From Clostridia bacterium (lineage in GTDB: Bacteria > Bacillota > Clostridia > Christensenellales > CAG-917): a stretch of DNA of 64,000 bases. The stretch is from contig JAFZVB010000014.1 of the NCBI GenBank assembly GCA_017618055.1, positions 263,663-327,662 on the forward strand, read 5' to 3'. The notes beneath the pieces are model-generated. The model did not search any database and was not told where the DNA came from. It saw only the letters and a program-made list of their open reading frames with translations. This document shows, in pieces, positions 1 through 64,000 of this stretch (positions are counted from its first letter, which is position 1; the number at the start of each line of letters is the position of its first letter). The translations under genes were made by a program, and so were the position numbers.

Positions 1-62
1 AATAGACTTTTGTAATATTGAGATATAAAATGCTATACACTTAATTATTAAGGCAGAAAACA

Positions 63-965
63 ATGGAAACAGAGAAAAAGAAATTTCACTTCAGAAAACC
101 AACAAAGGCAGAAGTTATTAAAGCATCTATGGAATATGCTTTTATTCTAGTATTGGGTGCATTAATGGCATTAACTTATGTCATATTCGTATTCCCAAAC
201 AACTTCGCCCCATCTGGAATTAGCGGTATTGCTACTATGATTCAAAAAGCAACAGGCTTCTCTGTTGGTTATTTCACTATTATAGTAAACGTACCTCTTG
301 CAGTAATATCATTCTTTGTTATTAGCAAGAGATTTGCTATCAGATCTTCAGTCTTTGTCATCACATTCTCTGTCTTAATGATTGTATTTGATAAGACCAA
401 TATCTATAGATACGTAGCACAAGATGCAGGAGAAACACTTCTTGCTGGTTTAGCTTCAGGCGCTATCGTAGGTTTTGTATATGGAATAGTTCTCAAAGCA
501 GACGCCTCAACCGGTGGTATGGACTTTGTTGCAGCATTAGTTGGAAAGACAAGACCAGACATCTCAATTACTTGGTTCATCTTTGGATTAAACGTTGCCG
601 TAGCTATCTCCTCATTCTTTGTATATCATGATATGTCTGCAATTCTTCTCTGTATTGCACACTCATTCGTAGTTATGGAATTATCAGATAGAATCGTTGT
701 TGGTTCCAGAAAAGCAATCAAATTTGAGATTGTTACCAACCATCCAGAAGAAATTTCAAGAGAGATTATTGAAAAACTCCATCACTCTGCAACATTAAGC
801 ACAGGCATTGGAATGTATTCTCACCTTGAAAAGCAAGTTTTAACATGTGTTGTTAACAAGAAACAAATTATAGATATGGAAAAGATTTTAAAGAAATATC
901 CAGAAACATTTGCATACATTGTTCCTGTAAATGACACAATTGGATTCTTTAGAAGACACAGTTAA
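63..965 (+). CDS. YitT-family integral membrane protein (membrane core plus C-terminal DUF2179-like domain)
   Basis: 300-aa ORF with several hydrophobic helices and a GGMDF motif. The soluble C-terminal ~80 aa (KFEIVTNHPEE...VPVNDTIGFF) is typical of YitT/DUF2179. Recognised from memory. Confidence 0.7.
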   Translation: METEKKKFHFRKPTKAEVIKASMEYAFILVLGALMALTYVIFVFPNNFAPSGISGIATMIQKATGFSVGYFTIIVNVPLAVISFFVISKRFAIRSSVFVITFSVLMIVFDKTNIYRYVAQDAGETLLAGLASGAIVGFVYGIVLKADASTGGMDFVAALVGKTRPDISITWFIFGLNVAVAISSFFVYHDMSAILLCIAHSFVVMELSDRIVVGSRKAIKFEIVTNHPEEISREIIEKLHHSATLSTGIGMYSHLEKQVLTCVVNKKQIIDMEKILKKYPETFAYIVPVNDTIGFFRRHS

Positions 966-1768
966 TTCTTTTTAAGAACTTCTATAATAAAATCATACTG
1001 GATGCTTAGAGTTGAAACACAATTTAGGTTGTCCAGTTTTTCTTTTGGTGTGGTATAAAAATATGGAGTCATTCTAACTAAATTAAATATATCATCATTG
1101 TCTAGATCCATATAACCTTGAACACTTAGTTTTTCTACGGATTTAAACTTATCTGAAGATACGGATTTGTCATTAAGAATTGTCTCATCTCCATATATAA
1201 TCTTCTTAAGCTCAATTAAATGTTTTTCTCCAGGATAAACACAAACAACTATTCCATCTTCTCTTAGAACTCTATCAAATTCATCAAATGCAAGTGGTGA
1301 AAATATGCTAATAATTGCATCAAAAGTATTATCTTTTAAAGGTGTTGCAAATACAGAAGATACTGCGAATGAGATATCTTTATCTTTCTTTGCTGCAACC
1401 TTCACAGCTTTCTTAGAAATATCTATGCCATAAACACAAGCGTTCTCTATGTTTTTCTTAATTATACTTGTGTAATATCCTGTACCACATCCAGCATCCA
1501 AAAGGATTGTCTTTTTATATTTAGAAATAACATCTGAAACGGATTTTACTAGGTTAGAATAATGATTTTGGTTCAAAAACATATCTCTAGATGCAACCAT
1601 GTCATCATTGTCTCCAGGATTCAAAGAATGCTTATCATTAGCTAGCATTAGGTTCACATATCCTTCTTTTGCAATATCATAACAATGATTATTTCTGCAA
1701 ATTAAAGAACCACCCTTTTGAAAAAGGTTTTCTTTGCATTTAGGACATATAAACAATTCAAATCTCAT
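962..1768 (-). CDS. rlmA: 23S rRNA (guanine-N1)-methyltransferase, RlmA family
   Basis: N-terminal Zn-ribbon (CPKC...CRNNHC) is followed by DIAKEGYVNLM and NPGDNDDMVASRDMFL. These closely parallel E. coli RlmA (FDMAKEGYVNLL, DPGDSAEMMQARRAFL). SAM motif LDAGCGTGYY is present. 4-nt overlap with the upstream gene. Confidence 0.75.
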   Translation of the reverse strand: MRFELFICPKCKENLFQKGGSLICRNNHCYDIAKEGYVNLMLANDKHSLNPGDNDDMVASRDMFLNQNHYSNLVKSVSDVISKYKKTILLDAGCGTGYYTSIIKKNIENACVYGIDISKKAVKVAAKKDKDISFAVSSVFATPLKDNTFDAIISIFSPLAFDEFDRVLREDGIVVCVYPGEKHLIELKKIIYGDETILNDKSVSSDKFKSVEKLSVQGYMDLDNDDIFNLVRMTPYFYTTPKEKLDNLNCVSTLSIQYDFIIEVLKKN

Positions 1769-2679
1769 AGAATAACAAACTCATTCAAAAGTGAATCGGC
1801 TGGAATAACATCTTGGTTAATACCATCAAACAATCCGTAGTCTCTCATCATATTTGCAATAATTGGATTATCTTTTAATTGCATTAGCTTTGGAATGATT
1901 AAATCTTTATATAAAAGTGGCTCGTACCCATGTGTTGTATCTATAACATAGTCTGCATCATCTATGTATGGCTTAATATATAGGTTTTCCCCTTCCAATA
2001 CGTGCTTCCACATCTTTAAAGAATGTTCAGGAGTGCTCCCTCTGGTCATACAATCTCTAAGCATTCTTCTTGTAAACCTTAATTCCCTTGGAGTTAGATA
2101 TACTCTACCCCTATATGAGAAGTTAGAATAAACACAAATGTAAAGCTTCAAGGAATATTTAAATATAGGATCTTGCGTAATTATTGGATTAAGCGCATGG
2201 ATACCTTCTAAAATAATGATATCGTTCTTATCCATATTAACAATCTTACCCCTTCTTATACTTTCACCAGTAATGAAATCATATCTTGGGAAGAATGCCT
2301 TTCCATCTTTCAAAAGTGCCCCTATGCATTGTTTTAACAAAGGAATATCTGTAGACTCTATATTCTCGTAATCACGTGTACCATCCTTAAGGAATTTAAC
2401 CTTTTCTCTGTCTATGAAAAAGTCGTCTGTAGATACAGTAATTGAGTTGATACCATGGTTTGCAAGTTTTTCAATTAGGATCTTACTTGTAGTAGTTTTT
2501 CCACTAGAAGATGGACCAGATAATAGAACAACTTTAATCTTGTCAAAATTGTCTGAAATAATCTTTGCAATACCATCTATTTGTGAATGGTAGTTCCTTT
2601 CACATGATTCCACAAAACCGTGCAAATCTTTTCTTGCTTCTTTGTTAAGATACTCTATATCAACAAGTTTCTTTTCCAT
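1765..2679 (-). CDS. Uridine-kinase/phosphoribulokinase-family P-loop nucleoside kinase
   Basis: Walker A motif LSGPSSSGKTTT. Udk-like downstream pattern (DDFF...DYENIES.D...PRYDFITGE...IIILEGIHALN). Confidence 0.6.
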   Translation of the reverse strand: MEKKLVDIEYLNKEARKDLHGFVESCERNYHSQIDGIAKIISDNFDKIKVVLLSGPSSSGKTTTSKILIEKLANHGINSITVSTDDFFIDREKVKFLKDGTRDYENIESTDIPLLKQCIGALLKDGKAFFPRYDFITGESIRRGKIVNMDKNDIIILEGIHALNPIITQDPIFKYSLKLYICVYSNFSYRGRVYLTPRELRFTRRMLRDCMTRGSTPEHSLKMWKHVLEGENLYIKPYIDDADYVIDTTHGYEPLLYKDLIIPKLMQLKDNPIIANMMRDYGLFDGINQDVIPADSLLNEFVIL

Positions 2680-2867
2680 ATACGTTCCCCTTGTTTTTGT
2701 CCGTATTCAATAATAGCACAATCCTAATTTTTAGTAAATATCAGCCATTTTTAGCTGAAATACCCAGCAACGATGTAATTTTTTGCATAATCTATGTAAT
2801 AATTATTTACAAAATAATAATTATAGAGTAAATTAAAATAGATAAATAATTTTTAGGAGAGAAAATT

Positions 2868-4289
2868 ATGAAAAAGAAACCAAGTAGCACAATAATTCTT
2901 TTAGTCGTATTGCTTCTTAGTATCGCATTACTTGTAGCATTCTATGCACTTATGATGACTAACTCCGTAGATCTCAACCTAGATAAGACCTCTACACTCG
3001 CAGGTATCATCATTATTGCCGTAGTATTTTTGTTGGTAATTGGCATCATAATTGCGCAGGTCAAATCTGAAAAGAAAGAACAAGCAAAAGAAAAAGAAGA
3101 ACCTAAGCAAGCTGAAGAACCTGTAAAAGCTGAACCAGAAAAGGAACAAGCAATCAAAGAAGCTCCACCAGTTGAGGAAGAACCAGCAAAAGAAGAACAA
3201 CCTGCTGAAGAAGCAAAGGAAGAACCTGTAGAAGAAGAAAAAGCAGAAGAGTACGCCCCTACTGAAGAAGAGGAAGAAGACGTTGAAGAACTCTTTGCTG
3301 AAGCAGAAGCTATTGAGGCTACAAACACTGTTATCAATAAGCAATTTGTTTATGAATACATTGAAAGCCAAGACTATGCAGAAAAAGTTGAACTCAACAA
3401 GAGACCAAACTACAACTCTGCTAACTGGCCAATTCCAGATGCACACTATGCACTTGGATTATCCAAACAATGTTTCATTATGGTTTATGAAACAAAGAAA
3501 CCTACCGTACTTATCATTTGGAACTCAGAAGAATATGCAAATGCTCTTAAGGAAGAACATCCAAATGTAACAGTAAGTAAAGTACCAAAGGCAAAGATTC
3601 CATATTATAAACTCATAATGGATGATACATACACAGAAGATCAAGTAAAGCAAATCATTGACGATTCATTCGCATATGCTTACAAGATTGCTGAAGTAAC
3701 TCCTCCAGATGAAGAACCAGAAGAAGCACCTGTTGAAGAAGCTCCAACAATCGTTATCCCAGAGAAATTCCAAGATGACTATATCGTTGAAAATGGTATA
3801 GCATACATGATTCAACGTAGCTTCATCGTTAAAGTAGCTGGATTAGATGACATCCAAAAAGGATTCTACTCTCAAGTTAAGAACAAGTTCTTATCCTACA
3901 AGAGAGTAAGAAGCAAGATTAGCTTCAGATGGGAAGCATTCTATCTCGGAAGACAATTACTTGCTAAGTTCCAAGTACGTGGTAAGAGTATTACAGCATT
4001 CTTTGCATTAGATGAAAAGGATCTTGAAGGAACCAAGTATCGTGTACAAAAGGTTGAAAATTCTAAAGCATATGAACAAGTACCATACAAGTTCAAGTTC
4101 TGTAGCCCAAGAAAGACCAAGTATGCATGCGAAATGGCAGATATCGTAATGTCCAAGAAAGATACAAAGTTGAATCCTAAGTTCAAGGAAACAAACTGGG
4201 CAAAGACATTACCTTCACTTAGAGATAAGAAGAAACTCTTAGACGAAGGACTCTGCAAGAAAGTTCCAACAAAGAAGTTTATGCAATAA
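2868..4289 (+). CDS. Membrane-anchored hypothetical protein with a ~100-aa Glu/Pro/Lys/Ala-rich spacer
   Basis: GGAGAG RBS lies 7 nt upstream of the ATG. Two N-terminal TM helices, then an EEPxKAE-type low-complexity region (about 3060-3300) and a second short PDEEPEEAPVEEAP stretch. The C-terminal domains are not recognised. Confidence 0.55.
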   Translation: MKKKPSSTIILLVVLLLSIALLVAFYALMMTNSVDLNLDKTSTLAGIIIIAVVFLLVIGIIIAQVKSEKKEQAKEKEEPKQAEEPVKAEPEKEQAIKEAPPVEEEPAKEEQPAEEAKEEPVEEEKAEEYAPTEEEEEDVEELFAEAEAIEATNTVINKQFVYEYIESQDYAEKVELNKRPNYNSANWPIPDAHYALGLSKQCFIMVYETKKPTVLIIWNSEEYANALKEEHPNVTVSKVPKAKIPYYKLIMDDTYTEDQVKQIIDDSFAYAYKIAEVTPPDEEPEEAPVEEAPTIVIPEKFQDDYIVENGIAYMIQRSFIVKVAGLDDIQKGFYSQVKNKFLSYKRVRSKISFRWEAFYLGRQLLAKFQVRGKSITAFFALDEKDLEGTKYRVQKVENSKAYEQVPYKFKFCSPRKTKYACEMADIVMSKKDTKLNPKFKETNWAKTLPSLRDKKKLLDEGLCKKVPTKKFMQ

Positions 4290-4308
4290 GTAATTATTAA
4301 AAATAATT

Positions 4309-4344
4309 AAGGAGTATTCTTAACTGAGTACTCCTTATTTTTAT
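4309..4344. terminator. Bidirectional rho-independent terminator between convergent genes
   Basis: Perfect 8-bp stem AAGGAGTA (4309-4316) / TACTCCTT (4329-4336). A-run upstream and ATTTTTAT downstream. Confidence 0.65.
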
Positions 4345-4362
4345 ATCTATTAAATATCTTCT

Positions 4363-5313
4363 CTATTTCTTAAATAAATCATAAAAAGGTTTAAACTTAC
4401 CAACCTCACCAATTGGGTCTCCACGTTTACCTCTTTCTAAGATAGCAAATACTACCTTTTTGAAGTTGCCTTTAAACTCATCTTCATTAAGGATGTCATT
4501 GAACAATTGGGCAACCTCTATTGGCAATAAATGGAATACGCCACAGCCAAACGCACCAAGCACTAATGAATCTATACCATTCTCTATTGCAATTCTATAT
4601 ATTGTTCTAATCTTGTTAGATTCAATCTCTCTTCCCTCGTCTGTCATATAACCATCATCTTTGAAGTATTGACGTTGGTTATTGGTATATGTATTGCTAT
4701 CTCTGTTAGATAATGAAGCAACAGTTATAATTGAACAAGAAAAGGTATTATCTCTTAGAGCATAGTCCTTCTTTTTGCCATTACGGAAGAATACAACACC
4801 TGGTGAATAAATACCACCGTAGTTGAGGTCTAAAGGATATGCGCATCCCTTATTTGCGATGTTGTAACTAGCAACGTGACTCTGCTTTGGATCTCCAAAT
4901 TGATATAAAGAAACGGATAATGTTGAAGTTTGACAAAGCGACTCTTCTTGTGCACTTGTCCCTCTATGATAACCACCACCTGGAGAATATGCCGATGCTA
5001 AATTCAAAATAGCAACATTAAGACCTTCTTTAACCATATTCTCTGCAACCTCTGCGCAGTCTGCATTTACACAATCTGTCTCTAATGTATAGTTGTTATG
5101 GCTATCTGTTTTAAAAGCCCCTGAATAGACTTTAGAGCCGTTTAATAAGGCATCCTTATCTCCCAAAGACTCATCCCATTCATTAAAGATGTCTCTATTT
5201 GCTTTAAAAACTAATGATCTTGCTTCTCCATCCGAATATCTGTATCTTTTATCTAAAACAGCTTTAATATCATTATCTTTCTCTCTTAATTCATTTCTAA
5301 TCATAATTTGCAC
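4363..5313 (-). CDS. TIGR02452/DUF2263-family macrodomain protein (microbial PARG-like)
   Basis: Motif NLASAYSPGGGYHRGTSAQEESLCQTSTL matches the signature I recall for TIGR02452 (GGG..G..AQEE.LCR.S.L). The C-terminal GAFGCGVF is also typical. Confidence 0.6.
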   Translation of the reverse strand: MQIMIRNELREKDNDIKAVLDKRYRYSDGEARSLVFKANRDIFNEWDESLGDKDALLNGSKVYSGAFKTDSHNNYTLETDCVNADCAEVAENMVKEGLNVAILNLASAYSPGGGYHRGTSAQEESLCQTSTLSVSLYQFGDPKQSHVASYNIANKGCAYPLDLNYGGIYSPGVVFFRNGKKKDYALRDNTFSCSIITVASLSNRDSNTYTNNQRQYFKDDGYMTDEGREIESNKIRTIYRIAIENGIDSLVLGAFGCGVFHLLPIEVAQLFNDILNEDEFKGNFKKVVFAILERGKRGDPIGEVGKFKPFYDLFKK

Positions 5314-5420
5314 CTCTAATATATTCTACAAATATATACGTATTATAATTCCATCAAATATCAATATTCAATTATAAAAAAGGCTATTTCGGAGCCATGT
5401 ACTATTTTAAGTACATAAAA

Positions 5421-5454
5421 ATAAAAAAGACACCTTGTAATATTACAAAATGTC
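5421..5454 (-). terminator. Rho-independent terminator downstream of tRNA-Glu
   Basis: Minus-strand RNA GACAUUUUGUAA-UA-UUACAAGGUGUC forms a 12-bp stem with two G.U pairs, so it is good only in the minus orientation. It is followed by UUUUUU. Confidence 0.7.
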
Positions 5455-5459
5455 TGTTG

Positions 5460-5534
5460 TGGTACCCGCATAGGGAATCGAACCCTAGATTCCACCGTGA
5501 GAGGGTAGCGTCTTAACCTCTTGACCATGCGGGC
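5460..5534 (-). tRNA. tRNA-Glu (anticodon CUC)
   Basis: The reverse complement reads GCCCGCATGGTCAAGAGGTTAAGACGCTACCCTCTCACGGTGGAATCTAGGGTTCGATTCCCTATGCGGGTACCA. Cloverleaf folded by hand: 7-bp acceptor stem (1-72 G.U), anticodon loop CTCTCAC, TTCGATT T-loop, encoded CCA. Confidence 0.9.
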
Positions 5535-5591
5535 AAATAAAGTATTGCTATATTACACAAAAATTTTTCTTTTTGCAACTATTTAATAAAG

Positions 5592-5805
5592 AAAACCCTA
5601 GAATAATCTAGGATAATCTTAATGGAAGTCCCGCCTATGCCGTGTGATGCAGTCTATAACCTGCATGACAACAGGGTGGATAAATGAAGTCGCAGATCGC
5701 TGTCTTCCACTACCAAGGAGGCATGACATTAAACATACGAACGTCCAATTCCTAAAATATAAGTGAGGTTCCAATTACATACACCATCACGTACATCGCA
5801 GGATT
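5592..5805 (-). ncRNA. Unclassified structured RNA candidate (about 210 nt); orientation tentative
   Basis: It lies in a 364-nt non-coding gap. The core 5624-5727 is 54/104 G+C (hand count) in an otherwise AT-rich region. There is an internal hairpin ATGCAG-N8-CTGCAT and an 8-bp long-range pairing AGUGGAAG/CUUCCAUU. On the minus strand it lies between a terminator (5832-5866) plus TATAAT-like box and a CCUAGA-UUAU-UCUAGG hairpin with U-tract (5591-5612). Confidence 0.3.
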
Positions 5806-5831
5806 AATTATATTTTACCACTCATATTTAT

Positions 5832-5866
5832 AAAAAACAATAGCCCCTACATTTCGTAAGAGCTAT
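5832..5866 (-). terminator. Rho-independent terminator of the 5899..7407 gene
   Basis: Minus-strand AUAGCUCU-N10-AGGGGCUAU stem followed by UGUUUUUUAU. Confidence 0.7.
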
Positions 5867-5898
5867 TTTATAGTTTTCAGCATTCTAATTGGATGTTT

Positions 5899-7407
5899 TT
5901 ATTGTTTAGACCAATAATCTCTTTCTTCGTTTCCTGTTAATTTACAGTCTAATTCATGGTATGTGAAGATTTCATGATACTCTTGTTCAGCACCCATCTC
6001 TCCAATACTTCCAATGGTATCGTTATATGCATTAGCAACATACCAGTCTTCAACCATATCCCATATCTTGAAATAACCATTATCCCAAAGTTCAAATGTG
6101 ATTTCAATCTTAGTGAAGTTTGCCAAGTTCGTGCCAGCGGCCTGTGAATCTCTCAATGCCCAGCATGTATCTGCGGATGTATAGTTGTTATCTGTTTCTG
6201 AGTTTACACTACAATCTAATTCAATCTTTACAGTATAGTAACCATCATTTGCGCCAGATTCACTCTCTTCTGTATATTTAACTTCTGCACTCTTTATGTT
6301 ATTATAAACACTCATAGATGCGTCTTTGCTGAAGAATATGTGTTGGTCTGTCTTTTCATATGAGATTTCTCTTCCCATACTATATCCAGGAACTATAGCA
6401 CCCTCTTCCCTGAAGTCTACACAATCTTTATATACTGGGATTAATGTGTTTCCAACATCTCCAAAGATATCTGCATAGTTCAATCCACCAACAGTAATGT
6501 TTGCAAGTGGTGCGAAGTCTTTAAGATATCTATATTCCATTTCAAATACACCATATTTCTTTCCAAGTAATGATGCATCTCCATTTAATACTGCAGCTGA
6601 AGTATATGGAATTGGATTCTCACTTCTAGTTTGTCTTTCCTTTAATTCTTTGTTATCAAATTTGTTATTCCAGTCATAAACGGCATCAAAATTTTTAGAT
6701 TTTACTTTTTCAAAGTTTACCAAAGGTTCTGTATCATACCCTGCCTTATAGTATCTTCTTTCAGCATTTACAACGCCACCAACTCCTGCAAATAACTGAA
6801 TTAATAGACCTGCGTCTTCATCATCTGACATTTCTCTTAAAGATTGATATTTAAGTCTATATGCCTCACCAGTTACGTTATTTCTAATATCTGTTAATTG
6901 GAATAATAATGGAAGAATTTGTCCCATAGTACTTGCATCTGAAGCACCCTCAGAATAATATCCACTTTGTGGAGATACCATCATTCCTATATTACCTATT
7001 TGGTATAAATTATATGCAAGTTCTTTGATGTCATCTTCTGCAGTTATTGTATTTGGATTTATCATAATCTTTCTTACAGCACTAGAATAATCAAATGATT
7101 GTGTCTCTGGATTATACACTGCACCTGGTTTTTGGTTTGCACCAATAAATCCATGTTCCATATTTGCAGGCCTAAATACTAATGGTGCAAATACTAATGA
7201 AAGAATTGCAAAGAAACAAATTAAAATACCAAGAGCAGATTTTCTCCATTCATATATATAATCTGAATTTGGAGCATACTCAGTTCCTGGTATAATAGTA
7301 TTATCTTTTTTGTCTACTAACTTAGCTGCTTTTTTCTTGTCTGAATCATATGAAGTCAAATATCTAGCTTCATTTATTTTCAAATCTTTTTTGTCTTCCA
7401 TACTCAT
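5899..7407 (-). CDS. Hypothetical protein with one N-terminal TM anchor and a large extracytoplasmic domain
   Basis: 502-aa ORF. A ~55-aa cytoplasmic N-terminus is followed by a TM helix (LGILICFFAILSLVFAPLVF). No recognisable catalytic motif. Divergent from the metallophosphoesterase gene. Confidence 0.5.
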   Translation of the reverse strand: MSMEDKKDLKINEARYLTSYDSDKKKAAKLVDKKDNTIIPGTEYAPNSDYIYEWRKSALGILICFFAILSLVFAPLVFRPANMEHGFIGANQKPGAVYNPETQSFDYSSAVRKIMINPNTITAEDDIKELAYNLYQIGNIGMMVSPQSGYYSEGASDASTMGQILPLLFQLTDIRNNVTGEAYRLKYQSLREMSDDEDAGLLIQLFAGVGGVVNAERRYYKAGYDTEPLVNFEKVKSKNFDAVYDWNNKFDNKELKERQTRSENPIPYTSAAVLNGDASLLGKKYGVFEMEYRYLKDFAPLANITVGGLNYADIFGDVGNTLIPVYKDCVDFREEGAIVPGYSMGREISYEKTDQHIFFSKDASMSVYNNIKSAEVKYTEESESGANDGYYTVKIELDCSVNSETDNNYTSADTCWALRDSQAAGTNLANFTKIEITFELWDNGYFKIWDMVEDWYVANAYNDTIGSIGEMGAEQEYHEIFTYHELDCKLTGNEERDYWSKQ

Positions 7408-7555
7408 AATTTATACCTCTAAACAATTTTACTCTTTTTTTTATTTTTTTACAAGATTTATGTTTTTTAAACATATTTTAAAAATTGTACATTGAATAAT
7501 TATTTTCAAAAAAATATAATTATTGTGTATTAATATAATAAAAGGGAGAATAATT

Positions 7556-10500
7556 ATGAAACTTAGTTTTAAAAGCGTAACTTTTATTTTGATTATTGCT
7601 TTGCTTTTAGCTTTTTGCGTTAGTTTCGGAATAATAATGTCTAATGGTGTTGCATTTGCAGACGATACTGAGACAAAACTATCTACAGTAACAATTGGAC
7701 ATTTTAGTGATCTTCACTATTTCCCATACCAACGTGGCTATACACCAGCAGACTATGGTACTGACACTGCAAAATACTATGACAGTGAGTTCTATTTCTC
7801 TATCACTGGTGATACAAAGCTTGTAGAAGAATCCGCGGCTGTTTTTGATGCAACTTGCGAAGAAATGTATCTAGCTGCTCTAGATGGTGAACTTCCACAA
7901 GTATTTGTTGCATCTGGAGACCTTTCTAAGAATGGTGAAAAAGATGCTTTAGCAGATCTCGCTAATAGACTTCGTTTAATACAAAACGATATTAGACAAA
8001 TACCTGGATATGAAAACTTCCAAATTGTTTGTGTACCTGGAAACCATGACTTATTCAATGGAAGTGGTGCATACTACACAAAGGACAATGGCAAATCATA
8101 TAAGAGTACTGCTCTTCAAGGTTCTGAATGGGCATTATTATTCAGTGGTCTTGGATATCCAGATAATACAATGGAACAATTAACAACAGTATTACCAGAA
8201 AACTATTGGTCTACAGACTATGGTGCCTCCACAGATACTGCTGCACAAAGAGCAATTACTGCTGGATTTACTAAGGCAGGAATATCTACATACTATAGAA
8301 ATTCTATAGCATATAAAACAACTCCATTCTATGGACAATATGTTCAATCTAATAATGCTAATGTTTATGACATTCATTATTACAATGCAGACCTTGAATA
8401 TATTAGTGAAAACAATACAACAATGACTGCAGAACAAAGAAGAGCAAGATATGCTAAATTAGAAGCAAATGAAGACGATTTAAAACTCAATGCTCTCTCT
8501 TTCTATTTGACAGACTCAACAAATTATAGTTATGTTCTATTTGGAATAGATGCTTCTTTCCGTACAGCTGCAAAGAAAAAGGCATATACACCTTATATTG
8601 CATCTGATCCTACACCAGTTTCTGGAAACACATATTACAAGTTTGAATATGGCAAAGGCTTTACAGAATTAACACTTGCACAAGCACAAGCAATAGTTGC
8701 AGATGGTGGCGAAGTTTATGTTGATTCTGGTCTCAACCATGAAACAGGTGGAAAGATTTCTTTAGACTGCATAGATTGGATGGAATCTGTAATGAATAGT
8801 TTACCAGCAGCTGCTGATACAGGTGATGAATTCACAGGAATGATTACAGTTCACCAAAACTTACTTGAACACTGGGATAAAGAAGGTGAAATTCTTAAAG
8901 ACTTCACTCTCTACTATTATGAATACCTTGTAAAGAGATTCCTTCATATGGGAATTCGTTATTCCTTTACTGGTCATATGCATGCTAATGACGTTGCATA
9001 TTACACAAATGCAGAAGGAGAAACATTCTATGACTTAGAAACAGGTTCTATGATTAGTTACTACGGACCAAAGCACTACATCTCAATTGAAAGATATAAG
9101 ACAAACGTATCTGGAAAAGATGGCTTTGCAGAAAAGTTCATTCTAAAGAATGATATCCTTGAAACATTTGCTTATGACTTAAACGGTAATGGTGTTATAG
9201 ATGATGATGAAAAAGAAATTAATTATAATGACTATTCCAACAAGATTATTTACTTACAATTAATAGATAGAGTTGTTGGCCACTTCATTTCAGACAAGAT
9301 GGTTGACGACTTATTAGGTTCAGTTAGAGACTTATTTGGACCAGATGGCCCTCTTGCAGGAAATTCAATTATTGGTTCATATGCAGAATTACTTGGTAAA
9401 GTTGCAATGTCTTTAATTAAACAAATAAGATATGATTTAGACTACACATTTGATGGCGTTAAATATGACAACTTAGTAGATTATTTATACGCTGTTGTAG
9501 ATAAAGTAGTTTCAGTTGAATTTGGTAGCGAATCTGTTGGCAAGATGTCACTCAAACAAATTGCTGGATTTATTGCACAAGCACATGCAGCTGGTCTAGA
9601 AATTACAACTGCAGTATATAATGGAACAGGAACAGACTATGCATTCTCTACATCTTCACCAGAATACGTAGTAAATAGTCCTACAGATCCAGTATATCGT
9701 GCAAGATTTATTTCAGCAGTTCAAGACTTTAGTTCTAAATGCTTAGATGGTTCATTTGTTGAATTCTTAGTAATGTCATTACTAAAACCTCTCTACATTG
9801 ATGATAATGGTTTACTTAAACAAGTACTTAACCATACATATAATCTTACAAAAGACGAAAATGGCAACGACCTTTCAGAAGCAGAAAAATCTCAACTTAA
9901 TGATTTACTTGCACTAGTACAAGATATCGTTATTGGAGATGATGAAGATATCCAAATTGAAATTAATGTTGAAAAGTTTGGACCAATTGGTATTATCAAT
10001 GGATTACTTCCAACAATATTATCATTACTTGATCAATATCTTGGATTTGCTCTTTCTGGAACAGACCTCTACTCTATCGTAGATACATTCTTAGATTCAT
10101 ATCTTGTAGAGAGTTTCTATGTAGGTATTGGTGGTATTGCAGATGCTATCTTAAAAGGATTTGCAACTGACGATATGCCAGACTACGGTGATCCAACAGA
10201 TTCTAGCGTTCCAAAGATGCTTGTTACAAATAACAATCGTAACGGAGGCAAATATACATATATTTCCACTATCCGTGATTTAGAACCATCATCTCAAGTA
10301 AACGGAATGCTTCCATCTATTATTAATGGACACTTTGAAGACGATAACACTTACACCATTACATACTATACAAACGAAGAAATCTTCACTTCCTTTGCTC
10401 TATATAGTGAAGATGGAACATTAATTGAAAAAGTTGAAGAAAATGAAAACTTCTTTAACCCTACATTTATGTCTCCAAATTCAGATCAATTATTAGCTAT

Positions 10501-12109
10501 GACATGCAATGGAACAAATGTAAGCATTTCTACAGTTGCAACACCTATTTACTATCCATTAATAGACTTAGGTCTTGTATGTATAACACATACACCAGTC
10601 TTCAAGGAAGTAAATAAAGAAGAAGTTCCTATTACATATTTAGATAGAGAAATGTACTACGAAACAAATGGTGCTGAATACTGGAATAAACATACTGTTA
10701 CTATTTCAGGATTACAAGCTGGAACAACATATAAGTTCAACATTTGGGGAACATATCAACCAAAGTCTGGCCCAACTGATTTAATCTCATTCCAATATAG
10801 AGATAGTAATGATTTACTTAAATTCACTACCCCAGATTCTACTGCTACAGAATTCACATTCTTAGCAATAGCGGATATCCAAGGTATGACACCTTATATG
10901 TATGCAGAAACAGATAAGAAATTAAATGCTATCACTGACGATTTAGCAGTTAAAGGATATGACTTCGTACTTAATGCTGGTGACGTAACAGATAACTCAA
11001 AGAACTTCGTACAAATGCAATATGCATTTGATCTCACATCAGACTTCTTCTCTAACACAGCAATGTTCGTAACATCTGGTAACCATGAGAACGGAAGTTA
11101 TATGATGAATAGATTCTTTGATTACACTCTTCCAAATGTAATAACATACCCACAAACAGGTGAAACAGGATTGTACTATTCATTTAGATATGGCAATTCA
11201 TTCTTCCTTGTTTTAGATACAAATGATGCAACAAGTAGTGGTGGTCTTGGAGAAAAACAACTTGCATGGCTCACAGCTGAATTACAAGCTGCAAACAACA
11301 ATACTGCAATTAAGCACATATTCGTCTTAATGCACAAGTCTATGTTCTCTTGTGGTTCACATACAAAGGATCCAGAAATCTTAAAGATGAAAGAACAACT
11401 CGTTCCTCTCTTTGCAAATAACAATGTAGATATAGTATTTAGTGGTCATGATCACACATACTCTATTACAAACAAGATAGACAAAGACGGCAAGGTTACA
11501 ACAGGCAATGGTGTTATGTATATAACTCTTGGAACAATGGGAACAAAGTTCTATGAATACAAAGAAAGCGAAGATACAACCCCACTTCTCAATGCAAGTG
11601 AATCTATCTTCCATACATTAGATACACAAACATTTGCATATGTAACAGTTTCTGGAGATTCTGTAACCATTAACGGATACACATTCGCTGAAGATTCTCA
11701 TGGAGATTTGGTAGTTGTTCAAATCAAAGACCAACTTGAAACAGAAATCAAAACAAATGTAGCTATTGAAAATGGCTCATTAGGGAAAACAATCTATGCA
11801 GGATTCACATCACACAAAGCAATTGATGAATACAAGATAAGCGTACCACTTGGTTATAAAGTTGCATACTATGCAAATGGACAAGTATATTCATCCCTTA
11901 ATGATGTAAAAGTCAACGGTGCTAAGACTACTGTTGTAGTTAAAGCAGTTAACACAAAGACAGACGAAGAAATTGAGATAGATACAATAACACTTGAAAT
12001 CAAGAACTATTCTGCACTACTTGCAGTATGTATTGTAATACCAATCATAGTTGTTGGTGCAGCTGCTTGTGCTGTTGCTATTATATTTATCAAAAAGAAG
12101 AAAGCATAA
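7556..12109 (+). CDS. Large (1,517 aa) secreted, C-terminally anchored protein with two calcineurin-like metallophosphoesterase domains
   Basis: Start moved to ATG 7556, behind AAGGGAGA; the track's TTG start at 7523 lacks an RBS. Signal peptide MKLSFKSVTFILIIALLLAF...AFA. Domain 1 motifs: GHFSDLHY, SGDLSKNG, VPGNHD, GHMHAND. Domain 2 motifs: LAIADIQG, NAGDVTDN, SGNHE, VLMHKS, SGHDHTY; this domain is preceded by an FN3-like segment (ISGLQAGTTYKFNIWG), as in purple-acid-phosphatase-like enzymes. C-terminal TM helix plus KKKKA. Confidence 0.75.
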   Translation: MKLSFKSVTFILIIALLLAFCVSFGIIMSNGVAFADDTETKLSTVTIGHFSDLHYFPYQRGYTPADYGTDTAKYYDSEFYFSITGDTKLVEESAAVFDATCEEMYLAALDGELPQVFVASGDLSKNGEKDALADLANRLRLIQNDIRQIPGYENFQIVCVPGNHDLFNGSGAYYTKDNGKSYKSTALQGSEWALLFSGLGYPDNTMEQLTTVLPENYWSTDYGASTDTAAQRAITAGFTKAGISTYYRNSIAYKTTPFYGQYVQSNNANVYDIHYYNADLEYISENNTTMTAEQRRARYAKLEANEDDLKLNALSFYLTDSTNYSYVLFGIDASFRTAAKKKAYTPYIASDPTPVSGNTYYKFEYGKGFTELTLAQAQAIVADGGEVYVDSGLNHETGGKISLDCIDWMESVMNSLPAAADTGDEFTGMITVHQNLLEHWDKEGEILKDFTLYYYEYLVKRFLHMGIRYSFTGHMHANDVAYYTNAEGETFYDLETGSMISYYGPKHYISIERYKTNVSGKDGFAEKFILKNDILETFAYDLNGNGVIDDDEKEINYNDYSNKIIYLQLIDRVVGHFISDKMVDDLLGSVRDLFGPDGPLAGNSIIGSYAELLGKVAMSLIKQIRYDLDYTFDGVKYDNLVDYLYAVVDKVVSVEFGSESVGKMSLKQIAGFIAQAHAAGLEITTAVYNGTGTDYAFSTSSPEYVVNSPTDPVYRARFISAVQDFSSKCLDGSFVEFLVMSLLKPLYIDDNGLLKQVLNHTYNLTKDENGNDLSEAEKSQLNDLLALVQDIVIGDDEDIQIEINVEKFGPIGIINGLLPTILSLLDQYLGFALSGTDLYSIVDTFLDSYLVESFYVGIGGIADAILKGFATDDMPDYGDPTDSSVPKMLVTNNNRNGGKYTYISTIRDLEPSSQVNGMLPSIINGHFEDDNTYTITYYTNEEIFTSFALYSEDGTLIEKVEENENFFNPTFMSPNSDQLLAMTCNGTNVSISTVATPIYYPLIDLGLVCITHTPVFKEVNKEEVPITYLDREMYYETNGAEYWNKHTVTISGLQAGTTYKFNIWGTYQPKSGPTDLISFQYRDSNDLLKFTTPDSTATEFTFLAIADIQGMTPYMYAETDKKLNAITDDLAVKGYDFVLNAGDVTDNSKNFVQMQYAFDLTSDFFSNTAMFVTSGNHENGSYMMNRFFDYTLPNVITYPQTGETGLYYSFRYGNSFFLVLDTNDATSSGGLGEKQLAWLTAELQAANNNTAIKHIFVLMHKSMFSCGSHTKDPEILKMKEQLVPLFANNNVDIVFSGHDHTYSITNKIDKDGKVTTGNGVMYITLGTMGTKFYEYKESEDTTPLLNASESIFHTLDTQTFAYVTVSGDSVTINGYTFAEDSHGDLVVVQIKDQLETEIKTNVAIENGSLGKTIYAGFTSHKAIDEYKISVPLGYKVAYYANGQVYSSLNDVKVNGAKTTVVVKAVNTKTDEEIEIDTITLEIKNYSALLAVCIVIPIIVVGAAACAVAIIFIKKKKA

Positions 12110-12119
12110 TATGATTTAA

Positions 12120-14429
12120 ATGGACAACAAAGACGAAAAAAAGGTTCAGAATTTATCTTTAAGCGAACAAATCGTAAAGTATAGATACTTTATACTTATT
12201 GTTTTTGTTGTCCTAATTGTCCTTGCTGGAGTATTCCTCCCCAACATGATTAAAAAGGTAAACTATGATATTTCATCATATTTGCCTGAGGATTATAAAA
12301 CCACACAAGGATTTAAATTTTTATCTGATAACTTCAACATTTACGGAGATATTGAACTAGGTATTCACTCTACTGATGAGACAAAAGTAAAGAATGCTGT
12401 AGATAGAATTAAGAACGATGTTGAAGGTGTAACAATGTGTGCCTGGCAAGGAGACTTTGATGGACTAGATGGTGTTGTTCCTCCAGAAAAGGTTGACGAA
12501 TTAAAAGCAATCTTTAAGGATGGCAACGACTATCTAGTTTTAATTTCTCTAAAATATGGTTCATCTTCTAAAGAAGCCGTAGATAGATATGCGGATATTG
12601 TTGCAATTGTTGATCAAGAAGTAGGAGAAAATAGTTATGTTGCAACAGGTATGACATCGCAAGGTGCAGACCTATTCACTAACACTTTAGGTGAATTTTG
12701 GAAATATGCATTAATTGCCGTTGCATTTGTTATTGTAATTTTAGTTTTAACTACAAATTCAGTATCAGAGCCTTTGGTTTTAATATTGACAATTTTATTG
12801 TCCATATTAATCAACCTTGGAACGAATGCTATATTTAAATCCACTTCTATTGTTACATTCGCAATAACTGCGGTCTTGCAACTTGGTCTTACTATGGACT
12901 ATGCAATATTCTTGTTACATCAATATCGTGAAGAACTTAAAACAGAACTAGATCCAAAGAAAGCATTAACTAATGCCCTTCCAAAATCTGCAAAGGCAAT
13001 ATTTGCATCCGCCGCGACAACAGTTTGTGGACTCCTTGCACTTCTTGTCATGAAGTTCAGAATAGGACCAGATATTGGTATTTCTGTTGCTAAAGGTATT
13101 GTTCTTTCATTCTTAACAGTTATTTTCTTACAGCCATGTTTAATGTTGATGTTTGAAAAAGTTAGGGTTAAGACAACACACAAGTGTTTAGATTTCCATT
13201 ACAAGACACCAGTTAAACATTCTATTAAAGGAAAGAACATAATAGCATTAATCTTTATTCCTGTATTTATAGTTGCTTTACTTATTAATGTGGACTCAAT
13301 GCCTTGGTCTTTAAAATACACTTATGTCCACTTCACTAAAGACAAAGTTGTATCTGACGAACTTAAGAATGCACAAAGAATGTCTCTTGAGATGAACAAC
13401 CAAGTAATGGTTGCACTTCCTCTATATGAATGCGAGTATGATGAAGATGGTGAGATTTCAGATGTTATTTTATATTATGATGAACAATATGAATTCCTAG
13501 AAAAAATAAATGGCATGATAGACCGTGGAGATGTTAAATTCTCTCTAGGTTTATTCTCTATTTTAGATAAAGATACAGAAATTGAGTATGAGGGGTACAA
13601 TTTTGCTCTTAAGGATATTCTTAAATTAGTTATCCAATATCCAGACATTGTTCCAGAAGAGTATAAATCTATGTTTAACAGCTATATATCCAACGGATAT
13701 TCTATCTACACTGTTGCTATTGCAACAAAATATGATATAGAAAGCCAAGAGGCATTTGATTTATTAGATGAAATTGATGGATATGCTACAGAGGTATTAG
13801 GAGAATATGGCACAATTTATATGACAGGTTGTTTGCAAGGTGCTTATGACTTTGCAAAGGTAACTCCAACAGATAATATGTGGGTTTCTATTATTTCTGC
13901 AATAGCTATTTTTATAATCCTTCTCTTCACCCTACGTTCCTTTAAGTTCTCTGTTGCGCTTGTTGCTCTTATTGAATTAGGCATATGGATTAACTTGATA
14001 CTACAGTGGGTATTCTATGCAGGAACCATTAACTTTATGGTATATATTATAATTAGTGCGGTACAACTTGGTAGTACTGTAGACTATGCAATTTTAATTG
14101 CAACGAGATATAGAGAGCTGAGAAAGAGATTTGAACCACGTCAGGCTGCGTATATTGCCACTACAAAGTCTTCAATGGCAATCACGACATCTGCATTGAT
14201 TTTAGGCTCAGCGTGCTTCAGTGTGTCTTTAGTAACCTCTAACTTAATTGTTCAACAATTATGTGCACTTATTGCTCGTGGTGCAATCATTGCTGCCGTA
14301 ATAGTTATCTTTGTACTCCCTGCACTCCTGGTTGCAATAGACAGACCAAGAGGAAATGAGATTCACTTTGAAAGAACTCCAAATCTTAGAAAGTTTAAGT
14401 TTAAAAAGAAAAAGAAAGAAATTAATTAG
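12120..14429 (+). CDS. MMPL/RND-superfamily membrane transporter
   Basis: 769 aa. Two repeated blocks, each with about 5-6 TM helices after an extracytoplasmic loop (the duplicated MMPL/SSD-like architecture). Starts 10 nt after the metallophosphoesterase stop. Confidence 0.7.
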   Translation: MDNKDEKKVQNLSLSEQIVKYRYFILIVFVVLIVLAGVFLPNMIKKVNYDISSYLPEDYKTTQGFKFLSDNFNIYGDIELGIHSTDETKVKNAVDRIKNDVEGVTMCAWQGDFDGLDGVVPPEKVDELKAIFKDGNDYLVLISLKYGSSSKEAVDRYADIVAIVDQEVGENSYVATGMTSQGADLFTNTLGEFWKYALIAVAFVIVILVLTTNSVSEPLVLILTILLSILINLGTNAIFKSTSIVTFAITAVLQLGLTMDYAIFLLHQYREELKTELDPKKALTNALPKSAKAIFASAATTVCGLLALLVMKFRIGPDIGISVAKGIVLSFLTVIFLQPCLMLMFEKVRVKTTHKCLDFHYKTPVKHSIKGKNIIALIFIPVFIVALLINVDSMPWSLKYTYVHFTKDKVVSDELKNAQRMSLEMNNQVMVALPLYECEYDEDGEISDVILYYDEQYEFLEKINGMIDRGDVKFSLGLFSILDKDTEIEYEGYNFALKDILKLVIQYPDIVPEEYKSMFNSYISNGYSIYTVAIATKYDIESQEAFDLLDEIDGYATEVLGEYGTIYMTGCLQGAYDFAKVTPTDNMWVSIISAIAIFIILLFTLRSFKFSVALVALIELGIWINLILQWVFYAGTINFMVYIIISAVQLGSTVDYAILIATRYRELRKRFEPRQAAYIATTKSSMAITTSALILGSACFSVSLVTSNLIVQQLCALIARGAIIAAVIVIFVLPALLVAIDRPRGNEIHFERTPNLRKFKFKKKKKEIN

Positions 14430-14772
14430 TTTGATTCTCTTTTATAATTTTTGAAACATAATCATGGATTTTGGGAATATCATTATTAGCACTATCCCAA
14501 ACTATCTCATAGTCTATTGAATCATAACAATGACCTATAATATCTCTCATCCCCTTAATATTTTTCCAGTCTATTTCGTTGTACTTATTTATCAATTCTA
14601 CACTAAGACGCTTAGCATATTCACCTACTTGAAATATATTAAATAAGACGATATCTTGCTTATCTCTATCAATCCAAAAATTATCCATAGTAACATTTGA
14701 TATGGTTTCAGTTACCCTATCGCAATGCTCTACTATTTTATCTAATATTAAAACATCATTTTCATTTAACAT
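14422..14772 (-). CDS. hepT: HepT-type HEPN toxin (DUF86)
   Basis: 116 aa. R-x4-H HEPN motif in MRDIIGHCY. 7-nt overlap with the upstream MNT gene. The 3' end overlaps the convergent MMPL gene by 8 nt. Confidence 0.8.
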   Translation of the reverse strand: MLNENDVLILDKIVEHCDRVTETISNVTMDNFWIDRDKQDIVLFNIFQVGEYAKRLSVELINKYNEIDWKNIKGMRDIIGHCYDSIDYEIVWDSANNDIPKIHDYVSKIIKENQTN

Positions 14773-15221
14773 AACTTAATCAAATCCTCCATCATTCTTT
14801 CTCTAAATATAGGATTCATTCTCGCAGAACTGAAAACCACATCCACGTCTTTTCCTAAAGCTGAAGATAATTCATTTATTAACCTTGAATAATCTATTAA
14901 AGTTTTTATATTTCCTTTTTCACAATAAATATCTATATCACTAGTTGTTCTTGCCTCACCTCTAGCGTACGAACCAAACAAATAGACTTCATATATGTTA
15001 TGAGAATTCAATATTGGAACAATAATAGATCTTATCTTTTTAATAGAGTAAATCTCTCTGTTAATGTCCTCTTTTATTAATCCATTAATATATTCAGTCT
15101 TGTTTTCTTGAGATTGAATTCTATTTAGAATATCTGTGTCCGTTTTTTTGACCCTAAATTGAAACATAGTATAGTTTTCCTTGTTGTATTTATCTATATA
15201 TTTTGCCTTGTTTGAATTCAT
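14766..15221 (-). CDS. mntA: MntA-type minimal nucleotidyltransferase antitoxin with an N-terminal RHH-like extension
   Basis: MNT motif LFGSYARGEARTTSDIDIY (GS-x9-11-DxD). The ~60-aa N-terminal extension (YTMFQFRVKKTDTDILNRIQSQENKTEYINGLIKEDI) has a strand-helix-helix pattern. Confidence 0.8.
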   Translation of the reverse strand: MNSNKAKYIDKYNKENYTMFQFRVKKTDTDILNRIQSQENKTEYINGLIKEDINREIYSIKKIRSIIVPILNSHNIYEVYLFGSYARGEARTTSDIDIYCEKGNIKTLIDYSRLINELSSALGKDVDVVFSSARMNPIFRERMMEDLIKLC

Positions 15222-15276
15222 TAGTCTATTCTCCTCAAATATATGATATCATATACATTATTTAATGTCAACAAGC

Positions 15277-15310
15277 AAATAAAATAAGGGGCTGAATTAA
15301 CAACCCCCTA
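15277..15310 (-). terminator. Rho-independent terminator ending the hydrogenase operon
   Basis: Minus-strand AGGGGG-N11-CCCCU hairpin followed by UAUUUUAUUU, about 25 nt after the hydA stop. Confidence 0.5.
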
Positions 15311-15333
15311 CTTATTATATTTAAATTAGGAAA

Positions 15334-17115
15334 TTAGAATAAGTCTCTTGGTACATACTTGGTATGGAGTACTTCATGTGCTCTGTGGCTATTTGGTTCT
15401 CCAAAGTATTCCTTGTATATATCTGTGACTTCTGGGTTAGCGTGTGATACACGTAAATCATAAGATGCATCCATTGAATAAATTGTGTTTGCACGGATTT
15501 CTTTAATATCCTTGCTGTTTCTAACGAATGCTGTCTTGATTGGTTGTCCACCACCGTTAACACATCCACCTGGACAAGACATGATTTCAATGAAATGATA
15601 TTTGCTTGTTCCAGCTTTAACTTCTTCCATTAACTTTCTTGCATTTGCAAGTCCACTTGCTACTGCTACATTAACATCTATTGAGCCACCATCTTTGAGT
15701 GGTACAGTATATGTTGCTTCCTTGATTCCTTGTGTTCCACGAACTTCCTTGAAATCTAAGGATGGTGCTTCCTTTCCAGCAAGAACTGCATAAACTGTTC
15801 TTAATGCTGCTTCCATAACACCACCAGTTGCACCGAAGATTAAACCTGCACCAGAACCAACTCCCATTGGTGTGTCAAACTTCTCTTCTGGAAGATTATC
15901 AAAGATAATGTTCATCTTCTTAATCATTCTTGCAAGTTCTCTTGTTGTTAATGCATAGTCAATGTCTGGATACTTCTCACCAGCTGCATTCATGTATGGT
16001 CTGCCTGCTTCGAACTTCTTAGCTGTACATGGCATAATTGATACAACAACCATATCCTTTGGATCTATTCCAAGTTTTTCTGCTAAATATGTCTTACAGA
16101 TTGCACCAAACATTCCTTGTGGTGATTTACAAGATGAGAGATGGTCTAATTCTGTTGGGAAGTTGTGTTCCATGAACTTAATCCATGCTGGAGAACAGGA
16201 TGTTAACATTGGTAATGTGCCACCCTTTGTTACTCTGCCAATAAATTCTGTTCCTTCTTCAAGAATTGTAAGGTCAGCTGTGAAGTTTACATCAAATACG
16301 TTCTTGAATCCGATTCTTCTTAATGCTGCAGCCATCTTTCCTTCAACGTTTGCACCAATTGCTGTGCCGAATTCTTCACCGAGTCCTACTCTTACAGATG
16401 GAGCTGTTCCTACTACTACATACTTTGTTGGATCTGCAAGTGCTTTTAATACATCATTGACTTGATCCTTTTCATGTAGAGCACCTGTTGGACATGCAAC
16501 GATACATTGTCCACAGTTTACACAAGCTGTATCTCCAAGGTTCTTCTCAAATGCAGAACCAATGTGTGCATAGAATCCTCTTCCGTTTGCACCAATTACT
16601 GAAACAGATTGATATTCACGGCAAGCTGCTACACAACGTCTACAAAGAACACACTTGTTGTTGTCTCTTACAATTGCAGGAGATGATTCATCAATTGGAT
16701 ATTCAATTGTTTCACCACCAGCAAATGCATGATAGTCACAATCATATTCGTTGGATAATTCTGCGAGTTCGCAGTTTCCATTACGAATACAGCTTAAACA
16801 CTCTTTCTTGTGGTCTGAGAGTAAGAGTTCAATTGTCTTCTTTCTATATTCTCTGATTTGTGGAGTGTTTGTTTTGATATGTATTACTGGGAATCTTGGG
16901 TCTGCTGAAATTGGGTATACACAAGCTGCAACTAAACCTCTTGCACCTTCAACTTCACATAAACAGATACGACAAGCTCCGATTTCATTTAATCCTTTAA
17001 GATAGCATAATGTTGGGATCTTGACACCAGCTTTGAAAGCAGCATCAATAACCTTTGTACCTTCTTCAACTTCTACATCTATGCCATCAATATTTACCTT
17101 AATCATATTAGCCAT
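15334..17115 (-). CDS. hydA: [FeFe]-hydrogenase catalytic subunit (HydA/HndD-like, bifurcating type)
   Basis: N-terminal 2Fe-2S ferredoxin fold, a His-ligated cluster region and two CxxCxxCxxxCP ferredoxin motifs. H-cluster motifs present: TSCSPAW (L1 variant), MPCTAKKFE (L2), EIMSCPGGCVNGGGQP (L3). Confidence 0.9.
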   Translation of the reverse strand: MANMIKVNIDGIDVEVEEGTKVIDAAFKAGVKIPTLCYLKGLNEIGACRICLCEVEGARGLVAACVYPISADPRFPVIHIKTNTPQIREYRKKTIELLLSDHKKECLSCIRNGNCELAELSNEYDCDYHAFAGGETIEYPIDESSPAIVRDNNKCVLCRRCVAACREYQSVSVIGANGRGFYAHIGSAFEKNLGDTACVNCGQCIVACPTGALHEKDQVNDVLKALADPTKYVVVGTAPSVRVGLGEEFGTAIGANVEGKMAAALRRIGFKNVFDVNFTADLTILEEGTEFIGRVTKGGTLPMLTSCSPAWIKFMEHNFPTELDHLSSCKSPQGMFGAICKTYLAEKLGIDPKDMVVVSIMPCTAKKFEAGRPYMNAAGEKYPDIDYALTTRELARMIKKMNIIFDNLPEEKFDTPMGVGSGAGLIFGATGGVMEAALRTVYAVLAGKEAPSLDFKEVRGTQGIKEATYTVPLKDGGSIDVNVAVASGLANARKLMEEVKAGTSKYHFIEIMSCPGGCVNGGGQPIKTAFVRNSKDIKEIRANTIYSMDASYDLRVSHANPEVTDIYKEYFGEPNSHRAHEVLHTKYVPRDLF

Positions 17116-17126
17116 AAGTCACCTCA

Positions 17127-18917
17127 CTATTCTTTAACGATTGCGTTAAACTTACAATTTGTCATACAGAGTCCGCACTTAATGCACTTGGATTGATCAA
17201 TTGTATGCTTCTCTTTAACTGTTCCACTAATTGCTTTAACTGGGCAGTTTCTAGCACATAATGTACATCCCTTACATGCATCTGTAATTGTGTATTGAAC
17301 TAAGTCTTTACATACGTGGCATGGACACTTCTTGTCTACGATGTGTGCAATGTACTCATCCTTGAAGTACTTGAGTGTAGATAATACTGGGTTTGGAGCT
17401 GTTTGTCCAAGAGCACAAAGTGAGTTAGCTTTAATGAAGTAACAGAGTTTCTCCATATCATCTAAATCTTGTAATGTTGCTTTACCACTTGTAATCTTAT
17501 TTAAGTATTCAAGTAATCTCTTTGTACCAATTCTACATGGTGTACACTTACCACAACTTTCATCAACTGTGAATTCAAGGAAGAACTTAGCGATATCAAC
17601 CATACAGTTGTCTTCGTCCATAACGATCATACCACCAGAACCAACGATTGAACCAATTGCTGCGAGTGATTCGTAATCAACTGGAGTGTCAATTAATGAT
17701 GCTGGGATACATCCACCTGATGGACCACCAGTTTGAACTGCTTTAAGTTTCTTTCCGTTTGGACATCCACCACCGATATCATAAATGATCTTTCTTAATG
17801 GAGTTCCCATTGGGATTTCAACTAAACCTGTGTTTGTAATCTTTCCACCAAGTGCGAATACCTTTGTTCCTTTGGACTTCTCTGTTCCCATTGCTGCGAA
17901 CCAGTCTGCACCCTTGAGAATGATTTGGCAGATATTTGCATATGTTTCAACGTTATTTAAAACTGTTGGCTTTCCGAACAAACCTTTGTTTGCTGGGAAT
18001 GGTGGACGTGGTCTTGGTTCACCTCTCTTACCTTCAATAGAAGTCATAAGAGCTGTTTCTTCACCACATACGAATGCACCTGAACCTAAACGGATGTCTA
18101 AGTCAAAGTCAAATCCACTGTCTAAGATATTCTTACCGATAAGTCCATATTCTCTTGCTTGTTTAAGAGCAATTTGTAATCTTTGAACTGCGATAGGATA
18201 TTCTGCTCTAACATAAATGTAACCTTGGTGTGCACCAATTGCATAAGCACCGATTGTCATTGCTTCAATAACAGAGTGTGGGTCGCCTTCAAGAACTGAA
18301 CGATCCATGAATGCACCTGGGTCACCTTCGTCAGCATTACATGCAATATACTTTTCTTCGCCAACTGCATTACGGCAGAATTGCCACTTTAATCCTGTTG
18401 GGAATCCAGCACCACCTCTTCCACGAAGTCCACTATTCTTGATAACATCAATAACTTCTTGTGGTGTCATTGTTTGTAATACTTTGATTAATGCTTGATA
18501 ACCATCGTATGCGATATATTCGTCAATATTTTCTGGGTTAATAACACCACAAAGACGAAGTGCAATACGAGTTTGTTGCTTGTAGAAGTTTGTGTCAGAT
18601 AAAGCACGAACTGTTTCAGCTGTAGTTTCACTCTTCTCTTTGTAAAGGAGACGTTGTACTAAACGACCTTTAATGAGGTGTTCTTCAACTATGTCTTTTA
18701 CATCTTCTACTTTTACGAATGAATAAAATGCTCCTTCTGGATAAACAACGCAAACTGGTCCGTTAGCACAGAGGCCGAAGCAACCGGTTTTAATTATGGC
18801 TACATCGTTTTCTAGTCCACGTTCTTTAATGAGCTTTTCAAATTCTGCAGCAACTGCTGGTGAATTATTAGAAGTACAACCAGTACCACCACAGATTAAA
18901 ACTGTATTTCTATACAT
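17127..18917 (-). CDS. hydB: NuoF-like NAD(P)H-binding flavoprotein subunit (HydB/HndC-like)
   Basis: 596 aa. N-terminal thioredoxin-like 2Fe-2S domain, then GLRGRGGAGFPTG (FMN/NADH site), an SLBB/4Fe-4S region (CGKCTPCR) and two C-terminal ferredoxin-type CxxCxxCxxxC motifs. Confidence 0.9.
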   Translation of the reverse strand: MYRNTVLICGGTGCTSNNSPAVAAEFEKLIKERGLENDVAIIKTGCFGLCANGPVCVVYPEGAFYSFVKVEDVKDIVEEHLIKGRLVQRLLYKEKSETTAETVRALSDTNFYKQQTRIALRLCGVINPENIDEYIAYDGYQALIKVLQTMTPQEVIDVIKNSGLRGRGGAGFPTGLKWQFCRNAVGEEKYIACNADEGDPGAFMDRSVLEGDPHSVIEAMTIGAYAIGAHQGYIYVRAEYPIAVQRLQIALKQAREYGLIGKNILDSGFDFDLDIRLGSGAFVCGEETALMTSIEGKRGEPRPRPPFPANKGLFGKPTVLNNVETYANICQIILKGADWFAAMGTEKSKGTKVFALGGKITNTGLVEIPMGTPLRKIIYDIGGGCPNGKKLKAVQTGGPSGGCIPASLIDTPVDYESLAAIGSIVGSGGMIVMDEDNCMVDIAKFFLEFTVDESCGKCTPCRIGTKRLLEYLNKITSGKATLQDLDDMEKLCYFIKANSLCALGQTAPNPVLSTLKYFKDEYIAHIVDKKCPCHVCKDLVQYTITDACKGCTLCARNCPVKAISGTVKEKHTIDQSKCIKCGLCMTNCKFNAIVKE

Positions 18918-18934
18918 AATTTCCCCTCCTGCTC

Positions 18935-19306
18935 CTATTCGTTTGTAATTAAGAATTCTTTACAAACACTTCCATTGACTATGTGATCTTGTACGATCTT
19001 TTTTGCTTTCTCTGCGTCTACATGGACATATGTTGTTTTTTCTTGACCTGGTACAAATACTTCTACGATTGGTTCAAGTTTGCACATGCCTAAACATCCA
19101 CTTCTTGTTACCTTAACACCTTTAAGATTACGTTTTGCAACTTCATCAATAAGTGTGTTGTAGACTGGTCTTGCACCTGCAGAAATACCACAAGTTGCCA
19201 TTCCGACTACGATACGAGTCTCTTGATTGTCATCTGTGTTGTCACGCATGATGATTTCAGACTGCATCTGATCTCTGATTTTCATGATATCAGCGATACT
19301 CTTCAT
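18935..19306 (-). CDS. Thioredoxin-like [2Fe-2S] ferredoxin (HndB-like)
   Basis: 123 aa with the Cys pattern MATCGISAG...GCLGMCKLEP, typical of NuoE/HndB-fold 2Fe-2S proteins. Confidence 0.7.
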   Translation of the reverse strand: MKSIADIMKIRDQMQSEIIMRDNTDDNQETRIVVGMATCGISAGARPVYNTLIDEVAKRNLKGVKVTRSGCLGMCKLEPIVEVFVPGQEKTTYVHVDAEKAKKIVQDHIVNGSVCKEFLITNE

Positions 19307-19848
19307 AAATTTGCTCCTCCAATTTCCTTTATATTTTCATTAATCATTTCTCTGACAAACGCTAGTACTTGTGGTTCACAAATGGATATTCCATTTAGTT
19401 GTTCCTTAAGCTCACGAGTGTCTAGATTAAATTGATTTCCTTCTACACTCACCGTTAGGACATATTCTGTTGCAAACTCATCACTTAAGAGTGTTACCAT
19501 TGTGTCTGCAATGTTTCCTAATGGCTCTCGGTCTATATTGTTGATTTCAAACGTGGCTACAACCTCAGTTCCTACTCCCTTTGTGGAATTTATTGAGAAC
19601 GTGCCTCCAGCCATCTCAGCGGCCATTTTAAAGAGTGGTACGCCCATTCCAACCTTTCTTGTAGTTCTTGTTGTTGTGAAAGGATCTGTTACCTTGTCTA
19701 GGAATTCATTATCCATCCCACAGCCATTGTCTTTAATCTTTATTGTTAACACATTGCCCAAGGCAATAATGTCTATTTCTACTAGTGTTGCTCCTGCTTT
19801 TACAGAGTTCTCAGTAATGTCTAGAATGTTTAGTGCAAGTTCTCTCAT
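19303..19848 (-). CDS. GHKL (histidine-kinase-like) ATPase domain protein
   Basis: Start moved to MRELALN (ATG 19848, behind GGAGAAAGGAGA); it overlaps the PHP gene stop. N-box NSVKAG, G1 box DNGCGM, G2 box GMGVPL. Confidence 0.6.
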   Translation of the reverse strand: MRELALNILDITENSVKAGATLVEIDIIALGNVLTIKIKDNGCGMDNEFLDKVTDPFTTTRTTRKVGMGVPLFKMAAEMAGGTFSINSTKGVGTEVVATFEINNIDREPLGNIADTMVTLLSDEFATEYVLTVSVEGNQFNLDTRELKEQLNGISICEPQVLAFVREMINENIKEIGGANL

Positions 19849-20546
19849 TCTCCTTTCTCCTTTGAGAGTGTGTCTATAAGACAATCTACATTGCACTCTT
19901 CAAGCTCTATTGCATTCCTGAATGATATTGTAGATAAGACGTGTGAATCACTATCCACAATTATTCTGTATTTGCTTTTATACTCCTCCATTTCTTTCTC
20001 AGTTGCTTTAGTACTAAACTCAACCGTGGTGAAACCCTCGTGTATGGCTCCCAAGATCATTAGCATACTGTTTGCTTCTCTGTCTATGTGAGCAGGTATT
20101 GCAACTCCTCCAAACTTTTTAACAAGTGAAGGAACTTGTACACTTGATATATTCGCACTATCTAGAAGCATTGTTTCCTCATATCCTATGATGTTGTCAT
20201 CCTCGTCTATGATTTGTTGTTCCCCAAAGATTTCTGGTCTGTTCTTTCTTTGAGAAAACTCTATGCTGTCATAGAAAGCCTTCAAGTCTTCGTATTTTTT
20301 GAACAAGCATAATATATGAATATCTTCGCTTGTCTGTAGCTCCATTGCAGGAACAACATTTATTCCATAGAATTCACCGGCTCTTATGGCTACTTCTACA
20401 TTTTTTATACTGTTATGATCCGATACAGCAACAAAATCTAGTCCATTTGCTTTAGCAAGACCAACGATTGTTACTGGTGTCATATCCTTTTCAGCACATG
20501 GTGATAAAGCTGAGTGGATATGTAAATCATAGTGATAGAGTCCCAT
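19845..20546 (-). CDS. PHP-domain phosphoesterase
   Basis: N-terminal DLHIHS and later SDHNS, AMEL and PAHIDR motifs, characteristic of the PHP (polymerase/histidinol phosphatase) fold. Confidence 0.7.
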   Translation of the reverse strand: MGLYHYDLHIHSALSPCAEKDMTPVTIVGLAKANGLDFVAVSDHNSIKNVEVAIRAGEFYGINVVPAMELQTSEDIHILCLFKKYEDLKAFYDSIEFSQRKNRPEIFGEQQIIDEDDNIIGYEETMLLDSANISSVQVPSLVKKFGGVAIPAHIDREANSMLMILGAIHEGFTTVEFSTKATEKEMEEYKSKYRIIVDSDSHVLSTISFRNAIELEECNVDCLIDTLSKEKGE

Positions 20547-20875
20547 TATCTAAGCGCCCTATCAAATGCCACAACTGCATTGTAGATATCAAGCTTAGTG
20601 CTAATAACGTTAAATCCTTGAATCTTAACTTTAGCAAGCAAGTTATCGTCTGGTTGTACTCCTTCACATAATACTATTAATGCTATATCTGCAAGTGTAG
20701 CCACAGCACAAACATTAACGTTGTTCATTATTGTGAACCAAGCACAATCTGCAGGTGCTCTTCCCATAACGTGAGAAAGGAAATCTCCAGCATAACCGGA
20801 AGTTATCTCTCTCCCATCATCTGCTATATATATTTCTTCGGCATCCAATGCCTTTATAACATCGTATACCGTCAT
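20546..20875 (-). CDS. Small DRTGG-like domain protein (paralogue of 22595..22945)
   Basis: 109 aa, similar in length and pattern to the 116-aa protein at 22595..22945. Start/stop overlaps on both sides. Family assignment is from the typical hydrogenase-cluster context and is tentative. Confidence 0.4.
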   Translation of the reverse strand: MTVYDVIKALDAEEIYIADDGREITSGYAGDFLSHVMGRAPADCAWFTIMNNVNVCAVATLADIALIVLCEGVQPDDNLLAKVKIQGFNVISTKLDIYNAVVAFDRALR

Positions 20876-22158
20876 TTGCTGTTTTTCTCCATTGCTTCTT
20901 TACGTGGACACTTTGTATCTCTTGGAAGTACTCCGTTAATTAAGTCTTCTGCAAATGCTCTACAACTTGGAGCACCACATAATCCACAGTCTACTTTTGG
21001 TAGTTCTTCCATTATAGATTCAATTTCCATCATCTTTTGCATTGCAACTATTCTGTTATCATCTAACTTGAATACATCCTTTAATGTTAGGTCTTGTTCC
21101 CAACAGAAGTAATCTGTAGTCTTATTCAAGTCTGCAATGTTGTTTATATTACGTGGTAATTTCTTTATGAGAGTGTGAAGGCGACCACGTGTAACAAATG
21201 GATTTTCTACATTCATTACTCCACCTACACACCCACCTGTACAAGCGTTTAATTCAATGAAATCTATATCTTGTAATCCGCCATCTTCAAGCATGTCTAA
21301 GATTTGCTTACAATTATCTATTCCATCTGCAGCGATTGTACTCTCTTTATATGTAGCATTAGCCTCTCCTCTTGATATGCCCCAGCCAAGTCCGTGAGAT
21401 GAAAGTGAACAAATTGGTTTAATATCTGTTAAGTCTTTCATAACTGGGAGTAAATGCATATATGCATCTGATGTGGAAAGGACTCTATCTACATAAGGTT
21501 TCTCAACACCAACACCCATCTTAAGAGCGAATACTTTTGCAGGACATGGAGAAATGAAATATACTCCAATATCTTCCTCTGGGATTCCTCTCTTGATAGC
21601 ATTTTGCTTTGCAATCTTTGCTGCAACGTCTACTGGTGCGAGTAAATTTAATAAATGGTCTTTTAGGTTGTGGTAACTCATCATAATGAGTTCCGAAATA
21701 GCTGGACAAGCTGTTGAAAGAATAGGTTTTGGAATAGTTCCCCTATTCATAATAATATTTGTTGCCTCGGAAACATAATCTGCTCCCTTTCCAACTTCAT
21801 ACACCTCGTCAAAGCCAAGTGCTAATAGTCCGTTTAAGACTATATTGATGTCCGTTAAATTGGTGAATTGTCCATAAAGGGATGGTGGTGGTAATACAAT
21901 TTTGTATTTGAAATCATTTAAACAATCCCAGGAATCATGAGAAGGTATTTTTGCATGATGTGGACAAAGTCTTACACATTCTCCACAACCAATACATTTT
22001 TCATAAGCAACACTAGCTTTTCCGTTTCTAACACGGATAGCTTCTGTTGGGCATCTTCTCATACAGGTAATACAACCCATACATTTGTCTGGATCTAACA
22101 TAACCGTATGTAATGCCTTCTCGTTTAATACGAGCTTTACTTTATCTTCTTTCCCCAT
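20872..22158 (-). CDS. HydS/HfsB-like putative sensory [FeFe]-hydrogenase homologue
   Basis: Two N-terminal 4Fe-4S motifs (CMGCITCMRRCP, CIGCGECVRLCP). Degenerate H-cluster motifs: TACPA (L1, first Cys replaced by Ala), SPCPAKVFA (L2), ELNACTGGCVGG (L3). Extra C-terminal Cys cluster CGLCGAPSCRAF...C. Confidence 0.7.
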   Translation of the reverse strand: MGKEDKVKLVLNEKALHTVMLDPDKCMGCITCMRRCPTEAIRVRNGKASVAYEKCIGCGECVRLCPHHAKIPSHDSWDCLNDFKYKIVLPPPSLYGQFTNLTDINIVLNGLLALGFDEVYEVGKGADYVSEATNIIMNRGTIPKPILSTACPAISELIMMSYHNLKDHLLNLLAPVDVAAKIAKQNAIKRGIPEEDIGVYFISPCPAKVFALKMGVGVEKPYVDRVLSTSDAYMHLLPVMKDLTDIKPICSLSSHGLGWGISRGEANATYKESTIAADGIDNCKQILDMLEDGGLQDIDFIELNACTGGCVGGVMNVENPFVTRGRLHTLIKKLPRNINNIADLNKTTDYFCWEQDLTLKDVFKLDDNRIVAMQKMMEIESIMEELPKVDCGLCGAPSCRAFAEDLINGVLPRDTKCPRKEAMEKNSK

Positions 22159-22169
22159 TATTCTCTTTC

Positions 22170-22595
22170 TCAGTTGAATTTAATTGTCATGTATACATTG
22201 GTTCCTACACCAACAGTACTATCTATCCTAAATTCATCTGTGTATTTTTTCATATTTGGCAAACCCATTCCAGCACCGAATCCTAATGCCCTGATATCAT
22301 CTGGAGCCGTAGACCAACCAGGCTGCATAGCTTGCTCTATATCTTCTATCCCCTTACCATGGTCTGCAAGTAATATTTCTATCCTGTCTAGAAAGATGTC
22401 AACGATTGCCTCTCCTCCGCCTGCGTGAATAACCATATTGATTTCGCCTTCATACATGGCTATGGCAACTCGTCTTATATCTGCTGAACTAATACCTATC
22501 ATTTTTAATTTGGATTTTACTTCCTCCGAGGCTGTGCCTGCAGATGCGAAGTTATTTCCGTCTACATTAAAAACTAAGTGTATGCTTTCAGACAT
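22170..22595 (-). CDS. SpoIIAB-like GHKL ATPase / anti-sigma-type serine kinase domain protein
   Basis: 141 aa with E..NMVIHAGGG, DHGKGI and GFGAGMGLPNM (G1/G2-like boxes). Confidence 0.55.
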   Translation of the reverse strand: MSESIHLVFNVDGNNFASAGTASEEVKSKLKMIGISSADIRRVAIAMYEGEINMVIHAGGGEAIVDIFLDRIEILLADHGKGIEDIEQAMQPGWSTAPDDIRALGFGAGMGLPNMKKYTDEFRIDSTVGVGTNVYMTIKFN

Positions 22596-22945
22596 TATCC
22601 CTTGCTCTTTCTTAAACCTGCTTCGTATAAACGACCTGAGGTTTCAAACATTGTGTATGGTGACAAAATAACAACTATGCCATTATCTTTTGCAAGGTTT
22701 ACTATTGTGTCATCTACTTTCTTATCTCTTGCTATTATGATGCATACTGCATCAACCATTATTGCTGTACGTACAATCTGAGGGTTAACAAGTCCTGTAA
22801 TAAGAACACCATTGGATGCAGAATAGAATGCAAGCACGTCACTCATCATATCAGATGCGCAACATGTTACAACTTCTGTATCAAGTCTATCCTCACAACA
22901 GAGAACTTTACCCTCTATAGTTTGTGTAATTTCACCAATATTCAT
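22595..22945 (-). CDS. DRTGG-like domain protein
   Basis: 116 aa. The pattern ...VLITGLVNPQIVRTA...VCIIIARDKKVDDTIVNLAKDNGIVVILSPYTMFETSG resembles DRTGG-domain proteins found in hydrogenase clusters. Tentative. Confidence 0.45.
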   Translation of the reverse strand: MNIGEITQTIEGKVLCCEDRLDTEVVTCCASDMMSDVLAFYSASNGVLITGLVNPQIVRTAIMVDAVCIIIARDKKVDDTIVNLAKDNGIVVILSPYTMFETSGRLYEAGLRKSKG

Positions 22946-22949
22946 AATC

Positions 22950-23450
22950 TTATGCCTTATATTTTGCGATAATTCCAGGAACTTCTTTTGGAGTCATCTT
23001 TCCATATGTATCTCCACCAACAACCATAACTGGTGCTAATCCACAGCAACCAATACAACGTGTTGCAGAAAGTGAGAACTTGCCATCTGATGTTGTGCCA
23101 CCTTCTGGTAAGCCAAGAACTTCTTTACATTTTTCAAAAACGTCTCCACTGCCTTTAACATAACAAGCTGTTCCTAAGCAAACTGAAACTGGATTTTCTC
23201 CAACAGGATTAAGAGAGAACCATGAATAGAATGTTGATACGCCAAAAATTTCTTCAAGTGGTACATTGAGTTCTTCAGCAACGATCTTTTGGACTTCAAT
23301 TGGAAGATATCCATAGATTTCTTGTGCTTGTTGAAGAGCTGGCATTGTTGCACCAGGTTGTCCCTTGAGTGAATTCAACATTTCACGGAGTTTCTTTTCT
23401 TGTTCTGGAGTTCCTTTAAATTGAACTGTTGTTAAATTGATTTTTCCCAT
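22950..23450 (-). CDS. hydC: NuoE-like [2Fe-2S] subunit (HydC/HndA-like)
   Basis: 166 aa. ALQQAQEIYGYLP, then VCLGTACYVKG and CIGCCGLAPV (the four NuoE-type Cys). Confidence 0.85.
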   Translation of the reverse strand: MGKINLTTVQFKGTPEQEKKLREMLNSLKGQPGATMPALQQAQEIYGYLPIEVQKIVAEELNVPLEEIFGVSTFYSWFSLNPVGENPVSVCLGTACYVKGSGDVFEKCKEVLGLPEGGTTSDGKFSLSATRCIGCCGLAPVMVVGGDTYGKMTPKEVPGIIAKYKA

Positions 23451-23582
23451 ATTTCCTCCACACTAAATTAGTGTATTTTTTTAATGCAAAATTATTTTAA
23501 CATTTTATATGTTATGAAAGCAATACAAAAAACCAAAAAAGACAGAAAAACACAAAATATTTTTAACAAAGATTTTATTTAT

Positions 23583-23617
23583 AAAAAATAAAAGCAGCAT
23601 TCTAACACACTGCTTTT
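23583..23617 (-). terminator. Rho-independent terminator after nadE
   Basis: Stem AAAGCAG (23591-23597) / CTGCTTT (23610-23616). On the minus strand it is followed by UAUUUUUUAU. Confidence 0.55.
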
Positions 23618-23645
23618 AAGAAAATTCAATATCTAACCGATTAGA

Positions 23646-24389
23646 TTATCTTTGATATCTAAATGGCAATCCTTTCTTATGATTTGCCTTCTTACTCATC
23701 TTATCTATCTTGTTGAATGTGTCTTCATCCAACTTTTCACCTTTAACATATTTGTCTATATCTGCATATGTAACACCAAGTTCTTGCTCATCTGTTTGTC
23801 CTTCAAACAATCCTGCACTTGGTGCTTTTGTAATAATGATTTCTGGAGCACCTAGATATCTGAGTAATTCGTAAATTTCAGAAACAGTTAAATCTGCTAT
23901 TGGATTTACATCATATGCACCATCTCCCCACTTTGTGAAATAACCAACTTCAAACTCATCTGCATTGCCTGTTCCAGCAACGAGATATCCTCTAGTTTGT
24001 GCTAGCGCATATAGTGTTGTCATTCTAAGTCTTGGGTTGATGTTTATAAGTGCTTGGTTATATGCCCAATCTCCACTCTTTCCTTCTAGAGAAGGAGCAA
24101 GCGTTTTAACCATTGTCTTTTTAGCCTCAGTTAAGTCTACTTCAATTTGCTCAATTCCAAAGGTTTTAGAAGCATTTAATGCGTCTTCTTTATCTTGTCC
24201 ATAGTTTCTACTGGATTCACATGGCATAATGACACCGAGTACATTATCTGTTGCAAGCTTACAAAGTGCTCCAACAAGTGTACAATCCTTTCCACCGCTA
24301 TTGCCATATATGAAACCTTTACAGCCACTATTTGCTAGTATTTCTTTGAGCCAATTTACTCTATTCTTAACTTCTAGTTCGCAATTCAT
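23646..24389 (-). CDS. nadE: NH3-dependent NAD+ synthetase
   Basis: 247 aa. PP-loop SGGKDCTLV. The NadE-like C-terminal part (GTGNADEFEVGYFTKWGDGAYDVNPI, TDEQELGVTY) is present. Confidence 0.8.
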   Translation of the reverse strand: MNCELEVKNRVNWLKEILANSGCKGFIYGNSGGKDCTLVGALCKLATDNVLGVIMPCESSRNYGQDKEDALNASKTFGIEQIEVDLTEAKKTMVKTLAPSLEGKSGDWAYNQALININPRLRMTTLYALAQTRGYLVAGTGNADEFEVGYFTKWGDGAYDVNPIADLTVSEIYELLRYLGAPEIIITKAPSAGLFEGQTDEQELGVTYADIDKYVKGEKLDEDTFNKIDKMSKKANHKKGLPFRYQR

Positions 24390-24404
24390 AATTAGTCCTT
24401 TTGC

Positions 24405-25538
24405 TTATTTTAAGCAAGCATCCAAATCTGCCTCAATTTGTTTTCTATCCATATCCTTTCCGATGAATACGAGTTTGATGATTTTATCTCCAACAACTGG
24501 ATCCCATTCTGCAGCAACATCTGGATTGTATTTTAAGATGTTTTCTTGGTCTTTTTTAGGCATAGAAGCAACCCACTCACCTACGTTTGCAAGAGTCTTT
24601 TGGAGACCTGCTTGTTCAAACATATACATATTCTTTGTGTCTCTTGTAATCCATACAACACCCTTACAACGGATAATGCTTCTTGGATATTTCTCGTTTG
24701 CCCAGTCTAAGAATTTGTTAGTATTGAATGGTTGTCTTCTCTTGTATACGAATGTTTGAATATTGTATTCAAGGACTTCACCTTCTGGTTCATCTTCCTC
24801 TTCTTCAATTTCTTCTAAACCTTTAATCCATGCAGCTGAACTGGATGCCTTTTCAAAATCAAAGGATTGTGTATCTAAAATTTTTGCTAAATCTACTTTA
24901 CCTTGAACTGCATTGATATATTCTGCATCTGGTTGTAATGCCTTTAATACAGCTGTGACTTCCTTAAGGTCTTCTTCGGATACTAAGTCTGTCTTGTTGA
25001 TAATAATCTTTGTACAGAATTCAACTTGTTGAATAATGAGGTTTTCAATATCATCATCTTCAATATCTTCCTTCATTAAATCCTTGCCTCTACCGAACTC
25101 TTCTACAAGTCTTGCAGCATCTACTACGGAAACAATATTATCTAATCTTACACCGAAATCAAAACCACTATTCTTTAAACCTTCTCCAAGATATTCAATT
25201 GTATTAACAATTGGTACAGGTTCACAGATACCGCTTGCTTCAATGAGAATGTAGTCATATTTGCCACTTTGTGCAAGCTTACCAATTTGATCCATTAAGT
25301 CTTCTTTAAGTGTGCAACAAATACATCCATTTTGAAGTGGAACGAGGTTATCATCTTTTTGAGAGACTACTCCACCTTGTTGGATTAAACTTGCATCAAT
25401 ATTAACTTCACCGATATCGTTTACGATAACTGCAACTTTATATCCTTGTTGATTTCCAAGAACATGATTTAATAATGTTGTCTTACCTGCACCGAGATAA
25501 CCTGTTAATAATGTAATAGGAACAATTCTTCTTACCAT
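24405..25538 (-). CDS. COG0523-family (CobW/YjiA/ZigA-like) metallochaperone GTPase
   Basis: Walker A GYLGAGKTTLLNH, metal-binding motif GCICCTL and NKTDL (G4). A CobW_C-like C-terminal domain follows an acidic EIEEEEDEPEGE insert. Confidence 0.85.
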   Translation of the reverse strand: MVRRIVPITLLTGYLGAGKTTLLNHVLGNQQGYKVAVIVNDIGEVNIDASLIQQGGVVSQKDDNLVPLQNGCICCTLKEDLMDQIGKLAQSGKYDYILIEASGICEPVPIVNTIEYLGEGLKNSGFDFGVRLDNIVSVVDAARLVEEFGRGKDLMKEDIEDDDIENLIIQQVEFCTKIIINKTDLVSEEDLKEVTAVLKALQPDAEYINAVQGKVDLAKILDTQSFDFEKASSSAAWIKGLEEIEEEEDEPEGEVLEYNIQTFVYKRRQPFNTNKFLDWANEKYPRSIIRCKGVVWITRDTKNMYMFEQAGLQKTLANVGEWVASMPKKDQENILKYNPDVAAEWDPVVGDKIIKLVFIGKDMDRKQIEADLDACLK

Positions 25539-25565
25539 AATTACTTTTCACCTTCTAAAAAATTT

Positions 25566-25591
25566 TATTTGCAAATATTATATAGCAAATA
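25566..25591. promoter_or_regulatory. Candidate operator palindrome in the divergent COG0523/CYTH promoter region
   Basis: Inverted repeat TATTTGC (25566-25572) ... GCAAATA (25585-25591) separated by an AT-rich 12-mer. The sequence does not match the Zur/Fur boxes I remember, so the regulator is unknown. Confidence 0.25.
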
Positions 25592-25661
25592 CCCCTTTTT
25601 GTACAACAAATTTATTCACTTATGTAAATAAAAGATGTATAATCCAAGCAAAGGAGTTTGT

Positions 25662-26156
25662 ATGGGAAAAGAAATAGAATTCAAGTACTTAACAAGTGCA
25701 GAAAAACTTCCAAAAGACTATAAGTCTTATCCAACGAAGGAAATAGAACAAGCATACTTAAATATGCCTGGCACAGATGCATCTAAAACATATAGAGTTA
25801 GGAAAATGGGCAATAAATATTTTTATTGTGTAAAAGGAGAAGGACTAATAGCAAGAGAGGAATCTGAGGAAGAAATTTCTAAAGAAGAATATGCTTTTTA
25901 CTTGGTTCACAAAACAGGAAATTCCATACATAAAACTAGATATTTTATTCCACTTGGATATGATGATTTAGTTGCAGAATTAGATGTTTACCATGACCAA
26001 TTAGATGGACTTTATACTGTGGAAGTAGAATTTAAAGAGGACTATGATTTGTCCTCCTTTGTTCCACCTAGTTGGTTTGGAAAAGATGTAACGAAAGATT
26101 CTAGATATAAAAATGCAAATCTAGCAAAAATAGATTCTATTTCTTCCCTTTCTTAG
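25662..26156 (+). CDS. CYTH-domain (triphosphate tunnel metalloenzyme) protein
   Basis: Start moved to ATG 25662, behind AAGGAG. The N-terminal EIEFKYL is the CYTH ExExK signature. About 164 aa of alternating beta-strand pattern. Confidence 0.7.
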   Translation: MGKEIEFKYLTSAEKLPKDYKSYPTKEIEQAYLNMPGTDASKTYRVRKMGNKYFYCVKGEGLIAREESEEEISKEEYAFYLVHKTGNSIHKTRYFIPLGYDDLVAELDVYHDQLDGLYTVEVEFKEDYDLSSFVPPSWFGKDVTKDSRYKNANLAKIDSISSLS

Positions 26157-27255
26157 TATTTCCTAAAAGAACTACAAATGGTGATGTAGATGTATCTTTA
26201 GATACATAACTTCTTGTATATCCACGAGAATGCTCATCATTTTTCTCTAATGAATTTACTATTATCTCGCTATCACTGTTGTATTCATCTTGTTTTATCT
26301 CACCCAAAAGAGCAATGAAATCCTCTTCCTTAATTGGCTTAATCTTTTCTCCGTTCTTGTTACGTACACTTGTATAATATCTCTCGTTTTTACATCCTGG
26401 ATATGTAACAAAATATTTTGCAAGAATTGGTAATTCCACTAGCCTGCAATTGAATTTAATCATTGCTTTTTGTAGATTTCTAACAAAGTTAGGATCTCCA
26501 TATCTTAGCTTGTCATTAAAGATTACATTCTTGTTTGTGAGTATATTCTTAATTGGCTCCTTGCAGTCTTTTAAAGACTCATCCATTGTGTCATAAAGAA
26601 TATCCATTTGCTTATGAGATCTTGGTATTTCTAATCTTCCATCTAAAAGAGATTTTTGGTATGTGATTCTAGTCCTATCCTCTTTGTTAATTCCTGGAAT
26701 AATTTCATACTTATCTAGTAACCCTTGAAGAGTTAGACTTTCTTCTTCCAACATCTTTTTGAGAATTAACATTGTTGCATATGAATCTTCATCTGATCTA
26801 TGTGCCGTATACTCTATTTCATAATTTGCAGCAACCTCTTCAAGCTTTTTTAGGTTCTTATTTCCAGAGATAATTTTGTACATCATGGCAACATCTATAA
26901 AACTAAACTTTATTCTATTTAGAGAATAAAAATCACAGTTTTCATTGATATATTTTACATCATTATCTACTGCATAACCTATAACTAAATCTGCATCATC
27001 AAAGAGAGATTTTATTTTGTCATAATGCTCTGGAAATTTGCCTGCTTTTCTAAATTCACTTTCTTCATACGCAAGATGAATTCTTGGCTTCTTTCCGTAT
27101 AAAAGCGCAAATGTTTTAGGTGCAGGATTAACTAAAATGTCTTCCTTTTTTAATACATTAAAATTCTCATCTGTTAAGCAATAACCAAATGAGCATAAAG
27201 AACCATCTGTGTAGTTCCCTGAGCAACTTTCTATATCATAGAATAAATACTTCAC
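26137..27255 (-). CDS. DEDDh 3'-5' exonuclease (DnaQ-like) with a ~190-aa C-terminal extension (possibly BRCT-like)
   Basis: Exo I FYDIES, Exo II GYAVDNDVKYI, Exo III HRSDEDSYAT. The GTG start overlaps the upstream TAG by 1 nt. The C-terminal segment KNVIFNDKLRYGDP...LVELPILAKYFVTYPG is loosely BRCT-like. Confidence 0.7.
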   Translation of the reverse strand: MKYLFYDIESCSGNYTDGSLCSFGYCLTDENFNVLKKEDILVNPAPKTFALLYGKKPRIHLAYEESEFRKAGKFPEHYDKIKSLFDDADLVIGYAVDNDVKYINENCDFYSLNRIKFSFIDVAMMYKIISGNKNLKKLEEVAANYEIEYTAHRSDEDSYATMLILKKMLEEESLTLQGLLDKYEIIPGINKEDRTRITYQKSLLDGRLEIPRSHKQMDILYDTMDESLKDCKEPIKNILTNKNVIFNDKLRYGDPNFVRNLQKAMIKFNCRLVELPILAKYFVTYPGCKNERYYTSVRNKNGEKIKPIKEEDFIALLGEIKQDEYNSDSEIIVNSLEKNDEHSRGYTRSYVSKDTSTSPFVVLLGNTKKGKK

Positions 27256-27740
27256 TATTTCTCTTCCTGTATAAGTTCTCTTAAAATCTTAACACCTTCA
27301 GCTGTGTAATCTTCGGGTTTAATATATCCAATATTATCCATCATTCTTTTTGCTGCTTGCATGATGTCAATTGAATTGTAGATTTCATAGCAGTTTACAA
27401 TCTCTTTTGCTGGGAAAAGTCTATAGACTTGTTTGCTAGAAAGATTGTATAAGAATGCGATGGTTCTATACATATAACCAACCCAATACATTACCTCTGG
27501 ATCATATTTTTGGCTACCGTATTCACTTTCACCATATTCTTTGTCTAAAACTTCAAATACATAGTCTGGATTGTTAGATTGGAATAGATAGGATTTGTTA
27601 TCTAAACTTCCAACAAAATTAGAAAGCATAAATCTTCTAATAAATACCAATGAACTATATGATGCTTTTTTTACAGACATCTCAAAGAGTTCTGCTTGTA
27701 TGATACATAATTCTGATTCACTATAATCTAATGTTCTCAT
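27255..27740 (-). CDS. Hypothetical 161-aa protein, middle gene of the DUF3990 operon (possibly DUF3791-related)
   Basis: 4-nt overlap with the upstream gene and 1-nt overlap with the downstream gene. Predicted all-helical. Weak resemblance to the DUF3791 partners that usually accompany DUF3990. Not verified. Confidence 0.35.
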   Translation of the reverse strand: MRTLDYSESELCIIQAELFEMSVKKASYSSLVFIRRFMLSNFVGSLDNKSYLFQSNNPDYVFEVLDKEYGESEYGSQKYDPEVMYWVGYMYRTIAFLYNLSSKQVYRLFPAKEIVNCYEIYNSIDIMQAAKRMMDNIGYIKPEDYTAEGVKILRELIQEEK

Positions 27741-28588
27741 TTTAGTAACTGGCCAATAATAAGACCTTTCCCCTTATATTCTATTCTTGCAAATTTAACT
27801 TGATTTAATCCTACGTTGTTAAGTTCAATACCATCATTGATGTATTTGCTCTTTTCTTCTTTACATATGTAAAGATCACTAATTAATTCTAGATTTTTTA
27901 ATGCTTTCTCATTTCTGAAAACATATTGATATTTCAAACCACAAGCTTTCAAAGCATTAATACATTGCAAGTCTGTACTAATACCAGAAATGAACTCGTT
28001 TATAATTAAAGAAGATCTATTGTCACAAATAGGTGCAAATATAACATCTGCATCCTCTATTTCAGCAATAACTTTCTTAACAAAAGAATTATTTGAATAT
28101 TCTCCAAGCCATCCACGATAATATGCAACAGCAATCATCCACTTAACATCTATGTCCAAACTAAGAACTTTTAAATCTTTTTCATTAAATGAAAATGCAT
28201 ATATGGATTCCATATGTTTGTTAGCAATATTTAATACTGCTTGTCCAAAACTATCTGTTGTATAGAATCCAGTGCCAAAATCACTATTTGGATTGTACTT
28301 ATCTAGCTTAATTGGCATCTCAAAATCTACATCTGAGCCATGGAATATTAATGTCTTGTTTTTATTGATAAGTTGTTCGTTAAAAAGTTGAACATAAATG
28401 TCATTGAAATATACTCCATTTTTGAATGCAAAATTGTACATTTTTTCAATGCTTTCGTTGTCTGCTCTCATCTTTCCATTTTCCCATTTGTTAATGGATT
28501 CATAGGTTACATTAAGAGCCATTGCTAAGTCTGTTTGTGTGATGTTTAACAAACGTCTAATAATCTTAATTTCGTTTGAAATACTCAT
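27737..28588 (-). CDS. XRE-type HTH fused to a DUF3990-like domain (ART-like H-Y-[ED] motifs)
   Basis: The N-terminal LNITQTDLAMALNVTYESINKWENG is a classic XRE HTH. The C-terminal part has LIFHGSDVDF, DFGTGFYTTDSFGQA and FAPICDNRS. These match my memory of DUF3990 and parallel the PARP-type HGS / GxGxYFA motifs. Confidence 0.55.
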   Translation of the reverse strand: MSISNEIKIIRRLLNITQTDLAMALNVTYESINKWENGKMRADNESIEKMYNFAFKNGVYFNDIYVQLFNEQLINKNKTLIFHGSDVDFEMPIKLDKYNPNSDFGTGFYTTDSFGQAVLNIANKHMESIYAFSFNEKDLKVLSLDIDVKWMIAVAYYRGWLGEYSNNSFVKKVIAEIEDADVIFAPICDNRSSLIINEFISGISTDLQCINALKACGLKYQYVFRNEKALKNLELISDLYICKEEKSKYINDGIELNNVGLNQVKFARIEYKGKGLIIGQLLK

Positions 28589-28863
28589 AGGCTATCTCCT
28601 TTAAATATCAATATCATTATAAAATAAATCATAAATAAGTGCAATATATTTTTATACTATTTTTTAAAGAAATTTCTTTGTTTTGTCTTTAATTCTTTGT
28701 TTATATATATTATAAACAAATTTTCATATTTTAACCCGAATAAAAGCATATTTCCTTTAAAATACTTAAAAATTCATATTAAATGCTAACATATTATGTA
28801 GTTCATATAAAATGAAATCCCCATATTATGAGGATCTCTTCTATAAATTTAGTTTAGTTTATG

Positions 28864-29658
28864 TTATTCAATGACATTTGTTGTGATATAGTCTACACCG
28901 TAATCTACAAGTTTTTTTGCAATATCTAGAGTGTCTACTGTCCAGCAATTTACCTTAATTCCTAGCTCATGTAATTTCTCTACTTTTTCCTTATTTAATT
29001 CTCTATAATATATGTCTAAATCTAGTTTGTTTTCTTGGAGTAAATCTAGAAGTTTTGCATTATATAATGTGGTGAGATATTGAGCCTTTATATTCTCATC
29101 TATTTTCTTAATTTCTTGTAGATTTGGAAGGTCAAAAGATATAAAAATTAAATTGTCTAAATAATCTATTTCCTTAATGATATCTACAATTTGTTTAATA
29201 CACTCTGGTTCAAAGTGGTTTTTGAGTTCTAAAACAGCAATCTTATTATATTCTTTGCACACCTTAATATATTCTTCTAAAGAAGGAATAGTTCTAGCCT
29301 CTGGAGTATCTTCCCCATTCTTAATTCTTAGTGGAATAGTTCTTAAGATATCAAAGTCTGTTTCTTCAACTGGCATATTCTTTTCTGCAACTCTTCCTGT
29401 AATATCGTCATGAATAATGATATATTTTCCATCTTTTGTTACATGGACATCAGTTTCAATACCATAAAAAGACTTCTCTCCGGCTGCTCTAAATGATGCA
29501 ACTGAGTTTTCTCTATGGAATGCACTATAACCTCTATGGGCTATAAATACAGTATTTTTCTTGTCTTCTAACTCTAGTGGTACATATTCATTCTTTTCTC
29601 TTTTGATATACTCTACTAGTTCTTTTGGTAGATAACGAAATCTAATGTGTGTGCTCAT
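28864..29658 (-). CDS. Glycerophosphodiester phosphodiesterase
   Basis: GDPD motifs: AHRGYS, ENSVASFRAA, GIETDVHVTKDG..IIIHD, and a C-terminal WTVD. Confidence 0.8.
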   Translation of the reverse strand: MSTHIRFRYLPKELVEYIKREKNEYVPLELEDKKNTVFIAHRGYSAFHRENSVASFRAAGEKSFYGIETDVHVTKDGKYIIIHDDITGRVAEKNMPVEETDFDILRTIPLRIKNGEDTPEARTIPSLEEYIKVCKEYNKIAVLELKNHFEPECIKQIVDIIKEIDYLDNLIFISFDLPNLQEIKKIDENIKAQYLTTLYNAKLLDLLQENKLDLDIYYRELNKEKVEKLHELGIKVNCWTVDTLDIAKKLVDYGVDYITTNVIE

Positions 29659-29670
29659 TTTATTTACCCC

Positions 29671-30213
29671 TTAAAATTTATATAGTTTATATTGTCCATT
29701 TTTAGTGGATATAGCGAAGAAATCTCCATTTTCTGGGAAACCATTCATAATTCCTTCAATACATCCAGTTGTACATTTATGCCCTCCAAGAATAATATTT
29801 ATATCTTTTCCAGCATATTTCCCTACTATTTCATCCAAGAATGATTTAATCCTTTTTCTAAAGTCATCTGGATTTTCTACACCTTTATATTCTGTTCTTA
29901 CAGGCAATAGTCCAAACTCAAAGTGTAAGTTCTCATCTATTACCATATTGTCTGCATCTCCCATATCACAAGGTTGAAGTCTTTCATCTAAGATTATCTT
30001 GTCTTTATCTATCCCAGAAACAATACTAACTGTTTGTATTGCTCTTTCTTGTGGAGATGAATAAGCCACATCAAACCTTACATCTTTTAGTTTTTCATGA
30101 AGATCTTGCGCTTGCTTAATGCCAGTTTCGTTTAGAGGCAATCCTTTTCGTCCTTGAAGTCTATGCTCCAAGTTTAAATCAGTTTGTCCGTGTCTAACTA
30201 CATATAAGTTCAT
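29671..30213 (-). CDS. Histidine phosphatase family protein (phosphoglycerate-mutase-like)
   Basis: N-terminal LYVVRHGQTDLN (RHG motif) and a later GGH. Confidence 0.8.
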   Translation of the reverse strand: MNLYVVRHGQTDLNLEHRLQGRKGLPLNETGIKQAQDLHEKLKDVRFDVAYSSPQERAIQTVSIVSGIDKDKIILDERLQPCDMGDADNMVIDENLHFEFGLLPVRTEYKGVENPDDFRKRIKSFLDEIVGKYAGKDINIILGGHKCTTGCIEGIMNGFPENGDFFAISTKNGQYKLYKF

Positions 30214-31394
30214 TATGGCTCCATCATCCCAGCTACGAGACCTTTATTTTTATCTATAATAATCTTGTTTATTCTTTCATTGAATGAACCCGTATTAGAG
30301 TTCACAAAGTCTACACTAAAGATTGGCATTGTATCTAACCAGAAATCTAGATTCTCATTTTCTATTAAAGATACATTGTATTTTTCTGCAAGATGTAATA
30401 GTGAGCAACCAAATAAGGAAGAAATGAAATCATCAAATCCTTTTGCGCCTAAAGCGTGTTGTGTTTGGTTGATTCTTAACATATTCTTTGCATTTGCATC
30501 TGCCTTTATAGACTCTGCAGTTTCTTGTATACCTTTAATTAGTGCTTTGTTAGAGTTTCTATTGTGCCAATCGTTCCTTGCATTTGTATCTAAATCAAAG
30601 AACTTATATGTATATTCATTTACAGAACCTTCGTCTTTATCTGTCATATGTTTATAATCTCTAGTATCTATAAGCACTAATCCAGACTTTGTTCCTGTTT
30701 GGGTTATATCGTTGTACCTTAAATCAGATATTTTTGTCTTTCCGTTTCCTTCGTTAAAAACATCTACATCTGAATAGTATACATAGTCATATATGTTTTT
30801 CTCGTTGTATGTTATAGTTTCAAGCCATTCATGGAACTGAGCCATATCATATCCATTAAAACCACAAGGATGGAAGTTAAGAATAACTATCTCACCAGTT
30901 TGTTCGCTTAGATACTTTAAAATGTCTACAATGTACCCAGCCATCTTGCCAGAAGTAATGGAATGTGTTGAATACCAATCTCCATCTGTAAAGCTATATT
31001 TTATATGCAAATATCTAGATCCTTGCATAAGCTGGTCATAAGCACCAACAGTTTGAGTTTTCGCATATCTAATGAAGTATCCTTTGCCTAAAACCTCCAT
31101 CATCTTCATTCCGAAACCCGCATTTTCATCTGCTTTAGACTTAGAATTGATATCGCAAGTACATGAATCATGAGAGCCAAGCATATAGATATCTTTTAAA
31201 TATGGATTTGCAACTGTAATATTGTCTATATTGGACAATACTTTGCCGTAATTATGGTCTAGATTGCCATTATCCTTTATAGATAGATTTGAAAGATTTA
31301 ATTCAAAAATAAAAAAGATAGCAAATACTAGAAAAATACAAATAAGAACAATAGCAACTATCCTTTTAGTATCTTTCTTTTCTGCCTTTCCCAT
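30213..31394 (-). CDS. Membrane-anchored PI-PLC X-domain-like phosphodiesterase
   Basis: Start probably MGKAEKKDTKR (ATG 31394, GGGGGA upstream); the track ORF extends to 31448. One TM helix, then YMLGSHDS...YAKTQTVGAYDQLMQGSRYLHIKY, which matches the PI-PLC X-box pattern (G.HDS...TQ...QL..G.RY.D.R). Confidence 0.55.
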   Translation of the reverse strand: MGKAEKKDTKRIVAIVLICIFLVFAIFFIFELNLSNLSIKDNGNLDHNYGKVLSNIDNITVANPYLKDIYMLGSHDSCTCDINSKSKADENAGFGMKMMEVLGKGYFIRYAKTQTVGAYDQLMQGSRYLHIKYSFTDGDWYSTHSITSGKMAGYIVDILKYLSEQTGEIVILNFHPCGFNGYDMAQFHEWLETITYNEKNIYDYVYYSDVDVFNEGNGKTKISDLRYNDITQTGTKSGLVLIDTRDYKHMTDKDEGSVNEYTYKFFDLDTNARNDWHNRNSNKALIKGIQETAESIKADANAKNMLRINQTQHALGAKGFDDFISSLFGCSLLHLAEKYNVSLIENENLDFWLDTMPIFSVDFVNSNTGSFNERINKIIIDKNKGLVAGMMEP

Positions 31395-31494
31395 TGCAAA
31401 AAAAATCCCCCAATAATCTAACAATTTCAATATTAGCATATTGAACAATCATATACAATGTACAAAATTAGACAAGTGTTCAAAAAATTAAAAA

Positions 31495-32169
31495 TTATAG
31501 TTTAAAATTATATCCACAGTTCTTACAATAATATGAATTCTTTTTATGATATATAGGCTTTTCACACATAGGGCACTTGCCATTTTCTAGAGTATATTTC
31601 TTCATGGTTTCTTGTTCTTCTTTAACCATTTTATATAATCTAATATTTTCAACGTGTTCATCTCTAGAAACATCCACAATATTGTCTTTTATAATCTTTG
31701 CAATCTGGTCTATTTCATTTGTGTCATATGTGTGTTCAAAAGCATAGGTTTCTAAAAAATCTTTTAAATCATTTAGATTAATTACATTTTCATCTTCTAT
31801 ATATGGAGCATTATTTTTAGCAAATACAACAACAGAAGTTATATCTACTTTTTGTTTTAGGATTTTTTTGAGATTTTTAACATGAGATTTGTTTTGGGAA
31901 ACAGGGCTTTTAATTCTAACATCTTTTCCTTTTACTCTTTTAGACCATGCTTTTGTTTTAGGATCGTAATGAATTGTTTCATAGAAGTTTTTTGTCTCTA
32001 TAACAATAACCCCATGAGAGTTAACTAATATATGGTCTACTTGGTGGGTCATCTCGGATTTTTCGTTTTTAATAGTAACGTCATTAAATAAATGATGATA
32101 TTCTTGAATACCACTTAGAATATTCTTAACTTTTAATTCACCTTGTTCACCACGACTAACTTTAGACAT
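31495..32169 (-). CDS. NERD-domain (nuclease-related) protein with a C-terminal zinc ribbon
   Basis: GEQGELKV...HQVDHILVNSHGVIVIETKN is the NERD core. The C-terminus has CPMC...CKNC. Confidence 0.65.
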   Translation of the reverse strand: MSKVSRGEQGELKVKNILSGIQEYHHLFNDVTIKNEKSEMTHQVDHILVNSHGVIVIETKNFYETIHYDPKTKAWSKRVKGKDVRIKSPVSQNKSHVKNLKKILKQKVDITSVVVFAKNNAPYIEDENVINLNDLKDFLETYAFEHTYDTNEIDQIAKIIKDNIVDVSRDEHVENIRLYKMVKEEQETMKKYTLENGKCPMCEKPIYHKKNSYYCKNCGYNFKL

Positions 32170-32262
32170 ATTTCACCTGCATAAATTATAAAGAATGATT
32201 TGTAAGCATGTAAACACTTACTAATAATATTATACGGTCTCAATTGTTCTATTTTTGGAACA

Positions 32263-33651
32263 TTATTTAAATTTTAAGAAAATATATTTTGGTGGATTAA
32301 GAGTCTCTTCCTTTGCAATTTCTTCATAATGTCTACCACAACCACATACCTTTGTTACTATATATGCAACACCCAAACTTAAAATAACATATGGCAAATA
32401 TGTTACGCCTGTAACTTCAAAAACTATGAAGAATGCTGTAAGTGGAGCAGAAATACTTGAACCAAAGAAAGATACCATTCCGCATAAAACTAATAGATGG
32501 AAACATTCATCTGGAAGACCAGCATTTAGATACATATCCCCACACAATACCCCTATTAAAGCACCAAGTGTAAGAGTTGGTATCATGGTGCCACCAGTTG
32601 CTTGAGATCTAAAGCACAACAAAGCTAAACCAAATCTAATAAATAGGACAAATATTGTTGTTATAGTGTCTATAGTTCCATTAGGATTCTTAAAGATATA
32701 TGTAATAAGTCCAAGACCACTTCCATTAAAGAATGGTTGTCCATCTTTTCTAACAAATCCTAAAGTTAAGAAGAATATAATTAGGAATGTTGCACCTAAT
32801 ACTTGGTATATCTTTAATTTAGACCTATTTATATTCTCTCTTAAGAATATGAATCCTTTTTGGTAAAATACTGAAACAATACCACAAATCAATCCTAGAA
32901 CAATAAATATATAGAAATATTTAGGGTCTATTGTTAAGCCACTTTCTATAGCAAAAAAGTTTATATGTACATTAAATAAATCAAAAAGAATTTGTGAAGA
33001 TAATAAAGAACCAAATATAGCAATACAAAGAGATGCTATGTACATAGGGTTAATCTTTCTTCTTACTTCTTCAACAGCAAATAACAAACCTGTTAATGCA
33101 GTTCCAAATGCAGATGCGAAACCAGCGCCAAGGGCTGCACTTATATAGTAATTCTTATTCTTAAGATGGAACATATCCGAGACCAATGCCCCGGTTGCAG
33201 CACCTAATTGTACGGATGGTCCTTCTGTCCCTACGTTTAAACCTGCTAGAAAGGATATAGACGAGCCTATGAAGTAGGAATAGATAATCTTAAAGGGTTT
33301 GCCCTTATTCTTCCCAGCGGCCATTTCAACGGCTCTAGGAACGCCACCACCTCTCGCTTCAGGACTCTTTCTTATTAATAACCACATTAAGAATGCAAGA
33401 ATACCCACTATAACTATTCCTAAAGGAATAAATTTTGGATTTGAAAGAAGAAATAAATATCCTCTTGCAGAAAAAGATGCAACATATTCTACAAGGATCA
33501 TAAAGAGAGCTACTATTATTCCAATTATAAAACCAATAACAATACTACCTGTTAAAACAGAAAGAACTCCATATATAATGAAATTCTTTGTGTTAGTATA
33601 TTGTATACTATTATCTATTGGATAATTCTCTTTAAATTTCCTCTCTTGCAT
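32263..33651 (-). CDS. ClC-family chloride channel / H+-Cl- antiporter
   Basis: About 10-12 TM helices. Selectivity-filter-like motifs GGGVPR, GTEGPSVQLG and GGTMIPTL. The start is 3 nt after the upstream stop. Confidence 0.85.
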   Translation of the reverse strand: MQERKFKENYPIDNSIQYTNTKNFIIYGVLSVLTGSIVIGFIIGIIVALFMILVEYVASFSARGYLFLLSNPKFIPLGIVIVGILAFLMWLLIRKSPEARGGGVPRAVEMAAGKNKGKPFKIIYSYFIGSSISFLAGLNVGTEGPSVQLGAATGALVSDMFHLKNKNYYISAALGAGFASAFGTALTGLLFAVEEVRRKINPMYIASLCIAIFGSLLSSQILFDLFNVHINFFAIESGLTIDPKYFYIFIVLGLICGIVSVFYQKGFIFLRENINRSKLKIYQVLGATFLIIFFLTLGFVRKDGQPFFNGSGLGLITYIFKNPNGTIDTITTIFVLFIRFGLALLCFRSQATGGTMIPTLTLGALIGVLCGDMYLNAGLPDECFHLLVLCGMVSFFGSSISAPLTAFFIVFEVTGVTYLPYVILSLGVAYIVTKVCGCGRHYEEIAKEETLNPPKYIFLKFK

Positions 33652-33654
33652 ATT

Positions 33655-34449
33655 CTAGAATGGTACTGTTAACTCTGGGCACGCTCCAAATACTTTGTTA
33701 AATACAGATGCAGCTGTTGAACTCGTTAAAGTAGTTGAAGTTGATGTAGATGTATCTCTATATTTTAATATTGCACTTCCTCTAGTAACTGTATCTAATT
33801 TCAAACATCCCAAGAAAGCATTATCTTCTAACCAAACTTCTATTTGTCCTTCACAAGTTACTGATTCCAATGTTGCACAATTAGAGAAACAACCAATTCC
33901 AAGTTCTACAACTCTTGTATCTGTTGGAGTTGCCGCACTAATTACAACTTGTCTTAAGTTTGGAAGGTTTGCAAATGTGCTTGGTTCTACTCTTGTAATG
34001 TATGGAGAGATAACTACTTTTGTTGGAACTTCATTATATGAATCCATATTAAAGATTGTATTGTTTATTCTTCTTAATGGTGCATATCCTGGAGTACCAC
34101 TAATTTTGTAATTAACATTGTCTGGGAATATTACATCTCCTAATAATGTGGAAGAATTATCTAATCCTGTGCATACAAAGTATGCAGGAGAAGAAGTTAA
34201 TGTGCCACCATCATGGAAATTAGAAGCTATTAAGACATCCGAACTACTATATGCAGAATATACAAAGTACTTAGCATATGCATTCCAATTATATGTTGTA
34301 CCAGATGGAGCAACCGCTGTATCTCCACCACCTTCATCTGACCAGTATGATGCTGTAAGCCCTACAGATAATCCTACTGTTAAAGCAACCAAGGCTACAG
34401 ACACTAAAATTATAAACCATTTTGTTTTAAATACATTTACTTTTGCCAT
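33655..34449 (-). CDS. Secreted protein: TasA/SipW-class signal peptide fused to BspA-type leucine-rich repeats
   Basis: GAGGTG RBS. The N-terminus MAKVNVFKTKWFIILVSVALVALTVGLSVGLTASYWSDEGG is a basic stretch plus TM helix ending in A-S-Y-W-S-D. The C-terminal half has LRR_5-like units (FANLPNLRQVVIS, IGCFSNCATLESVTC, DNAFLGCLKLDTV). Confidence 0.55.
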   Translation of the reverse strand: MAKVNVFKTKWFIILVSVALVALTVGLSVGLTASYWSDEGGGDTAVAPSGTTYNWNAYAKYFVYSAYSSSDVLIASNFHDGGTLTSSPAYFVCTGLDNSSTLLGDVIFPDNVNYKISGTPGYAPLRRINNTIFNMDSYNEVPTKVVISPYITRVEPSTFANLPNLRQVVISAATPTDTRVVELGIGCFSNCATLESVTCEGQIEVWLEDNAFLGCLKLDTVTRGSAILKYRDTSTSTSTTLTSSTAASVFNKVFGACPELTVPF

Positions 34450-34464
34450 ATCTTCACCTCATGC

Positions 34465-35433
34465 TTATGTTCTACGTACTGAATTAATTTCAAAGTTGAA
34501 GAAAATCTCTTGATTAATCAACTCTGGAGATGTTTCCTCATCTATCTTTGCAAAGTTTACTATAAAGCAGAACCTTGCTTGTGTGAATGGAACAACCAAC
34601 ATATATAATGTGTAGTCATCTGTTTGTGTATATGTCCAGTCATGCCAAGTTGCCTGTGCATAATATGGAGAATCTGTTTCTGGGAATGAAGAAATAGTTG
34701 GTTGTGGGTTACATTGTGTATAAACAAATGGCCCATCTCCACTCTTTGTATAATATGTCCAATTACTATTATAATCTTCTCTATTTACTTGCATATATTG
34801 AGATAATGACATATCAAAGTCAAATTCAGACTTATAGTCATCTAATGCAAGTTCATATCTTACCCAATCACCAGTATCATTTTGTGTATACTCATAGTTA
34901 CCTGCTGTTCCACTTCTTGTATATCTAATAGCTGCTTTTGGATTATGTGTATTATCATCTGCAGAATAACCATTCCTTGTTCTCCATTCTGGAATAGTTA
35001 TATATGTTCTTGGGTTTTGAAGTGTTACAGATGTAAGCACAATCTCAATAGCCTTTTTACCATCTACACCATCTGAAGTACCAGAATAAATGAAATTGAA
35101 TTCCATTCCAGCTCTTGTTGCTATACTTGTTAATTGTGTTCCAACCAATGAACTATCTAATACATCTAACGAATCTAAATTCCCAGACCCATCTTGATGT
35201 GTCATAACATATTCTGGTGTTGCAACTGCAGGTACAAGTTTTCCAATTGCTTCTGCATATTCAGATGCTGAGTCCATTGTCATAGAAGCATTACCAGTTG
35301 GAGCATAAGATGTAATTATGATATCATCGCTCTTTTTCATAACATCACCAAACCATGCTGCTGTTACACCAACAACACCAACGACAATACAAAGTCCCAT
35401 AATTATTAAGCTAAGGATAATTGATTTTCTCAT
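34465..35433 (-). CDS. TasA/camelysin-like secreted protein candidate (SipW-class signal peptide)
   Basis: Start set to ATG 35433, behind GGAGGTG; the track ORF begins 7 codons earlier. The N-terminus MRKSIILSLIIMGLCIVVGVVGVTAAWFGDVMK carries the signal motif. The C-terminal strand EIFFNFEINSV resembles the TasA-family terminal F-x-F-x strand. Confidence 0.5.
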   Translation of the reverse strand: MRKSIILSLIIMGLCIVVGVVGVTAAWFGDVMKKSDDIIITSYAPTGNASMTMDSASEYAEAIGKLVPAVATPEYVMTHQDGSGNLDSLDVLDSSLVGTQLTSIATRAGMEFNFIYSGTSDGVDGKKAIEIVLTSVTLQNPRTYITIPEWRTRNGYSADDNTHNPKAAIRYTRSGTAGNYEYTQNDTGDWVRYELALDDYKSEFDFDMSLSQYMQVNREDYNSNWTYYTKSGDGPFVYTQCNPQPTISSFPETDSPYYAQATWHDWTYTQTDDYTLYMLVVPFTQARFCFIVNFAKIDEETSPELINQEIFFNFEINSVRRT

Positions 35434-35437
35434 ACCA

Positions 35438-36370
35438 TTACACCTCCGCCACACTTAATACAGTTACAGTTACATCAAAACTGAATGTTGCGCCAATATA
35501 TGATGAATCCGAATAAGTTACACCATTTAATGCTGGATAGGATGATAAGTGATTAATTTTATTCAATTCATCTGCTGAATAAATTTCATCCATATTTAAC
35601 ACCCAATCTCTCTTTGTTTTACCAGATTGAAGATTATTTCCATATTGATACCAGTATGCTTTTTCTGGACAGAATACCAAGTATAGATATGCGCTAGAAT
35701 GATCTGCTACATAACCTTGTATAGGTAATGCTTGAGGTGTTGTTGTCCATTTTGTTGCAACTTCTCCATTAGCTAATGGCAATTTGTTGTTTGTATCTGT
35801 AATAGCATTATATGTCTTTGTTCCACGATATGGTGTATAAATATCGTTTCCATCTTTTATATACCAAGTAAATCCATACTTGATTAAATCCTTATCTGTG
35901 AGCATCATTAATGTTATTGGAGGATCACCATTTTCTTGATCCAAGGTAATATGAACAGCACTAATCTCAACCATAAATTCAACTGCTTTATTTTCAGTAT
36001 CTATATTGAATTGTGCACCAACTTCATATGGTTTATCAAGCATATATGAATCATAATTAATACTACCAGAAGGATAGCCAAGGATATTTGTTGCGAACTC
36101 ACTTGTAACTACATGATTATTCCCTTGTGCATTTCTATATCCGTATTGACCAGTATACTGAGGATATCCTCCTTCTGGTTCATTTCCGAAACTGAATGAC
36201 AAAACAAAACAAGTTGTTGTAGAAAGTTCTATTGTAGCAACTCCTGTTTGAGTAGAATTAGTAAACCATGCATATGAAACTCCGACCATTGTTATACATC
36301 CCACCATAACGACAATAGCGGTGACTATGCGTATAATAAATTTAATATCTTTTCTTTTTTTCTTAGTCAT
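35438..36370 (-). CDS. TasA/camelysin-like secreted protein candidate (SipW-class signal peptide)
   Basis: The ATG is 8 nt after a GGAGG that lies inside the giant gene's 3' end. N-terminus MTKKKRKDIKFIIRIVTAIVVMVGCITMVGVSYAWFTNSTQ. C-terminal strand GATFSFDVTVTV. Confidence 0.5.
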   Translation of the reverse strand: MTKKKRKDIKFIIRIVTAIVVMVGCITMVGVSYAWFTNSTQTGVATIELSTTTCFVLSFSFGNEPEGGYPQYTGQYGYRNAQGNNHVVTSEFATNILGYPSGSINYDSYMLDKPYEVGAQFNIDTENKAVEFMVEISAVHITLDQENGDPPITLMMLTDKDLIKYGFTWYIKDGNDIYTPYRGTKTYNAITDTNNKLPLANGEVATKWTTTPQALPIQGYVADHSSAYLYLVFCPEKAYWYQYGNNLQSGKTKRDWVLNMDEIYSADELNKINHLSSYPALNGVTYSDSSYIGATFSFDVTVTVLSVAEV

Positions 36371-36374
36371 AGTC

Positions 36375-39300
36375 TTAACCTCCTGTCTTCAATTCTTCAC
36401 GAGTGTATGGGATAGTATTCTTTTCAACCTCAAACACGGTTTCTGTTTCACCTTGTATCATTATACCTACATTAATCTTTGCAGGATCTTTGTATACATA
36501 ATATCCACCAACTTCTTCCAATGTTAATCCATAGAATTTTTGGTATGCTGCTACATATGAGGCTAATGTTGTATATGTCTTGGTTCCAACCTTTCTAGCT
36601 GTATATGAACCAGCATTTGAAGATATAACTTGTACTTTATCTGAGTACACGTGTCCATAGAATGCACCACTATACACTATATTATAGTTATTTGTATAAA
36701 GATTTATTTGTTTTGTTAGTTCAAAGCTTGCGAATCTGAACATTCTAAGCAATGGATAATGTTGTGAATATGCCAATAAGATACGATCTGTATATTGACT
36801 GTTTGCATCTATATGGTCTGTTCCTCTTCTTGTTCCAAGCATTGGACTTGATTGTGCTTGCTTATATACCCTTACATTTACATTTGTTGATTCTATAGTA
36901 ATTTGTTGTGTTAATGTAGTTAACTCCAATCTTAAGAGATATGTATAAACTATATCAACAAATCTTAATGACTCTCTTGGATTATTGCTTGAGTAATCAT
37001 TTCCAGTACCAATAATATATGAAGCATATTTAGCTGTTCCGCCTTGAGTTGTCTCACTAATAACGTCATAAATACCTCTTGTTACAGTATTTTCTGGCAA
37101 GTAAATATAATTGCTGTTTGTATTTATATAGTGAGATTGAGATCTTCTATATGAACTTTCAACTCCATTATAAGCAAGTTCTGTATAAGTTAAACCTGTT
37201 GCTTTTCGTCCAGCATCTGTTGAAGTGCTTCCTGTTATTGTTACATTACCTATCATCTTATTAACAAATGAAGATGAGGTTGCACCTGTCCATACCAAGA
37301 TAGAGTCTTGTAAGTATTGAGCAATACCAGAACCAAGAACATACTTGATTTCATTTGCTATAGCAAGGTCAGATACATTTTGTGTGAATGCTGTAATCTT
37401 ACCAGCTGAGTATGTATATGAAGAACATACATAACCTATGATTCCACCTGCCAATGTTGTTCCTGCACGAGATTGAATTTCGTTCAATGTTACAGCATTG
37501 AATACTGAAGCACCGCTTTCACCACTTCTCATCACGCCAACAATACCACCAAGGTTATTCTTTCCGGCATTATTAACTGTTATGCTACCTATTGCAATTA
37601 CATTTTCTATTGCAACATTAACATCATACTCTGTTGGGAATGTATATGGGTTTGAAGCAAGGCTATATTTAGTTGCTACTGTATCTGGATCCGAAATTGA
37701 TCCAACTTGGAATCCAACAACACCGCCAACATTAACAATCTTATTTGTTCCACTCGCATATACACTTATGCTTGCATGAACTGTTGTATTCGTTAATGCT
37801 TTAGCAGAATCATTAAGACCGATTAATCCACCAACGTTAATTACATTTGCATATGAGGTTGTATCATAAACATTGATTGCAATGTCTCTTAAGTTCATAT
37901 CATAGATATTGGATGTAGATGTTGCATATCCAAAGAATCCAATATTAATTGTTGTTGCAGCATCTGTTGATACATTATATAAGACATTGAAGTTCTTGAT
38001 TGTATATCCATTACCATCAAACTCTCCAACAAATGAATCTGCAAATATATTGCCTATTACTGTAACTTGGTTTCCAACATTTGTTTGTACGAAGTTGGTT
38101 AAATATGTGTTACCATATCCCCAAATTGGTTTTCCTGTTGTTGGGCTAATTCCGAAAGCATTTTCAAGAATATCATAGTCTGTTGATGTCATAATGCCAG
38201 AAATATCCGCCGTAAGTCTAAACTTATCATATTTAATAGGTTCAGTTGGTGTTTCTGCCCAATATCCCCAAACACCTTGTTTTGTAGAATCACTTGGATA
38301 AGGTGCATCTGGATCAAAGTAAGCATCATTGGCTTCAATGGTAGCTTGATAACTCTCTGGATTTAAGTTGTATTGTTCTTCTGTACATATTACTGTCCAA
38401 GTATAAATATATGCAGTATCAGCACCAGTTTCTTGACCCAATGTAGCATAATTATTATGGTAATATGATGCGAGCATCAAACCAGCAAGTGTGGAAATTT
38501 GATAATGCTCTGTATCCTCAACTACAAAGTAATCTATAACAAGAGTTGGTTGATTTCTTAACTCATAGTTCCAGTTCATACCTTGTGGCCCACTCAAATA
38601 TGCATATAATGACTTATTTGGTCCACCAACTATTCTTCTATATGAAGTAATATGTGCCCATCCATTTGCTGGATTACCATTTTCATACATCCATGTGTTT
38701 GTTACAACGATTGACAATGATTCAGCAACTCTCGCAGGTTTTTGTGCTGTTACAGGCAACCATCCCTCTTCAGTCTGATATGTATATACGTTGTTTGATT
38801 GAGCATAACTTTGAATAGTATTTCCATAGTTGTCTATTTTGATTTGTGTTCTAGTAATTTCAATATTTAGCTCATAACTTTGTGGTGTCTCAATTGTACG
38901 AGTATCTCTAACAACCACTTCAGATGATGCATCACCAACTACAGCAGGAGTTGTTACACGAATCAAGTAGTTGCCAGCTTTATTTCCACTTATTGTAAAG
39001 ACTAGCTCTTTATAGTACCCAGCATTCTTATTAATTGAATACTCTCCAGCGCTATATACAACATTATTTACATATTTGTTATATGAAGGCTCACCAGTAG
39101 ATGTATTTGCCGTTCTTCTACTTACAGTTGCTTCTCTATATACGCCTGTAATTATGACATCTCCACTTTGTTCACTAGAAACTATGTTGGAAACGGTGAA
39201 TCCATTACCTAAACGATATTTTGCTGATTTCGCAGTTGTTTGGCCATTAACATTAGTTGCTGTTCCATATAATTCTGTATCATCATATTGTTTTGTAGCA

Positions 39301-42300
39301 GTCTTATTGCTCTTGAGATACAAATCAACAGAAAGAACACGTGCTGTTATAATTCCATTTGTTCCAGATTGTGTGGTTGTTGAGAAAGTGTAGTTACTAT
39401 CTGCAACTGAAACCGTATAGTTAATTATCTTATTTGTTCCAACATTAGCATCATTATAACGTGGATTTGAAATTGAGTAATTTGGAGTATTTAAACCACC
39501 ATTTGTTGATGTAAATGATGCTGTTGCATAATTACCTTTTACTGGATTATTGTTCAAATGAGAAGGATCTATAGATGTGGTTCCATCATAAGTCTTAGTA
39601 ATTGTTGCTAATGTTGTAAATTGACTTACAACAATAATTGATTTATAGATTGAGAATGTTGTGCTATTGTTATTCTTGTACTCATAGTTTTCATCTATTG
39701 TATCAATATTAGCGGTATTTGTTCCGGTAGCTCTAAATGAAGAATAATTAGCAACTGATGCATATGTGCCAGATGCAAGATAATCAATAGATTCATCTGA
39801 AACTACAACAATAGTTAATGTCTCATTTGCTGTTCTTCCAACAAATGAATAAGTTGTTGTTGTATAACCACTAATTACATCAGTAGGAGTTGTCTTAGGT
39901 GTGACTACATTCTCACCAGTTACACAATCTTCACCTGCATATAACTTAATTCCATCTAATACAACTTTATGTGTTTGTCCATTATATACGAAAGTTGTTG
40001 TTTCACTCCAAACGAAATGAATCTTTAGAGGAAGAACCGTATATGTAATATTTGATGAGAATCCAGATGTATCTAATACATAGTTTGCAGATTTATCAAC
40101 TGTGCCACCACGTGATGCTGTTATACCTCCATTACCAATTGAACTTGCAACCGTTAATGTATATACACCAACATTACATACCGTTGTAGTAGCTGTTCCA
40201 CCAGATATGATTTGTGCATTTGAGCCTGAAATTGTATCTTGACCATAAGCATTATTGCTTAATGTTGATTCACCTATTTGATATGAAATAACCACATTAT
40301 GTTTTTCACCATTATAATAAGCTTCTGTATTAGAAGTAATGTTACTCTTTGCTTTAATTGAAACAGGTGAAATTACCCATCTTGTCTTAAAGTCAATAGT
40401 ATAGTTACCATCTGAACCATTGTATCCAATATTTAAGGTGTATGTTCCAGCATCATCTGTTCCAGTATAGCTTTGTCCACTTTCTCTTACAGTCAAATTG
40501 TTTCCTGAAACAGAGGCAATCATTCCCTCAGATGGTGTTGTTGATATAACATTTTGTGCGCTATGTCCTGTTGCAAGATTACTAAATACTATCAACTTCA
40601 ATCCTTGTGGATATGTAGAATATGTGTAATTCTTAGTTGCTGCTGTAGCAGATAAACTTTCAGATGATGTTGTTTCAACATTTTCTATAGTTATTTGAGA
40701 CCAGGTTGCCGTAGCAGTTATAGTTCTTGACTTAACTCTCCAGTACCATGACACTTCTTCAAATGTATAGTTTGTGCTAGCCTGTGGAGCTAGTGTGATT
40801 GAATATGTTCCATAATTCTTGGTTGATATGTTATATGTTGCTTTTGTTCCTGAAGCAGTTGCAGAATGAGTGAAACCAACTTCAGTTGTATTTACAATAC
40901 TTGCATGAGAACTTGTATCTGATGAAACAAATCCGTTTATCTCAACTTTAGTTAAACCAATATTAACATTGTTGTATACAGTCTCTGGTCCAGGTGAAGA
41001 TGTTGAATATTCACTTGATGTTCCTGTAGGTGTTATTGTCAATGTTTTTTGATTAATAATTTGGTTTGTAAGTGTTTGTGCTGCCATATAATAGTCATCA
41101 GAAGCACTACCGATATTTGTAATTCTACATGTGTAATTACCTGCATTCTTTAAATGATATGTAACTGTCATATTAAAGACACCTGCAGATGTTTGCATTG
41201 TACTATATGTAACTACTGGAGATACACCAGCACTAGATGGACCACTTCCTGTCTTTGTATAACTTGTCTTTGCCTTTATTGCATCATAAATAGTCTTTAT
41301 TGTAGCTGCAGAAAGTGAATAATCAGCACCTTGAGCATCAACAGACTTCAATGAAATAGAAACTGTATGTTCATTGCCATCATATGTAATTGTTCCAATT
41401 TCAGTTTTACTCTTTTGTTTTATTTGAAGAGCAGCAATTGTCATTTCACCTTGTTCATTATCAGGCATTACATAGTTTGTTCCAATTGGATTGCCACCTG
41501 TCCAGTTTACTCTATATGTATTTTTAGCTTTTGCAGTAAAAGTTAATGTAGATTTTGTTGATGCAGTTGATGTGCTTCCACTTGGAGTTACTGCTGCAGA
41601 ACTCTTTGTAAATGAACCAGAAGCTGATGTCTCTTTAGTTAATGTAAATGAAACAGAATCTGTCCATGTCTTAATATCGTTTGTTGCCTCACCTACAGCC
41701 CAACCTGTTAAGTCTAATGTGATAGAATGATCTGTTCCATCCCATGTATAACTATCTGTATGCCATGTTGCTGTAAGTTCTTTCTTCTCAATTACCAATT
41801 GAGCTTCTTTTGCAGACATTTGATAATTATCTTTCTTTGTGCCCTTAAGTGAATTTGCTCTTATTTTATATGTACCTGAATTTACGGCAGTAATATCAAT
41901 TGTGTATGTCTTCAAATGATATGTAACTGTACTTGTACAATAACCTCCATCTTTTGTGGATGCTCCAGTTGATGATGTTACAGAAGTACCCTCAGCAACC
42001 ACCGCACTAAATGCAGGATATGGATTTGCAATAGATGGTGTTGTTGTGATTTCTGGATATACACCATTGCTTGAAAGAGAAGCAATTGTGGAATAAGTGC
42101 CAACTGTTGCATCTGTTTCAATAATTTGATTGACTACTAGTGTAGCACTCTTTTCTGTCTTGTCATAGGTTGTTGTTAAATTTGTATTATTAACTACTAT
42201 CTTTCTTGGATGAATCTTCCATGTGTATGTCGTTTCTCCAGAAAGAACCGAACCAATCTTAATTGGAGCAAGGATTTCATACTTGGTAGATGTTGGAACC

Positions 42301-45300
42301 GTTGGGACCCATCCATCAACTAATGCAGTGAAGTAATAATCTGTAGATCCTACTTTGTATGTATAGTTCTTTCCAGCCTCTACTGCAGCATTGTCTGCTG
42401 TAATTGCTGTTGTGTTGCTTAAGGATGTTGTAGATGCTGTGAATATGTATGCTTTGTTTGGTACATAGTAGATATCACCATCAATCTTATATGTGCCTGC
42501 ATCTGTACCGAAGTTAAATCCTTCTGCTGCATTTGGATCCAGTTGATAGAATGTATATTGTTGATCCTTCTTCTCTACATTAGTTAAGCCTGTAATAGGA
42601 GCATATCTCTCTAAACTGTTATATGTTAACTTAACAGAACCAAGATTTACTTTCTTGAAGAATATTAATACGTTCTTACATACAGCAGAGTCTGCATCAA
42701 TATATATAGCTTCATCATATACATCATAAGATACTGTGAATCCTGCTTTGTTTACAGCATATGCATATAAGTAATATCCGTTTACATTTGGTGCATATGT
42801 CTTAGCATAGATATGATAAATTTGTGTATTACCAATAGCCTTGCTACTACTTGTATGATGTGGTGTTGAAGATGCATTGTAGCTGTCATCTGTTGCTGTG
42901 TAGTTGTAAATCAATTGTGAAGAAGATTGTCCAACGTTAGAAGCACCAAATGCTTGTGAGATGTACTTCCATACATTAAGGTCAAAGTCTGGTGTGCTTG
43001 CTGCATTTGTATGCTCTGTTTGAATCTCATGTTGTGAGAATCCACCAGTTACAGCATCTGAAGCATATGCGAAGAAGTAACCAGTATTGTCATTACCTGT
43101 AGAGTATCTTGTATCACCACCAGTGTGGATACCTAAGTCTCCGTCTGTGTTTTCTTCAAGATCTGCCAAGTTAAAGCCTTTTCTTGTTGCTACACATTGT
43201 TTCAATGTTTCATATGCAGATTCTCCATAGGCTTGTGCAGAAATAGGTGCAATATCTGTACCACCGTATTCGTAAATTCCTTGTCCGAATTCAATGTCTA
43301 ATACATGTGTGTTGAACCAATCTGTACATTCTGCGATTTCTGCAGCTGAATATACGTTACTTGAGTCTAAGATGATATCTGCATATCCTCTCTTTCCTAC
43401 ATAAGTATACTCTTCTGTTGATTCGTTGTAACTGTAGTAGTCATATGGCAATGTATTGCTATGTGTTGCATAATAGAATGAATCATAAATATGTAAATAG
43501 TCTGCCCATGTTGTTGGAGAGTATTGTAAGAGTGAAATATCATAAGCTGTGAAGTGGCTTGTCCATTCACTTGTTAATGATGTACCAAGTTGAGATACTG
43601 TTGCATTCTTAAGAGCATCATTACCGAATGCCGAAATCCAATAACAGCAATATGTTAATGGTCTGTTAGAACCAATACCACCAACAATACCACCACAAGT
43701 ACCACTTGTGTTGTATGAATCTGTGAATGTGTAGTCATCACTAATTACTCTACCACCAACGTTGTAGCAGTATTTAATTGAAGCTTTTTGTTCATCTGTT
43801 CCTGTTTGAGGTACAGTTGAATTGTTAAATCCTACAATACCACCAACATAATGGTGTCCAGAAACGTATGTTACATTAGAACCACTTCCTGTTCCAGAAC
43901 CACCAGAACGTCTTGTGTAGTTCAAAACAGACTTAAGAATAACTGGTGTTGCACCAATGTATCCAATAAGTCCACCAACATAGTTCATTGGAGCATAATT
44001 TGCAGAATCATTGGTTGTTCTACCTGCTGTAACAGAACCATCTGAGTAAAGGTCTACACTCCAGTTGTCCTTTGTGCTTCCAACAGCACCATCTGTAATC
44101 TTACCAATAACACCTCCAATACACTCACCTGTTACATTTGTTGAGTTAACTTGTAATCTATTTGTTTGTGCAGAAACTAAACCGGAGTTAACCATAATGG
44201 AATGTCTTAAGATAACTGGATTACCACCTTCGCTTTGTACTAATCCAATACATCCACCGAGGTTTGCATATGTTGTAATTGTTCCACTTAATTCAGCACC
44301 CATAATGGTTGTATCTGAATAGTTGAACATTCTAGCCCATGCACCTTGACCACTAAATACACCAATAGATCCACCACCGTTTTGTTTTACGTAAACCTTA
44401 CCATAGTTGTAGAACTCAATGTATTGTTGTTCTCCGTTTAGAGTCTTACCTGTACTATCATTAATATCATAAATTGTACCCTTCATTGTACCAATAGAAC
44501 CACCAACGTTTGTTCCGTCTGTGGATGCAACAGTACCGAAGTTAATGAATCTTGTATAAACACCTTCAACAAGGTTACCACCCTCTGTATAGAAGTCTAC
44601 AGAAGCATCTGTATCAACAATAGCGACAACACCACCAACGTTGTTGAAACCGTTAACATATCCAGCTGTGTAACCAGAAGATGTAATTGTATCATCTACT
44701 ACCATATCGGAGTAGTCTGTATTTGTTATACGTACATAGTATGTACCATTATCAATATAAATTTGTGTTATATCTCCAGTGTATGGAGCAACAAAGTAAC
44801 GATAATTGCTTCCATCTATCTTGAACTTATATCTTACTCCAGCCTTTACATAACCACCTAAATTCCAGTTTGCTGTTACACTTGGGATAGCAGATCTTTC
44901 ACCAACTGCTATGAACTTCAATGTAGCTGTTAGACCTGAAACAGATGTTACTGTACCTGTTACTGGAGATGTAAATCTATAATAGTTGCCACCACTCTCA
45001 TATAAGTAGTTATGGCCACCCTTTACTGTATTACCTTGAACAATCTTTTGTACTGCTCTCTTCTCAAATGGAGAAATGGTTAATTCATTACCAACCATGT
45101 TAGTAATTTGTCCATATACAGGAGACTTGAAGAAGTATCTTGTTGTACCAACTAAGAATGTGTAGTTTTGTCCAGCTGTAATAATATCTCCAAGGTTTGC
45201 TGTCATTGTACCTTGCATTGCATTTCTAATTGCAGAGATTACTAATGTTGAGAATACTACGTTTGCACCTTGTAATGTCTTTACAGTACCAGTTAAGTTA

Positions 45301-48300
45301 GTTGCATCAAAGTAATATGTAGAACCAGATGTATAGGACTTATAGCCCTTTGTCATTGTTCCAGTTGTTTGTGTGCTATAAGATGCACCACTTTGTTGAG
45401 TTGTAGATGCTTGTAATGTTGGGTAAATCATTATCAAGTCTGGATCGTCTGTTGGAATATTATATACTGCACCATAATATGCAGATGGATAATAATATTC
45501 ACTTGAACCTAATGTATATTTGTATGTTGTACTTAAATTAATAATGTTTGCAGTACTATCACTAAGAGTCCAAATATTAGATGTGCTTGTTGTAACGTCA
45601 CTATTTGCAGATGTTGTAATACTACCTGTAATAGCAACTTTGTCAAAGTCCATTTCAACTACATAACCAGAAATTGGAGCTGTGAAGTAATAAACTGTCT
45701 TTCCAATTGTATATGAATAGTTAGCATCTTTTGTAACACTTCTATATAAATCTATTTCAGTTGCTGTTGCTGCATCTCCATTTGTTTGAACTTGTGTAAT
45801 ATATGTTGTTGTATTACCGGATACATTTTTACTTGATTCACTTACTAAGTTACCATATGTATCTTCTTTAGCTTTACCATTAATCATAGTTCCAGCCAAA
45901 GCACCATCTGGGAAGTAACCAATAGAACCACCAACATAGTTATTACCATAAACAGCACCAGTATTAGCAAGTGTACCAATGTTTGTGAAGTTACCTAATG
46001 TATCTCCAACAACACCACCAGCATAGGATGCTCTATTTGCTTGTGTAGCAGTTGAATTACCAACTTGTCCTGCATTTGCAAAATAGTTCTCTTGTACTGC
46101 TACGTTAAAGTGTGCACCTTCAGCATTGTATCCAACAATACCTCCAATATATGTTGCACCATTAATAGTTGCACAAATATTACCAGTATTAACAACATAA
46201 CACTTACTATCTGCTGTTGTAATTAAACCTGCATTAAATCCAACGAAACCACCAACATATGTGGAACCATTTACATTAGCAACCAATGTAGCTGTGAATG
46301 TACCAACAGATGCTGTGTTATAAGCGTCTGTTTGGTGTCCTACATAAAGTGTTCCTGTATTGTATCCAATAAATCCACCAACGTGTGTGTCTGCTGAAAT
46401 TGTGTTTGCAGTAACTACACTTGTCTTTGCTATTGTACTATCATCTGCTACTTGAGCATTGCCTACAGAAGCATAGGCATCTTGTTGGATATCCATAATG
46501 CTAGAAGATCCTAAGATATGTGCAGTACCAGCATTGTATCCAATGAAACCACCAACATACTTAGCTTTAGATGTTGTCATTTGTGGATTAATATAATAAT
46601 TACCATCAATATTAACAACACCACCAGTTGGAACATATCCAATAGCACCACCAATGTAGTTGGAAAGCGTTGTTCCTGTATTAATTGTTCCATAAATATG
46701 AACTGTACCTTGGATGTTAGTGTATGAACCCATATATCCAAGCAAACCACCAACGTTATTTGCTGCATAGGATGATGAATTGATTGTCCCTTTGAATATG
46801 TTTTCACCAGTAATCTTACATCTTTGTGAATATCCAACGAATCCACCTAATGCAGAACTATATGTTGCATTGTTTGTAGAACTATTTCTTTGTAATGTAC
46901 CCTTTGAACCAATCTCACAATTGGTAATAGTAGTTAAGTCTGATTCTTGTGAGCCATTTGTTGCAGAAATAATACCACCAATTGAGTTTGCACCAATAAT
47001 TGTTGTTGTAGCACCAGTATCTATTCCAACCTTACAATTTGTAATATTAAGTTTACCAATTGTATTTCTTGCACCAACGATACCACCAGTTCCTATTCCT
47101 GATGTCTTGTATGAACCATTGGTTATGGTACCACCATTTACAGTGCACTTGTTGATATAAATACCTGCAACGTCTGCTGTAGATAAACCTTGTGCATATC
47201 CCAAGATACCTCCAACATAAGCATCTGTGCTAGAAGATGTTGAAGTTGTTATATTTGCTGCAGAAGTACATTCTTCAATAGTTGTTGTATTAGAACCAGT
47301 AGCACTTGTCATATTTGGTCTTGCAATAGCAACAATACCACCAGCATATGTTGTTCCAGCATTGGACTTAGTAACTGTAACGGAAGAACCAGAGTGCATT
47401 TGTAATCCGGTAAATGTACCCTTCTCCATTGCCTTTGCAATAAATCCTGCACCATATGCACTTGCTGCTGTTGCTGAAACAGATATTGTTGTTCCAGTTC
47501 CAAGTGAGAAGTCTCTTAAGATACATCCTTTACCATATCCAACGAATGCAGCATATGCACTTTGTCCACTTTCATTTGGATCTGTATATGTAGTTGTATT
47601 CTTTACGTGGAGATTTTTAATTTCTGGATATGAAATATCTTCTCCATTTACAACTTCTCTAAATCCAACCAAAGATCCTGCAAAATATTTGCTTGCGGAT
47701 TGTCCTATCATATAGTAGTTAGCACCATATGTAGAATTGCCGTCTAAATAATTGTTGTTTTGTCTTCTGAATAATCTTATATTCTTACCAACATTTCTAG
47801 AGTCATTATAATCTGCAGAATACCATGTTTGTGTTCCATGGTTTGTCATAGGACTGGTTGCAATTGGATATGTATAAACCAATGCAATCGTCTTACTTCC
47901 ATCTGTTGCTCTATAAGATGCATGAGAATAATATGTCATTCCATACAAATTAAGAGTATTCATATCCAAAGATGTGAGCTTATTGCCATCTAAGTTGTTG
48001 TATCCGTTTGCGAATGCATAATATTTACTTGCAGCTGTATAAGATGTATCTATAGCTATTAATTGAGATAATCCAAGTAAATCAATACCATTTTGAATTA
48101 CATATGGGCTGAATTCAGTTCCTGCTGTCTTTAAGCTATATTCTTGAGTTGTTGTATCATAACCAGATGTTTGTCCAGTCATAGCAACACCAGATTCTGT
48201 ATCTGTAGCAAAGATAGATAATTGTGGTAAGCAACCAGGAATATAAATGTAACCGAAGTTAGATTTATTCTTAATAGCATTAGATGTTCTTAATAATACT

Positions 48301-51300
48301 GTACTACCATAAGAACCACCATTAGACCATCCAGATTCCATAGCACTTGGAACTTTACCAACTCCATTTGTGCTATCATATCTACAAATCATATCACCTG
48401 AATTAACAAGTGTATCTTGAATTGTCCAGTTGGATGCATAATAAGCACAGTCTACATATAAGTAACCATTTGAATCAGATGCTGTTCCTGCTTCATTGGT
48501 TCTATAATTTTCCATGAATGCTAAGTTTCTATCAACTCCGAAATAACCATCATTATTGGAATATTTTGAACCCTTGGTCATATTTTCTGTACCAGTTGTA
48601 CCATTCTTCTTTCCTAAATCAACCTGTCCGTGCATTGAGTAGTTATATGCAACTGTTGCATTACTATGTAAGTTATTTGCACCAGACCAATATTTAAGAA
48701 CGTCCAATGTCCATGCTCCGTTTCTTTCATAGATAGAACAACCAACCAATCCTGAAATATAAATAGCATCATCTACAGGACTTCTGGCCTTAACAACACC
48801 TGCATTATAACAATATACTAAACTAGAATAACTTGCATCTCTATATCTATACATTAAGCCAACCAAACCGCCAGCTCTTAATTGAGATTCATACAAGTGG
48901 CTTGTAACACCATATGATGTAATATTTCCAATATTGTATGAATAATAAATATCTGCATTAATAGCCATACCAGCAAGACCACCAACTTCACCACCAGAGA
49001 ATTGGGAGAAAGTATTATTTCCGCCAGAAATATCTGTACAATGACTTGGATGACCTGACAAAACATCTCCTGAGTTGAAGCAGAAGAAAATATTAGTTCT
49101 AGCACTAGATGATGTTCTATTATCTGTATCGCAACCAAGAATACCACCTACTCTTGCATTATAGCCCCAAACTTTACCAGAGTTATAACATGCATAAACA
49201 CTTACGTTACCTGCTGCAGAAACTTGTCCAACAACACCACCAGCATAAGTGAATGTATTTACTATAAAGGTGTTACTTTGTACTAAACCTGTATTACAAC
49301 TGTTAAGAATCTCACCAGATCCATCTACATAACCAATAATACCACCTAAGGATTTATCACCACGTACTTCACCGGCATTTCTAACAGAGTCTATTGAAAT
49401 GGATGTACCAGATGCAACTGTACCAATAATACCACCTACACCACCATTTGATACAGAAGAAGATTCTGAAACACGTCCAGTATTTACAGCATCTTTAATT
49501 GTTACAGAGCCTGAAGAATAACCGATTAAACCACCAACGTGATATGAACCAGATACTGTTACGCTTGTATCAATGTTTTGTATTGTTACACTAGAACTTG
49601 GAACTGCTCCTGCAAGAGCACCTACACCAGATGTTCCAGATACTGAACCTGCTAAATTAAGGTTCTTAATTGTTGCATTGTTACCAAGTTTTGGGAATAA
49701 ACCAATATCATTAGAAGCACTAATGGTATATGTTAATGTTTTTCCGTTTCCATCTAATGTTCCTCTGAAGAAGTTTGAACTATTATCTCCAAATAAGAAG
49801 TTGTTAGATGAACTATTATATGTTCCTAAATTAATATCATTTGTTAATTTTAAGTATTTGTTATAATATGTTTCGGTTCCTGCTCTAACTTTGGCAGCAT
49901 ATTCAATCCATGTTGCTTTATCTGGAATAGATAATGGCAAGTCACTACCACCAGATGTCATGGTCTTAGTAATATCACCAACTTTCCATACATCTTCTGA
50001 AGAACCTGTACTTATGTTGTTATAGTAAACTATTGCATAAACTGTGAAAACTTTGGTGCTTGTATTGTAGTTATATGATGTAATGCTAATTGTATATTCA
50101 TTACTAATTCTACCATTGTTGAAAGCAGTTATCCATTTATCATTACTAATGTTATTTGCTGTAGATTCACTATATTCTAGGTTAACAAACTTTACATCAT
50201 TCTTTGCAAGAATAAATGAGTTAGCACTTACCTTTGTCTTTGAATACAAATTATTGCTTGGTTCACCACTCTTTCCACCATATAAAATACCATCATATAG
50301 TGTATCGTCTGCGCCTTTATGAATATATCTATTTGGATTTGTTTCAGGAACGCCAGTTGTATCATAGAAAACTAAATATTTGTCTGTCCCAGATGGAATT
50401 GTAGCCATTACTGAAATATATCCTAATTGTGCTTTGAAATTAGTATTGTCAGATGCACTTGCGGTTCCAACAGTAGTTGCCAAACCAGCTGTAACAAGAA
50501 GTTCATCATAATTTGGAAGAGATGATGGATAACCTGGGTCTACTAAGGCAAACTTACCATTAGAATTTCTATATGACGTTGCATAATTTAATCCATTTAC
50601 AATGTGTAATGACCAAGAATCTACAAATGTTGTGGATGATGTAGATCTTCCAGCAACACCGCCTCTGTCGCCATTTACATAATCAAAATTAAATCCTCTT
50701 ACATAACTGTTAGAAATTGTAATAGCACCAGCATCACCAACCAATCCACCAACATAGGCTGAGCCATGATAGTAGTCTGTGCTTGTAGATAAAGTTACAC
50801 TTGAATGTGGTGTACAAACACATCTATAAATAGATGAACCATTAACTTCATTAGCACCACCAGCCATTGTACCGGCAAGACCACCAATATAATAAGATCC
50901 AGTCACCTTACATGTACATACTAAATATGCTATTCTATTATCTCCGTTAGCATTTATAAATCCAGCTACACCACCAACATAGTATGAGCCAGAACCACCA
51001 ACTGTATTTGCAGTACTTGTCTTGTTTCCAGAGAAGCTTGTTTCATTATCTTCTGCTTTAAATTTAGCAAGACCATTTATTTGAATAGAACCATATGAGT
51101 CTTGTCTATCTGCATCTTGCATTGTTCCAACGGAACCAATAATACCACCTGCATACCATCCGTTAGTAACAGTGATATTTGCCGTATTAATTACAACAGC
51201 TTTAATATTTGAAGTATAGATAACAGTAGGTGAATTATAGTTGTTTAATAAAGCACCAATGTTGCCACCAACAAAATATTTTCCTGTTACTGTACCTGTA

Positions 51301-54300
51301 TTTTCTAATTTGATTACTAAATCTTGAGTAATAGGAACATCATCAACTGCTTCTACACCAATCATATAACTACTTCCAGTAGCACCTCTTGCATAAGCAG
51401 CTGTTGTAACATAGTTTCCTACACCAGTATCAATCTTACCGATAAGACCACCAACATAAGATGTACCAGTAATAGTTGCTGTATTTTTGTACCATCCAGA
51501 AATGGATGTACTTACATATGTCATTGCATCACCAGAAGTGAATGCATTATTGTCTGTTATAGTTATTGTATGTCCAGAACGAGATACTGTTCCGTAAATA
51601 GTTGGAATAAAGTATTTTGTATACTCTACTTCACTTTCTGTATATGTTATTGAATAATGATGTCCTGGGTTGACTGTATCATCAACAGCTACTGCAGTTG
51701 CGCTAGCCATACCAGAAATTGCATTATCATAAATCTTAACATCTTCACTTGCTGTTGGGAATGTGGTCATATAACCAATAATTCCACCAACATAGTATAC
51801 TCCAGCTAAGTTAACTGATCTTGTCCATGCAGTGAATGTGCTATTCTCACCATTTTCTATGGAAATACCTGCGCAATATCCAACAATACCACCAACATAA
51901 CTACCTGTTGCTCCAGCATGTACTAAACTTGCAGTTAATGTGGAAGGTGTAAATCTAAAGTAAGAACCACTATCACTTCTTGCTGTAGATGTTGTTTGAG
52001 AACCGGATGCATAGATATAACCAAATGCACCACCAACATAACTTCCGCTTGTTGCAGTAATAGTGCCACTTAATGTTGAATTTGTGCCTATTCTAATTTC
52101 AGAGCCTTTGCTTGCTCCAATATAGCCACCAACATAATTCTTTCCAGTTACACCACCAGAAATTGTTAATTGTGTTATTCCTGTTAATGTTCCACCAACG
52201 TTTCCACCAATGAAACCACCAACATACTTACCATTTGAAGCATTGCCGTTTACTAATTTATTATTAGAAACTGCACCTGTAATTGTTCCTTCGTTATATC
52301 CAACGATACCACCTACATAACTACCATTACCAGTTACACTAGCAATATTTGCTGGGGATTGTAAGGAGCAGCCTTCCCAATATAGATAATACCCAACATA
52401 ACCACCAACATAACTCTTTCCTGTGATAGTTATTGCTGAGCCATTTTCAGTGTTAGAACAAGTCTTAATTGTTCCACGCCATAATCCAGCTATACCACCG
52501 ACATAACTATTTGTTGCAGTTGCAGTGACATTTGCCTTATTTACACAACCTTCAATAGTTGGATGATACTCCGCATATTCAGGATGTGAGGAATCTGTAT
52601 TATCATAATAGAATGTACCTATAATTCCACCAATTATATATGCCCCACTAACCGTTCCATAATTTTCACAGTTTTTAAGTGTTGTTGATGTCATTCCAGC
52701 GATTCCGCCTACTACTGTTCCTTTTAAATAAACAGGTTTATTTGCATTAACAGTTCCGCCAGTGCTTGTTACATTTCCATAGTTTTTGGCTCCTACAATT
52801 GGTTGTGTGGTTCTTCCAACTATTCCACCAAGTGCCGCTTTTCCATCAACTTTTCCATAATTAGTTACTGTTATTCCAGATACATTCATCGTTCTACTAC
52901 TCTTATACCCGAAAATTCCACCAGTATATGCACCAGTATTAAGAACATGCCCTATTGTTGCATGATTTATATTTGATGAATCTCCATTTATTAATGAAAC
53001 ATTTGTTGCAAGATATCCATTATAAGCACCCATTAAGCCTCCGACATAACTTCCTGCTCCAGATATCTCACCTGTATTTGAAATTGAGCCCTCTACGTAA
53101 CTTAAACTATTGTTACTATATCCAACGATTCCACCGACATATGTTGTACCAGTAATTGTGGCTGTATTTTTAACATTTACAAAACGAACTGCACTACTTG
53201 ATTCAGTTGCATACAAATAACCAACTAATCCACCAGTATATCCTTGACCAGCAACAGATCCTGCAATTGTAAGATTACTCAAATAACATGTTCCAGATGC
53301 TCTCATATAGCCAATAAAACCAACACTATATGAAGAATTACCTCCTGCTGTAAACTTGCCAGAGCCATTATTTGGATAGAATGTTCCGCTTACAGCATCA
53401 TATAATCCAATAGCACTATCGCTTGTTCTTACACATGGAATCATATCAAGAGTTAGAACACCATTATACTTCATCCTGAAGCCGTATAATCTTGCTTTTG
53501 CATAGTAACTGCCACCACCATATTGGAATAAATATGCAGGTCTAACATTTATAGTTTTGGTTGCGAATTGAACTCCATTAGTTGTAACAGCACCAGTGCT
53601 CTTTGTATATGTTGTAACCGCTCTTGTTGTTGCAGATACAGTACCTGCAGTAGTTGATTCAGCATTTGTCCAAATATTGAAGTATGGCCTACTTGAATCG
53701 CAGAACATCTCCCATCTGTTTGTACTTCCGCCATCCTGGTTTCCTACAATACACATTTCACTTGAAGTAGCTGTATATTGACAATCTATTTCCCAATAAT
53801 CCCAGTTTACATCAGGGATATTGATATATTGTGTTCCTGTGGCTTCTATATATTCAATTGGACGATAACCACTTGTGAATGAATAATTCGTTCCGAGTGT
53901 GATTGTTCTTTCAGTATCTGTTGAACCACTCTTTCCATAAATAGAACCAGCAAAACGATATGTGGCATCTTTACCAATTCTAAATCCCGTATATCCAGAT
54001 ACATTTAGATTATTTGTTATATGGAATATACCGCCAGCATATGAAGATGCTGTACATTTTGCAATATTATCTGTATATGCAGCATCTTGATATATACTTC
54101 CCCAAGATGCATCACCATTTGTACAAATATCATATAGTCTTATTAATTCATATTCATTACTTATAATATAAGGAGAAGCATCTGTACCCCATACTTTAGT
54201 TCCTGATGCTGGTCTTCCACTATAGTCATATTTTGCCCATGCATAGCAATAATCCTTAGATCCTGTTCCAATGTTTCCGGAAGCATTTGTTAATGTGATT

Positions 54301-57300
54301 TTAATTTGCAAAACATTATCTGACCCACTATTACCTGAATATGCAATACTTAAATCGCCAGTTGATAATAAATCTATATCAATGATTTTATCACCATCAT
54401 TCTTATCAATTAAATAGAAATGAAATTTGTTAGCTTCTTGTCTATATATTGAATAAGGCTTTGTTGGAGTGCTTTCTTGTTTTGGGAAAGCATATGTTAA
54501 TGTTGTTGAAGTTCTACTTGTGTTTTCTGCGGTATCACTATATAAAGTTATAAAGTCATGAGGTGATGATGCGGAATAATCTCCACTAAATGCTACCTTA
54601 ATATTATCAAGTGGTAATTTTTGGATAACACATCCTGATGTATTGTTTGAAATACCTAATAATGCATTTCCTGTATAAGGATAACCAACGACCCTATAAG
54701 TACCAACATTTATACAGTCTGTTACTGATGCATTGCTTGAATTAAAATATTTAAATTCCTTAGAATAATTTGGCACAGGTGTAGTTGCAGTTGTGAATGT
54801 ATCAACGTTATGTGCACGTGTTGTATAATAAGGATTAATAGCATTTACTGCCAAATCTTTATATTGATCTAAAATATTATTATTTGGAGTAGAAGATGCA
54901 TAATTACATGTTAATGTCAAATCAAAAGAAGTTGTGCTATATACAACACTACTCTTTGCAACAGAAGAAGTATACCCTGTGATTGTTTGAGCATTAGGTT
55001 GAGTATTTGATGAACCAATTGTTAATGAGCAATAATGGTTATTTGCTATAGTAAGTTTTGCTGTATAACCATTAATATTACTTGAAACAATATTCGTCCA
55101 TGCAGATGTCGTTGAACCATCTATTATAGGAGTAATTACTATTCCAGTTGGATATGCAGCATAATACCAATTTGTCCCACCAGTCTGAGCTGCTGGACTT
55201 GCTACTGAAGATTTAAATATTGTTATTGCTTTTGAACTTGATGATGGATTCCCAGAGCCCACGGCTTTATAATATGTTGTTGTAACATTATAACAATGTG
55301 TTAAAGTAGGGCTATCGGCAAGATATCCAACTATCCCTCCATAATTAGAAGATGCTGAAATTGAACCTTCGTTGTAACAATAATTTAATGCTGTATTCCA
55401 ATATCCAACAATACCGCCAATATTGCTACTTGCTGTAATTGTTCCTTTGTTATAACAATTAGAAATAACTGGAGAATTGCCGGCATAATATGTTCCTGAA
55501 ATACCGCCTACCCCAGTTGCGTTGCTATTTGAAATATTACCCTCGTTAAATGAGTTTTGGATATTACTAGATGTATAACCTGTTATTCCACCTATTGCAT
55601 ATAATGATGTAGGGATCTCACCTGATCTAGCAGATGTTGCTGTTGATGTAACATTTCCAAAATTCTTGGCATTTTTTACAACATTTTGTACTCTTCCTAC
55701 AATTCCACCCAAAGCTGTTTTCCCTGTAACAGAACCATAATTTATTAATCCAGTAACACTAGCAGTGCTCTTATCAAAAAAACCAAAACAACCACCAACA
55801 CTATCTTCCGTTCCAGTAATGTTACCTATTGTTGCATGATTTTTATTTGCAGATGCTCCATTGGTTATTGTTGCACTATTTCCAAAGGTTCCATGGTATT
55901 GTCCACCAATACCGCCAACCATTCCCGTGCCGGTAATCTTTGCATTATTAGTAATAGTACCACTTAAACTACCACTCGCATTACTATAACCAATAATACC
56001 AGCAGCTTGCGAACCAGTACTTGTTACATTTCCAGAGTTAGAACAATTTGAAATAGCAATGCCTTCTGAATAGCCAGCAATACCACCAATACTTCCTGCA
56101 CCATTTATTGTTGCTGTATTTGAACAGTTTGAAATGCTTGACAAACTGTTTCCAAAACCAACTATACCACCTGTACGAGAGCCACCAGTCACGGAGCCTT
56201 GTGTTGTAATATAACTTATGCTTGCACCACTAACATAACCGAACAAGCCAACATTAGTTGTTCCACTCATTCCTATGTTCAAATAAATATTTTTATTACT
56301 ATTGCTGCCACCATAAATTGTTCCAGCAAAATAATGAGTATTATCTGTTCCAATTCTAAATGTGATTGGATTACCCGATGAACCAATATTATTAATTATG
56401 GTAAAATAACATCCGGAATAATTAACATTTCCACTTCCATCGGCAGTCGCAACAACATCACTTGCTGTTATACTTCCGTTATCACAACCAACAACACTAT
56501 TAAGTGCATATGTCTTTCCGCCATTTACAATTTTTGATAAATTTTCTAAATGAGTTTCATTCTCTATTCGATAAGGGTTTGAAGAAGTCCCCCATTGAGT
56601 CGTATTATCAGATCTTCCGAAATCTCCTTTAACAACTGAAAAACTTATGGAACGTGTCCCACGAGTCGTATTCCCATATTTTATTGCAATAGTAGCAGTA
56701 TAATCACCGGCAGTTGTTGGCGCTGTTGTACTACTTGTTCCATTATATGTGACATATATAGAGAACCCACTCGGTAAATCATAAGCAGTAATATACGATG
56801 ATTTATTTTCCAATACTTGCAATGTCTCATTGTTATAGTTTGAATAATTATGTCCATTAAAAGAAAATGGAATAATTGCATAATTTGCTACATAATTCGA
56901 TGTATAAGGATATTGATTTACCGAATCCGAATATGATGTTGATGTCGAGCCAGATTCTGTTGTCCAAGACCAGTTTTTAAAATAATAAGGAGTTACTGCA
57001 GTAGTAAAAGAATTTGTTCCCATACTTGCATCGGTGTTTGCATATGTGGTTTTACTTGATGTTACTGTTCCAGTTCCAGAAGGAGACACTGAAGCCGAAG
57101 GAGATGGACTATTATTTAAATATAAAAACATACTTATGTTACGGAATCCGCCGGCAATCGCACTATCCGAAATCGCAGCAAAAATAAATCTAATACCAGT
57201 TGCATTATCCGGAATTCTATATGATGAATTATAACTGGTTGCCCCTACACTCTGTGATGTTCCTCCATCTGACCAACTCGAACCACTATGAGCCAATCCA

Positions 57301-57938
57301 CCATAGTTGCTATTCCATGATGCGTTACTCCAGCTTCTTGAGCCCGAAATCATAGTTGAAGCATTTGGTGAACCATGAACTCCTATATATGAAACCGCTA
57401 TGGCGCACTCATCATCTGCCCCATCATCAAATAGACTTGTTGCTGATGCGTAATAACTGATACCACAATTCTTAATTGCTGCTTTTATTTTATTACTGAA
57501 CGTATATTCTAACCACCAAACATATCCAGTATCTCCACCATCACTCCTATCTAATCCAAAGCCACAATTATATGTTGTTCCCCAAGATTTATATGAATAC
57601 CAAGTAACAGATAAATTCGAACCCTTTTCAGAGTTGATGTAGAAATTATTCAACAATGTATTATTATTTGGGTTTGACCCAACATTATATGAAGATGTAA
57701 CCTGTGTACCAGAAGTACTGATTGTTGTTGGAGCAGCCAACTGTGTACCAGTTTTATCCGCAGCTTCAGCCAAACTATCAAAAGTGCCATTTTGAATACT
57801 GGAAGAAACGTTTGTATCGAGAACTATACAAACCATTGAGAAAACAAATATGAACAAGAAGGCAAGTAATCCTATCTTCCCTATCCTGTTAACCATCGTC
57901 TTGTTTTTGCTTCTTCCTTTTGTTTGTAATGTTCTCAT
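36375..57938 (-). CDS. Giant (7,187 aa) N-terminally anchored surface protein with GLUG-motif cassettes and MBG/YDG-type repeats
   Basis: Uninterrupted 21,564-nt ORF with AAGGAAG RBS. The N-terminus has a basic stretch plus TM helix (IGLLAFLFIFVFSMVCIVL). Dozens of (Y)VGG(I/L/F)(V/I)GY GLUG-like units are organised in five cassettes, each opened by a (W)G(T)..(S)PY.I.....L motif. There is a block of K.YDG/Y.G.-type Ig-like (MBG) repeats. No LPXTG or C-terminal TM helix. Confidence 0.85.
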   Translation of the reverse strand: MRTLQTKGRSKNKTMVNRIGKIGLLAFLFIFVFSMVCIVLDTNVSSSIQNGTFDSLAEAADKTGTQLAAPTTISTSGTQVTSSYNVGSNPNNNTLLNNFYINSEKGSNLSVTWYSYKSWGTTYNCGFGLDRSDGGDTGYVWWLEYTFSNKIKAAIKNCGISYYASATSLFDDGADDECAIAVSYIGVHGSPNASTMISGSRSWSNASWNSNYGGLAHSGSSWSDGGTSQSVGATSYNSSYRIPDNATGIRFIFAAISDSAIAGGFRNISMFLYLNNSPSPSASVSPSGTGTVTSSKTTYANTDASMGTNSFTTAVTPYYFKNWSWTTESGSTSTSYSDSVNQYPYTSNYVANYAIIPFSFNGHNYSNYNNETLQVLENKSSYITAYDLPSGFSIYVTYNGTSSTTAPTTAGDYTATIAIKYGNTTRGTRSISFSVVKGDFGRSDNTTQWGTSSNPYRIENETHLENLSKIVNGGKTYALNSVVGCDNGSITASDVVATADGSGNVNYSGCYFTIINNIGSSGNPITFRIGTDNTHYFAGTIYGGSNSNKNIYLNIGMSGTTNVGLFGYVSGASISYITTQGSVTGGSRTGGIVGFGNSLSSISNCSNTATINGAGSIGGIAGYSEGIAISNCSNSGNVTSTGSQAAGIIGYSNASGSLSGTITNNAKITGTGMVGGIGGQYHGTFGNSATITNGASANKNHATIGNITGTEDSVGGCFGFFDKSTASVTGLINYGSVTGKTALGGIVGRVQNVVKNAKNFGNVTSTATSARSGEIPTSLYAIGGITGYTSSNIQNSFNEGNISNSNATGVGGISGTYYAGNSPVISNCYNKGTITASSNIGGIVGYWNTALNYCYNEGSISASSNYGGIVGYLADSPTLTHCYNVTTTYYKAVGSGNPSSSSKAITIFKSSVASPAAQTGGTNWYYAAYPTGIVITPIIDGSTTSAWTNIVSSNINGYTAKLTIANNHYCSLTIGSSNTQPNAQTITGYTSSVAKSSVVYSTTSFDLTLTCNYASSTPNNNILDQYKDLAVNAINPYYTTRAHNVDTFTTATTPVPNYSKEFKYFNSSNASVTDCINVGTYRVVGYPYTGNALLGISNNTSGCVIQKLPLDNIKVAFSGDYSASSPHDFITLYSDTAENTSRTSTTLTYAFPKQESTPTKPYSIYRQEANKFHFYLIDKNDGDKIIDIDLLSTGDLSIAYSGNSGSDNVLQIKITLTNASGNIGTGSKDYCYAWAKYDYSGRPASGTKVWGTDASPYIISNEYELIRLYDICTNGDASWGSIYQDAAYTDNIAKCTASSYAGGIFHITNNLNVSGYTGFRIGKDATYRFAGSIYGKSGSTDTERTITLGTNYSFTSGYRPIEYIEATGTQYINIPDVNWDYWEIDCQYTATSSEMCIVGNQDGGSTNRWEMFCDSSRPYFNIWTNAESTTAGTVSATTRAVTTYTKSTGAVTTNGVQFATKTINVRPAYLFQYGGGSYYAKARLYGFRMKYNGVLTLDMIPCVRTSDSAIGLYDAVSGTFYPNNGSGKFTAGGNSSYSVGFIGYMRASGTCYLSNLTIAGSVAGQGYTGGLVGYLYATESSSAVRFVNVKNTATITGTTYVGGIVGYSNNSLSYVEGSISNTGEISGAGSYVGGLMGAYNGYLATNVSLINGDSSNINHATIGHVLNTGAYTGGIFGYKSSRTMNVSGITVTNYGKVDGKAALGGIVGRTTQPIVGAKNYGNVTSTGGTVNANKPVYLKGTVVGGIAGMTSTTLKNCENYGTVSGAYIIGGIIGTFYYDNTDSSHPEYAEYHPTIEGCVNKANVTATATNSYVGGIAGLWRGTIKTCSNTENGSAITITGKSYVGGYVGYYLYWEGCSLQSPANIASVTGNGSYVGGIVGYNEGTITGAVSNNKLVNGNASNGKYVGGFIGGNVGGTLTGITQLTISGGVTGKNYVGGYIGASKGSEIRIGTNSTLSGTITATSGSYVGGAFGYIYASGSQTTSTARSDSGSYFRFTPSTLTASLVHAGATGSYVGGIVGYCAGISIENGENSTFTAWTRSVNLAGVYYVGGIIGYMTTFPTASEDVKIYDNAISGMASATAVAVDDTVNPGHHYSITYTESEVEYTKYFIPTIYGTVSRSGHTITITDNNAFTSGDAMTYVSTSISGWYKNTATITGTSYVGGLIGKIDTGVGNYVTTAAYARGATGSSYMIGVEAVDDVPITQDLVIKLENTGTVTGKYFVGGNIGALLNNYNSPTVIYTSNIKAVVINTANITVTNGWYAGGIIGSVGTMQDADRQDSYGSIQINGLAKFKAEDNETSFSGNKTSTANTVGGSGSYYVGGVAGFINANGDNRIAYLVCTCKVTGSYYIGGLAGTMAGGANEVNGSSIYRCVCTPHSSVTLSTSTDYYHGSAYVGGLVGDAGAITISNSYVRGFNFDYVNGDRGGVAGRSTSSTTFVDSWSLHIVNGLNYATSYRNSNGKFALVDPGYPSSLPNYDELLVTAGLATTVGTASASDNTNFKAQLGYISVMATIPSGTDKYLVFYDTTGVPETNPNRYIHKGADDTLYDGILYGGKSGEPSNNLYSKTKVSANSFILAKNDVKFVNLEYSESTANNISNDKWITAFNNGRISNEYTISITSYNYNTSTKVFTVYAIVYYNNISTGSSEDVWKVGDITKTMTSGGSDLPLSIPDKATWIEYAAKVRAGTETYYNKYLKLTNDINLGTYNSSSNNFLFGDNSSNFFRGTLDGNGKTLTYTISASNDIGLFPKLGNNATIKNLNLAGSVSGTSGVGALAGAVPSSSVTIQNIDTSVTVSGSYHVGGLIGYSSGSVTIKDAVNTGRVSESSSVSNGGVGGIIGTVASGTSISIDSVRNAGEVRGDKSLGGIIGYVDGSGEILNSCNTGLVQSNTFIVNTFTYAGGVVGQVSAAGNVSVYACYNSGKVWGYNARVGGILGCDTDNRTSSSARTNIFFCFNSGDVLSGHPSHCTDISGGNNTFSQFSGGEVGGLAGMAINADIYYSYNIGNITSYGVTSHLYESQLRAGGLVGLMYRYRDASYSSLVYCYNAGVVKARSPVDDAIYISGLVGCSIYERNGAWTLDVLKYWSGANNLHSNATVAYNYSMHGQVDLGKKNGTTGTENMTKGSKYSNNDGYFGVDRNLAFMENYRTNEAGTASDSNGYLYVDCAYYASNWTIQDTLVNSGDMICRYDSTNGVGKVPSAMESGWSNGGSYGSTVLLRTSNAIKNKSNFGYIYIPGCLPQLSIFATDTESGVAMTGQTSGYDTTTQEYSLKTAGTEFSPYVIQNGIDLLGLSQLIAIDTSYTAASKYYAFANGYNNLDGNKLTSLDMNTLNLYGMTYYSHASYRATDGSKTIALVYTYPIATSPMTNHGTQTWYSADYNDSRNVGKNIRLFRRQNNNYLDGNSTYGANYYMIGQSASKYFAGSLVGFREVVNGEDISYPEIKNLHVKNTTTYTDPNESGQSAYAAFVGYGKGCILRDFSLGTGTTISVSATAASAYGAGFIAKAMEKGTFTGLQMHSGSSVTVTKSNAGTTYAGGIVAIARPNMTSATGSNTTTIEECTSAANITTSTSSSTDAYVGGILGYAQGLSTADVAGIYINKCTVNGGTITNGSYKTSGIGTGGIVGARNTIGKLNITNCKVGIDTGATTTIIGANSIGGIISATNGSQESDLTTITNCEIGSKGTLQRNSSTNNATYSSALGGFVGYSQRCKITGENIFKGTINSSSYAANNVGGLLGYMGSYTNIQGTVHIYGTINTGTTLSNYIGGAIGYVPTGGVVNIDGNYYINPQMTTSKAKYVGGFIGYNAGTAHILGSSSIMDIQQDAYASVGNAQVADDSTIAKTSVVTANTISADTHVGGFIGYNTGTLYVGHQTDAYNTASVGTFTATLVANVNGSTYVGGFVGFNAGLITTADSKCYVVNTGNICATINGATYIGGIVGYNAEGAHFNVAVQENYFANAGQVGNSTATQANRASYAGGVVGDTLGNFTNIGTLANTGAVYGNNYVGGSIGYFPDGALAGTMINGKAKEDTYGNLVSESSKNVSGNTTTYITQVQTNGDAATATEIDLYRSVTKDANYSYTIGKTVYYFTAPISGYVVEMDFDKVAITGSITTSANSDVTTSTSNIWTLSDSTANIINLSTTYKYTLGSSEYYYPSAYYGAVYNIPTDDPDLIMIYPTLQASTTQQSGASYSTQTTGTMTKGYKSYTSGSTYYFDATNLTGTVKTLQGANVVFSTLVISAIRNAMQGTMTANLGDIITAGQNYTFLVGTTRYFFKSPVYGQITNMVGNELTISPFEKRAVQKIVQGNTVKGGHNYLYESGGNYYRFTSPVTGTVTSVSGLTATLKFIAVGERSAIPSVTANWNLGGYVKAGVRYKFKIDGSNYRYFVAPYTGDITQIYIDNGTYYVRITNTDYSDMVVDDTITSSGYTAGYVNGFNNVGGVVAIVDTDASVDFYTEGGNLVEGVYTRFINFGTVASTDGTNVGGSIGTMKGTIYDINDSTGKTLNGEQQYIEFYNYGKVYVKQNGGGSIGVFSGQGAWARMFNYSDTTIMGAELSGTITTYANLGGCIGLVQSEGGNPVILRHSIMVNSGLVSAQTNRLQVNSTNVTGECIGGVIGKITDGAVGSTKDNWSVDLYSDGSVTAGRTTNDSANYAPMNYVGGLIGYIGATPVILKSVLNYTRRSGGSGTGSGSNVTYVSGHHYVGGIVGFNNSTVPQTGTDEQKASIKYCYNVGGRVISDDYTFTDSYNTSGTCGGIVGGIGSNRPLTYCCYWISAFGNDALKNATVSQLGTSLTSEWTSHFTAYDISLLQYSPTTWADYLHIYDSFYYATHSNTLPYDYYSYNESTEEYTYVGKRGYADIILDSSNVYSAAEIAECTDWFNTHVLDIEFGQGIYEYGGTDIAPISAQAYGESAYETLKQCVATRKGFNLADLEENTDGDLGIHTGGDTRYSTGNDNTGYFFAYASDAVTGGFSQHEIQTEHTNAASTPDFDLNVWKYISQAFGASNVGQSSSQLIYNYTATDDSYNASSTPHHTSSSKAIGNTQIYHIYAKTYAPNVNGYYLYAYAVNKAGFTVSYDVYDEAIYIDADSAVCKNVLIFFKKVNLGSVKLTYNSLERYAPITGLTNVEKKDQQYTFYQLDPNAAEGFNFGTDAGTYKIDGDIYYVPNKAYIFTASTTSLSNTTAITADNAAVEAGKNYTYKVGSTDYYFTALVDGWVPTVPTSTKYEILAPIKIGSVLSGETTYTWKIHPRKIVVNNTNLTTTYDKTEKSATLVVNQIIETDATVGTYSTIASLSSNGVYPEITTTPSIANPYPAFSAVVAEGTSVTSSTGASTKDGGYCTSTVTYHLKTYTIDITAVNSGTYKIRANSLKGTKKDNYQMSAKEAQLVIEKKELTATWHTDSYTWDGTDHSITLDLTGWAVGEATNDIKTWTDSVSFTLTKETSASGSFTKSSAAVTPSGSTSTASTKSTLTFTAKAKNTYRVNWTGGNPIGTNYVMPDNEQGEMTIAALQIKQKSKTEIGTITYDGNEHTVSISLKSVDAQGADYSLSAATIKTIYDAIKAKTSYTKTGSGPSSAGVSPVVTYSTMQTSAGVFNMTVTYHLKNAGNYTCRITNIGSASDDYYMAAQTLTNQIINQKTLTITPTGTSSEYSTSSPGPETVYNNVNIGLTKVEINGFVSSDTSSHASIVNTTEVGFTHSATASGTKATYNISTKNYGTYSITLAPQASTNYTFEEVSWYWRVKSRTITATATWSQITIENVETTSSESLSATAATKNYTYSTYPQGLKLIVFSNLATGHSAQNVISTTPSEGMIASVSGNNLTVRESGQSYTGTDDAGTYTLNIGYNGSDGNYTIDFKTRWVISPVSIKAKSNITSNTEAYYNGEKHNVVISYQIGESTLSNNAYGQDTISGSNAQIISGGTATTTVCNVGVYTLTVASSIGNGGITASRGGTVDKSANYVLDTSGFSSNITYTVLPLKIHFVWSETTTFVYNGQTHKVVLDGIKLYAGEDCVTGENVVTPKTTPTDVISGYTTTTYSFVGRTANETLTIVVVSDESIDYLASGTYASVANYSSFRATGTNTANIDTIDENYEYKNNNSTTFSIYKSIIVVSQFTTLATITKTYDGTTSIDPSHLNNNPVKGNYATASFTSTNGGLNTPNYSISNPRYNDANVGTNKIINYTVSVADSNYTFSTTTQSGTNGIITARVLSVDLYLKSNKTATKQYDDTELYGTATNVNGQTTAKSAKYRLGNGFTVSNIVSSEQSGDVIITGVYREATVSRRTANTSTGEPSYNKYVNNVVYSAGEYSINKNAGYYKELVFTISGNKAGNYLIRVTTPAVVGDASSEVVVRDTRTIETPQSYELNIEITRTQIKIDNYGNTIQSYAQSNNVYTYQTEEGWLPVTAQKPARVAESLSIVVTNTWMYENGNPANGWAHITSYRRIVGGPNKSLYAYLSGPQGMNWNYELRNQPTLVIDYFVVEDTEHYQISTLAGLMLASYYHNNYATLGQETGADTAYIYTWTVICTEEQYNLNPESYQATIEANDAYFDPDAPYPSDSTKQGVWGYWAETPTEPIKYDKFRLTADISGIMTSTDYDILENAFGISPTTGKPIWGYGNTYLTNFVQTNVGNQVTVIGNIFADSFVGEFDGNGYTIKNFNVLYNVSTDAATTINIGFFGYATSTSNIYDMNLRDIAINVYDTTSYANVINVGGLIGLNDSAKALTNTTVHASISVYASGTNKIVNVGGVVGFQVGSISDPDTVATKYSLASNPYTFPTEYDVNVAIENVIAIGSITVNNAGKNNLGGIVGVMRSGESGASVFNAVTLNEIQSRAGTTLAGGIIGYVCSSYTYSAGKITAFTQNVSDLAIANEIKYVLGSGIAQYLQDSILVWTGATSSSFVNKMIGNVTITGSTSTDAGRKATGLTYTELAYNGVESSYRRSQSHYINTNSNYIYLPENTVTRGIYDVISETTQGGTAKYASYIIGTGNDYSSNNPRESLRFVDIVYTYLLRLELTTLTQQITIESTNVNVRVYKQAQSSPMLGTRRGTDHIDANSQYTDRILLAYSQHYPLLRMFRFASFELTKQINLYTNNYNIVYSGAFYGHVYSDKVQVISSNAGSYTARKVGTKTYTTLASYVAAYQKFYGLTLEEVGGYYVYKDPAKINVGIMIQGETETVFEVEKNTIPYTREELKTGG
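37400..38530 (-). repeat. GLUG cassette 5 (C-terminal)
   Basis: The opener EDTEHYQISTLAGLMLASY is followed by IGFFGYAT, VGGLIGLND, VGGVVGFQV, LGGIVGVMR and AGGIIGYVC. Confidence 0.55.
38800..42700 (-). repeat. Array of MBG/YDG-type Ig-like repeats (~90-100 aa each)
   Basis: Recurrent strand motifs: TTTYDKTEKSATLVV, YTWDGTDHSITLDL, ITYDGNEHTVSISL, AYYNGEKHNVVISY, FVYNGQTHKVVLDG, ITKTYDGTTSIDPS, TKQYDDTELYG. They alternate with AGTYTL/VGVYTL/YGTYSI-type strands. Confidence 0.5.
44700..45830 (-). repeat. Six tandem ~55-65-aa modules with motif G..Y.(F/Y).(V/I/L)G(S/T)..Y(Y/R)F.(A/S)P..G.(V/I)
   Basis: Copies: YSYTIGKTVYYFTAPISGYVVEM, YKYTLGSSEYYYPSAYYGAVYNI, YKSYTSGSTYYFDATNLTGTVKTL, YTFLVGTTRYFFKSPVYGQITNM, YLYESGGNYYRFTSPVTGTVTSV, YKFKIDGSNYRYFVAPYTGDITQI. 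A seventh, isolated copy YTYKVGSTDYYFTALVDGWV lies at ~42,301-42,390. Confidence 0.5.
53345..53875 (-). other. Inserted ~175-aa domain inside cassette 2 (YIEATGTQYI ... GLYDAVSGTFYPNNGSGKFTAG)
   Basis: It starts with RPIEYIEATGTQYINIP and ends with IPCVRTSDSAIGLYDAVSGTFYPNNGSGKFTAGG. I recognise this start/end pattern from an uncharacterised, probably jelly-roll, domain in phage tail-fibre-like and Bacteroidota/Bacillota surface proteins. Confidence 0.4.
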
Positions 57939-58243
57939 TGTTTTCTTCTTCCTTTATTCTTATTTGGCGTCTAAATATTTATATTTAAGCCGTCAATGTA
58001 TTATATATGTATTTATGCTTTTTTATTTGATTAATCTTTATATTTATATAAATAAATGGCATTTCTATAATATATTATTACAATGTAATAATAAAATCAA
58101 TAATTTTTGACAAAATTTTTTAAAGATTTTAACTAATTTCAACAATATAAAAACGAGACACTTTTATATAATAATGTCGCAAATCTGCGTTGTTTTGTTC
58201 TCTGCCATCTCAAAAAATAGTTGAAATTTCTTTGCTAAAAATA

Positions 58244-58272
58244 TTGACAAACTATCTTGGTGGGTTTAATAT
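58244..58272 (+). promoter_or_regulatory. Sigma-A-type promoter of the T-box/trpB-like transcript
   Basis: TTGACA (58244-58249), a 17-nt spacer, then TAATAT (58267-58272). Confidence 0.6.
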
Positions 58273-58279
58273 GTACTAA

Positions 58280-58547
58280 ACCGTTGAAGGAAAGAAAACT
58301 AGTATATGACTTATAGAGAGTTCATGACGGTGGAAGATGAACAGAAACAGTACTAGATAATATGGTCTCCTGAGGGCTGTGGCAAAAAGAAATGAGTAGT
58401 CATGGACGTGGTAGCGTTAAATACAAGACTGTGATAGCAGTTATAAAGTGGATGACATAGTGATATGTTCTCAAGTACGGTGGCACCGCAGATTTAAAAA
58501 GAATTTGTCCGTACAGACCAGTGTTTGTCTGTGCGGTTTTTTATTTT
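58280..58547 (+). promoter_or_regulatory. T-box riboswitch leader (candidate Trp specifier) with intrinsic terminator
   Basis: Stem I elements: AGTA box (~58301), AGAGAG bulge (58315-58320), distal loop GACGGTGGAAG between GTTCAT/ATGAAC, and helix CTAGTA/TACTAG. T-box sequence GGTGGCACCGCA (58479-58490). Terminator CCGTACAGAC/GTCTGTGCGG (58509-58536) followed by TTTTTTATTTT. Confidence 0.8.
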
Positions 58548-58657
58548 AAACCCCTTAGACAAAGAACAAACAAGATCTAAAATCGCAATTGAGGCGGTTA
58601 GATATATGAAAAAATTAATAAAAAGACACATAGATTAAAGTGTCGAAGGAGAGAAAA

Positions 58658-60001
58658 ATGGAAAAAATACCTAGCAACATACCTTACAAGACTTATCTCA
58701 ATGAACATGATCTCCCTAAGGCATGGTACAATATTCGTGTAGATATGAAGAAGAAAGGAATAGATATTAATCCTTTACTTAATCCAGGCACAATGCAACC
58801 TGTAACTTTGGATGAATTATCTCATATCTTCTGCACAGAATTGGCAAAACAAGAATTGGACAATACAAACCAATACATCGAAATACCACAAGAAGTTCAA
58901 GATTTCTATAAAATGTATCGTCCATCCCCTATGGTTAGAGCATATTGCTTAGAAAAGATTCTTGGAACACCAGCAAAGATTTATTACAAATTTGAAGGTA
59001 ATAACACATCTGGTTCCCATAAACTTAATTCAGCTATAGCTCAAGCATACTATGCAAAAGCACAAGGAATCACAAACATTACAACAGAAACAGGTGCTGG
59101 ACAATGGGGTACTGCCCTTTCAATGGCTTGTGGATACTTTGGATTAGATCTTTTAGTATATATGGTTCGTTGTTCTGCTCAAAGTAAACCAATGAGAAAG
59201 ACATTAATGGAAACATATGGAGCACAAGTTATAGAAAGTCCTTCTACAACAACAAAAGTTGGACAAGCAATGTTAGATGCATCTCCAGATAACTACACAG
59301 GTTCTTTAGGAACTGCTATCTCAGAAGCTGTTGAAGTTGCTGTAACAAAACCTAATACACGCTATGAGTTGGGAAGTGTTTTGAACCAAGTATTATTACA
59401 TCAAACAGTAATAGGAATTGAATCAAAATTGGCTCTAGATTCTATAGATGAATATCCAGATATAGTTATTGGATGTATCGGCGGTGGTTCCAACTTCGGT
59501 GGACTTATTGCTGAATATATGCATGACAAACTAGATGGAAAAGGAAATGCACACTTCATAGCTGTTGAACCAGAATCCTGTCCAAGTTGCTCCAAAGGAG
59601 AATTTAGATATGACTTCTGCGACACAGGTAAAGTTACTCCTCTTGCTGAAATGTATACTCTTGGTTATGACTTTATGCCAGCACCAACACATGCAGGTGG
59701 ATTAAGATATCATGGAATGAGCCCAATCGTTTCAAAACTTATCAAAGAAGGATATGTAGACGAAGTAAGAGCTATAGACCAAGTATCTGTATTTGATGCT
59801 GCTGAACAATTCGCAAGATGTGAAGGTATCCTCCCTGCTCCAGAATCTGCACATGCAATTAAAGTTGCTATAGATGAAGCATTAAAGTGCAAAGAAAGTG
59901 GCGAAGCAAAGACAATTCTATTCGGTCTTACAGGAACTGGATATTTTGATCTCTATGCTTATGACAAGTTCAACAAACATACCTTAACAGGTAGCAATTA
60001 A
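58658..60001 (+). CDS. TrpB-like (TrpB2-type) PLP-dependent enzyme, stand-alone
   Basis: Start set to ATG 58658, behind AAGGAGAG. PLP-lysine context NTSGSHKLNSA. The GGGSNFGG loop and ~447-aa length are typical of the long TrpB2 class. No trpA or other trp genes are nearby. Confidence 0.8.
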   Translation: MEKIPSNIPYKTYLNEHDLPKAWYNIRVDMKKKGIDINPLLNPGTMQPVTLDELSHIFCTELAKQELDNTNQYIEIPQEVQDFYKMYRPSPMVRAYCLEKILGTPAKIYYKFEGNNTSGSHKLNSAIAQAYYAKAQGITNITTETGAGQWGTALSMACGYFGLDLLVYMVRCSAQSKPMRKTLMETYGAQVIESPSTTTKVGQAMLDASPDNYTGSLGTAISEAVEVAVTKPNTRYELGSVLNQVLLHQTVIGIESKLALDSIDEYPDIVIGCIGGGSNFGGLIAEYMHDKLDGKGNAHFIAVEPESCPSCSKGEFRYDFCDTGKVTPLAEMYTLGYDFMPAPTHAGGLRYHGMSPIVSKLIKEGYVDEVRAIDQVSVFDAAEQFARCEGILPAPESAHAIKVAIDEALKCKESGEAKTILFGLTGTGYFDLYAYDKFNKHTLTGSN

Positions 60002-60020
60002 TATCAAACCTTTATAAATA

Positions 60021-60056
60021 AAAAATTGTCCTCTAGAAATAGGGGACATTTTTATA
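60021..60056. terminator. Bidirectional rho-independent terminator
   Basis: Stem TGTCCTCT (60027-60034) / AGGGGACA (60041-60048), flanked by AAAAAA and TTTTTAT, between convergent genes. Confidence 0.7.
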
Positions 60057-60072
60057 TAATAAAAAAGCCAGA

Positions 60073-60372
60073 TTAAACTTCTGGCTCAGCCTCTGCTTCT
60101 ATTTCTGCTTTTAATTCGTATATTACGTGCCCGGTAAACACTTCCGAGAACATAAAGGTTTCAACAAAACTGTCATTTCCTTTATATATTCTCACTCCAA
60201 AAAATTTGTTGGTTGAATAGTCTATCTTACCAACTACTTCTCTCACAGATTTTCCATTTACAATAATATTTATTGTAATATCCTTGCCCATGTTGTTCTC
60301 AATTTCATTTAGATATTTCTCAATTGGAAAATCTTTTGGTGTTCTTTTGTTCCCTGCTGCATTCATAATCAA
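60073..60372 (-). CDS. Hypothetical 99-aa protein with an acidic C-terminal tail
   Basis: ORF with plausible coding pattern. Ends in EIEAEAEPEV. No family recognised. Confidence 0.4.
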   Translation of the reverse strand: MIMNAAGNKRTPKDFPIEKYLNEIENNMGKDITINIIVNGKSVREVVGKIDYSTNKFFGVRIYKGNDSFVETFMFSEVFTGHVIYELKAEIEAEAEPEV

Positions 60373-60521
60373 ACCCTTCCCATTTATGCATTATATCAGA
60401 AAAAGGCAAAAAATTAAAGATGGGTATTCAAAAAAATAATTAATTTTTCCGAATTAATTAAGTTTACAATACATCTCAAATACAATAAAATATGCTAAAC
60501 CATTTTATAAATGAGGCAAAA

Positions 60522-61814
60522 ATGAGTACAAAAAATGAAAACAGATTCCCAGCTGAAATGTGGGACAAAATGCAATTTATTTTAAGAAACTACTATGACG
60601 GGACTATGCATACCGCATTATATTATGATGGAGAGTTAGATGTGGACATTCTTAAGAATGCTTATATGTACATTATTAAGACTGCAAAAATTTTAAGATC
60701 TACCTTCCACAAATCTGCGATTAAATCATACTGGACAGTTAATGAAGACTACTCTCCAGATGACTTTTTCTATTTTATAGAAACAGACAAACCAGAAGAG
60801 GAATTAGATAAGTTCATTACACAAAAAATAAATGAAAAATCTAAGATACAATTCAAGATTGCCTTAATTAGAAGTAATGGAAAAGATATCCTTGGATATA
60901 TCGTTAACCATATGTGCTTTGACGGAGGAGATTTAAGATATTTCTATCTCACAACAGCAAAGTTATATAACGAATATTTAGAAACTGGTTCTTTCCAAAC
61001 AAAGATTAAAGATGGTTCTAGATCTTCTATGCAAGTCTATGATATCTTCAACGAAGAAGATAGAAAGAAAGCATTAAAATTAACAAGTAATGTAAGTTCT
61101 GTTAAAAATGTTGCCACCTTCCCTTATGTAGAAGCAACTAAAGAAGACAGAAATAGAATCGTTAAAGAATATATCCCAAAGGAAGAATTTTTAGCATTCA
61201 AAACAAAAGGAAAGGCCAACAACGCCTCAATTAATGACCTATTCTTAACAGCATATATTAGAACAATATATGAGATGTGCAATATGAAAGAAAGTGATGC
61301 TCTTAATATCTCTTGTATGTGTGATTTAAGAAGATATATGAAAGATGGGCAAACATATGGTATGACAAACCTCACAGGATTTATGCCATGTTCTGTACAA
61401 AACGTTGGAAATTCATTTAATGAAACTCTTGAAGTAGTATGCAAAGACACACAAGTTCAAAAAGAAGATAAGTTCTTAGGATTATACTCCATTCCTCTTC
61501 TCAACCTTGCATTTGATGTTTTCATAGACTCTCTTGCATCTTTCTGTATTAAACTCGGATACAAGAACCCAATCTTTAGCATGTCTAATATAGGAATCAT
61601 TAAACCAGAACAACTTGGTATGGGAGACAAAACCCTTGTGGATGCTTGGTCTACAGGCGCTGTTAAATACAAACCATATGTACAACTTGCAATGACAACA
61701 TTTGATAATTCCGTAACAATGACTATTGCTTCTAGAATGAATGAAAAGGATGCTGAAATAGCAAAACAATTCTTAGAATTGGTACATAAAAACATAAAGG
61801 ATTACATAAAGTAA
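60522..61814 (+). CDS. Stand-alone condensation-domain-like acyltransferase (HxxxDG motif)
   Basis: Start set to ATG 60522, behind GAGG. NHMCFDGGD matches the (H)HxxxDG catalytic motif of NRPS condensation / PapA5 / WS-DGAT-type acyltransferases. The ~430-aa length fits. Confidence 0.5.
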   Translation: MSTKNENRFPAEMWDKMQFILRNYYDGTMHTALYYDGELDVDILKNAYMYIIKTAKILRSTFHKSAIKSYWTVNEDYSPDDFFYFIETDKPEEELDKFITQKINEKSKIQFKIALIRSNGKDILGYIVNHMCFDGGDLRYFYLTTAKLYNEYLETGSFQTKIKDGSRSSMQVYDIFNEEDRKKALKLTSNVSSVKNVATFPYVEATKEDRNRIVKEYIPKEEFLAFKTKGKANNASINDLFLTAYIRTIYEMCNMKESDALNISCMCDLRRYMKDGQTYGMTNLTGFMPCSVQNVGNSFNETLEVVCKDTQVQKEDKFLGLYSIPLLNLAFDVFIDSLASFCIKLGYKNPIFSMSNIGIIKPEQLGMGDKTLVDAWSTGAVKYKPYVQLAMTTFDNSVTMTIASRMNEKDAEIAKQFLELVHKNIKDYIK

Positions 61815-61874
61815 TATAATTGACAACCCCTACTTTGTTTCATATAATTCTTTATGCTTACAGAATAATGGTAT

Positions 61875-61950
61875 GCTGATGTAGCACAGTCGGTAGTGCA
61901 CCGCCTTGGTAAGGCGGAGGTCACGGGTTCAAGTCCCGTCATCAGCTCCA
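61875..61950 (+). tRNA. tRNA-Thr (anticodon GGU)
   Basis: GCTGATGTAGCACAGTCGGTAGTGCACCGCCTTGGTAAGGCGGAGGTCACGGGTTCAAGTCCCGTCATCAGCTCCA. Cloverleaf folded by hand: anticodon loop TTGGTAA, TTCAAGT T-loop, encoded CCA. Confidence 0.9.
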
Positions 61951-61967
61951 TTTTTTTATTTATTTTA

Positions 61968-62017
61968 TTGACATCCCACCCTTTTAATACTATCATCAAA
62001 ATACCCTATGGGGGTAT
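61968..62017 (+). promoter_or_regulatory. cop operon promoter with CsoR operator
   Basis: TTGACA (61968-61973), a 17-nt spacer, then TATCAT (61991-61996). This is followed immediately by the palindrome ATACCCTATGGGGGTAT (62001-62017), which matches the GC-rich CsoR box (TACCC-N-GGGGTA) known from the B. subtilis copZA operator. Confidence 0.65.
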
Positions 62018-62030
62018 ATGGAGATATAAT

Positions 62031-62333
62031 ATGGAAGAGAAAGAATGTTGTTGTCACACAAAGAAAACACCAAGATCAGAAGAAATGGTTCAAAATCTAG
62101 ATTCAAGAATTAATAGAATTATTGGACAATTAAACGGAATTAAGAACATGATAGACCAAAACAGATACTGTGGAGATATTCTCACACAAATTGCTGCTGT
62201 AGAAAGTGCTCTATCCTCTGTTGGTTACATTATTCTAGACGAACATATGAAAACATGTGTTGTAGATGATGTAAAAGAAGGCAAGAAAGAAACATTAGAT
62301 GAACTTTTAGATTTAATGAAGAAACTCAAATGA
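62031..62333 (+). CDS. csoR: CsoR-family copper-sensing transcriptional repressor
   Basis: Start set to MEEKE (ATG 62031, GGAG upstream); the track ORF's N-terminal 45 aa run through the tRNA. Motifs RINRIIGQLNGIKNMI and RYCGDILTQIAAV...DEHMKTC are present (the Cys/His/Cys Cu(I) ligand pattern of CsoR). Confidence 0.85.
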   Translation: MEEKECCCHTKKTPRSEEMVQNLDSRINRIIGQLNGIKNMIDQNRYCGDILTQIAAVESALSSVGYIILDEHMKTCVVDDVKEGKKETLDELLDLMKKLK

Positions 62334-64000
62334 AGACTTTAAAGTTTGATGTAACAGGAATGAGTTGTGCTGCCTGTGTAGCACACGTAGAAAAGGCTGT
62401 AAGAAGCGTAGATGGCGTTACAGAGGTTGCAGTAAACCTTCTAACAAACTCTATGCAAGTAACCTTTGACACCCCTGCTACCCCAGAAATCATATGCAAT
62501 GCTGTATCTAAAGTGGGATATGGTACAAACATACAAGATGAAAAGAAAGAAAACAAAGAGGATGCTGGTAGTAAAGCAACAAAAACTCTTCTAAAAAGAC
62601 TTATATCCTCTGTTGTAATCCTTCTAGTTCTTATGTATGTGTCTATGGGACATATTATGTGGGACTGGCCTCTTCCTTCTTTCATAAACCCATTATATAT
62701 AGGCTTAGTTGAATTAGTATTATCTCTTGTAATTATAATTATAAACTTCAAATTCTTTATCTCAGGATTTAAAGGTGTAATACATCTTGCACCTAATATG
62801 GACACACTAGTTGCTATGGGAAGTGGTATATCTTTCATATATAGCGTAGTCCTATTTATTAAACTTTCCATACTCACAACAAATGGAGATCTAGAAACAG
62901 CACACCAATTACTACATTGTCTCTATTTTGAATCTGCCGCCATGATATTAACTCTCATCACTATTGGTAAAACATTGGAGTCTGTAAGTAAAGGCAAAAC
63001 AACTAATGCAATTAAAGCATTAATGAACCTAGCTCCTCCAACTGCAACAATAATAAAAGATGGTGTAGAAACAGTAATTCCTGCAGAAAACGTACAAAAA
63101 GAAGATATATTTGTAGTAAAGCCAGGAGAAAGTATTCCAGTAGATGGAATTATAATATCTGGCACAACGTCAGTAAACGAATCCTCTCTTTCTGGAGAAA
63201 GTATTCCTCAAGATAAACAAGAAGGAGATACTGTTAGTGCTGGAACAATAAATATACAAGGATATATAACCTGCAAGGCTACTAGAGTTGGCAAAGATAC
63301 AACATTATCTCAAATAATACAATTAGTAGAAGATGCTTCCTCTTCCAAAGCCCCAATAGCAAGGGTGGCAGACAAGGTTTCTGGAGTATTTGTTCCAACT
63401 GTTTTAGGTATAGCGCTCATAGTATTTATATGCTGGATCTCAACTGGATATGGCTGGGCTACATCCTTAACAAGAGCTGTTAGTGTTCTAGTTATTTCTT
63501 GCCCATGTGCCCTAGGTTTAGCAACTCCTGTAGCAATTATGGTAGGAAATGGAAAAGGAGCAAGAAATGGCATTTTATTCAAGAATGCAACTTCCCTAGA
63601 AAACCTTGGCAAAGCAGAAATAATAGTTCTAGACAAGACAGGAACCATTACAACAGGAGAAACTAGGGTTACAGATATCATCCCATTCAACACAACAGAA
63701 CAAGATTTATTACAAATAGCATATTCTTTAGAAAAACAAAGCGAACATCCTCTTGCAAAAGCAATAGTATTAAAGACAGAAGAACGTAATTTGAGTGGGT
63801 TAGATACACAATTATTTAGTACTCTTCCTGGTTTTGGCGTTAAAGCAAAGATGGATGAAAAAGAGATACTTGGTGGCAATATAAAACTAATGCAAGATAA
63901 TGGAATAGATACATCTGTTATAAAAGAAACACTAGAAAAACTAGCTAATGAAGGCAAAACTCCTCTCATTTTTGCAAGAGACAAAGAAATCATTGGCATT
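62330..64000 (+). CDS. copA: Copper-translocating P1B-type ATPase, 5' partial (runs off the window)
   Basis: Not in the ORF track because no stop codon is reached. The ATG overlaps the csoR TGA (ATGA). The translation begins MKTLKFDVTGMSCAACVAHVEKAV (HMA domain with GMSCAAC). Further motifs are the TM CPC motif (ISCPCALGLATP, ~63,490), DKTGTIT (~63,630) and TGES (~63,185). Confidence 0.9.
   Translation, partial: MKTLKFDVTGMSCAACVAHVEKAVRSVDGVTEVAVNLLTNSMQVTFDTPATPEIICNAVSKVGYGTNIQDEKKENKEDAGSKATKTLLKRLISSVVILLVLMYVSMGHIMWDWPLPSFINPLYIGLVELVLSLVIIIINFKFFISGFKGVIHLAPNMDTLVAMGSGISFIYSVVLFIKLSILTTNGDLETAHQLLHCLYFESAAMILTLITIGKTLESVSKGKTTNAIKALMNLAPPTATIIKDGVETVIPAENVQKEDIFVVKPGESIPVDGIIISGTTSVNESSLSGESIPQDKQEGDTVSAGTINIQGYITCKATRVGKDTTLSQIIQLVEDASSSKAPIARVADKVSGVFVPTVLGIALIVFICWISTGYGWATSLTRAVSVLVISCPCALGLATPVAIMVGNGKGARNGILFKNATSLENLGKAEIIVLDKTGTITTGETRVTDIIPFNTTEQDLLQIAYSLEKQSEHPLAKAIVLKTEERNLSGLDTQLFSTLPGFGVKAKMDEKEILGGNIKLMQDNGIDTSVIKETLEKLANEGKTPLIFARDKEIIGI

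Follow-up and report, generated by a model that had tools for sequence, protein, structure and literature searches.

What does a bacterium build from a gene for a 7,187-residue protein and the three small genes packed directly behind it? The question is raised by contig JAFZVB010000014.1 of assembly GCA_017618055.1, on which a 64-kb stretch of DNA, here called the window, was analyzed. All of the genes concerned lie on the minus strand. The giant gene, a 21,564-nt ORF at 36375-57938, is followed by P1 (35438-36370, 310 aa), P2 (34465-35433, 322 aa counted from the ATG at 35433) and P3 (33655-34449, 264 aa), which together we call the cassette, and then by a ClC gene (32263-33651, 462 aa). The TAA of the giant gene (36375-36377) falls between an AGGAGG sequence (36379-36384) and the P1 ATG (36370). 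Similarly, the P1 TAA (35438-35440) falls between a GGAGGTG just upstream and the P2 ATG. The P2 TAA (34465-34467) is followed by a 15-nt gap containing GAGGTG and then by the P3 ATG (34449), and the ClC ATG (33651) lies 3 nt beyond the P3 stop codon (TAG, 33655-33657). When the junctions were read from the sequence, the packed order and all four junctions were as the original prediction had given them. In the mechanical ORF list P2 begins further upstream, at a GTG (35454; ORF 34465-35454), but the alignment of 19 homologues favors the ATG.

Promoters and terminators were called as consensus matches only. The 5' non-coding region of the giant gene (57939-58385) has a weak match to a promoter, at 10/12 positions (58385 to 58357), of a kind no commoner than in shuffled sequence, and an AAGGAAG ribosome-binding site precedes the giant ATG at 57938. 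From the giant gene to the end of the ClC gene, no minus-strand terminator-like site was seen. The best promoter-like site of the region, TTTACA-18-TATAAT (32214 to 32185), lies beyond ClC, ahead of a NERD gene. The lack of a terminator, together with this promoter-like site after ClC, fits a single transcript that begins with the giant gene and takes in ClC, with a new unit beyond it. The ClC gene is probably cotranscribed with the cassette in the window locus.

Do the four genes belong together? In every recovered locus, at least nine besides that of the window, the giant gene, P1, P2 and P3 were adjacent and in the same order. The giant genes of these loci encode 6,000-7,000 aa and stand directly before P1-, P2- and P3-like genes; neighboring genes overlap slightly or lie no more than about 70 nt apart. 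Across the loci, P1 identity ranged from about 85% down to less than 30%. The close relatives were L002 and L004, at 74-90% identity. The same gene content as in the window was found in L001/L011 (42-49%), from a rumen Christensenellales MAG, and in L007 (about 40%). At 25-31% identity, L005, L006, L009 and L010 carry a giant gene followed by genes for 311, 291, 221 and 404 aa. The corresponding series were 6371, 326, 277 and 223 aa in L012; 6898, 299, 279, 235 and 401 aa in L014 and L015; 7046, 333, 264 and 232 aa in L016; and 6455, 357, 304 and 257 aa in L018. A genome locus search with the alignment of closer relatives returned one genome locus only. The four-gene order, which the original prediction had proposed to look for in relatives, was thus kept in all of the loci recovered. 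Its persistence with tight spacing down to less than 30% identity implied a conserved cassette and not a chance neighborhood. Giant-P1-P2-P3 is therefore a real conserved four-gene set of uncultured gut and rumen Clostridia.

These observations bear on the reading that there is no functional system here, and that ordinary secreted or membrane proteins merely lie downstream of a large adhesin gene. Such a reading is in keeping with P1 and P2 having no family annotation. However, it is at odds with the order and tight spacing maintained in all examined loci, with the rare motif common to the three small proteins, and with the C-terminal module of the giant, which was kept together with the genes for P1-P3 in all loci. 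It was already disfavored, and we consider it extremely improbable. A literature search on SipW with giant proteins, TIGR04088, giant Christensenellales genes and GLUG giant adhesins found no description of the cassette, in agreement with the earlier suggestion that the combination had not been described before.

The flanking genes were also compared. The ClC gene, for a chloride channel or exchanger, was identified by its match to Voltage_CLC (E 8.6e-61). It follows P3 in L001, L002 and L007 and is absent in L005, L014 and L016; ClC and then the NERD gene are confined to the closer lineage. ClC is a lineage-specific passenger outside the conserved core, though it is coupled to the cassette in the window locus. 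In the window, ClC and the NERD gene stand between P3 and a gene (30213-31391) for a membrane-anchored protein of about 392 aa without a known family. Over 384 aa it shares 40% identity with the product of the gene right after P3 in L005. This gene, for about 400 aa, lies directly after P3 in L005, L006, L009, L010, L014 and L015, and after ClC in L002, so that it is a frequent fifth cassette gene in other lineages. The ~392-aa protein had no match in Pfam and none that was convincing in the PDB. An identity as a PI-PLC-X-like phosphodiesterase, considered for its 'LGSHDS' string, was dropped, as neither Pfam (E up to 10) nor single-sequence and profile searches of the PDB supported it.

The giant protein is rich in G/S/T/N/Y overall, and in Y/T/S in its middle part. 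Only one Kyte-Doolittle hydrophobic window was detected, at the N-terminus (aa ~14-48). The sequence contains 34 GLUG-like xGG[ILV][ILV]G cores, and repeated cassettes occur at roughly aa 420-880, 1220-1900, 1900-2450, 2700-3050 and 3450-4010. The protein had originally been labeled GLUG/MBG, and only part of this label stood. As two 3,700-aa halves it had no match in Pfam. When it was scanned as ten overlapping 760-aa pieces, Pfam Glug (PF07581) was found above the cut-off on one of them (aa 716-1475, 28.1 bits against a gathering score of 20.5), a weak confirmation of GLUG, and three other pieces scored 11.5-20.0 bits, under the cut-off. The MBG families had no Pfam match at E up to 1 in the ten pieces and none in NCBIfam, and this half of the label was given up. 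The T-Y/W-D/N-G-x-x-H strings numbered only three in the protein, all within aa 5398-5990. The pieces matched nothing in NCBIfam, nor did the giant match any PDB sequence.

The C-terminus of the giant reads ...YTREELKTGG. No LPXTG motif or other C-terminal anchor was found in it or in the C-termini of nine orthologues. A dockerin or SLH anchor is likewise not part of the protein. The last ~1,000 aa (aa 6138-7187) were the sole region of the giant that was colinear in all nine loci compared, with 66-95% identity in the two close loci and 28-54% in the seven more distant ones, in which most of the middle was unmatched. Near the C-terminal end stands the motif RES.RL.DIV..Y.L...LLRMFRFA.FEL.

The small proteins have their N-terminal design in common. 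Each of P1, P2 and P3 begins with a basic stretch and one hydrophobic helix, followed by [ST]-x-[AS]-[WY]-[FW]-x-[DN]. The helix ends as ...MVGVSYA-WFTN in P1, ...VVGVTAA-WFGD in P2 and ...VGLTAS-YWSD in P3, giving the motifs S-Y-A-W-F-T-N, T-A-A-W-F-G-D and T-A-S-Y-W-S-D. The form first proposed, A-(W/Y)-(F/W)-(T/G/S)-(N/D), described P1 and P2 correctly and missed one detail in P3, in which Ser precedes the aromatic pair. In the six reading frames of the window, 127,996 codons in all, the wider pattern [AS][WY][FW][TGS][ND] turned up five times. These include the three sites in P1-P3, which cannot be attributed to chance, and two more that sit in non-coding frames. Among 58 diverse members of the P1 family, A34 and W35 were invariant and F36 was at least 90% conserved; T24-A25-A26-W27-F28 was invariant in the 19 members of the P2 family, and G30 and W36 in the eight of the P3 family. 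The residues at -3 and -1 relative to the aromatic pair were small and conserved in all three families (S32 and A34 in P1, T24 and A26 in P2, T32 and S34 in P3). Small residues at these two positions are a requirement of a type I signal peptidase site. The N-terminal motif of P1-P3 is under strong selection.

Is this the signal of the SipW class, as originally claimed? TasA ends its signal with ...TWAAFND and TapA with ...TSAAFHD. By pattern comparison, not by a statistical test, the motif of P1-P3 looks like such a TasA/TapA-type signal, T/S-x-A-x-F-x-D. The SipW-type signal model TIGR04088 (34 positions, curated cut-off 19 bits) did not match P1, P2 or P3 of the window at E up to 10. In the P1 family, 8 of the 58 members matched at E up to 1, with a best E of 4.3e-4. 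The four relatives examined scored 17.5 (P0114), 17.3 (P0116), 14.5 (P0115) and 13.3 bits (P0103), all under the cut-off, and the sub-threshold matches all covered the helix and the motif (residues ~12-49). None of the 19 P2-family members matched. One relative carries the JGI annotation 'SipW-like signal peptide'. The claim therefore found agreement in the motif pattern and in the weak matches of relatives, but not in the window proteins themselves.

The helix preceding the motif was also well conserved. Ranked by conservation in blocks of 12 residues, residues 25-36 of P1 come second in their family, and residues 13-24 of P2 tie for the first place in theirs. Ordinary Sec signal peptides drift quickly. 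Such strong conservation thus suggests that the helix is either specifically recognized, as in a SipW-cognate class, or a working membrane anchor. The second possibility leads to a reading in which P1-P3 are never cleaved. They would be type II (N-in) anchors, whose helices and aromatic motifs pack into a heterotrimeric base for the giant, and strand exchange would play no part. The unusual conservation of the helix for a signal peptide fits this reading, as do the hydrophobic regions of ~20-22 residues, which are of transmembrane length. Trp, Tyr and Phe at the membrane interface are also typical of anchors. Furthermore, in the AlphaFold (AF2) model of P1 built from 58 diverse sequences (pLDDT 84.4, pTM 0.78), a predicted helix of residues 3-35 runs unbroken through the proposed cleavage site, followed by a low-confidence, possibly flexible linker (34-43) and then by a beta-sandwich domain. 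A model from only 10 close homologues was unusable (pLDDT 54.6) and was superseded by this one. However, small residues precede the aromatic pair at -3 and -1 in three unrelated families, and an interfacial belt would not need them. The motif and its position also match the cleaved TasA/TapA class, judged by the pattern and the weak TIGR04088 matches. On balance, we regard an uncleaved base as rather unlikely, though it is the main rival to the reading that we propose below.

A peptidase gene nearby would have been relevant to this choice, and its lack is one more point that the uncleaved reading has in its favor. The original prediction had stated that the window has no sortase signal and no SipW peptidase, and our searches found neither. 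A SipW/SipS-type peptidase was sought by tblastn and an SGSMxP regular expression, and in this weak search none was found in the 64-kb window or in L001-L011. Peptidase_S24/S26 was absent from the gene tables of all recovered loci. This is not decisive. The archaeal operon of the TasA-like AbpA and AbpB also has no dedicated peptidase and is thought to use a generic enzyme (PMC9245690).

Beyond the N-terminus, the three small proteins had little in common. P1 had no match in Pfam or NCBIfam even at E up to 10. Its close relatives formed 10 clusters among 5.8 billion proteins, and a profile search retrieved 74 representatives among 1.8 billion; P1 is a small unnamed family. P2 likewise matched nothing in Pfam and NCBIfam at E up to 10, and its body is an unnamed beta-rich domain. 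In P3, residues 143-245 form a BspA-type LRR_5 domain (PF13306, E 6.4e-7), the sole Pfam match of the protein. The prediction that one of the small proteins bears an LRR was borne out by this match, with 29.7 bits against a cut-off of 27.7. In L007, L012 and L018 the third small gene likewise encodes LRR_5, and weaker matches were seen in L002 and L016. The profiles of P1 and P2 aligned by hhalign over the N-terminal ~75 columns only (E 2e-4, probability 45%), and no kinship among P1, P2 and P3 was detectable beyond these columns.

These results weigh on the original version of the system, in which P1 and P2 were TasA-fold subunits of a donor-strand fiber, P3 its tip or adaptor, and the giant an adhesin displayed on the fiber. 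The resemblance of the signal motif and the weak TIGR04088 matches in relatives are in line with this version. The predicted beta-sandwich of P1 might also be cited for it, as TasA (5of1_A) was among many weak jelly-roll matches of the model in Foldseek. However, the TasA match ranked only 18th and was insignificant (E 0.058, probability 0.44, TM 0.24/0.33), behind unrelated folds. Its neighbors in the ranking were haemagglutinin heads, CBMs and capsid jelly-rolls, that is, generic jelly-rolls. No PDB structure matched the P1 model at E <=1e-3, and the viral structure library gave nothing meaningful (TM <=0.19). The sequence searches led to the same result. With E up to 10 allowed, Peptidase_M73/TasA (PF12389) did not match P1, P2 or P3. 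Neither the P1-family nor the P2-family profile matched any PDB sequence, TasA and CalY included. Since P1 and P2 have unrelated bodies and no similarity in fold or sequence to TasA was seen, a homopolymeric TasA-like fiber is unlikely, and the two proposed TasA-like fiber subunits are left without support. The strict one-to-one pairing with the giant gene, seen at every locus, points to accessory subunits more than to the fiber of a bulk matrix. We therefore consider the original version very improbable.

How, then, does the cassette relate to known systems? As in tapA-sipW-tasA of B. subtilis, different secreted proteins are encoded in one operon and share a signal helix followed by T/S-x-A-x-F/W-x-D/N. 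With TasA systems the cassette would also share sortase-independent assembly, and its loci lack a dedicated peptidase nearby as the AbpA/AbpB operon does (PMC9245690). In contrast to TasA systems, the cassette proteins resemble TasA, camelysin or TapA neither in sequence nor, to a significant degree, in fold; those of the window fall short of the signal model, and the locus has no sipW gene. Three different subunits and a ~7,000-aa protein also stand in place of one major polymerizing subunit. The likeness to TasA appears to be confined to the signal-peptide region of the partners only.

The Csc/WxL clusters of lactobacilli and enterococci are also conserved Gram-positive operons for several small surface proteins of unknown function. 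Some, such as the elr operon of E. faecalis with ElrA, add an LRR protein, and the products are believed to assemble non-covalently into a complex at the surface (PMC1534035, PMC4522977). However, a Pfam search at E up to 10 showed no WxL, DUF916 or LPXTG component in P1-P3, and a giant protein is missing from the Csc clusters. Anchoring differs as well, by a C-terminal WxL or transmembrane segment in Csc proteins and by the N-terminal helix and motif in the cassette. Giant repetitive Firmicute adhesins with GLUG, LRR or Listeria-Bacteroides repeats have been described as stand-alone genes (bioRxiv 10.1101/2023.11.21.568195). The cassette giants resemble them in size (6,000-7,000 aa), in their G/S/T/N/Y-rich beta-helical cassettes with weak GLUG matches, in their gut and rumen Clostridia hosts and in a presumed role in adhesion. 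Unlike them, the cassette giant has a fixed trio of partners and a conserved C-terminal module, and it has no LPXTG, dockerin or SLH anchor. Taken together, the evidence supports a dedicated four-gene surface apparatus of Christensenellales-like bacteria, which we take to be sortase-independent, and not a system of TasA homologues.

We propose the following working for this apparatus. The giant would be exported by means of its single N-terminal hydrophobic segment and would form a long fiber rich in GLUG-like beta-helix cassettes. P1, P2 and P3 would each be exported by Sec and then cut directly ahead of the aromatic pair, at the place equivalent to the cleavage site of TasA and TapA. The enzyme would be a type I signal peptidase, whether the housekeeping one or one of SipW type encoded elsewhere. 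The N-terminal strand exposed in this way, shared by the three small proteins, could let all of them plug into a common partner, in whatever stoichiometry the complex may have. The likeliest partner would be the C-terminal ~1,000 aa of the giant, or else the small proteins might dock on one another, as TapA primes TasA. The LRR-bearing P3 may serve as a binding or adaptor surface, and the complex as a whole may be adhesive. The proposal follows the precedent of TasA and TapA, in which the residues after the cleavage site are the donor strand; in TasA this strand comprises residues 28-38, right after the site, and TapA has a similar N-terminus (PMC9674648).

Several observations support this proposal. 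These are the synteny in at least nine loci, the rarity of the motif and the selection on it, the conserved small residues at -3 and -1, and the restriction of the P1/P2 profile match to the N-terminal module, exactly where the weak TIGR04088 matches and the JGI label point. The colinearity of the last ~1,000 aa of the giant alone, the lack of an LPXTG or C-terminal anchor in that protein, and LRR_5 on P3 also count for it. Against it stand the lack of any match of the window proteins to TIGR04088 or the TasA model, the lack of a significant fold match of P1 to TasA or any solved structure, and the absence of a peptidase nearby. The conserved helix, which fits a retained anchor too, and the continuous modeled helix of residues 3-35 also speak against it. 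Weighing both sides, we hold the whole proposal tentatively, at somewhat less than an even chance. A more elaborate form of it, which we think improbable, is a heteromeric cap or base in which the three subunits, cut at TasA/TapA-type sites, would insert their strands into each other as well as into the C-terminal module of the giant. The cassette would in that case represent an undescribed Gram-positive route to fibers that uses no sortase, usher or dedicated peptidase, and P1 and P2 would each be a new fold family; this, too, seems to us doubtful at present.

In the gut and the rumen, Christensenellales-like bacteria are both abundant and heritable, and to our knowledge very little has been learned of their cell-surface biology. 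The cassette provides a defined four-gene unit for such work, with two unnamed protein families, one of which (P1) has a confident model without structural neighbors. It is relevant to the display of a 7,000-residue protein by a monoderm bacterium in which no sortase takes part, and to the question whether a TasA/TapA-type processed N-terminus is a general 'plug' beyond biofilm fibers. If the partners do dock by inserting a strand, heteromeric complexes on giant adhesins would be added to the structures built by donor-strand assembly.

A gene for an N-terminally anchored protein of about 400 residues, found at 30213-31391 on the minus strand of the window, has related copies in two distant lineages (L005, 11570-12784; L014, 12498-13703). 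In several lineages, it lies immediately 3' of P3, the last of the three small partner genes that follow the giant gene. The protein is 40% identical between distant lineages, a conservation above that of P1-P3, and it may represent a fifth component of the cassette. Searches of Pfam and the PDB revealed no relative. A PI-PLC identity, prompted by an LGSHDS string, was rejected, as it was backed by none of the searches.

The partner proteins themselves showed a distinctive pattern at their N-termini. In the family alignments, the hydrophobic 'signal' helices of P1 (residues 13-36) and P2 (residues 13-28) rank among the most conserved blocks, and such strong conservation is atypical for Sec signal peptides.

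In the window, the ClC channel gene is followed by a NERD nuclease-domain gene (31495-32169, minus strand), and the best sigma-70-like site of the region (11/12 matches) lies just upstream of the latter at 32185-32214. The ClC and NERD genes are kept together in L001 and L007, two loci nearer to the window. In a distant lineage, a reverse-transcriptase (RVT_1) gene comes right after the cassette (L005, 13050-14252; L010, 3709-4911), possibly marking a group II intron or retron. In the metagenome scaffold L009 (198-9046), the giant gene was called in fragments, with a 1,073-aa piece preceded by a stretch without a called gene; this is probably not biological but due to a gap in the assembly or a frameshift.

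Upstream of the giant gene, most of the 700-nt gap is taken up by a plus-strand T-box leader (RF00230, 58275-58536; 86.2 bits, E 3.4e-19, slightly missing the gathering score of 93), and the promoter region of the giant gene lies in the same gap. The leader ends in a strong terminator hairpin (58509-58536), downstream of which lies a PLP-dependent enzyme gene (58640-60001).

Elsewhere, the window carries a 6S RNA (5624-5807, minus strand, 49.5 bits), tRNA-Glu(CTC) (5460-5534, minus strand) and tRNA-Thr(GGT) (61875-61950, plus strand). The mechanical ORF of a CsoR-like metal repressor (61896-62333) overlaps tRNA-Thr, so the true start of this gene lies later than 61896; its Pfam match starts only at residue 66. 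Besides the cassette, a further large exported-protein locus occupies 7523-14429 (plus strand), where a 1,528-aa ORF precedes a 769-aa MMPL-family transporter; its counterpart gene in L019 was recorded with a Metallophos domain. Finally, a minus-strand cluster (15334-22158) contains genes for the large subunit of an [FeFe]-hydrogenase, for a flavoprotein subunit resembling NuoF and for a second protein of hydrogenase type. It looks like an electron-bifurcating HydABC-type enzyme, which is consistent with a strictly anaerobic Clostridia host.

Follow-up and report, generated by a model that had tools for sequence, protein, structure and literature searches.

The giant-pA-pB-pC operon

The 64-kb stretch of DNA analysed here (the window) carries on its minus strand an operon in which the gene of a giant protein is followed by three small genes, designated pA, pB and pC. 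An earlier note on this DNA, made from the sequence alone, had singled out these three adjacent ORFs, and the ORF list of the window places them exactly at the coordinates claimed. The N-terminal strings quoted in that note, MVGVSYA↓WFTNSTQ (pA), VVGVTAA↓WFGDVMK (pB) and SVGLTAS↓YWSDEGG (pC), where the arrow marks the putative cut, and the C-terminal strings GATFSFDVTVTV and EIFFNFEINSV are also exact. The operon context, with the giant protein at its head and an arrangement kept across genomes, was missed there. The features are as follows.

36375..57938, minus strand: gene of the giant protein, 7,187 aa, an orphan surface protein heading the operon
35438..36370, minus strand: pA, 310 aa, exported and beta-rich, its family unnamed; its start lies 4 nt past the stop codon of the giant gene
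36263..36283, minus strand: pA motif G30-V-S-Y-A↓W-F36, closing the hydrophobic segment; putative cleavage cassette
34465..35433, minus strand: pB, 322 aa from its ATG, exported, with a beta-sandwich, from another unnamed family; its start lies 4 nt past pA
35350..35370, minus strand: pB motif G22-V-T-A-A↓W-F28, with residues invariant in 19 relatives; aligned to TasA by hhalign
33655..34449, minus strand: pC, 264 aa, exported, with the shared signal, a conserved segment and a short BspA-type LRR domain
34342..34362, minus strand: pC motif G30-L-T-A-S↓Y-W36, read from the sequence; orthologues are alike
33715..34023, minus strand: LRR_5 (BspA-type leucine-rich repeat) region of pC, PF13306, residues 143-245
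32263..33651, minus strand: ClC-type chloride channel gene (Voltage_CLC, E 8.6e-61), 3 nt past pC
30213..31448, minus strand: probable fifth module member, ~400 aa, with one N-terminal membrane segment and an LGSHDS motif

The giant protein contains one hydrophobic segment, located N-terminally (residues 18-46). Its sequence is rich in T/G/S/N/Y and includes clustered GG-hydrophobic-G motifs in 55 copies; both an LPXTG motif and a C-terminal anchor are lacking. A Pfam search with its two halves gave nothing significant (only NQRA_N at 18.1 bits, below the cutoff of 25), and its first 1,500 and last 1,300 residues have no sequence relative in the PDB. The gaps between the giant gene, pA, pB, pC and the ClC gene are 4, 4, 15 and 3 nt, no terminator-like site lies between the operon genes, and the first strong promoter-like site is found only before a NERD gene. 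The order giant-pA-pB-pC is kept amid differing flanking genes in all of the ~40 related loci, which come from gut and rumen genomes of Christensenellales type. A protein of 5.2-6.5k aa precedes pA in five loci, and in nearly all further ones a multi-thousand-residue ORF before pA runs off the end of the locus. The giant protein is tied to the trio solely by gene order.

For pB, the ATG is preferred over an upstream GTG at 35454 because the orthologues, too, begin with MKKS. Ten close homologues of pA were found (74 clusters in an exhaustive HMMER search), and 19 homologues of pB were found and aligned. Neither protein could be assigned to a Pfam or NCBIfam family, pA being searched with full proteins, N-terminal fragments and 57 relatives, and pB with the full protein and its N-terminal fragment. 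The two are not detectable paralogues, as had been proposed: hhalign aligns just 27 N-terminal columns of their profiles (E 3.5e-5). Exactly one hydrophobic segment is present in each of pA, pB and pC; these segments are 20-24 residues long, rich in I/V/L, and score as membrane helices.

The BspA-like repeats suspected in pC were borne out by a PF13306 (LRR_5) match of 29.7 bits against a cutoff of 27.7, covering residues 143-245. All four close homologues match this family, and among four distant orthologues three score 31.2, 22.2 and 18.6 bits and the fourth has no match. Between the signal and the LRR domain lies a conserved segment, W-S-D-x-x-G-G-D-x-x-V-A-P / D-W-N-x-Y-x-K-Y. pC and its orthologues resemble BspA-type LRR surface proteins in their LRR_5 match, but differ from them in being very short (195-272 aa, with a few repeats), in carrying the signal shared by the trio and in having this conserved segment. 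BspA-like proteins usually bear Ig-like or anchoring modules, which pC lacks.

The gene at 30213..31448, split from pC in the window by the ClC and NERD genes, is a probable fifth member of the module, judged from its 40% identity (E 2e-92) to the gene lying directly after pC in one of the related loci. The same gene, of ~395-416 aa, follows pC in 13 others. No known family and no Pfam match were found for this protein. A PI-PLC-like phosphodiesterase, suspected from the LGSHDS motif, was dropped because neither Pfam nor searches of PDB sequences supported it.

The shared N-terminal motif

The motif G-x-[ST]-x-[AS]↓x-[FW] closes the single hydrophobic segment of each of the three proteins, the site reading GVSYA↓WFTN in pA, GVTAA↓WFGD in pB and GLTAS↓YWSD in pC. 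A loose regular expression for it has five matches in the 23,136 aa of window ORFs, three of which are pA, pB and pC, and the motif is kept in all three genes of essentially every module among ~40 related ones; its presence in the trio is not due to chance. In pA orthologues G30, S32, Y33, A34, W35 and F36 are invariant down to 42% identity. In a conservation profile of 57 pA relatives at ≤50% identity, the commonest residues reach frequencies of 0.77 (G), 0.89 (S), 0.81 (F/Y), 0.98 (A), 1.00 (W) and 0.95 (F); the family consensus reads G-x-S-F-A↓W-F-S-D. Likewise, G22, A25, A26, W27 and F28 are invariant in the 19 pB relatives down to 25% identity, and pC orthologues read GLTYSLW, GVTVAYW, GLTSAYW, GVTLSRW, GMTLAIW and GVSYAVW.

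The most conserved 25-residue window of pA, and also that of pB, consists of the hydrophobic segment and the motif. Since this is the best conserved part of both proteins, their N-terminal segment appears from the alignments not to be a generic signal peptide. Conserved positions lie 3-4 residues apart in pA (G14, P18, V21, T25, M28, S32) and in pB (L14, V18, V21/G22, A25/A26), and the conserved residues of the h-region fall on one helix face. A signal of the type IV or Tad prepilin type was rejected: neither G↓F-T-L-x-E nor G↓xxxxE[FY] is found in the sequences, and the charged N-region comes before, not after, the putative cut.

Such a helix face might also belong to uncleaved signal anchors, the main rival to a cleaved signal and a possible, if rather unlikely, explanation. 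The anchors would pack the trio, perhaps together with the N-terminal helix of the giant protein, into a hetero-oligomeric membrane platform that presents the ectodomains, LRR included, on the cell surface; the conserved helix face, a GxxxA/S small-residue motif and interfacial Trp/Phe would do the packing, and the likeness to TasA signals would be convergent. G-x-x-x-A/S is a classic helix-packing motif and is present here. The hydrophobic segment ranks first in conservation within pA and pB, with a spacing of 3-4 residues, and this also argues for anchors, as do the length, I/V/L-richness and membrane-helix scores of the segments. Helix packing, however, leaves unexplained why three unrelated families strictly keep small residues at -3 and -1, a pattern that is the signal-peptidase rule, together with Gly at -5. 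Moreover, conservation runs past the membrane segment into F/W-S/G-D, as it does in SipW substrates.

Likeness to SipW-type signals and the search for a peptidase

The earlier note had ascribed a TasA-type signal to all three proteins. This holds for the register of the cleavage site, which is that of TasA (GGTWA↓AFND) and CalY (GGTFA↓YFSD), with Gly at -5, Ser/Thr at -3, Ala/Ser at -1 and an aromatic residue at +2, but it does not extend to a match of the window's own proteins to TIGR04088, the NCBIfam model of SipW-dependent-type signals. By sequence, pA, pB and pC each carry the cleavage-site architecture of such signals, in which S/N-D often follows the aromatic P2' residue; the pattern is kept in all modules. 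Comparison by hhalign with TasA, whose mature form starts at A28 as confirmed with PDB 8AUR, aligns exactly the shared signal register, and the pB motif falls on TasA GGTWAAF with an E-value of 0.0025.

TIGR04088 has a curated cutoff of 19 bits and gave 41.6 bits for TasA and 53.6 bits for CalY as positive controls. It did not match pA, pB or pC of the window, whether full proteins or N-termini of 50-59 aa were searched (E≤10), a failure that suits retained anchors as well as ordinary signal peptides. Among N-termini of pA relatives, seven score 13.3, 15.5, 16.7, 17.3, 17.7, 18.1 and 23.3 bits, so that one of the seven exceeds the cutoff; the model is the best NCBIfam model for six of them and the second best for the seventh, which speaks against anchors. 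Matches were obtained for five of 35 module N-termini and for one of the 57 full-length pA relatives. TIGR04089 (alternate-type signal) and TIGR04090 (BsaA family) were not reported for the window trio or the 57 pA relatives, nor do they occur in the list of 25 families obtained for the 35 module N-termini.

No SipW-like gene or S-x-S-M-x-P motif was detected in the window and 47 related loci (~0.9 Mb) by tblastn with Bacillus SipW and by a motif search, while the same tests recovered the SipW adjoining tasA in a Bacillus locus. The 4.5 kb past the left edge of the window contain no signal peptidase gene either. An aromatic P2' residue renders TasA refractory to the P-type peptidase LepB and dependent on the ER-type SipW, and it is absent from 143 verified LepB substrates (PMC10269814). 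F or W at +2 is kept in all three families of the module. Two further points for uncleaved anchors are that an aromatic P2' makes a site unfavourable to ordinary signal peptidase (PMC10269814) and that no dedicated peptidase gene lies nearby.

The missing peptidase gene and the lack of a TIGR04088 match in the window proteins would equally suit conventional Sec signals processed by the housekeeping enzyme, signal peptidase I, with the motif as a lineage-inherited A-x-A-like site of no special meaning. The -3/-1 rule is satisfied, and the archaeal ABP subunits are thought to use a generic peptidase (PMC9245690). Such signals are nevertheless very unlikely. In ~40 genomes the motif is common to three families that show no detectable homology past the signal, as judged by hhalign for pA and pB and by the different, LRR-based architecture of pC. 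Conservation is higher in the signal region than in the mature domains, the reverse of what generic signal peptides show, and W/F at +1/+2 is invariant, against the 0 of 143 LepB substrates with aromatic P2' mentioned above.

Mature domains, related systems and a proposed model of assembly

The earlier note pointed further, towards pA and/or pB as true relatives of TasA. On this reading they would be extremely diverged jelly-roll subunits of the TasA/camelysin superfamily that form a fibre by N-terminal donor-strand exchange, and pC would supply its tip or an adaptor that bears the LRRs. Besides the common signal register, distant pA orthologues read WFNDAEQTTIATLDLS where TasA has AFND...ASGTLDLS, and the C-terminal alternating aromatic strands of pA (TFSFDVTVTV) and pB (FFNFEI) resemble QFSFEAT of TasA. 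The kinship of TasA with the archaeal AbpA is itself visible only by the most sensitive methods (PMC9245690). Against these likenesses, PF12389 and NF046066 match neither the window trio nor the 57 pA relatives and, like TIGR04089 and TIGR04090, are not among the families listed for the 35 module N-termini; two pB and four pC orthologues were also scanned without a PF12389 match. Alignment by hhalign of the pA and pB profiles with full TasA, a comparison that rests on a single, PDB-verified TasA sequence, gave nothing past the signal, and profile searches of both against PDB sequences were empty. In addition, pA and pB are ~100 residues longer than TasA and mutually unrelated.

The AF2 model of pA, made from a 10-sequence alignment, has a pLDDT of 54.6, and that of pB a pLDDT of 65.5 and a pTM of 0.61, with residues 19-64 unplaced. 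Foldseek searches of the PDB with these weak models gave nothing below E 1e-3, and TasA, represented by PDB 5OF1/8AUR, was not in the top 50 for either. The pA model drew weak matches to generic beta-sandwich, jelly-roll and CBM folds, which lean towards TasA kinship, whereas the top matches of the pB model were two-domain MSCRAMM adhesins at a probability ≤0.2; this likeness to ClfB/SdrG was not relied on, the TM-scores being near 0.1. Relatedness to TasA cannot be shown for any of the trio by Pfam, hhalign or Foldseek on low-confidence models, and we regard it as improbable. The conserved segments right after the motif (residues 37-62 of pA and 29-57 of pB) are left unplaced by AF2 at a pLDDT of ~30, and would suit strands dependent on a partner. 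They may also be unplaced just because the alignments are shallow (10 and 19 sequences).

The closest known system is tapA-sipW-tasA of Bacillus subtilis, in which TasA fibres are formed by donor-strand exchange. It likewise has several secreted proteins per operon, a special signal G-x-T-x-A↓x-F-x-D with aromatic P2' and beta-rich extracellular products, and pA relatives reach up to 23.3 bits on its signal model. The module differs from it in that no sipW is found in or near any module examined, the mature domains of the trio match TasA/TapA neither in sequence nor, on the weak models, in fold, the h-region is I/V/L-rich rather than A/G/L-rich, a 7,187-aa protein stands at the head, one member (pC) has LRRs, and the window's own proteins fall below the TIGR04088 threshold. 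CalY/camelysin of the B. cereus group, BsaA (TIGR04090) of Clostridium perfringens and TIGR04089 proteins are also sets of small secreted proteins, found in Clostridia and Bacilli, whose members have a SipW-class signal in common, and the CalY N-terminus GGTFA↓YFSD is close to the pA family consensus. Unlike them, the trio has no match to TIGR04089, TIGR04090 or PF12389. These systems encode sipW alongside their substrates. The archaeal bundling pili AbpA/AbpB form a TasA-like system with no dedicated peptidase gene in the operon, in which a second beta-sandwich subunit is proposed to prime assembly and carry distal adhesive domains (PMC9245690). AbpA, in contrast to pA and pB, is a demonstrable jelly-roll homologue of TasA, and that system has neither a giant protein nor an LRR subunit (PMC9245690).

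The preferred reading, to which a probability of about 0.45 is given, is that the trio are accessory subunits of the giant surface protein and share a specialised sorting and cleavage signal. pA, pB, pC and often the ~400-aa membrane protein would form the accessory tail of a conserved giant-surface-protein operon of Christensenellales-type gut Clostridia, and all module products would be exported via one N-terminal hydrophobic segment. Three unrelated families would carry one sorting and cleavage cassette with the architecture of SipW-dependent (TasA/CalY-type) signals, presumably cut at the motif by a peptidase that tolerates aromatic P2', probably of ER/archaeal type and encoded elsewhere in the genome. 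Cleavage would bare conserved N-terminal beta-strand segments, and pA, pB and pC may then assemble on the cell surface by strand complementation, with each other, with the giant protein or with both. pC would bring a small LRR binding module, and the trio would be linked to the function of the giant protein. The missing TIGR04088 scores of the window N-termini and of all but one of the 57 full-length pA relatives, the lack of a SipW gene or motif in the ~0.9 Mb, and the anchor-like h-regions count against this reading.

More specifically, the module might be a previously unrecognised, sortase-independent surface-assembly system of gut Christensenellales. Its trio, licensed by a common SipW-class signal and cleaved by an ER-type peptidase encoded at an unlinked site, would be strand-locked into a short heteromeric stalk or foot that anchors, primes or caps the 7,187-aa fibrillar protein, the LRR subunit being the binding or adaptor end. 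This is doubtful; if true, a TasA/TapA-like assembly principle would have been recruited to giant adhesins.

Literature searches found no description of the giant-pA-pB-pC module, and none of its members was named by any source in the homologue searches run; it makes up a surface module that is widely conserved and uncharacterised. Within the human gut microbiota, Christensenellales count among the most heritable and health-associated groups, and to our knowledge their cell surface is almost entirely uncharted. More than 24 kb is spent on one orphan giant protein and three or four conserved partners. The signal shared by the trio is better conserved than their mature domains, which points to a step devoted to sorting or assembly. 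If this step is SipW-like processing, the export and assembly logic of the TasA type would reach well beyond the matrix fibres of Bacilli, and the motif, the candidate subunits and the LRR module would give a handle on the display of giant adhesins. If the segments are retained anchors, the module would still define a membrane platform for a giant surface protein, one that is both new and conserved.

The ClC gene that follows pC in the window is co-oriented with it and is found in the same position in three of the related loci; it is absent from distant modules, and is probably co-transcribed with the trio in the window's lineage only.

A conserved module headed by a giant protein

The weightier finding of this analysis, compared with the question of a shared signal or of TasA, is a conserved unnamed module headed by a giant protein. 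In the window, the three small exported-protein genes pA, pB and pC are arranged head to tail behind the gene for this protein, exactly at the coordinates reported in the earlier note and on the minus strand.

30213-31448, minus strand: ~400-aa fifth module protein with an LGSHDS motif, orthologue of 11570-12784 in L003 (a locus of another genome)
31495-32169, minus strand: NERD-domain protein gene, flanked by the ClC and fifth module genes
32263-33651, minus strand: ClC chloride channel gene, directly 3' of pC
33655-34449, minus strand: pC, ORF of 264 aa
34465-35433, minus strand: pB, ORF of 322 aa
35438-36370, minus strand: pA, ORF of 310 aa
36375-57938, minus strand: giant-protein gene, 21.6-kb ORF of 7,187 aa

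The giant-protein gene and pA are separated by 4 nt, pA and pB by 4 nt, pB and pC by 15 nt, and pC and the ClC gene by 3 nt. No terminator-like site is found between these genes, and the first strong promoter-like site on the minus strand precedes the NERD gene. The giant-protein gene, pA, pB and pC therefore form one operon, probably together with the ClC gene. The giant protein has a single hydrophobic segment, which is N-terminal, and no C-terminal anchor. Abundant residues are T (12.4%), G (11.3%), S (10.8%), N (8.3%) and Y (7.6%), and 55 GG-hydrophobic-G motifs occur in clusters within residues 400-4800 and 6400-7187. The last ~1,000 residues are a conserved part of the protein. A Pfam scan assigns it no significant family, and its ends (first 1,500 and last 1,300 residues) have no sequence relative in PDB.

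A word-indexed search returns 10, 19 and 4 homologue clusters for pA, pB and pC, respectively, none of them named by any source. For pA, exhaustive profile searching with HMMER yields 74 clusters, almost all of them 280-380 aa long. The order of a multi-thousand-residue protein followed by pA, pB and pC is kept in every contig that extends far enough, the head protein being 5.2-6.5k aa in loci where the full gene is called. The MAGs bearing it come from rumen, sheep, deer, mouse and human gut, with labels including Christensenellales, Christensenella sp. and uncultured Clostridia, and the genes flanking the module vary. The complete genome CP091723.1 (Christensenella sp. nC33, locus L056) is one of the carriers. 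Many genomes encode, directly after pC, a ~400-aa protein that has a single membrane segment at its N-terminus; its orthologue in the window (40% identity and E 2e-92 to the L003 copy) is shifted two genes away from pC by the ClC and NERD genes. Thus, the unit is a four- to five-gene module. Neither Pfam nor the PDB sequences offer a family or relative for the fifth protein, and a guess that it is a PLC-like phosphodiesterase was dropped for want of support from either source.

The ClC gene takes the same position after pC in the closer relatives L001, L005 and L007, and is missing from distant modules. The NERD-domain protein has a C-terminus resembling a zinc ribbon, as judged by reading the sequence, and its gene, which has its own sigma-70-like promoter match (11/12, site 32214-32185), seems to have been inserted into the module. 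In one lineage, an RVT_1 reverse-transcriptase gene lies just 3' of the five-gene module (L003 13050-14252; L009 3709-4911). Some MAGs are titled Bacteroidaceae, Bacteroides, Phascolarctobacterium or Anaeroplasmataceae (among the loci L012, L015, L031-L033, L035, L036, L039, L043 and L046), and their module genes match those of Christensenellales/Clostridia; wrong labels or faulty binning are the probable cause.

The shared N-terminal signal

Each of pA, pB and pC has one hydrophobic segment, N-terminal, ending in GVSYA/WF, GVTAA/WF and GLTAS/YW, respectively; all peptide strings quoted in the earlier note are correct. In some 40 modules the motif takes the form G-[VAIM]-S-[FY]-A-W-F-[ST]-[DN..] in pA, [GS]-[VI]-T-A-A-W-F-[GST]-[DN] in pB and G-[VLM]-[ST]-x-[AS]-x-W in pC, with a common register of Gly at -5, Ser/Thr at -3, Ala/Ser at -1 and Phe/Trp at +2. 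Among 57 pA relatives with mutual identity of 50% or less, no 25-residue stretch of the protein is better conserved than residues 13-37, which comprise the hydrophobic segment and the motif and have a mean top-residue frequency of 0.63 as against 0.38 in the mature part; the same holds for pB, with 0.74 and 0.46. Generic signal peptides have no such conservation pattern, and an ordinary signal without special meaning is unlikely. The conserved positions are 3-4 residues apart (G14, P18, V21, T25, M28 and S32 in pA; L14, V18, V21/G22 and A25/A26 in pB), a spacing that places them on one helix face. SipW-type and prepilin-type signals are each read by a dedicated enzyme. Two readings fit the conservation of these segments, namely recognition by a dedicated enzyme, or retention in the membrane with packing on partner helices.

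The sites of the known SipW substrates TasA (GGTWA/AFND) and CalY (GGTFA/YFSD) are in register with the motif. In hhalign against TasA (the sequence used matches PDB 8AUR at 100% identity, and the 8AUR chain begins at A28), the signal register is aligned and nothing else, with E 0.32 for the pA profile and E 0.0025 for the pB profile. An aromatic P2' is missing from all 143 verified LepB substrates, and contributes to the resistance of TasA to P-type signal peptidase and its need for ER-type SipW (PMC10269814). With TIGR04088, the SipW-dependent-type signal model (cutoff 19 bits), the control N-termini of TasA and CalY score 41.6 and 53.6 bits, and those of pA, pB and pC in the window give no reportable match even at E<=10. 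The N-termini of seven out of seven pA relatives match at 13.3-23.3 bits, TIGR04088 being the best model for six and the second for the remaining one, and a single member of the seven lies above the cutoff (E 5.3e-5); a separate scan gives 18.0 bits for a pA-relative N-terminus. TIGR04088 is also the top-ranking family among 35 module N-termini, matching five, and registers in 1/57 pA relatives scanned at full length. With the relatives near the cutoff and the window proteins scoreless, the pA family is therefore at the edge of this model, while pB and pC have the motif in common and are otherwise too unlike it to score. The TasA-type signal proposed in the earlier note thus holds in architecture and register and, for the pA family only, as a borderline TIGR04088 match; the window's own N-termini do not score with this model.

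Two probes, a SipW sequence from a tasA locus of Bacillus and a regular expression matching the S-x-S-M-x-P catalytic box, each recover SipW in that locus. Neither SipW nor the box is found in the window or in the module relatives L001-L018 and L030-L058 (~0.9 Mb), and Pfam detects no S24/S26 peptidase among the small ORFs of the window.

Tentatively favoured, with a probability of roughly 45%, is a SipW-class specialised sorting and cleavage cassette common to three proteins that would serve the giant protein as accessory subunits, because the -5/-3/-1/+2 pattern follows the rule for a peptidase, not one for packing, and because the SipW-signal model recognises pA relatives. The same pattern argues against the main rival, a bundle of retained anchors whose segments stay in the membrane, which is possible but doubtful; conserved positions on one helix face would suit packing against partner helices. 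In the SipW-class cassette, cleavage at A34/W35 in pA, A26/W27 in pB and S34/Y35 in pC would be expected, and would expose a conserved strand-like segment in pA (I44-x-T-I-x-L-S-T...F55-x-L-x-F59) and in pB (D36-x-V-x-V-S-S..P45..A49). Monomer models leave both segments unplaced, and we infer that they might pair with a partner, which is compatible with the models.

The mature parts of the proteins

pC matches LRR_5 (PF13306) at 29.7 bits (cutoff 27.7), and its pairing of LRR with the shared signal, pointed out in the earlier note, is real and kept in the close pC homologues and in most of the distant orthologues tested. The earlier note saw no obvious paralogy between the two larger proteins, and hhalign aligns only 27 N-terminal columns of pA and pB, which are not detectably related by this comparison. 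Pfam and NCBIfam scans assign no family to either. The TasA/camelysin models PF12389 and NF046066, the alternate-type signal model TIGR04089 and the BsaA family model TIGR04090 match neither pA, pB and pC of the window nor the 57 pA relatives, and scans of two orthologues of pB and four of pC give no PF12389 match either. DUF7349 gives a weak Pfam match (E 4e-4) in 1/57 pA relatives.

The idea of the earlier note, genuine homology to TasA with fibres built through donor strands, is accordingly unlikely: the mature proteins have no profile match, the pA and pB profiles match no PDB sequence, and hhalign finds nothing past the signal, so that these comparisons give no evidence of a TasA-like mature part. 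Distant pA orthologues have WFNDAEQTTIATLDLS at the place of AFND...GTLDLS in TasA, and C-terminal strands with alternating aromatic residues occur as in TasA; both likenesses are suggestive only. For pB, AF2 gives a beta-rich model with ~15 strands (19 sequences; pLDDT 65.5, pTM 0.61) that leaves residues 19-64 unplaced; the pA model (10 sequences) is poor (pLDDT 54.6). Foldseek against PDB returns nothing below E 1e-3 for these models, with TasA outside the top 50, a result that is not counted as negative because the models are weak. Overall, the interpretation in the earlier note is partly supported.

Other genes in the window

27255-28588, minus strand: HTH_3 + DUF3990 protein (283 aa) and overlapping 161-aa ORF, a small two-gene unit
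7523-12109, plus strand: 1,528-aa protein gene, first of a second large-gene pair
12120-14429, plus strand: 769-aa protein gene, second of this pair

The 161-aa ORF, which follows and overlaps the HTH_3 + DUF3990 gene, has no family, and this unit is unrelated to the module. The 1,528-aa protein has a Metallophos domain according to the existing annotation of an overlapping contig.
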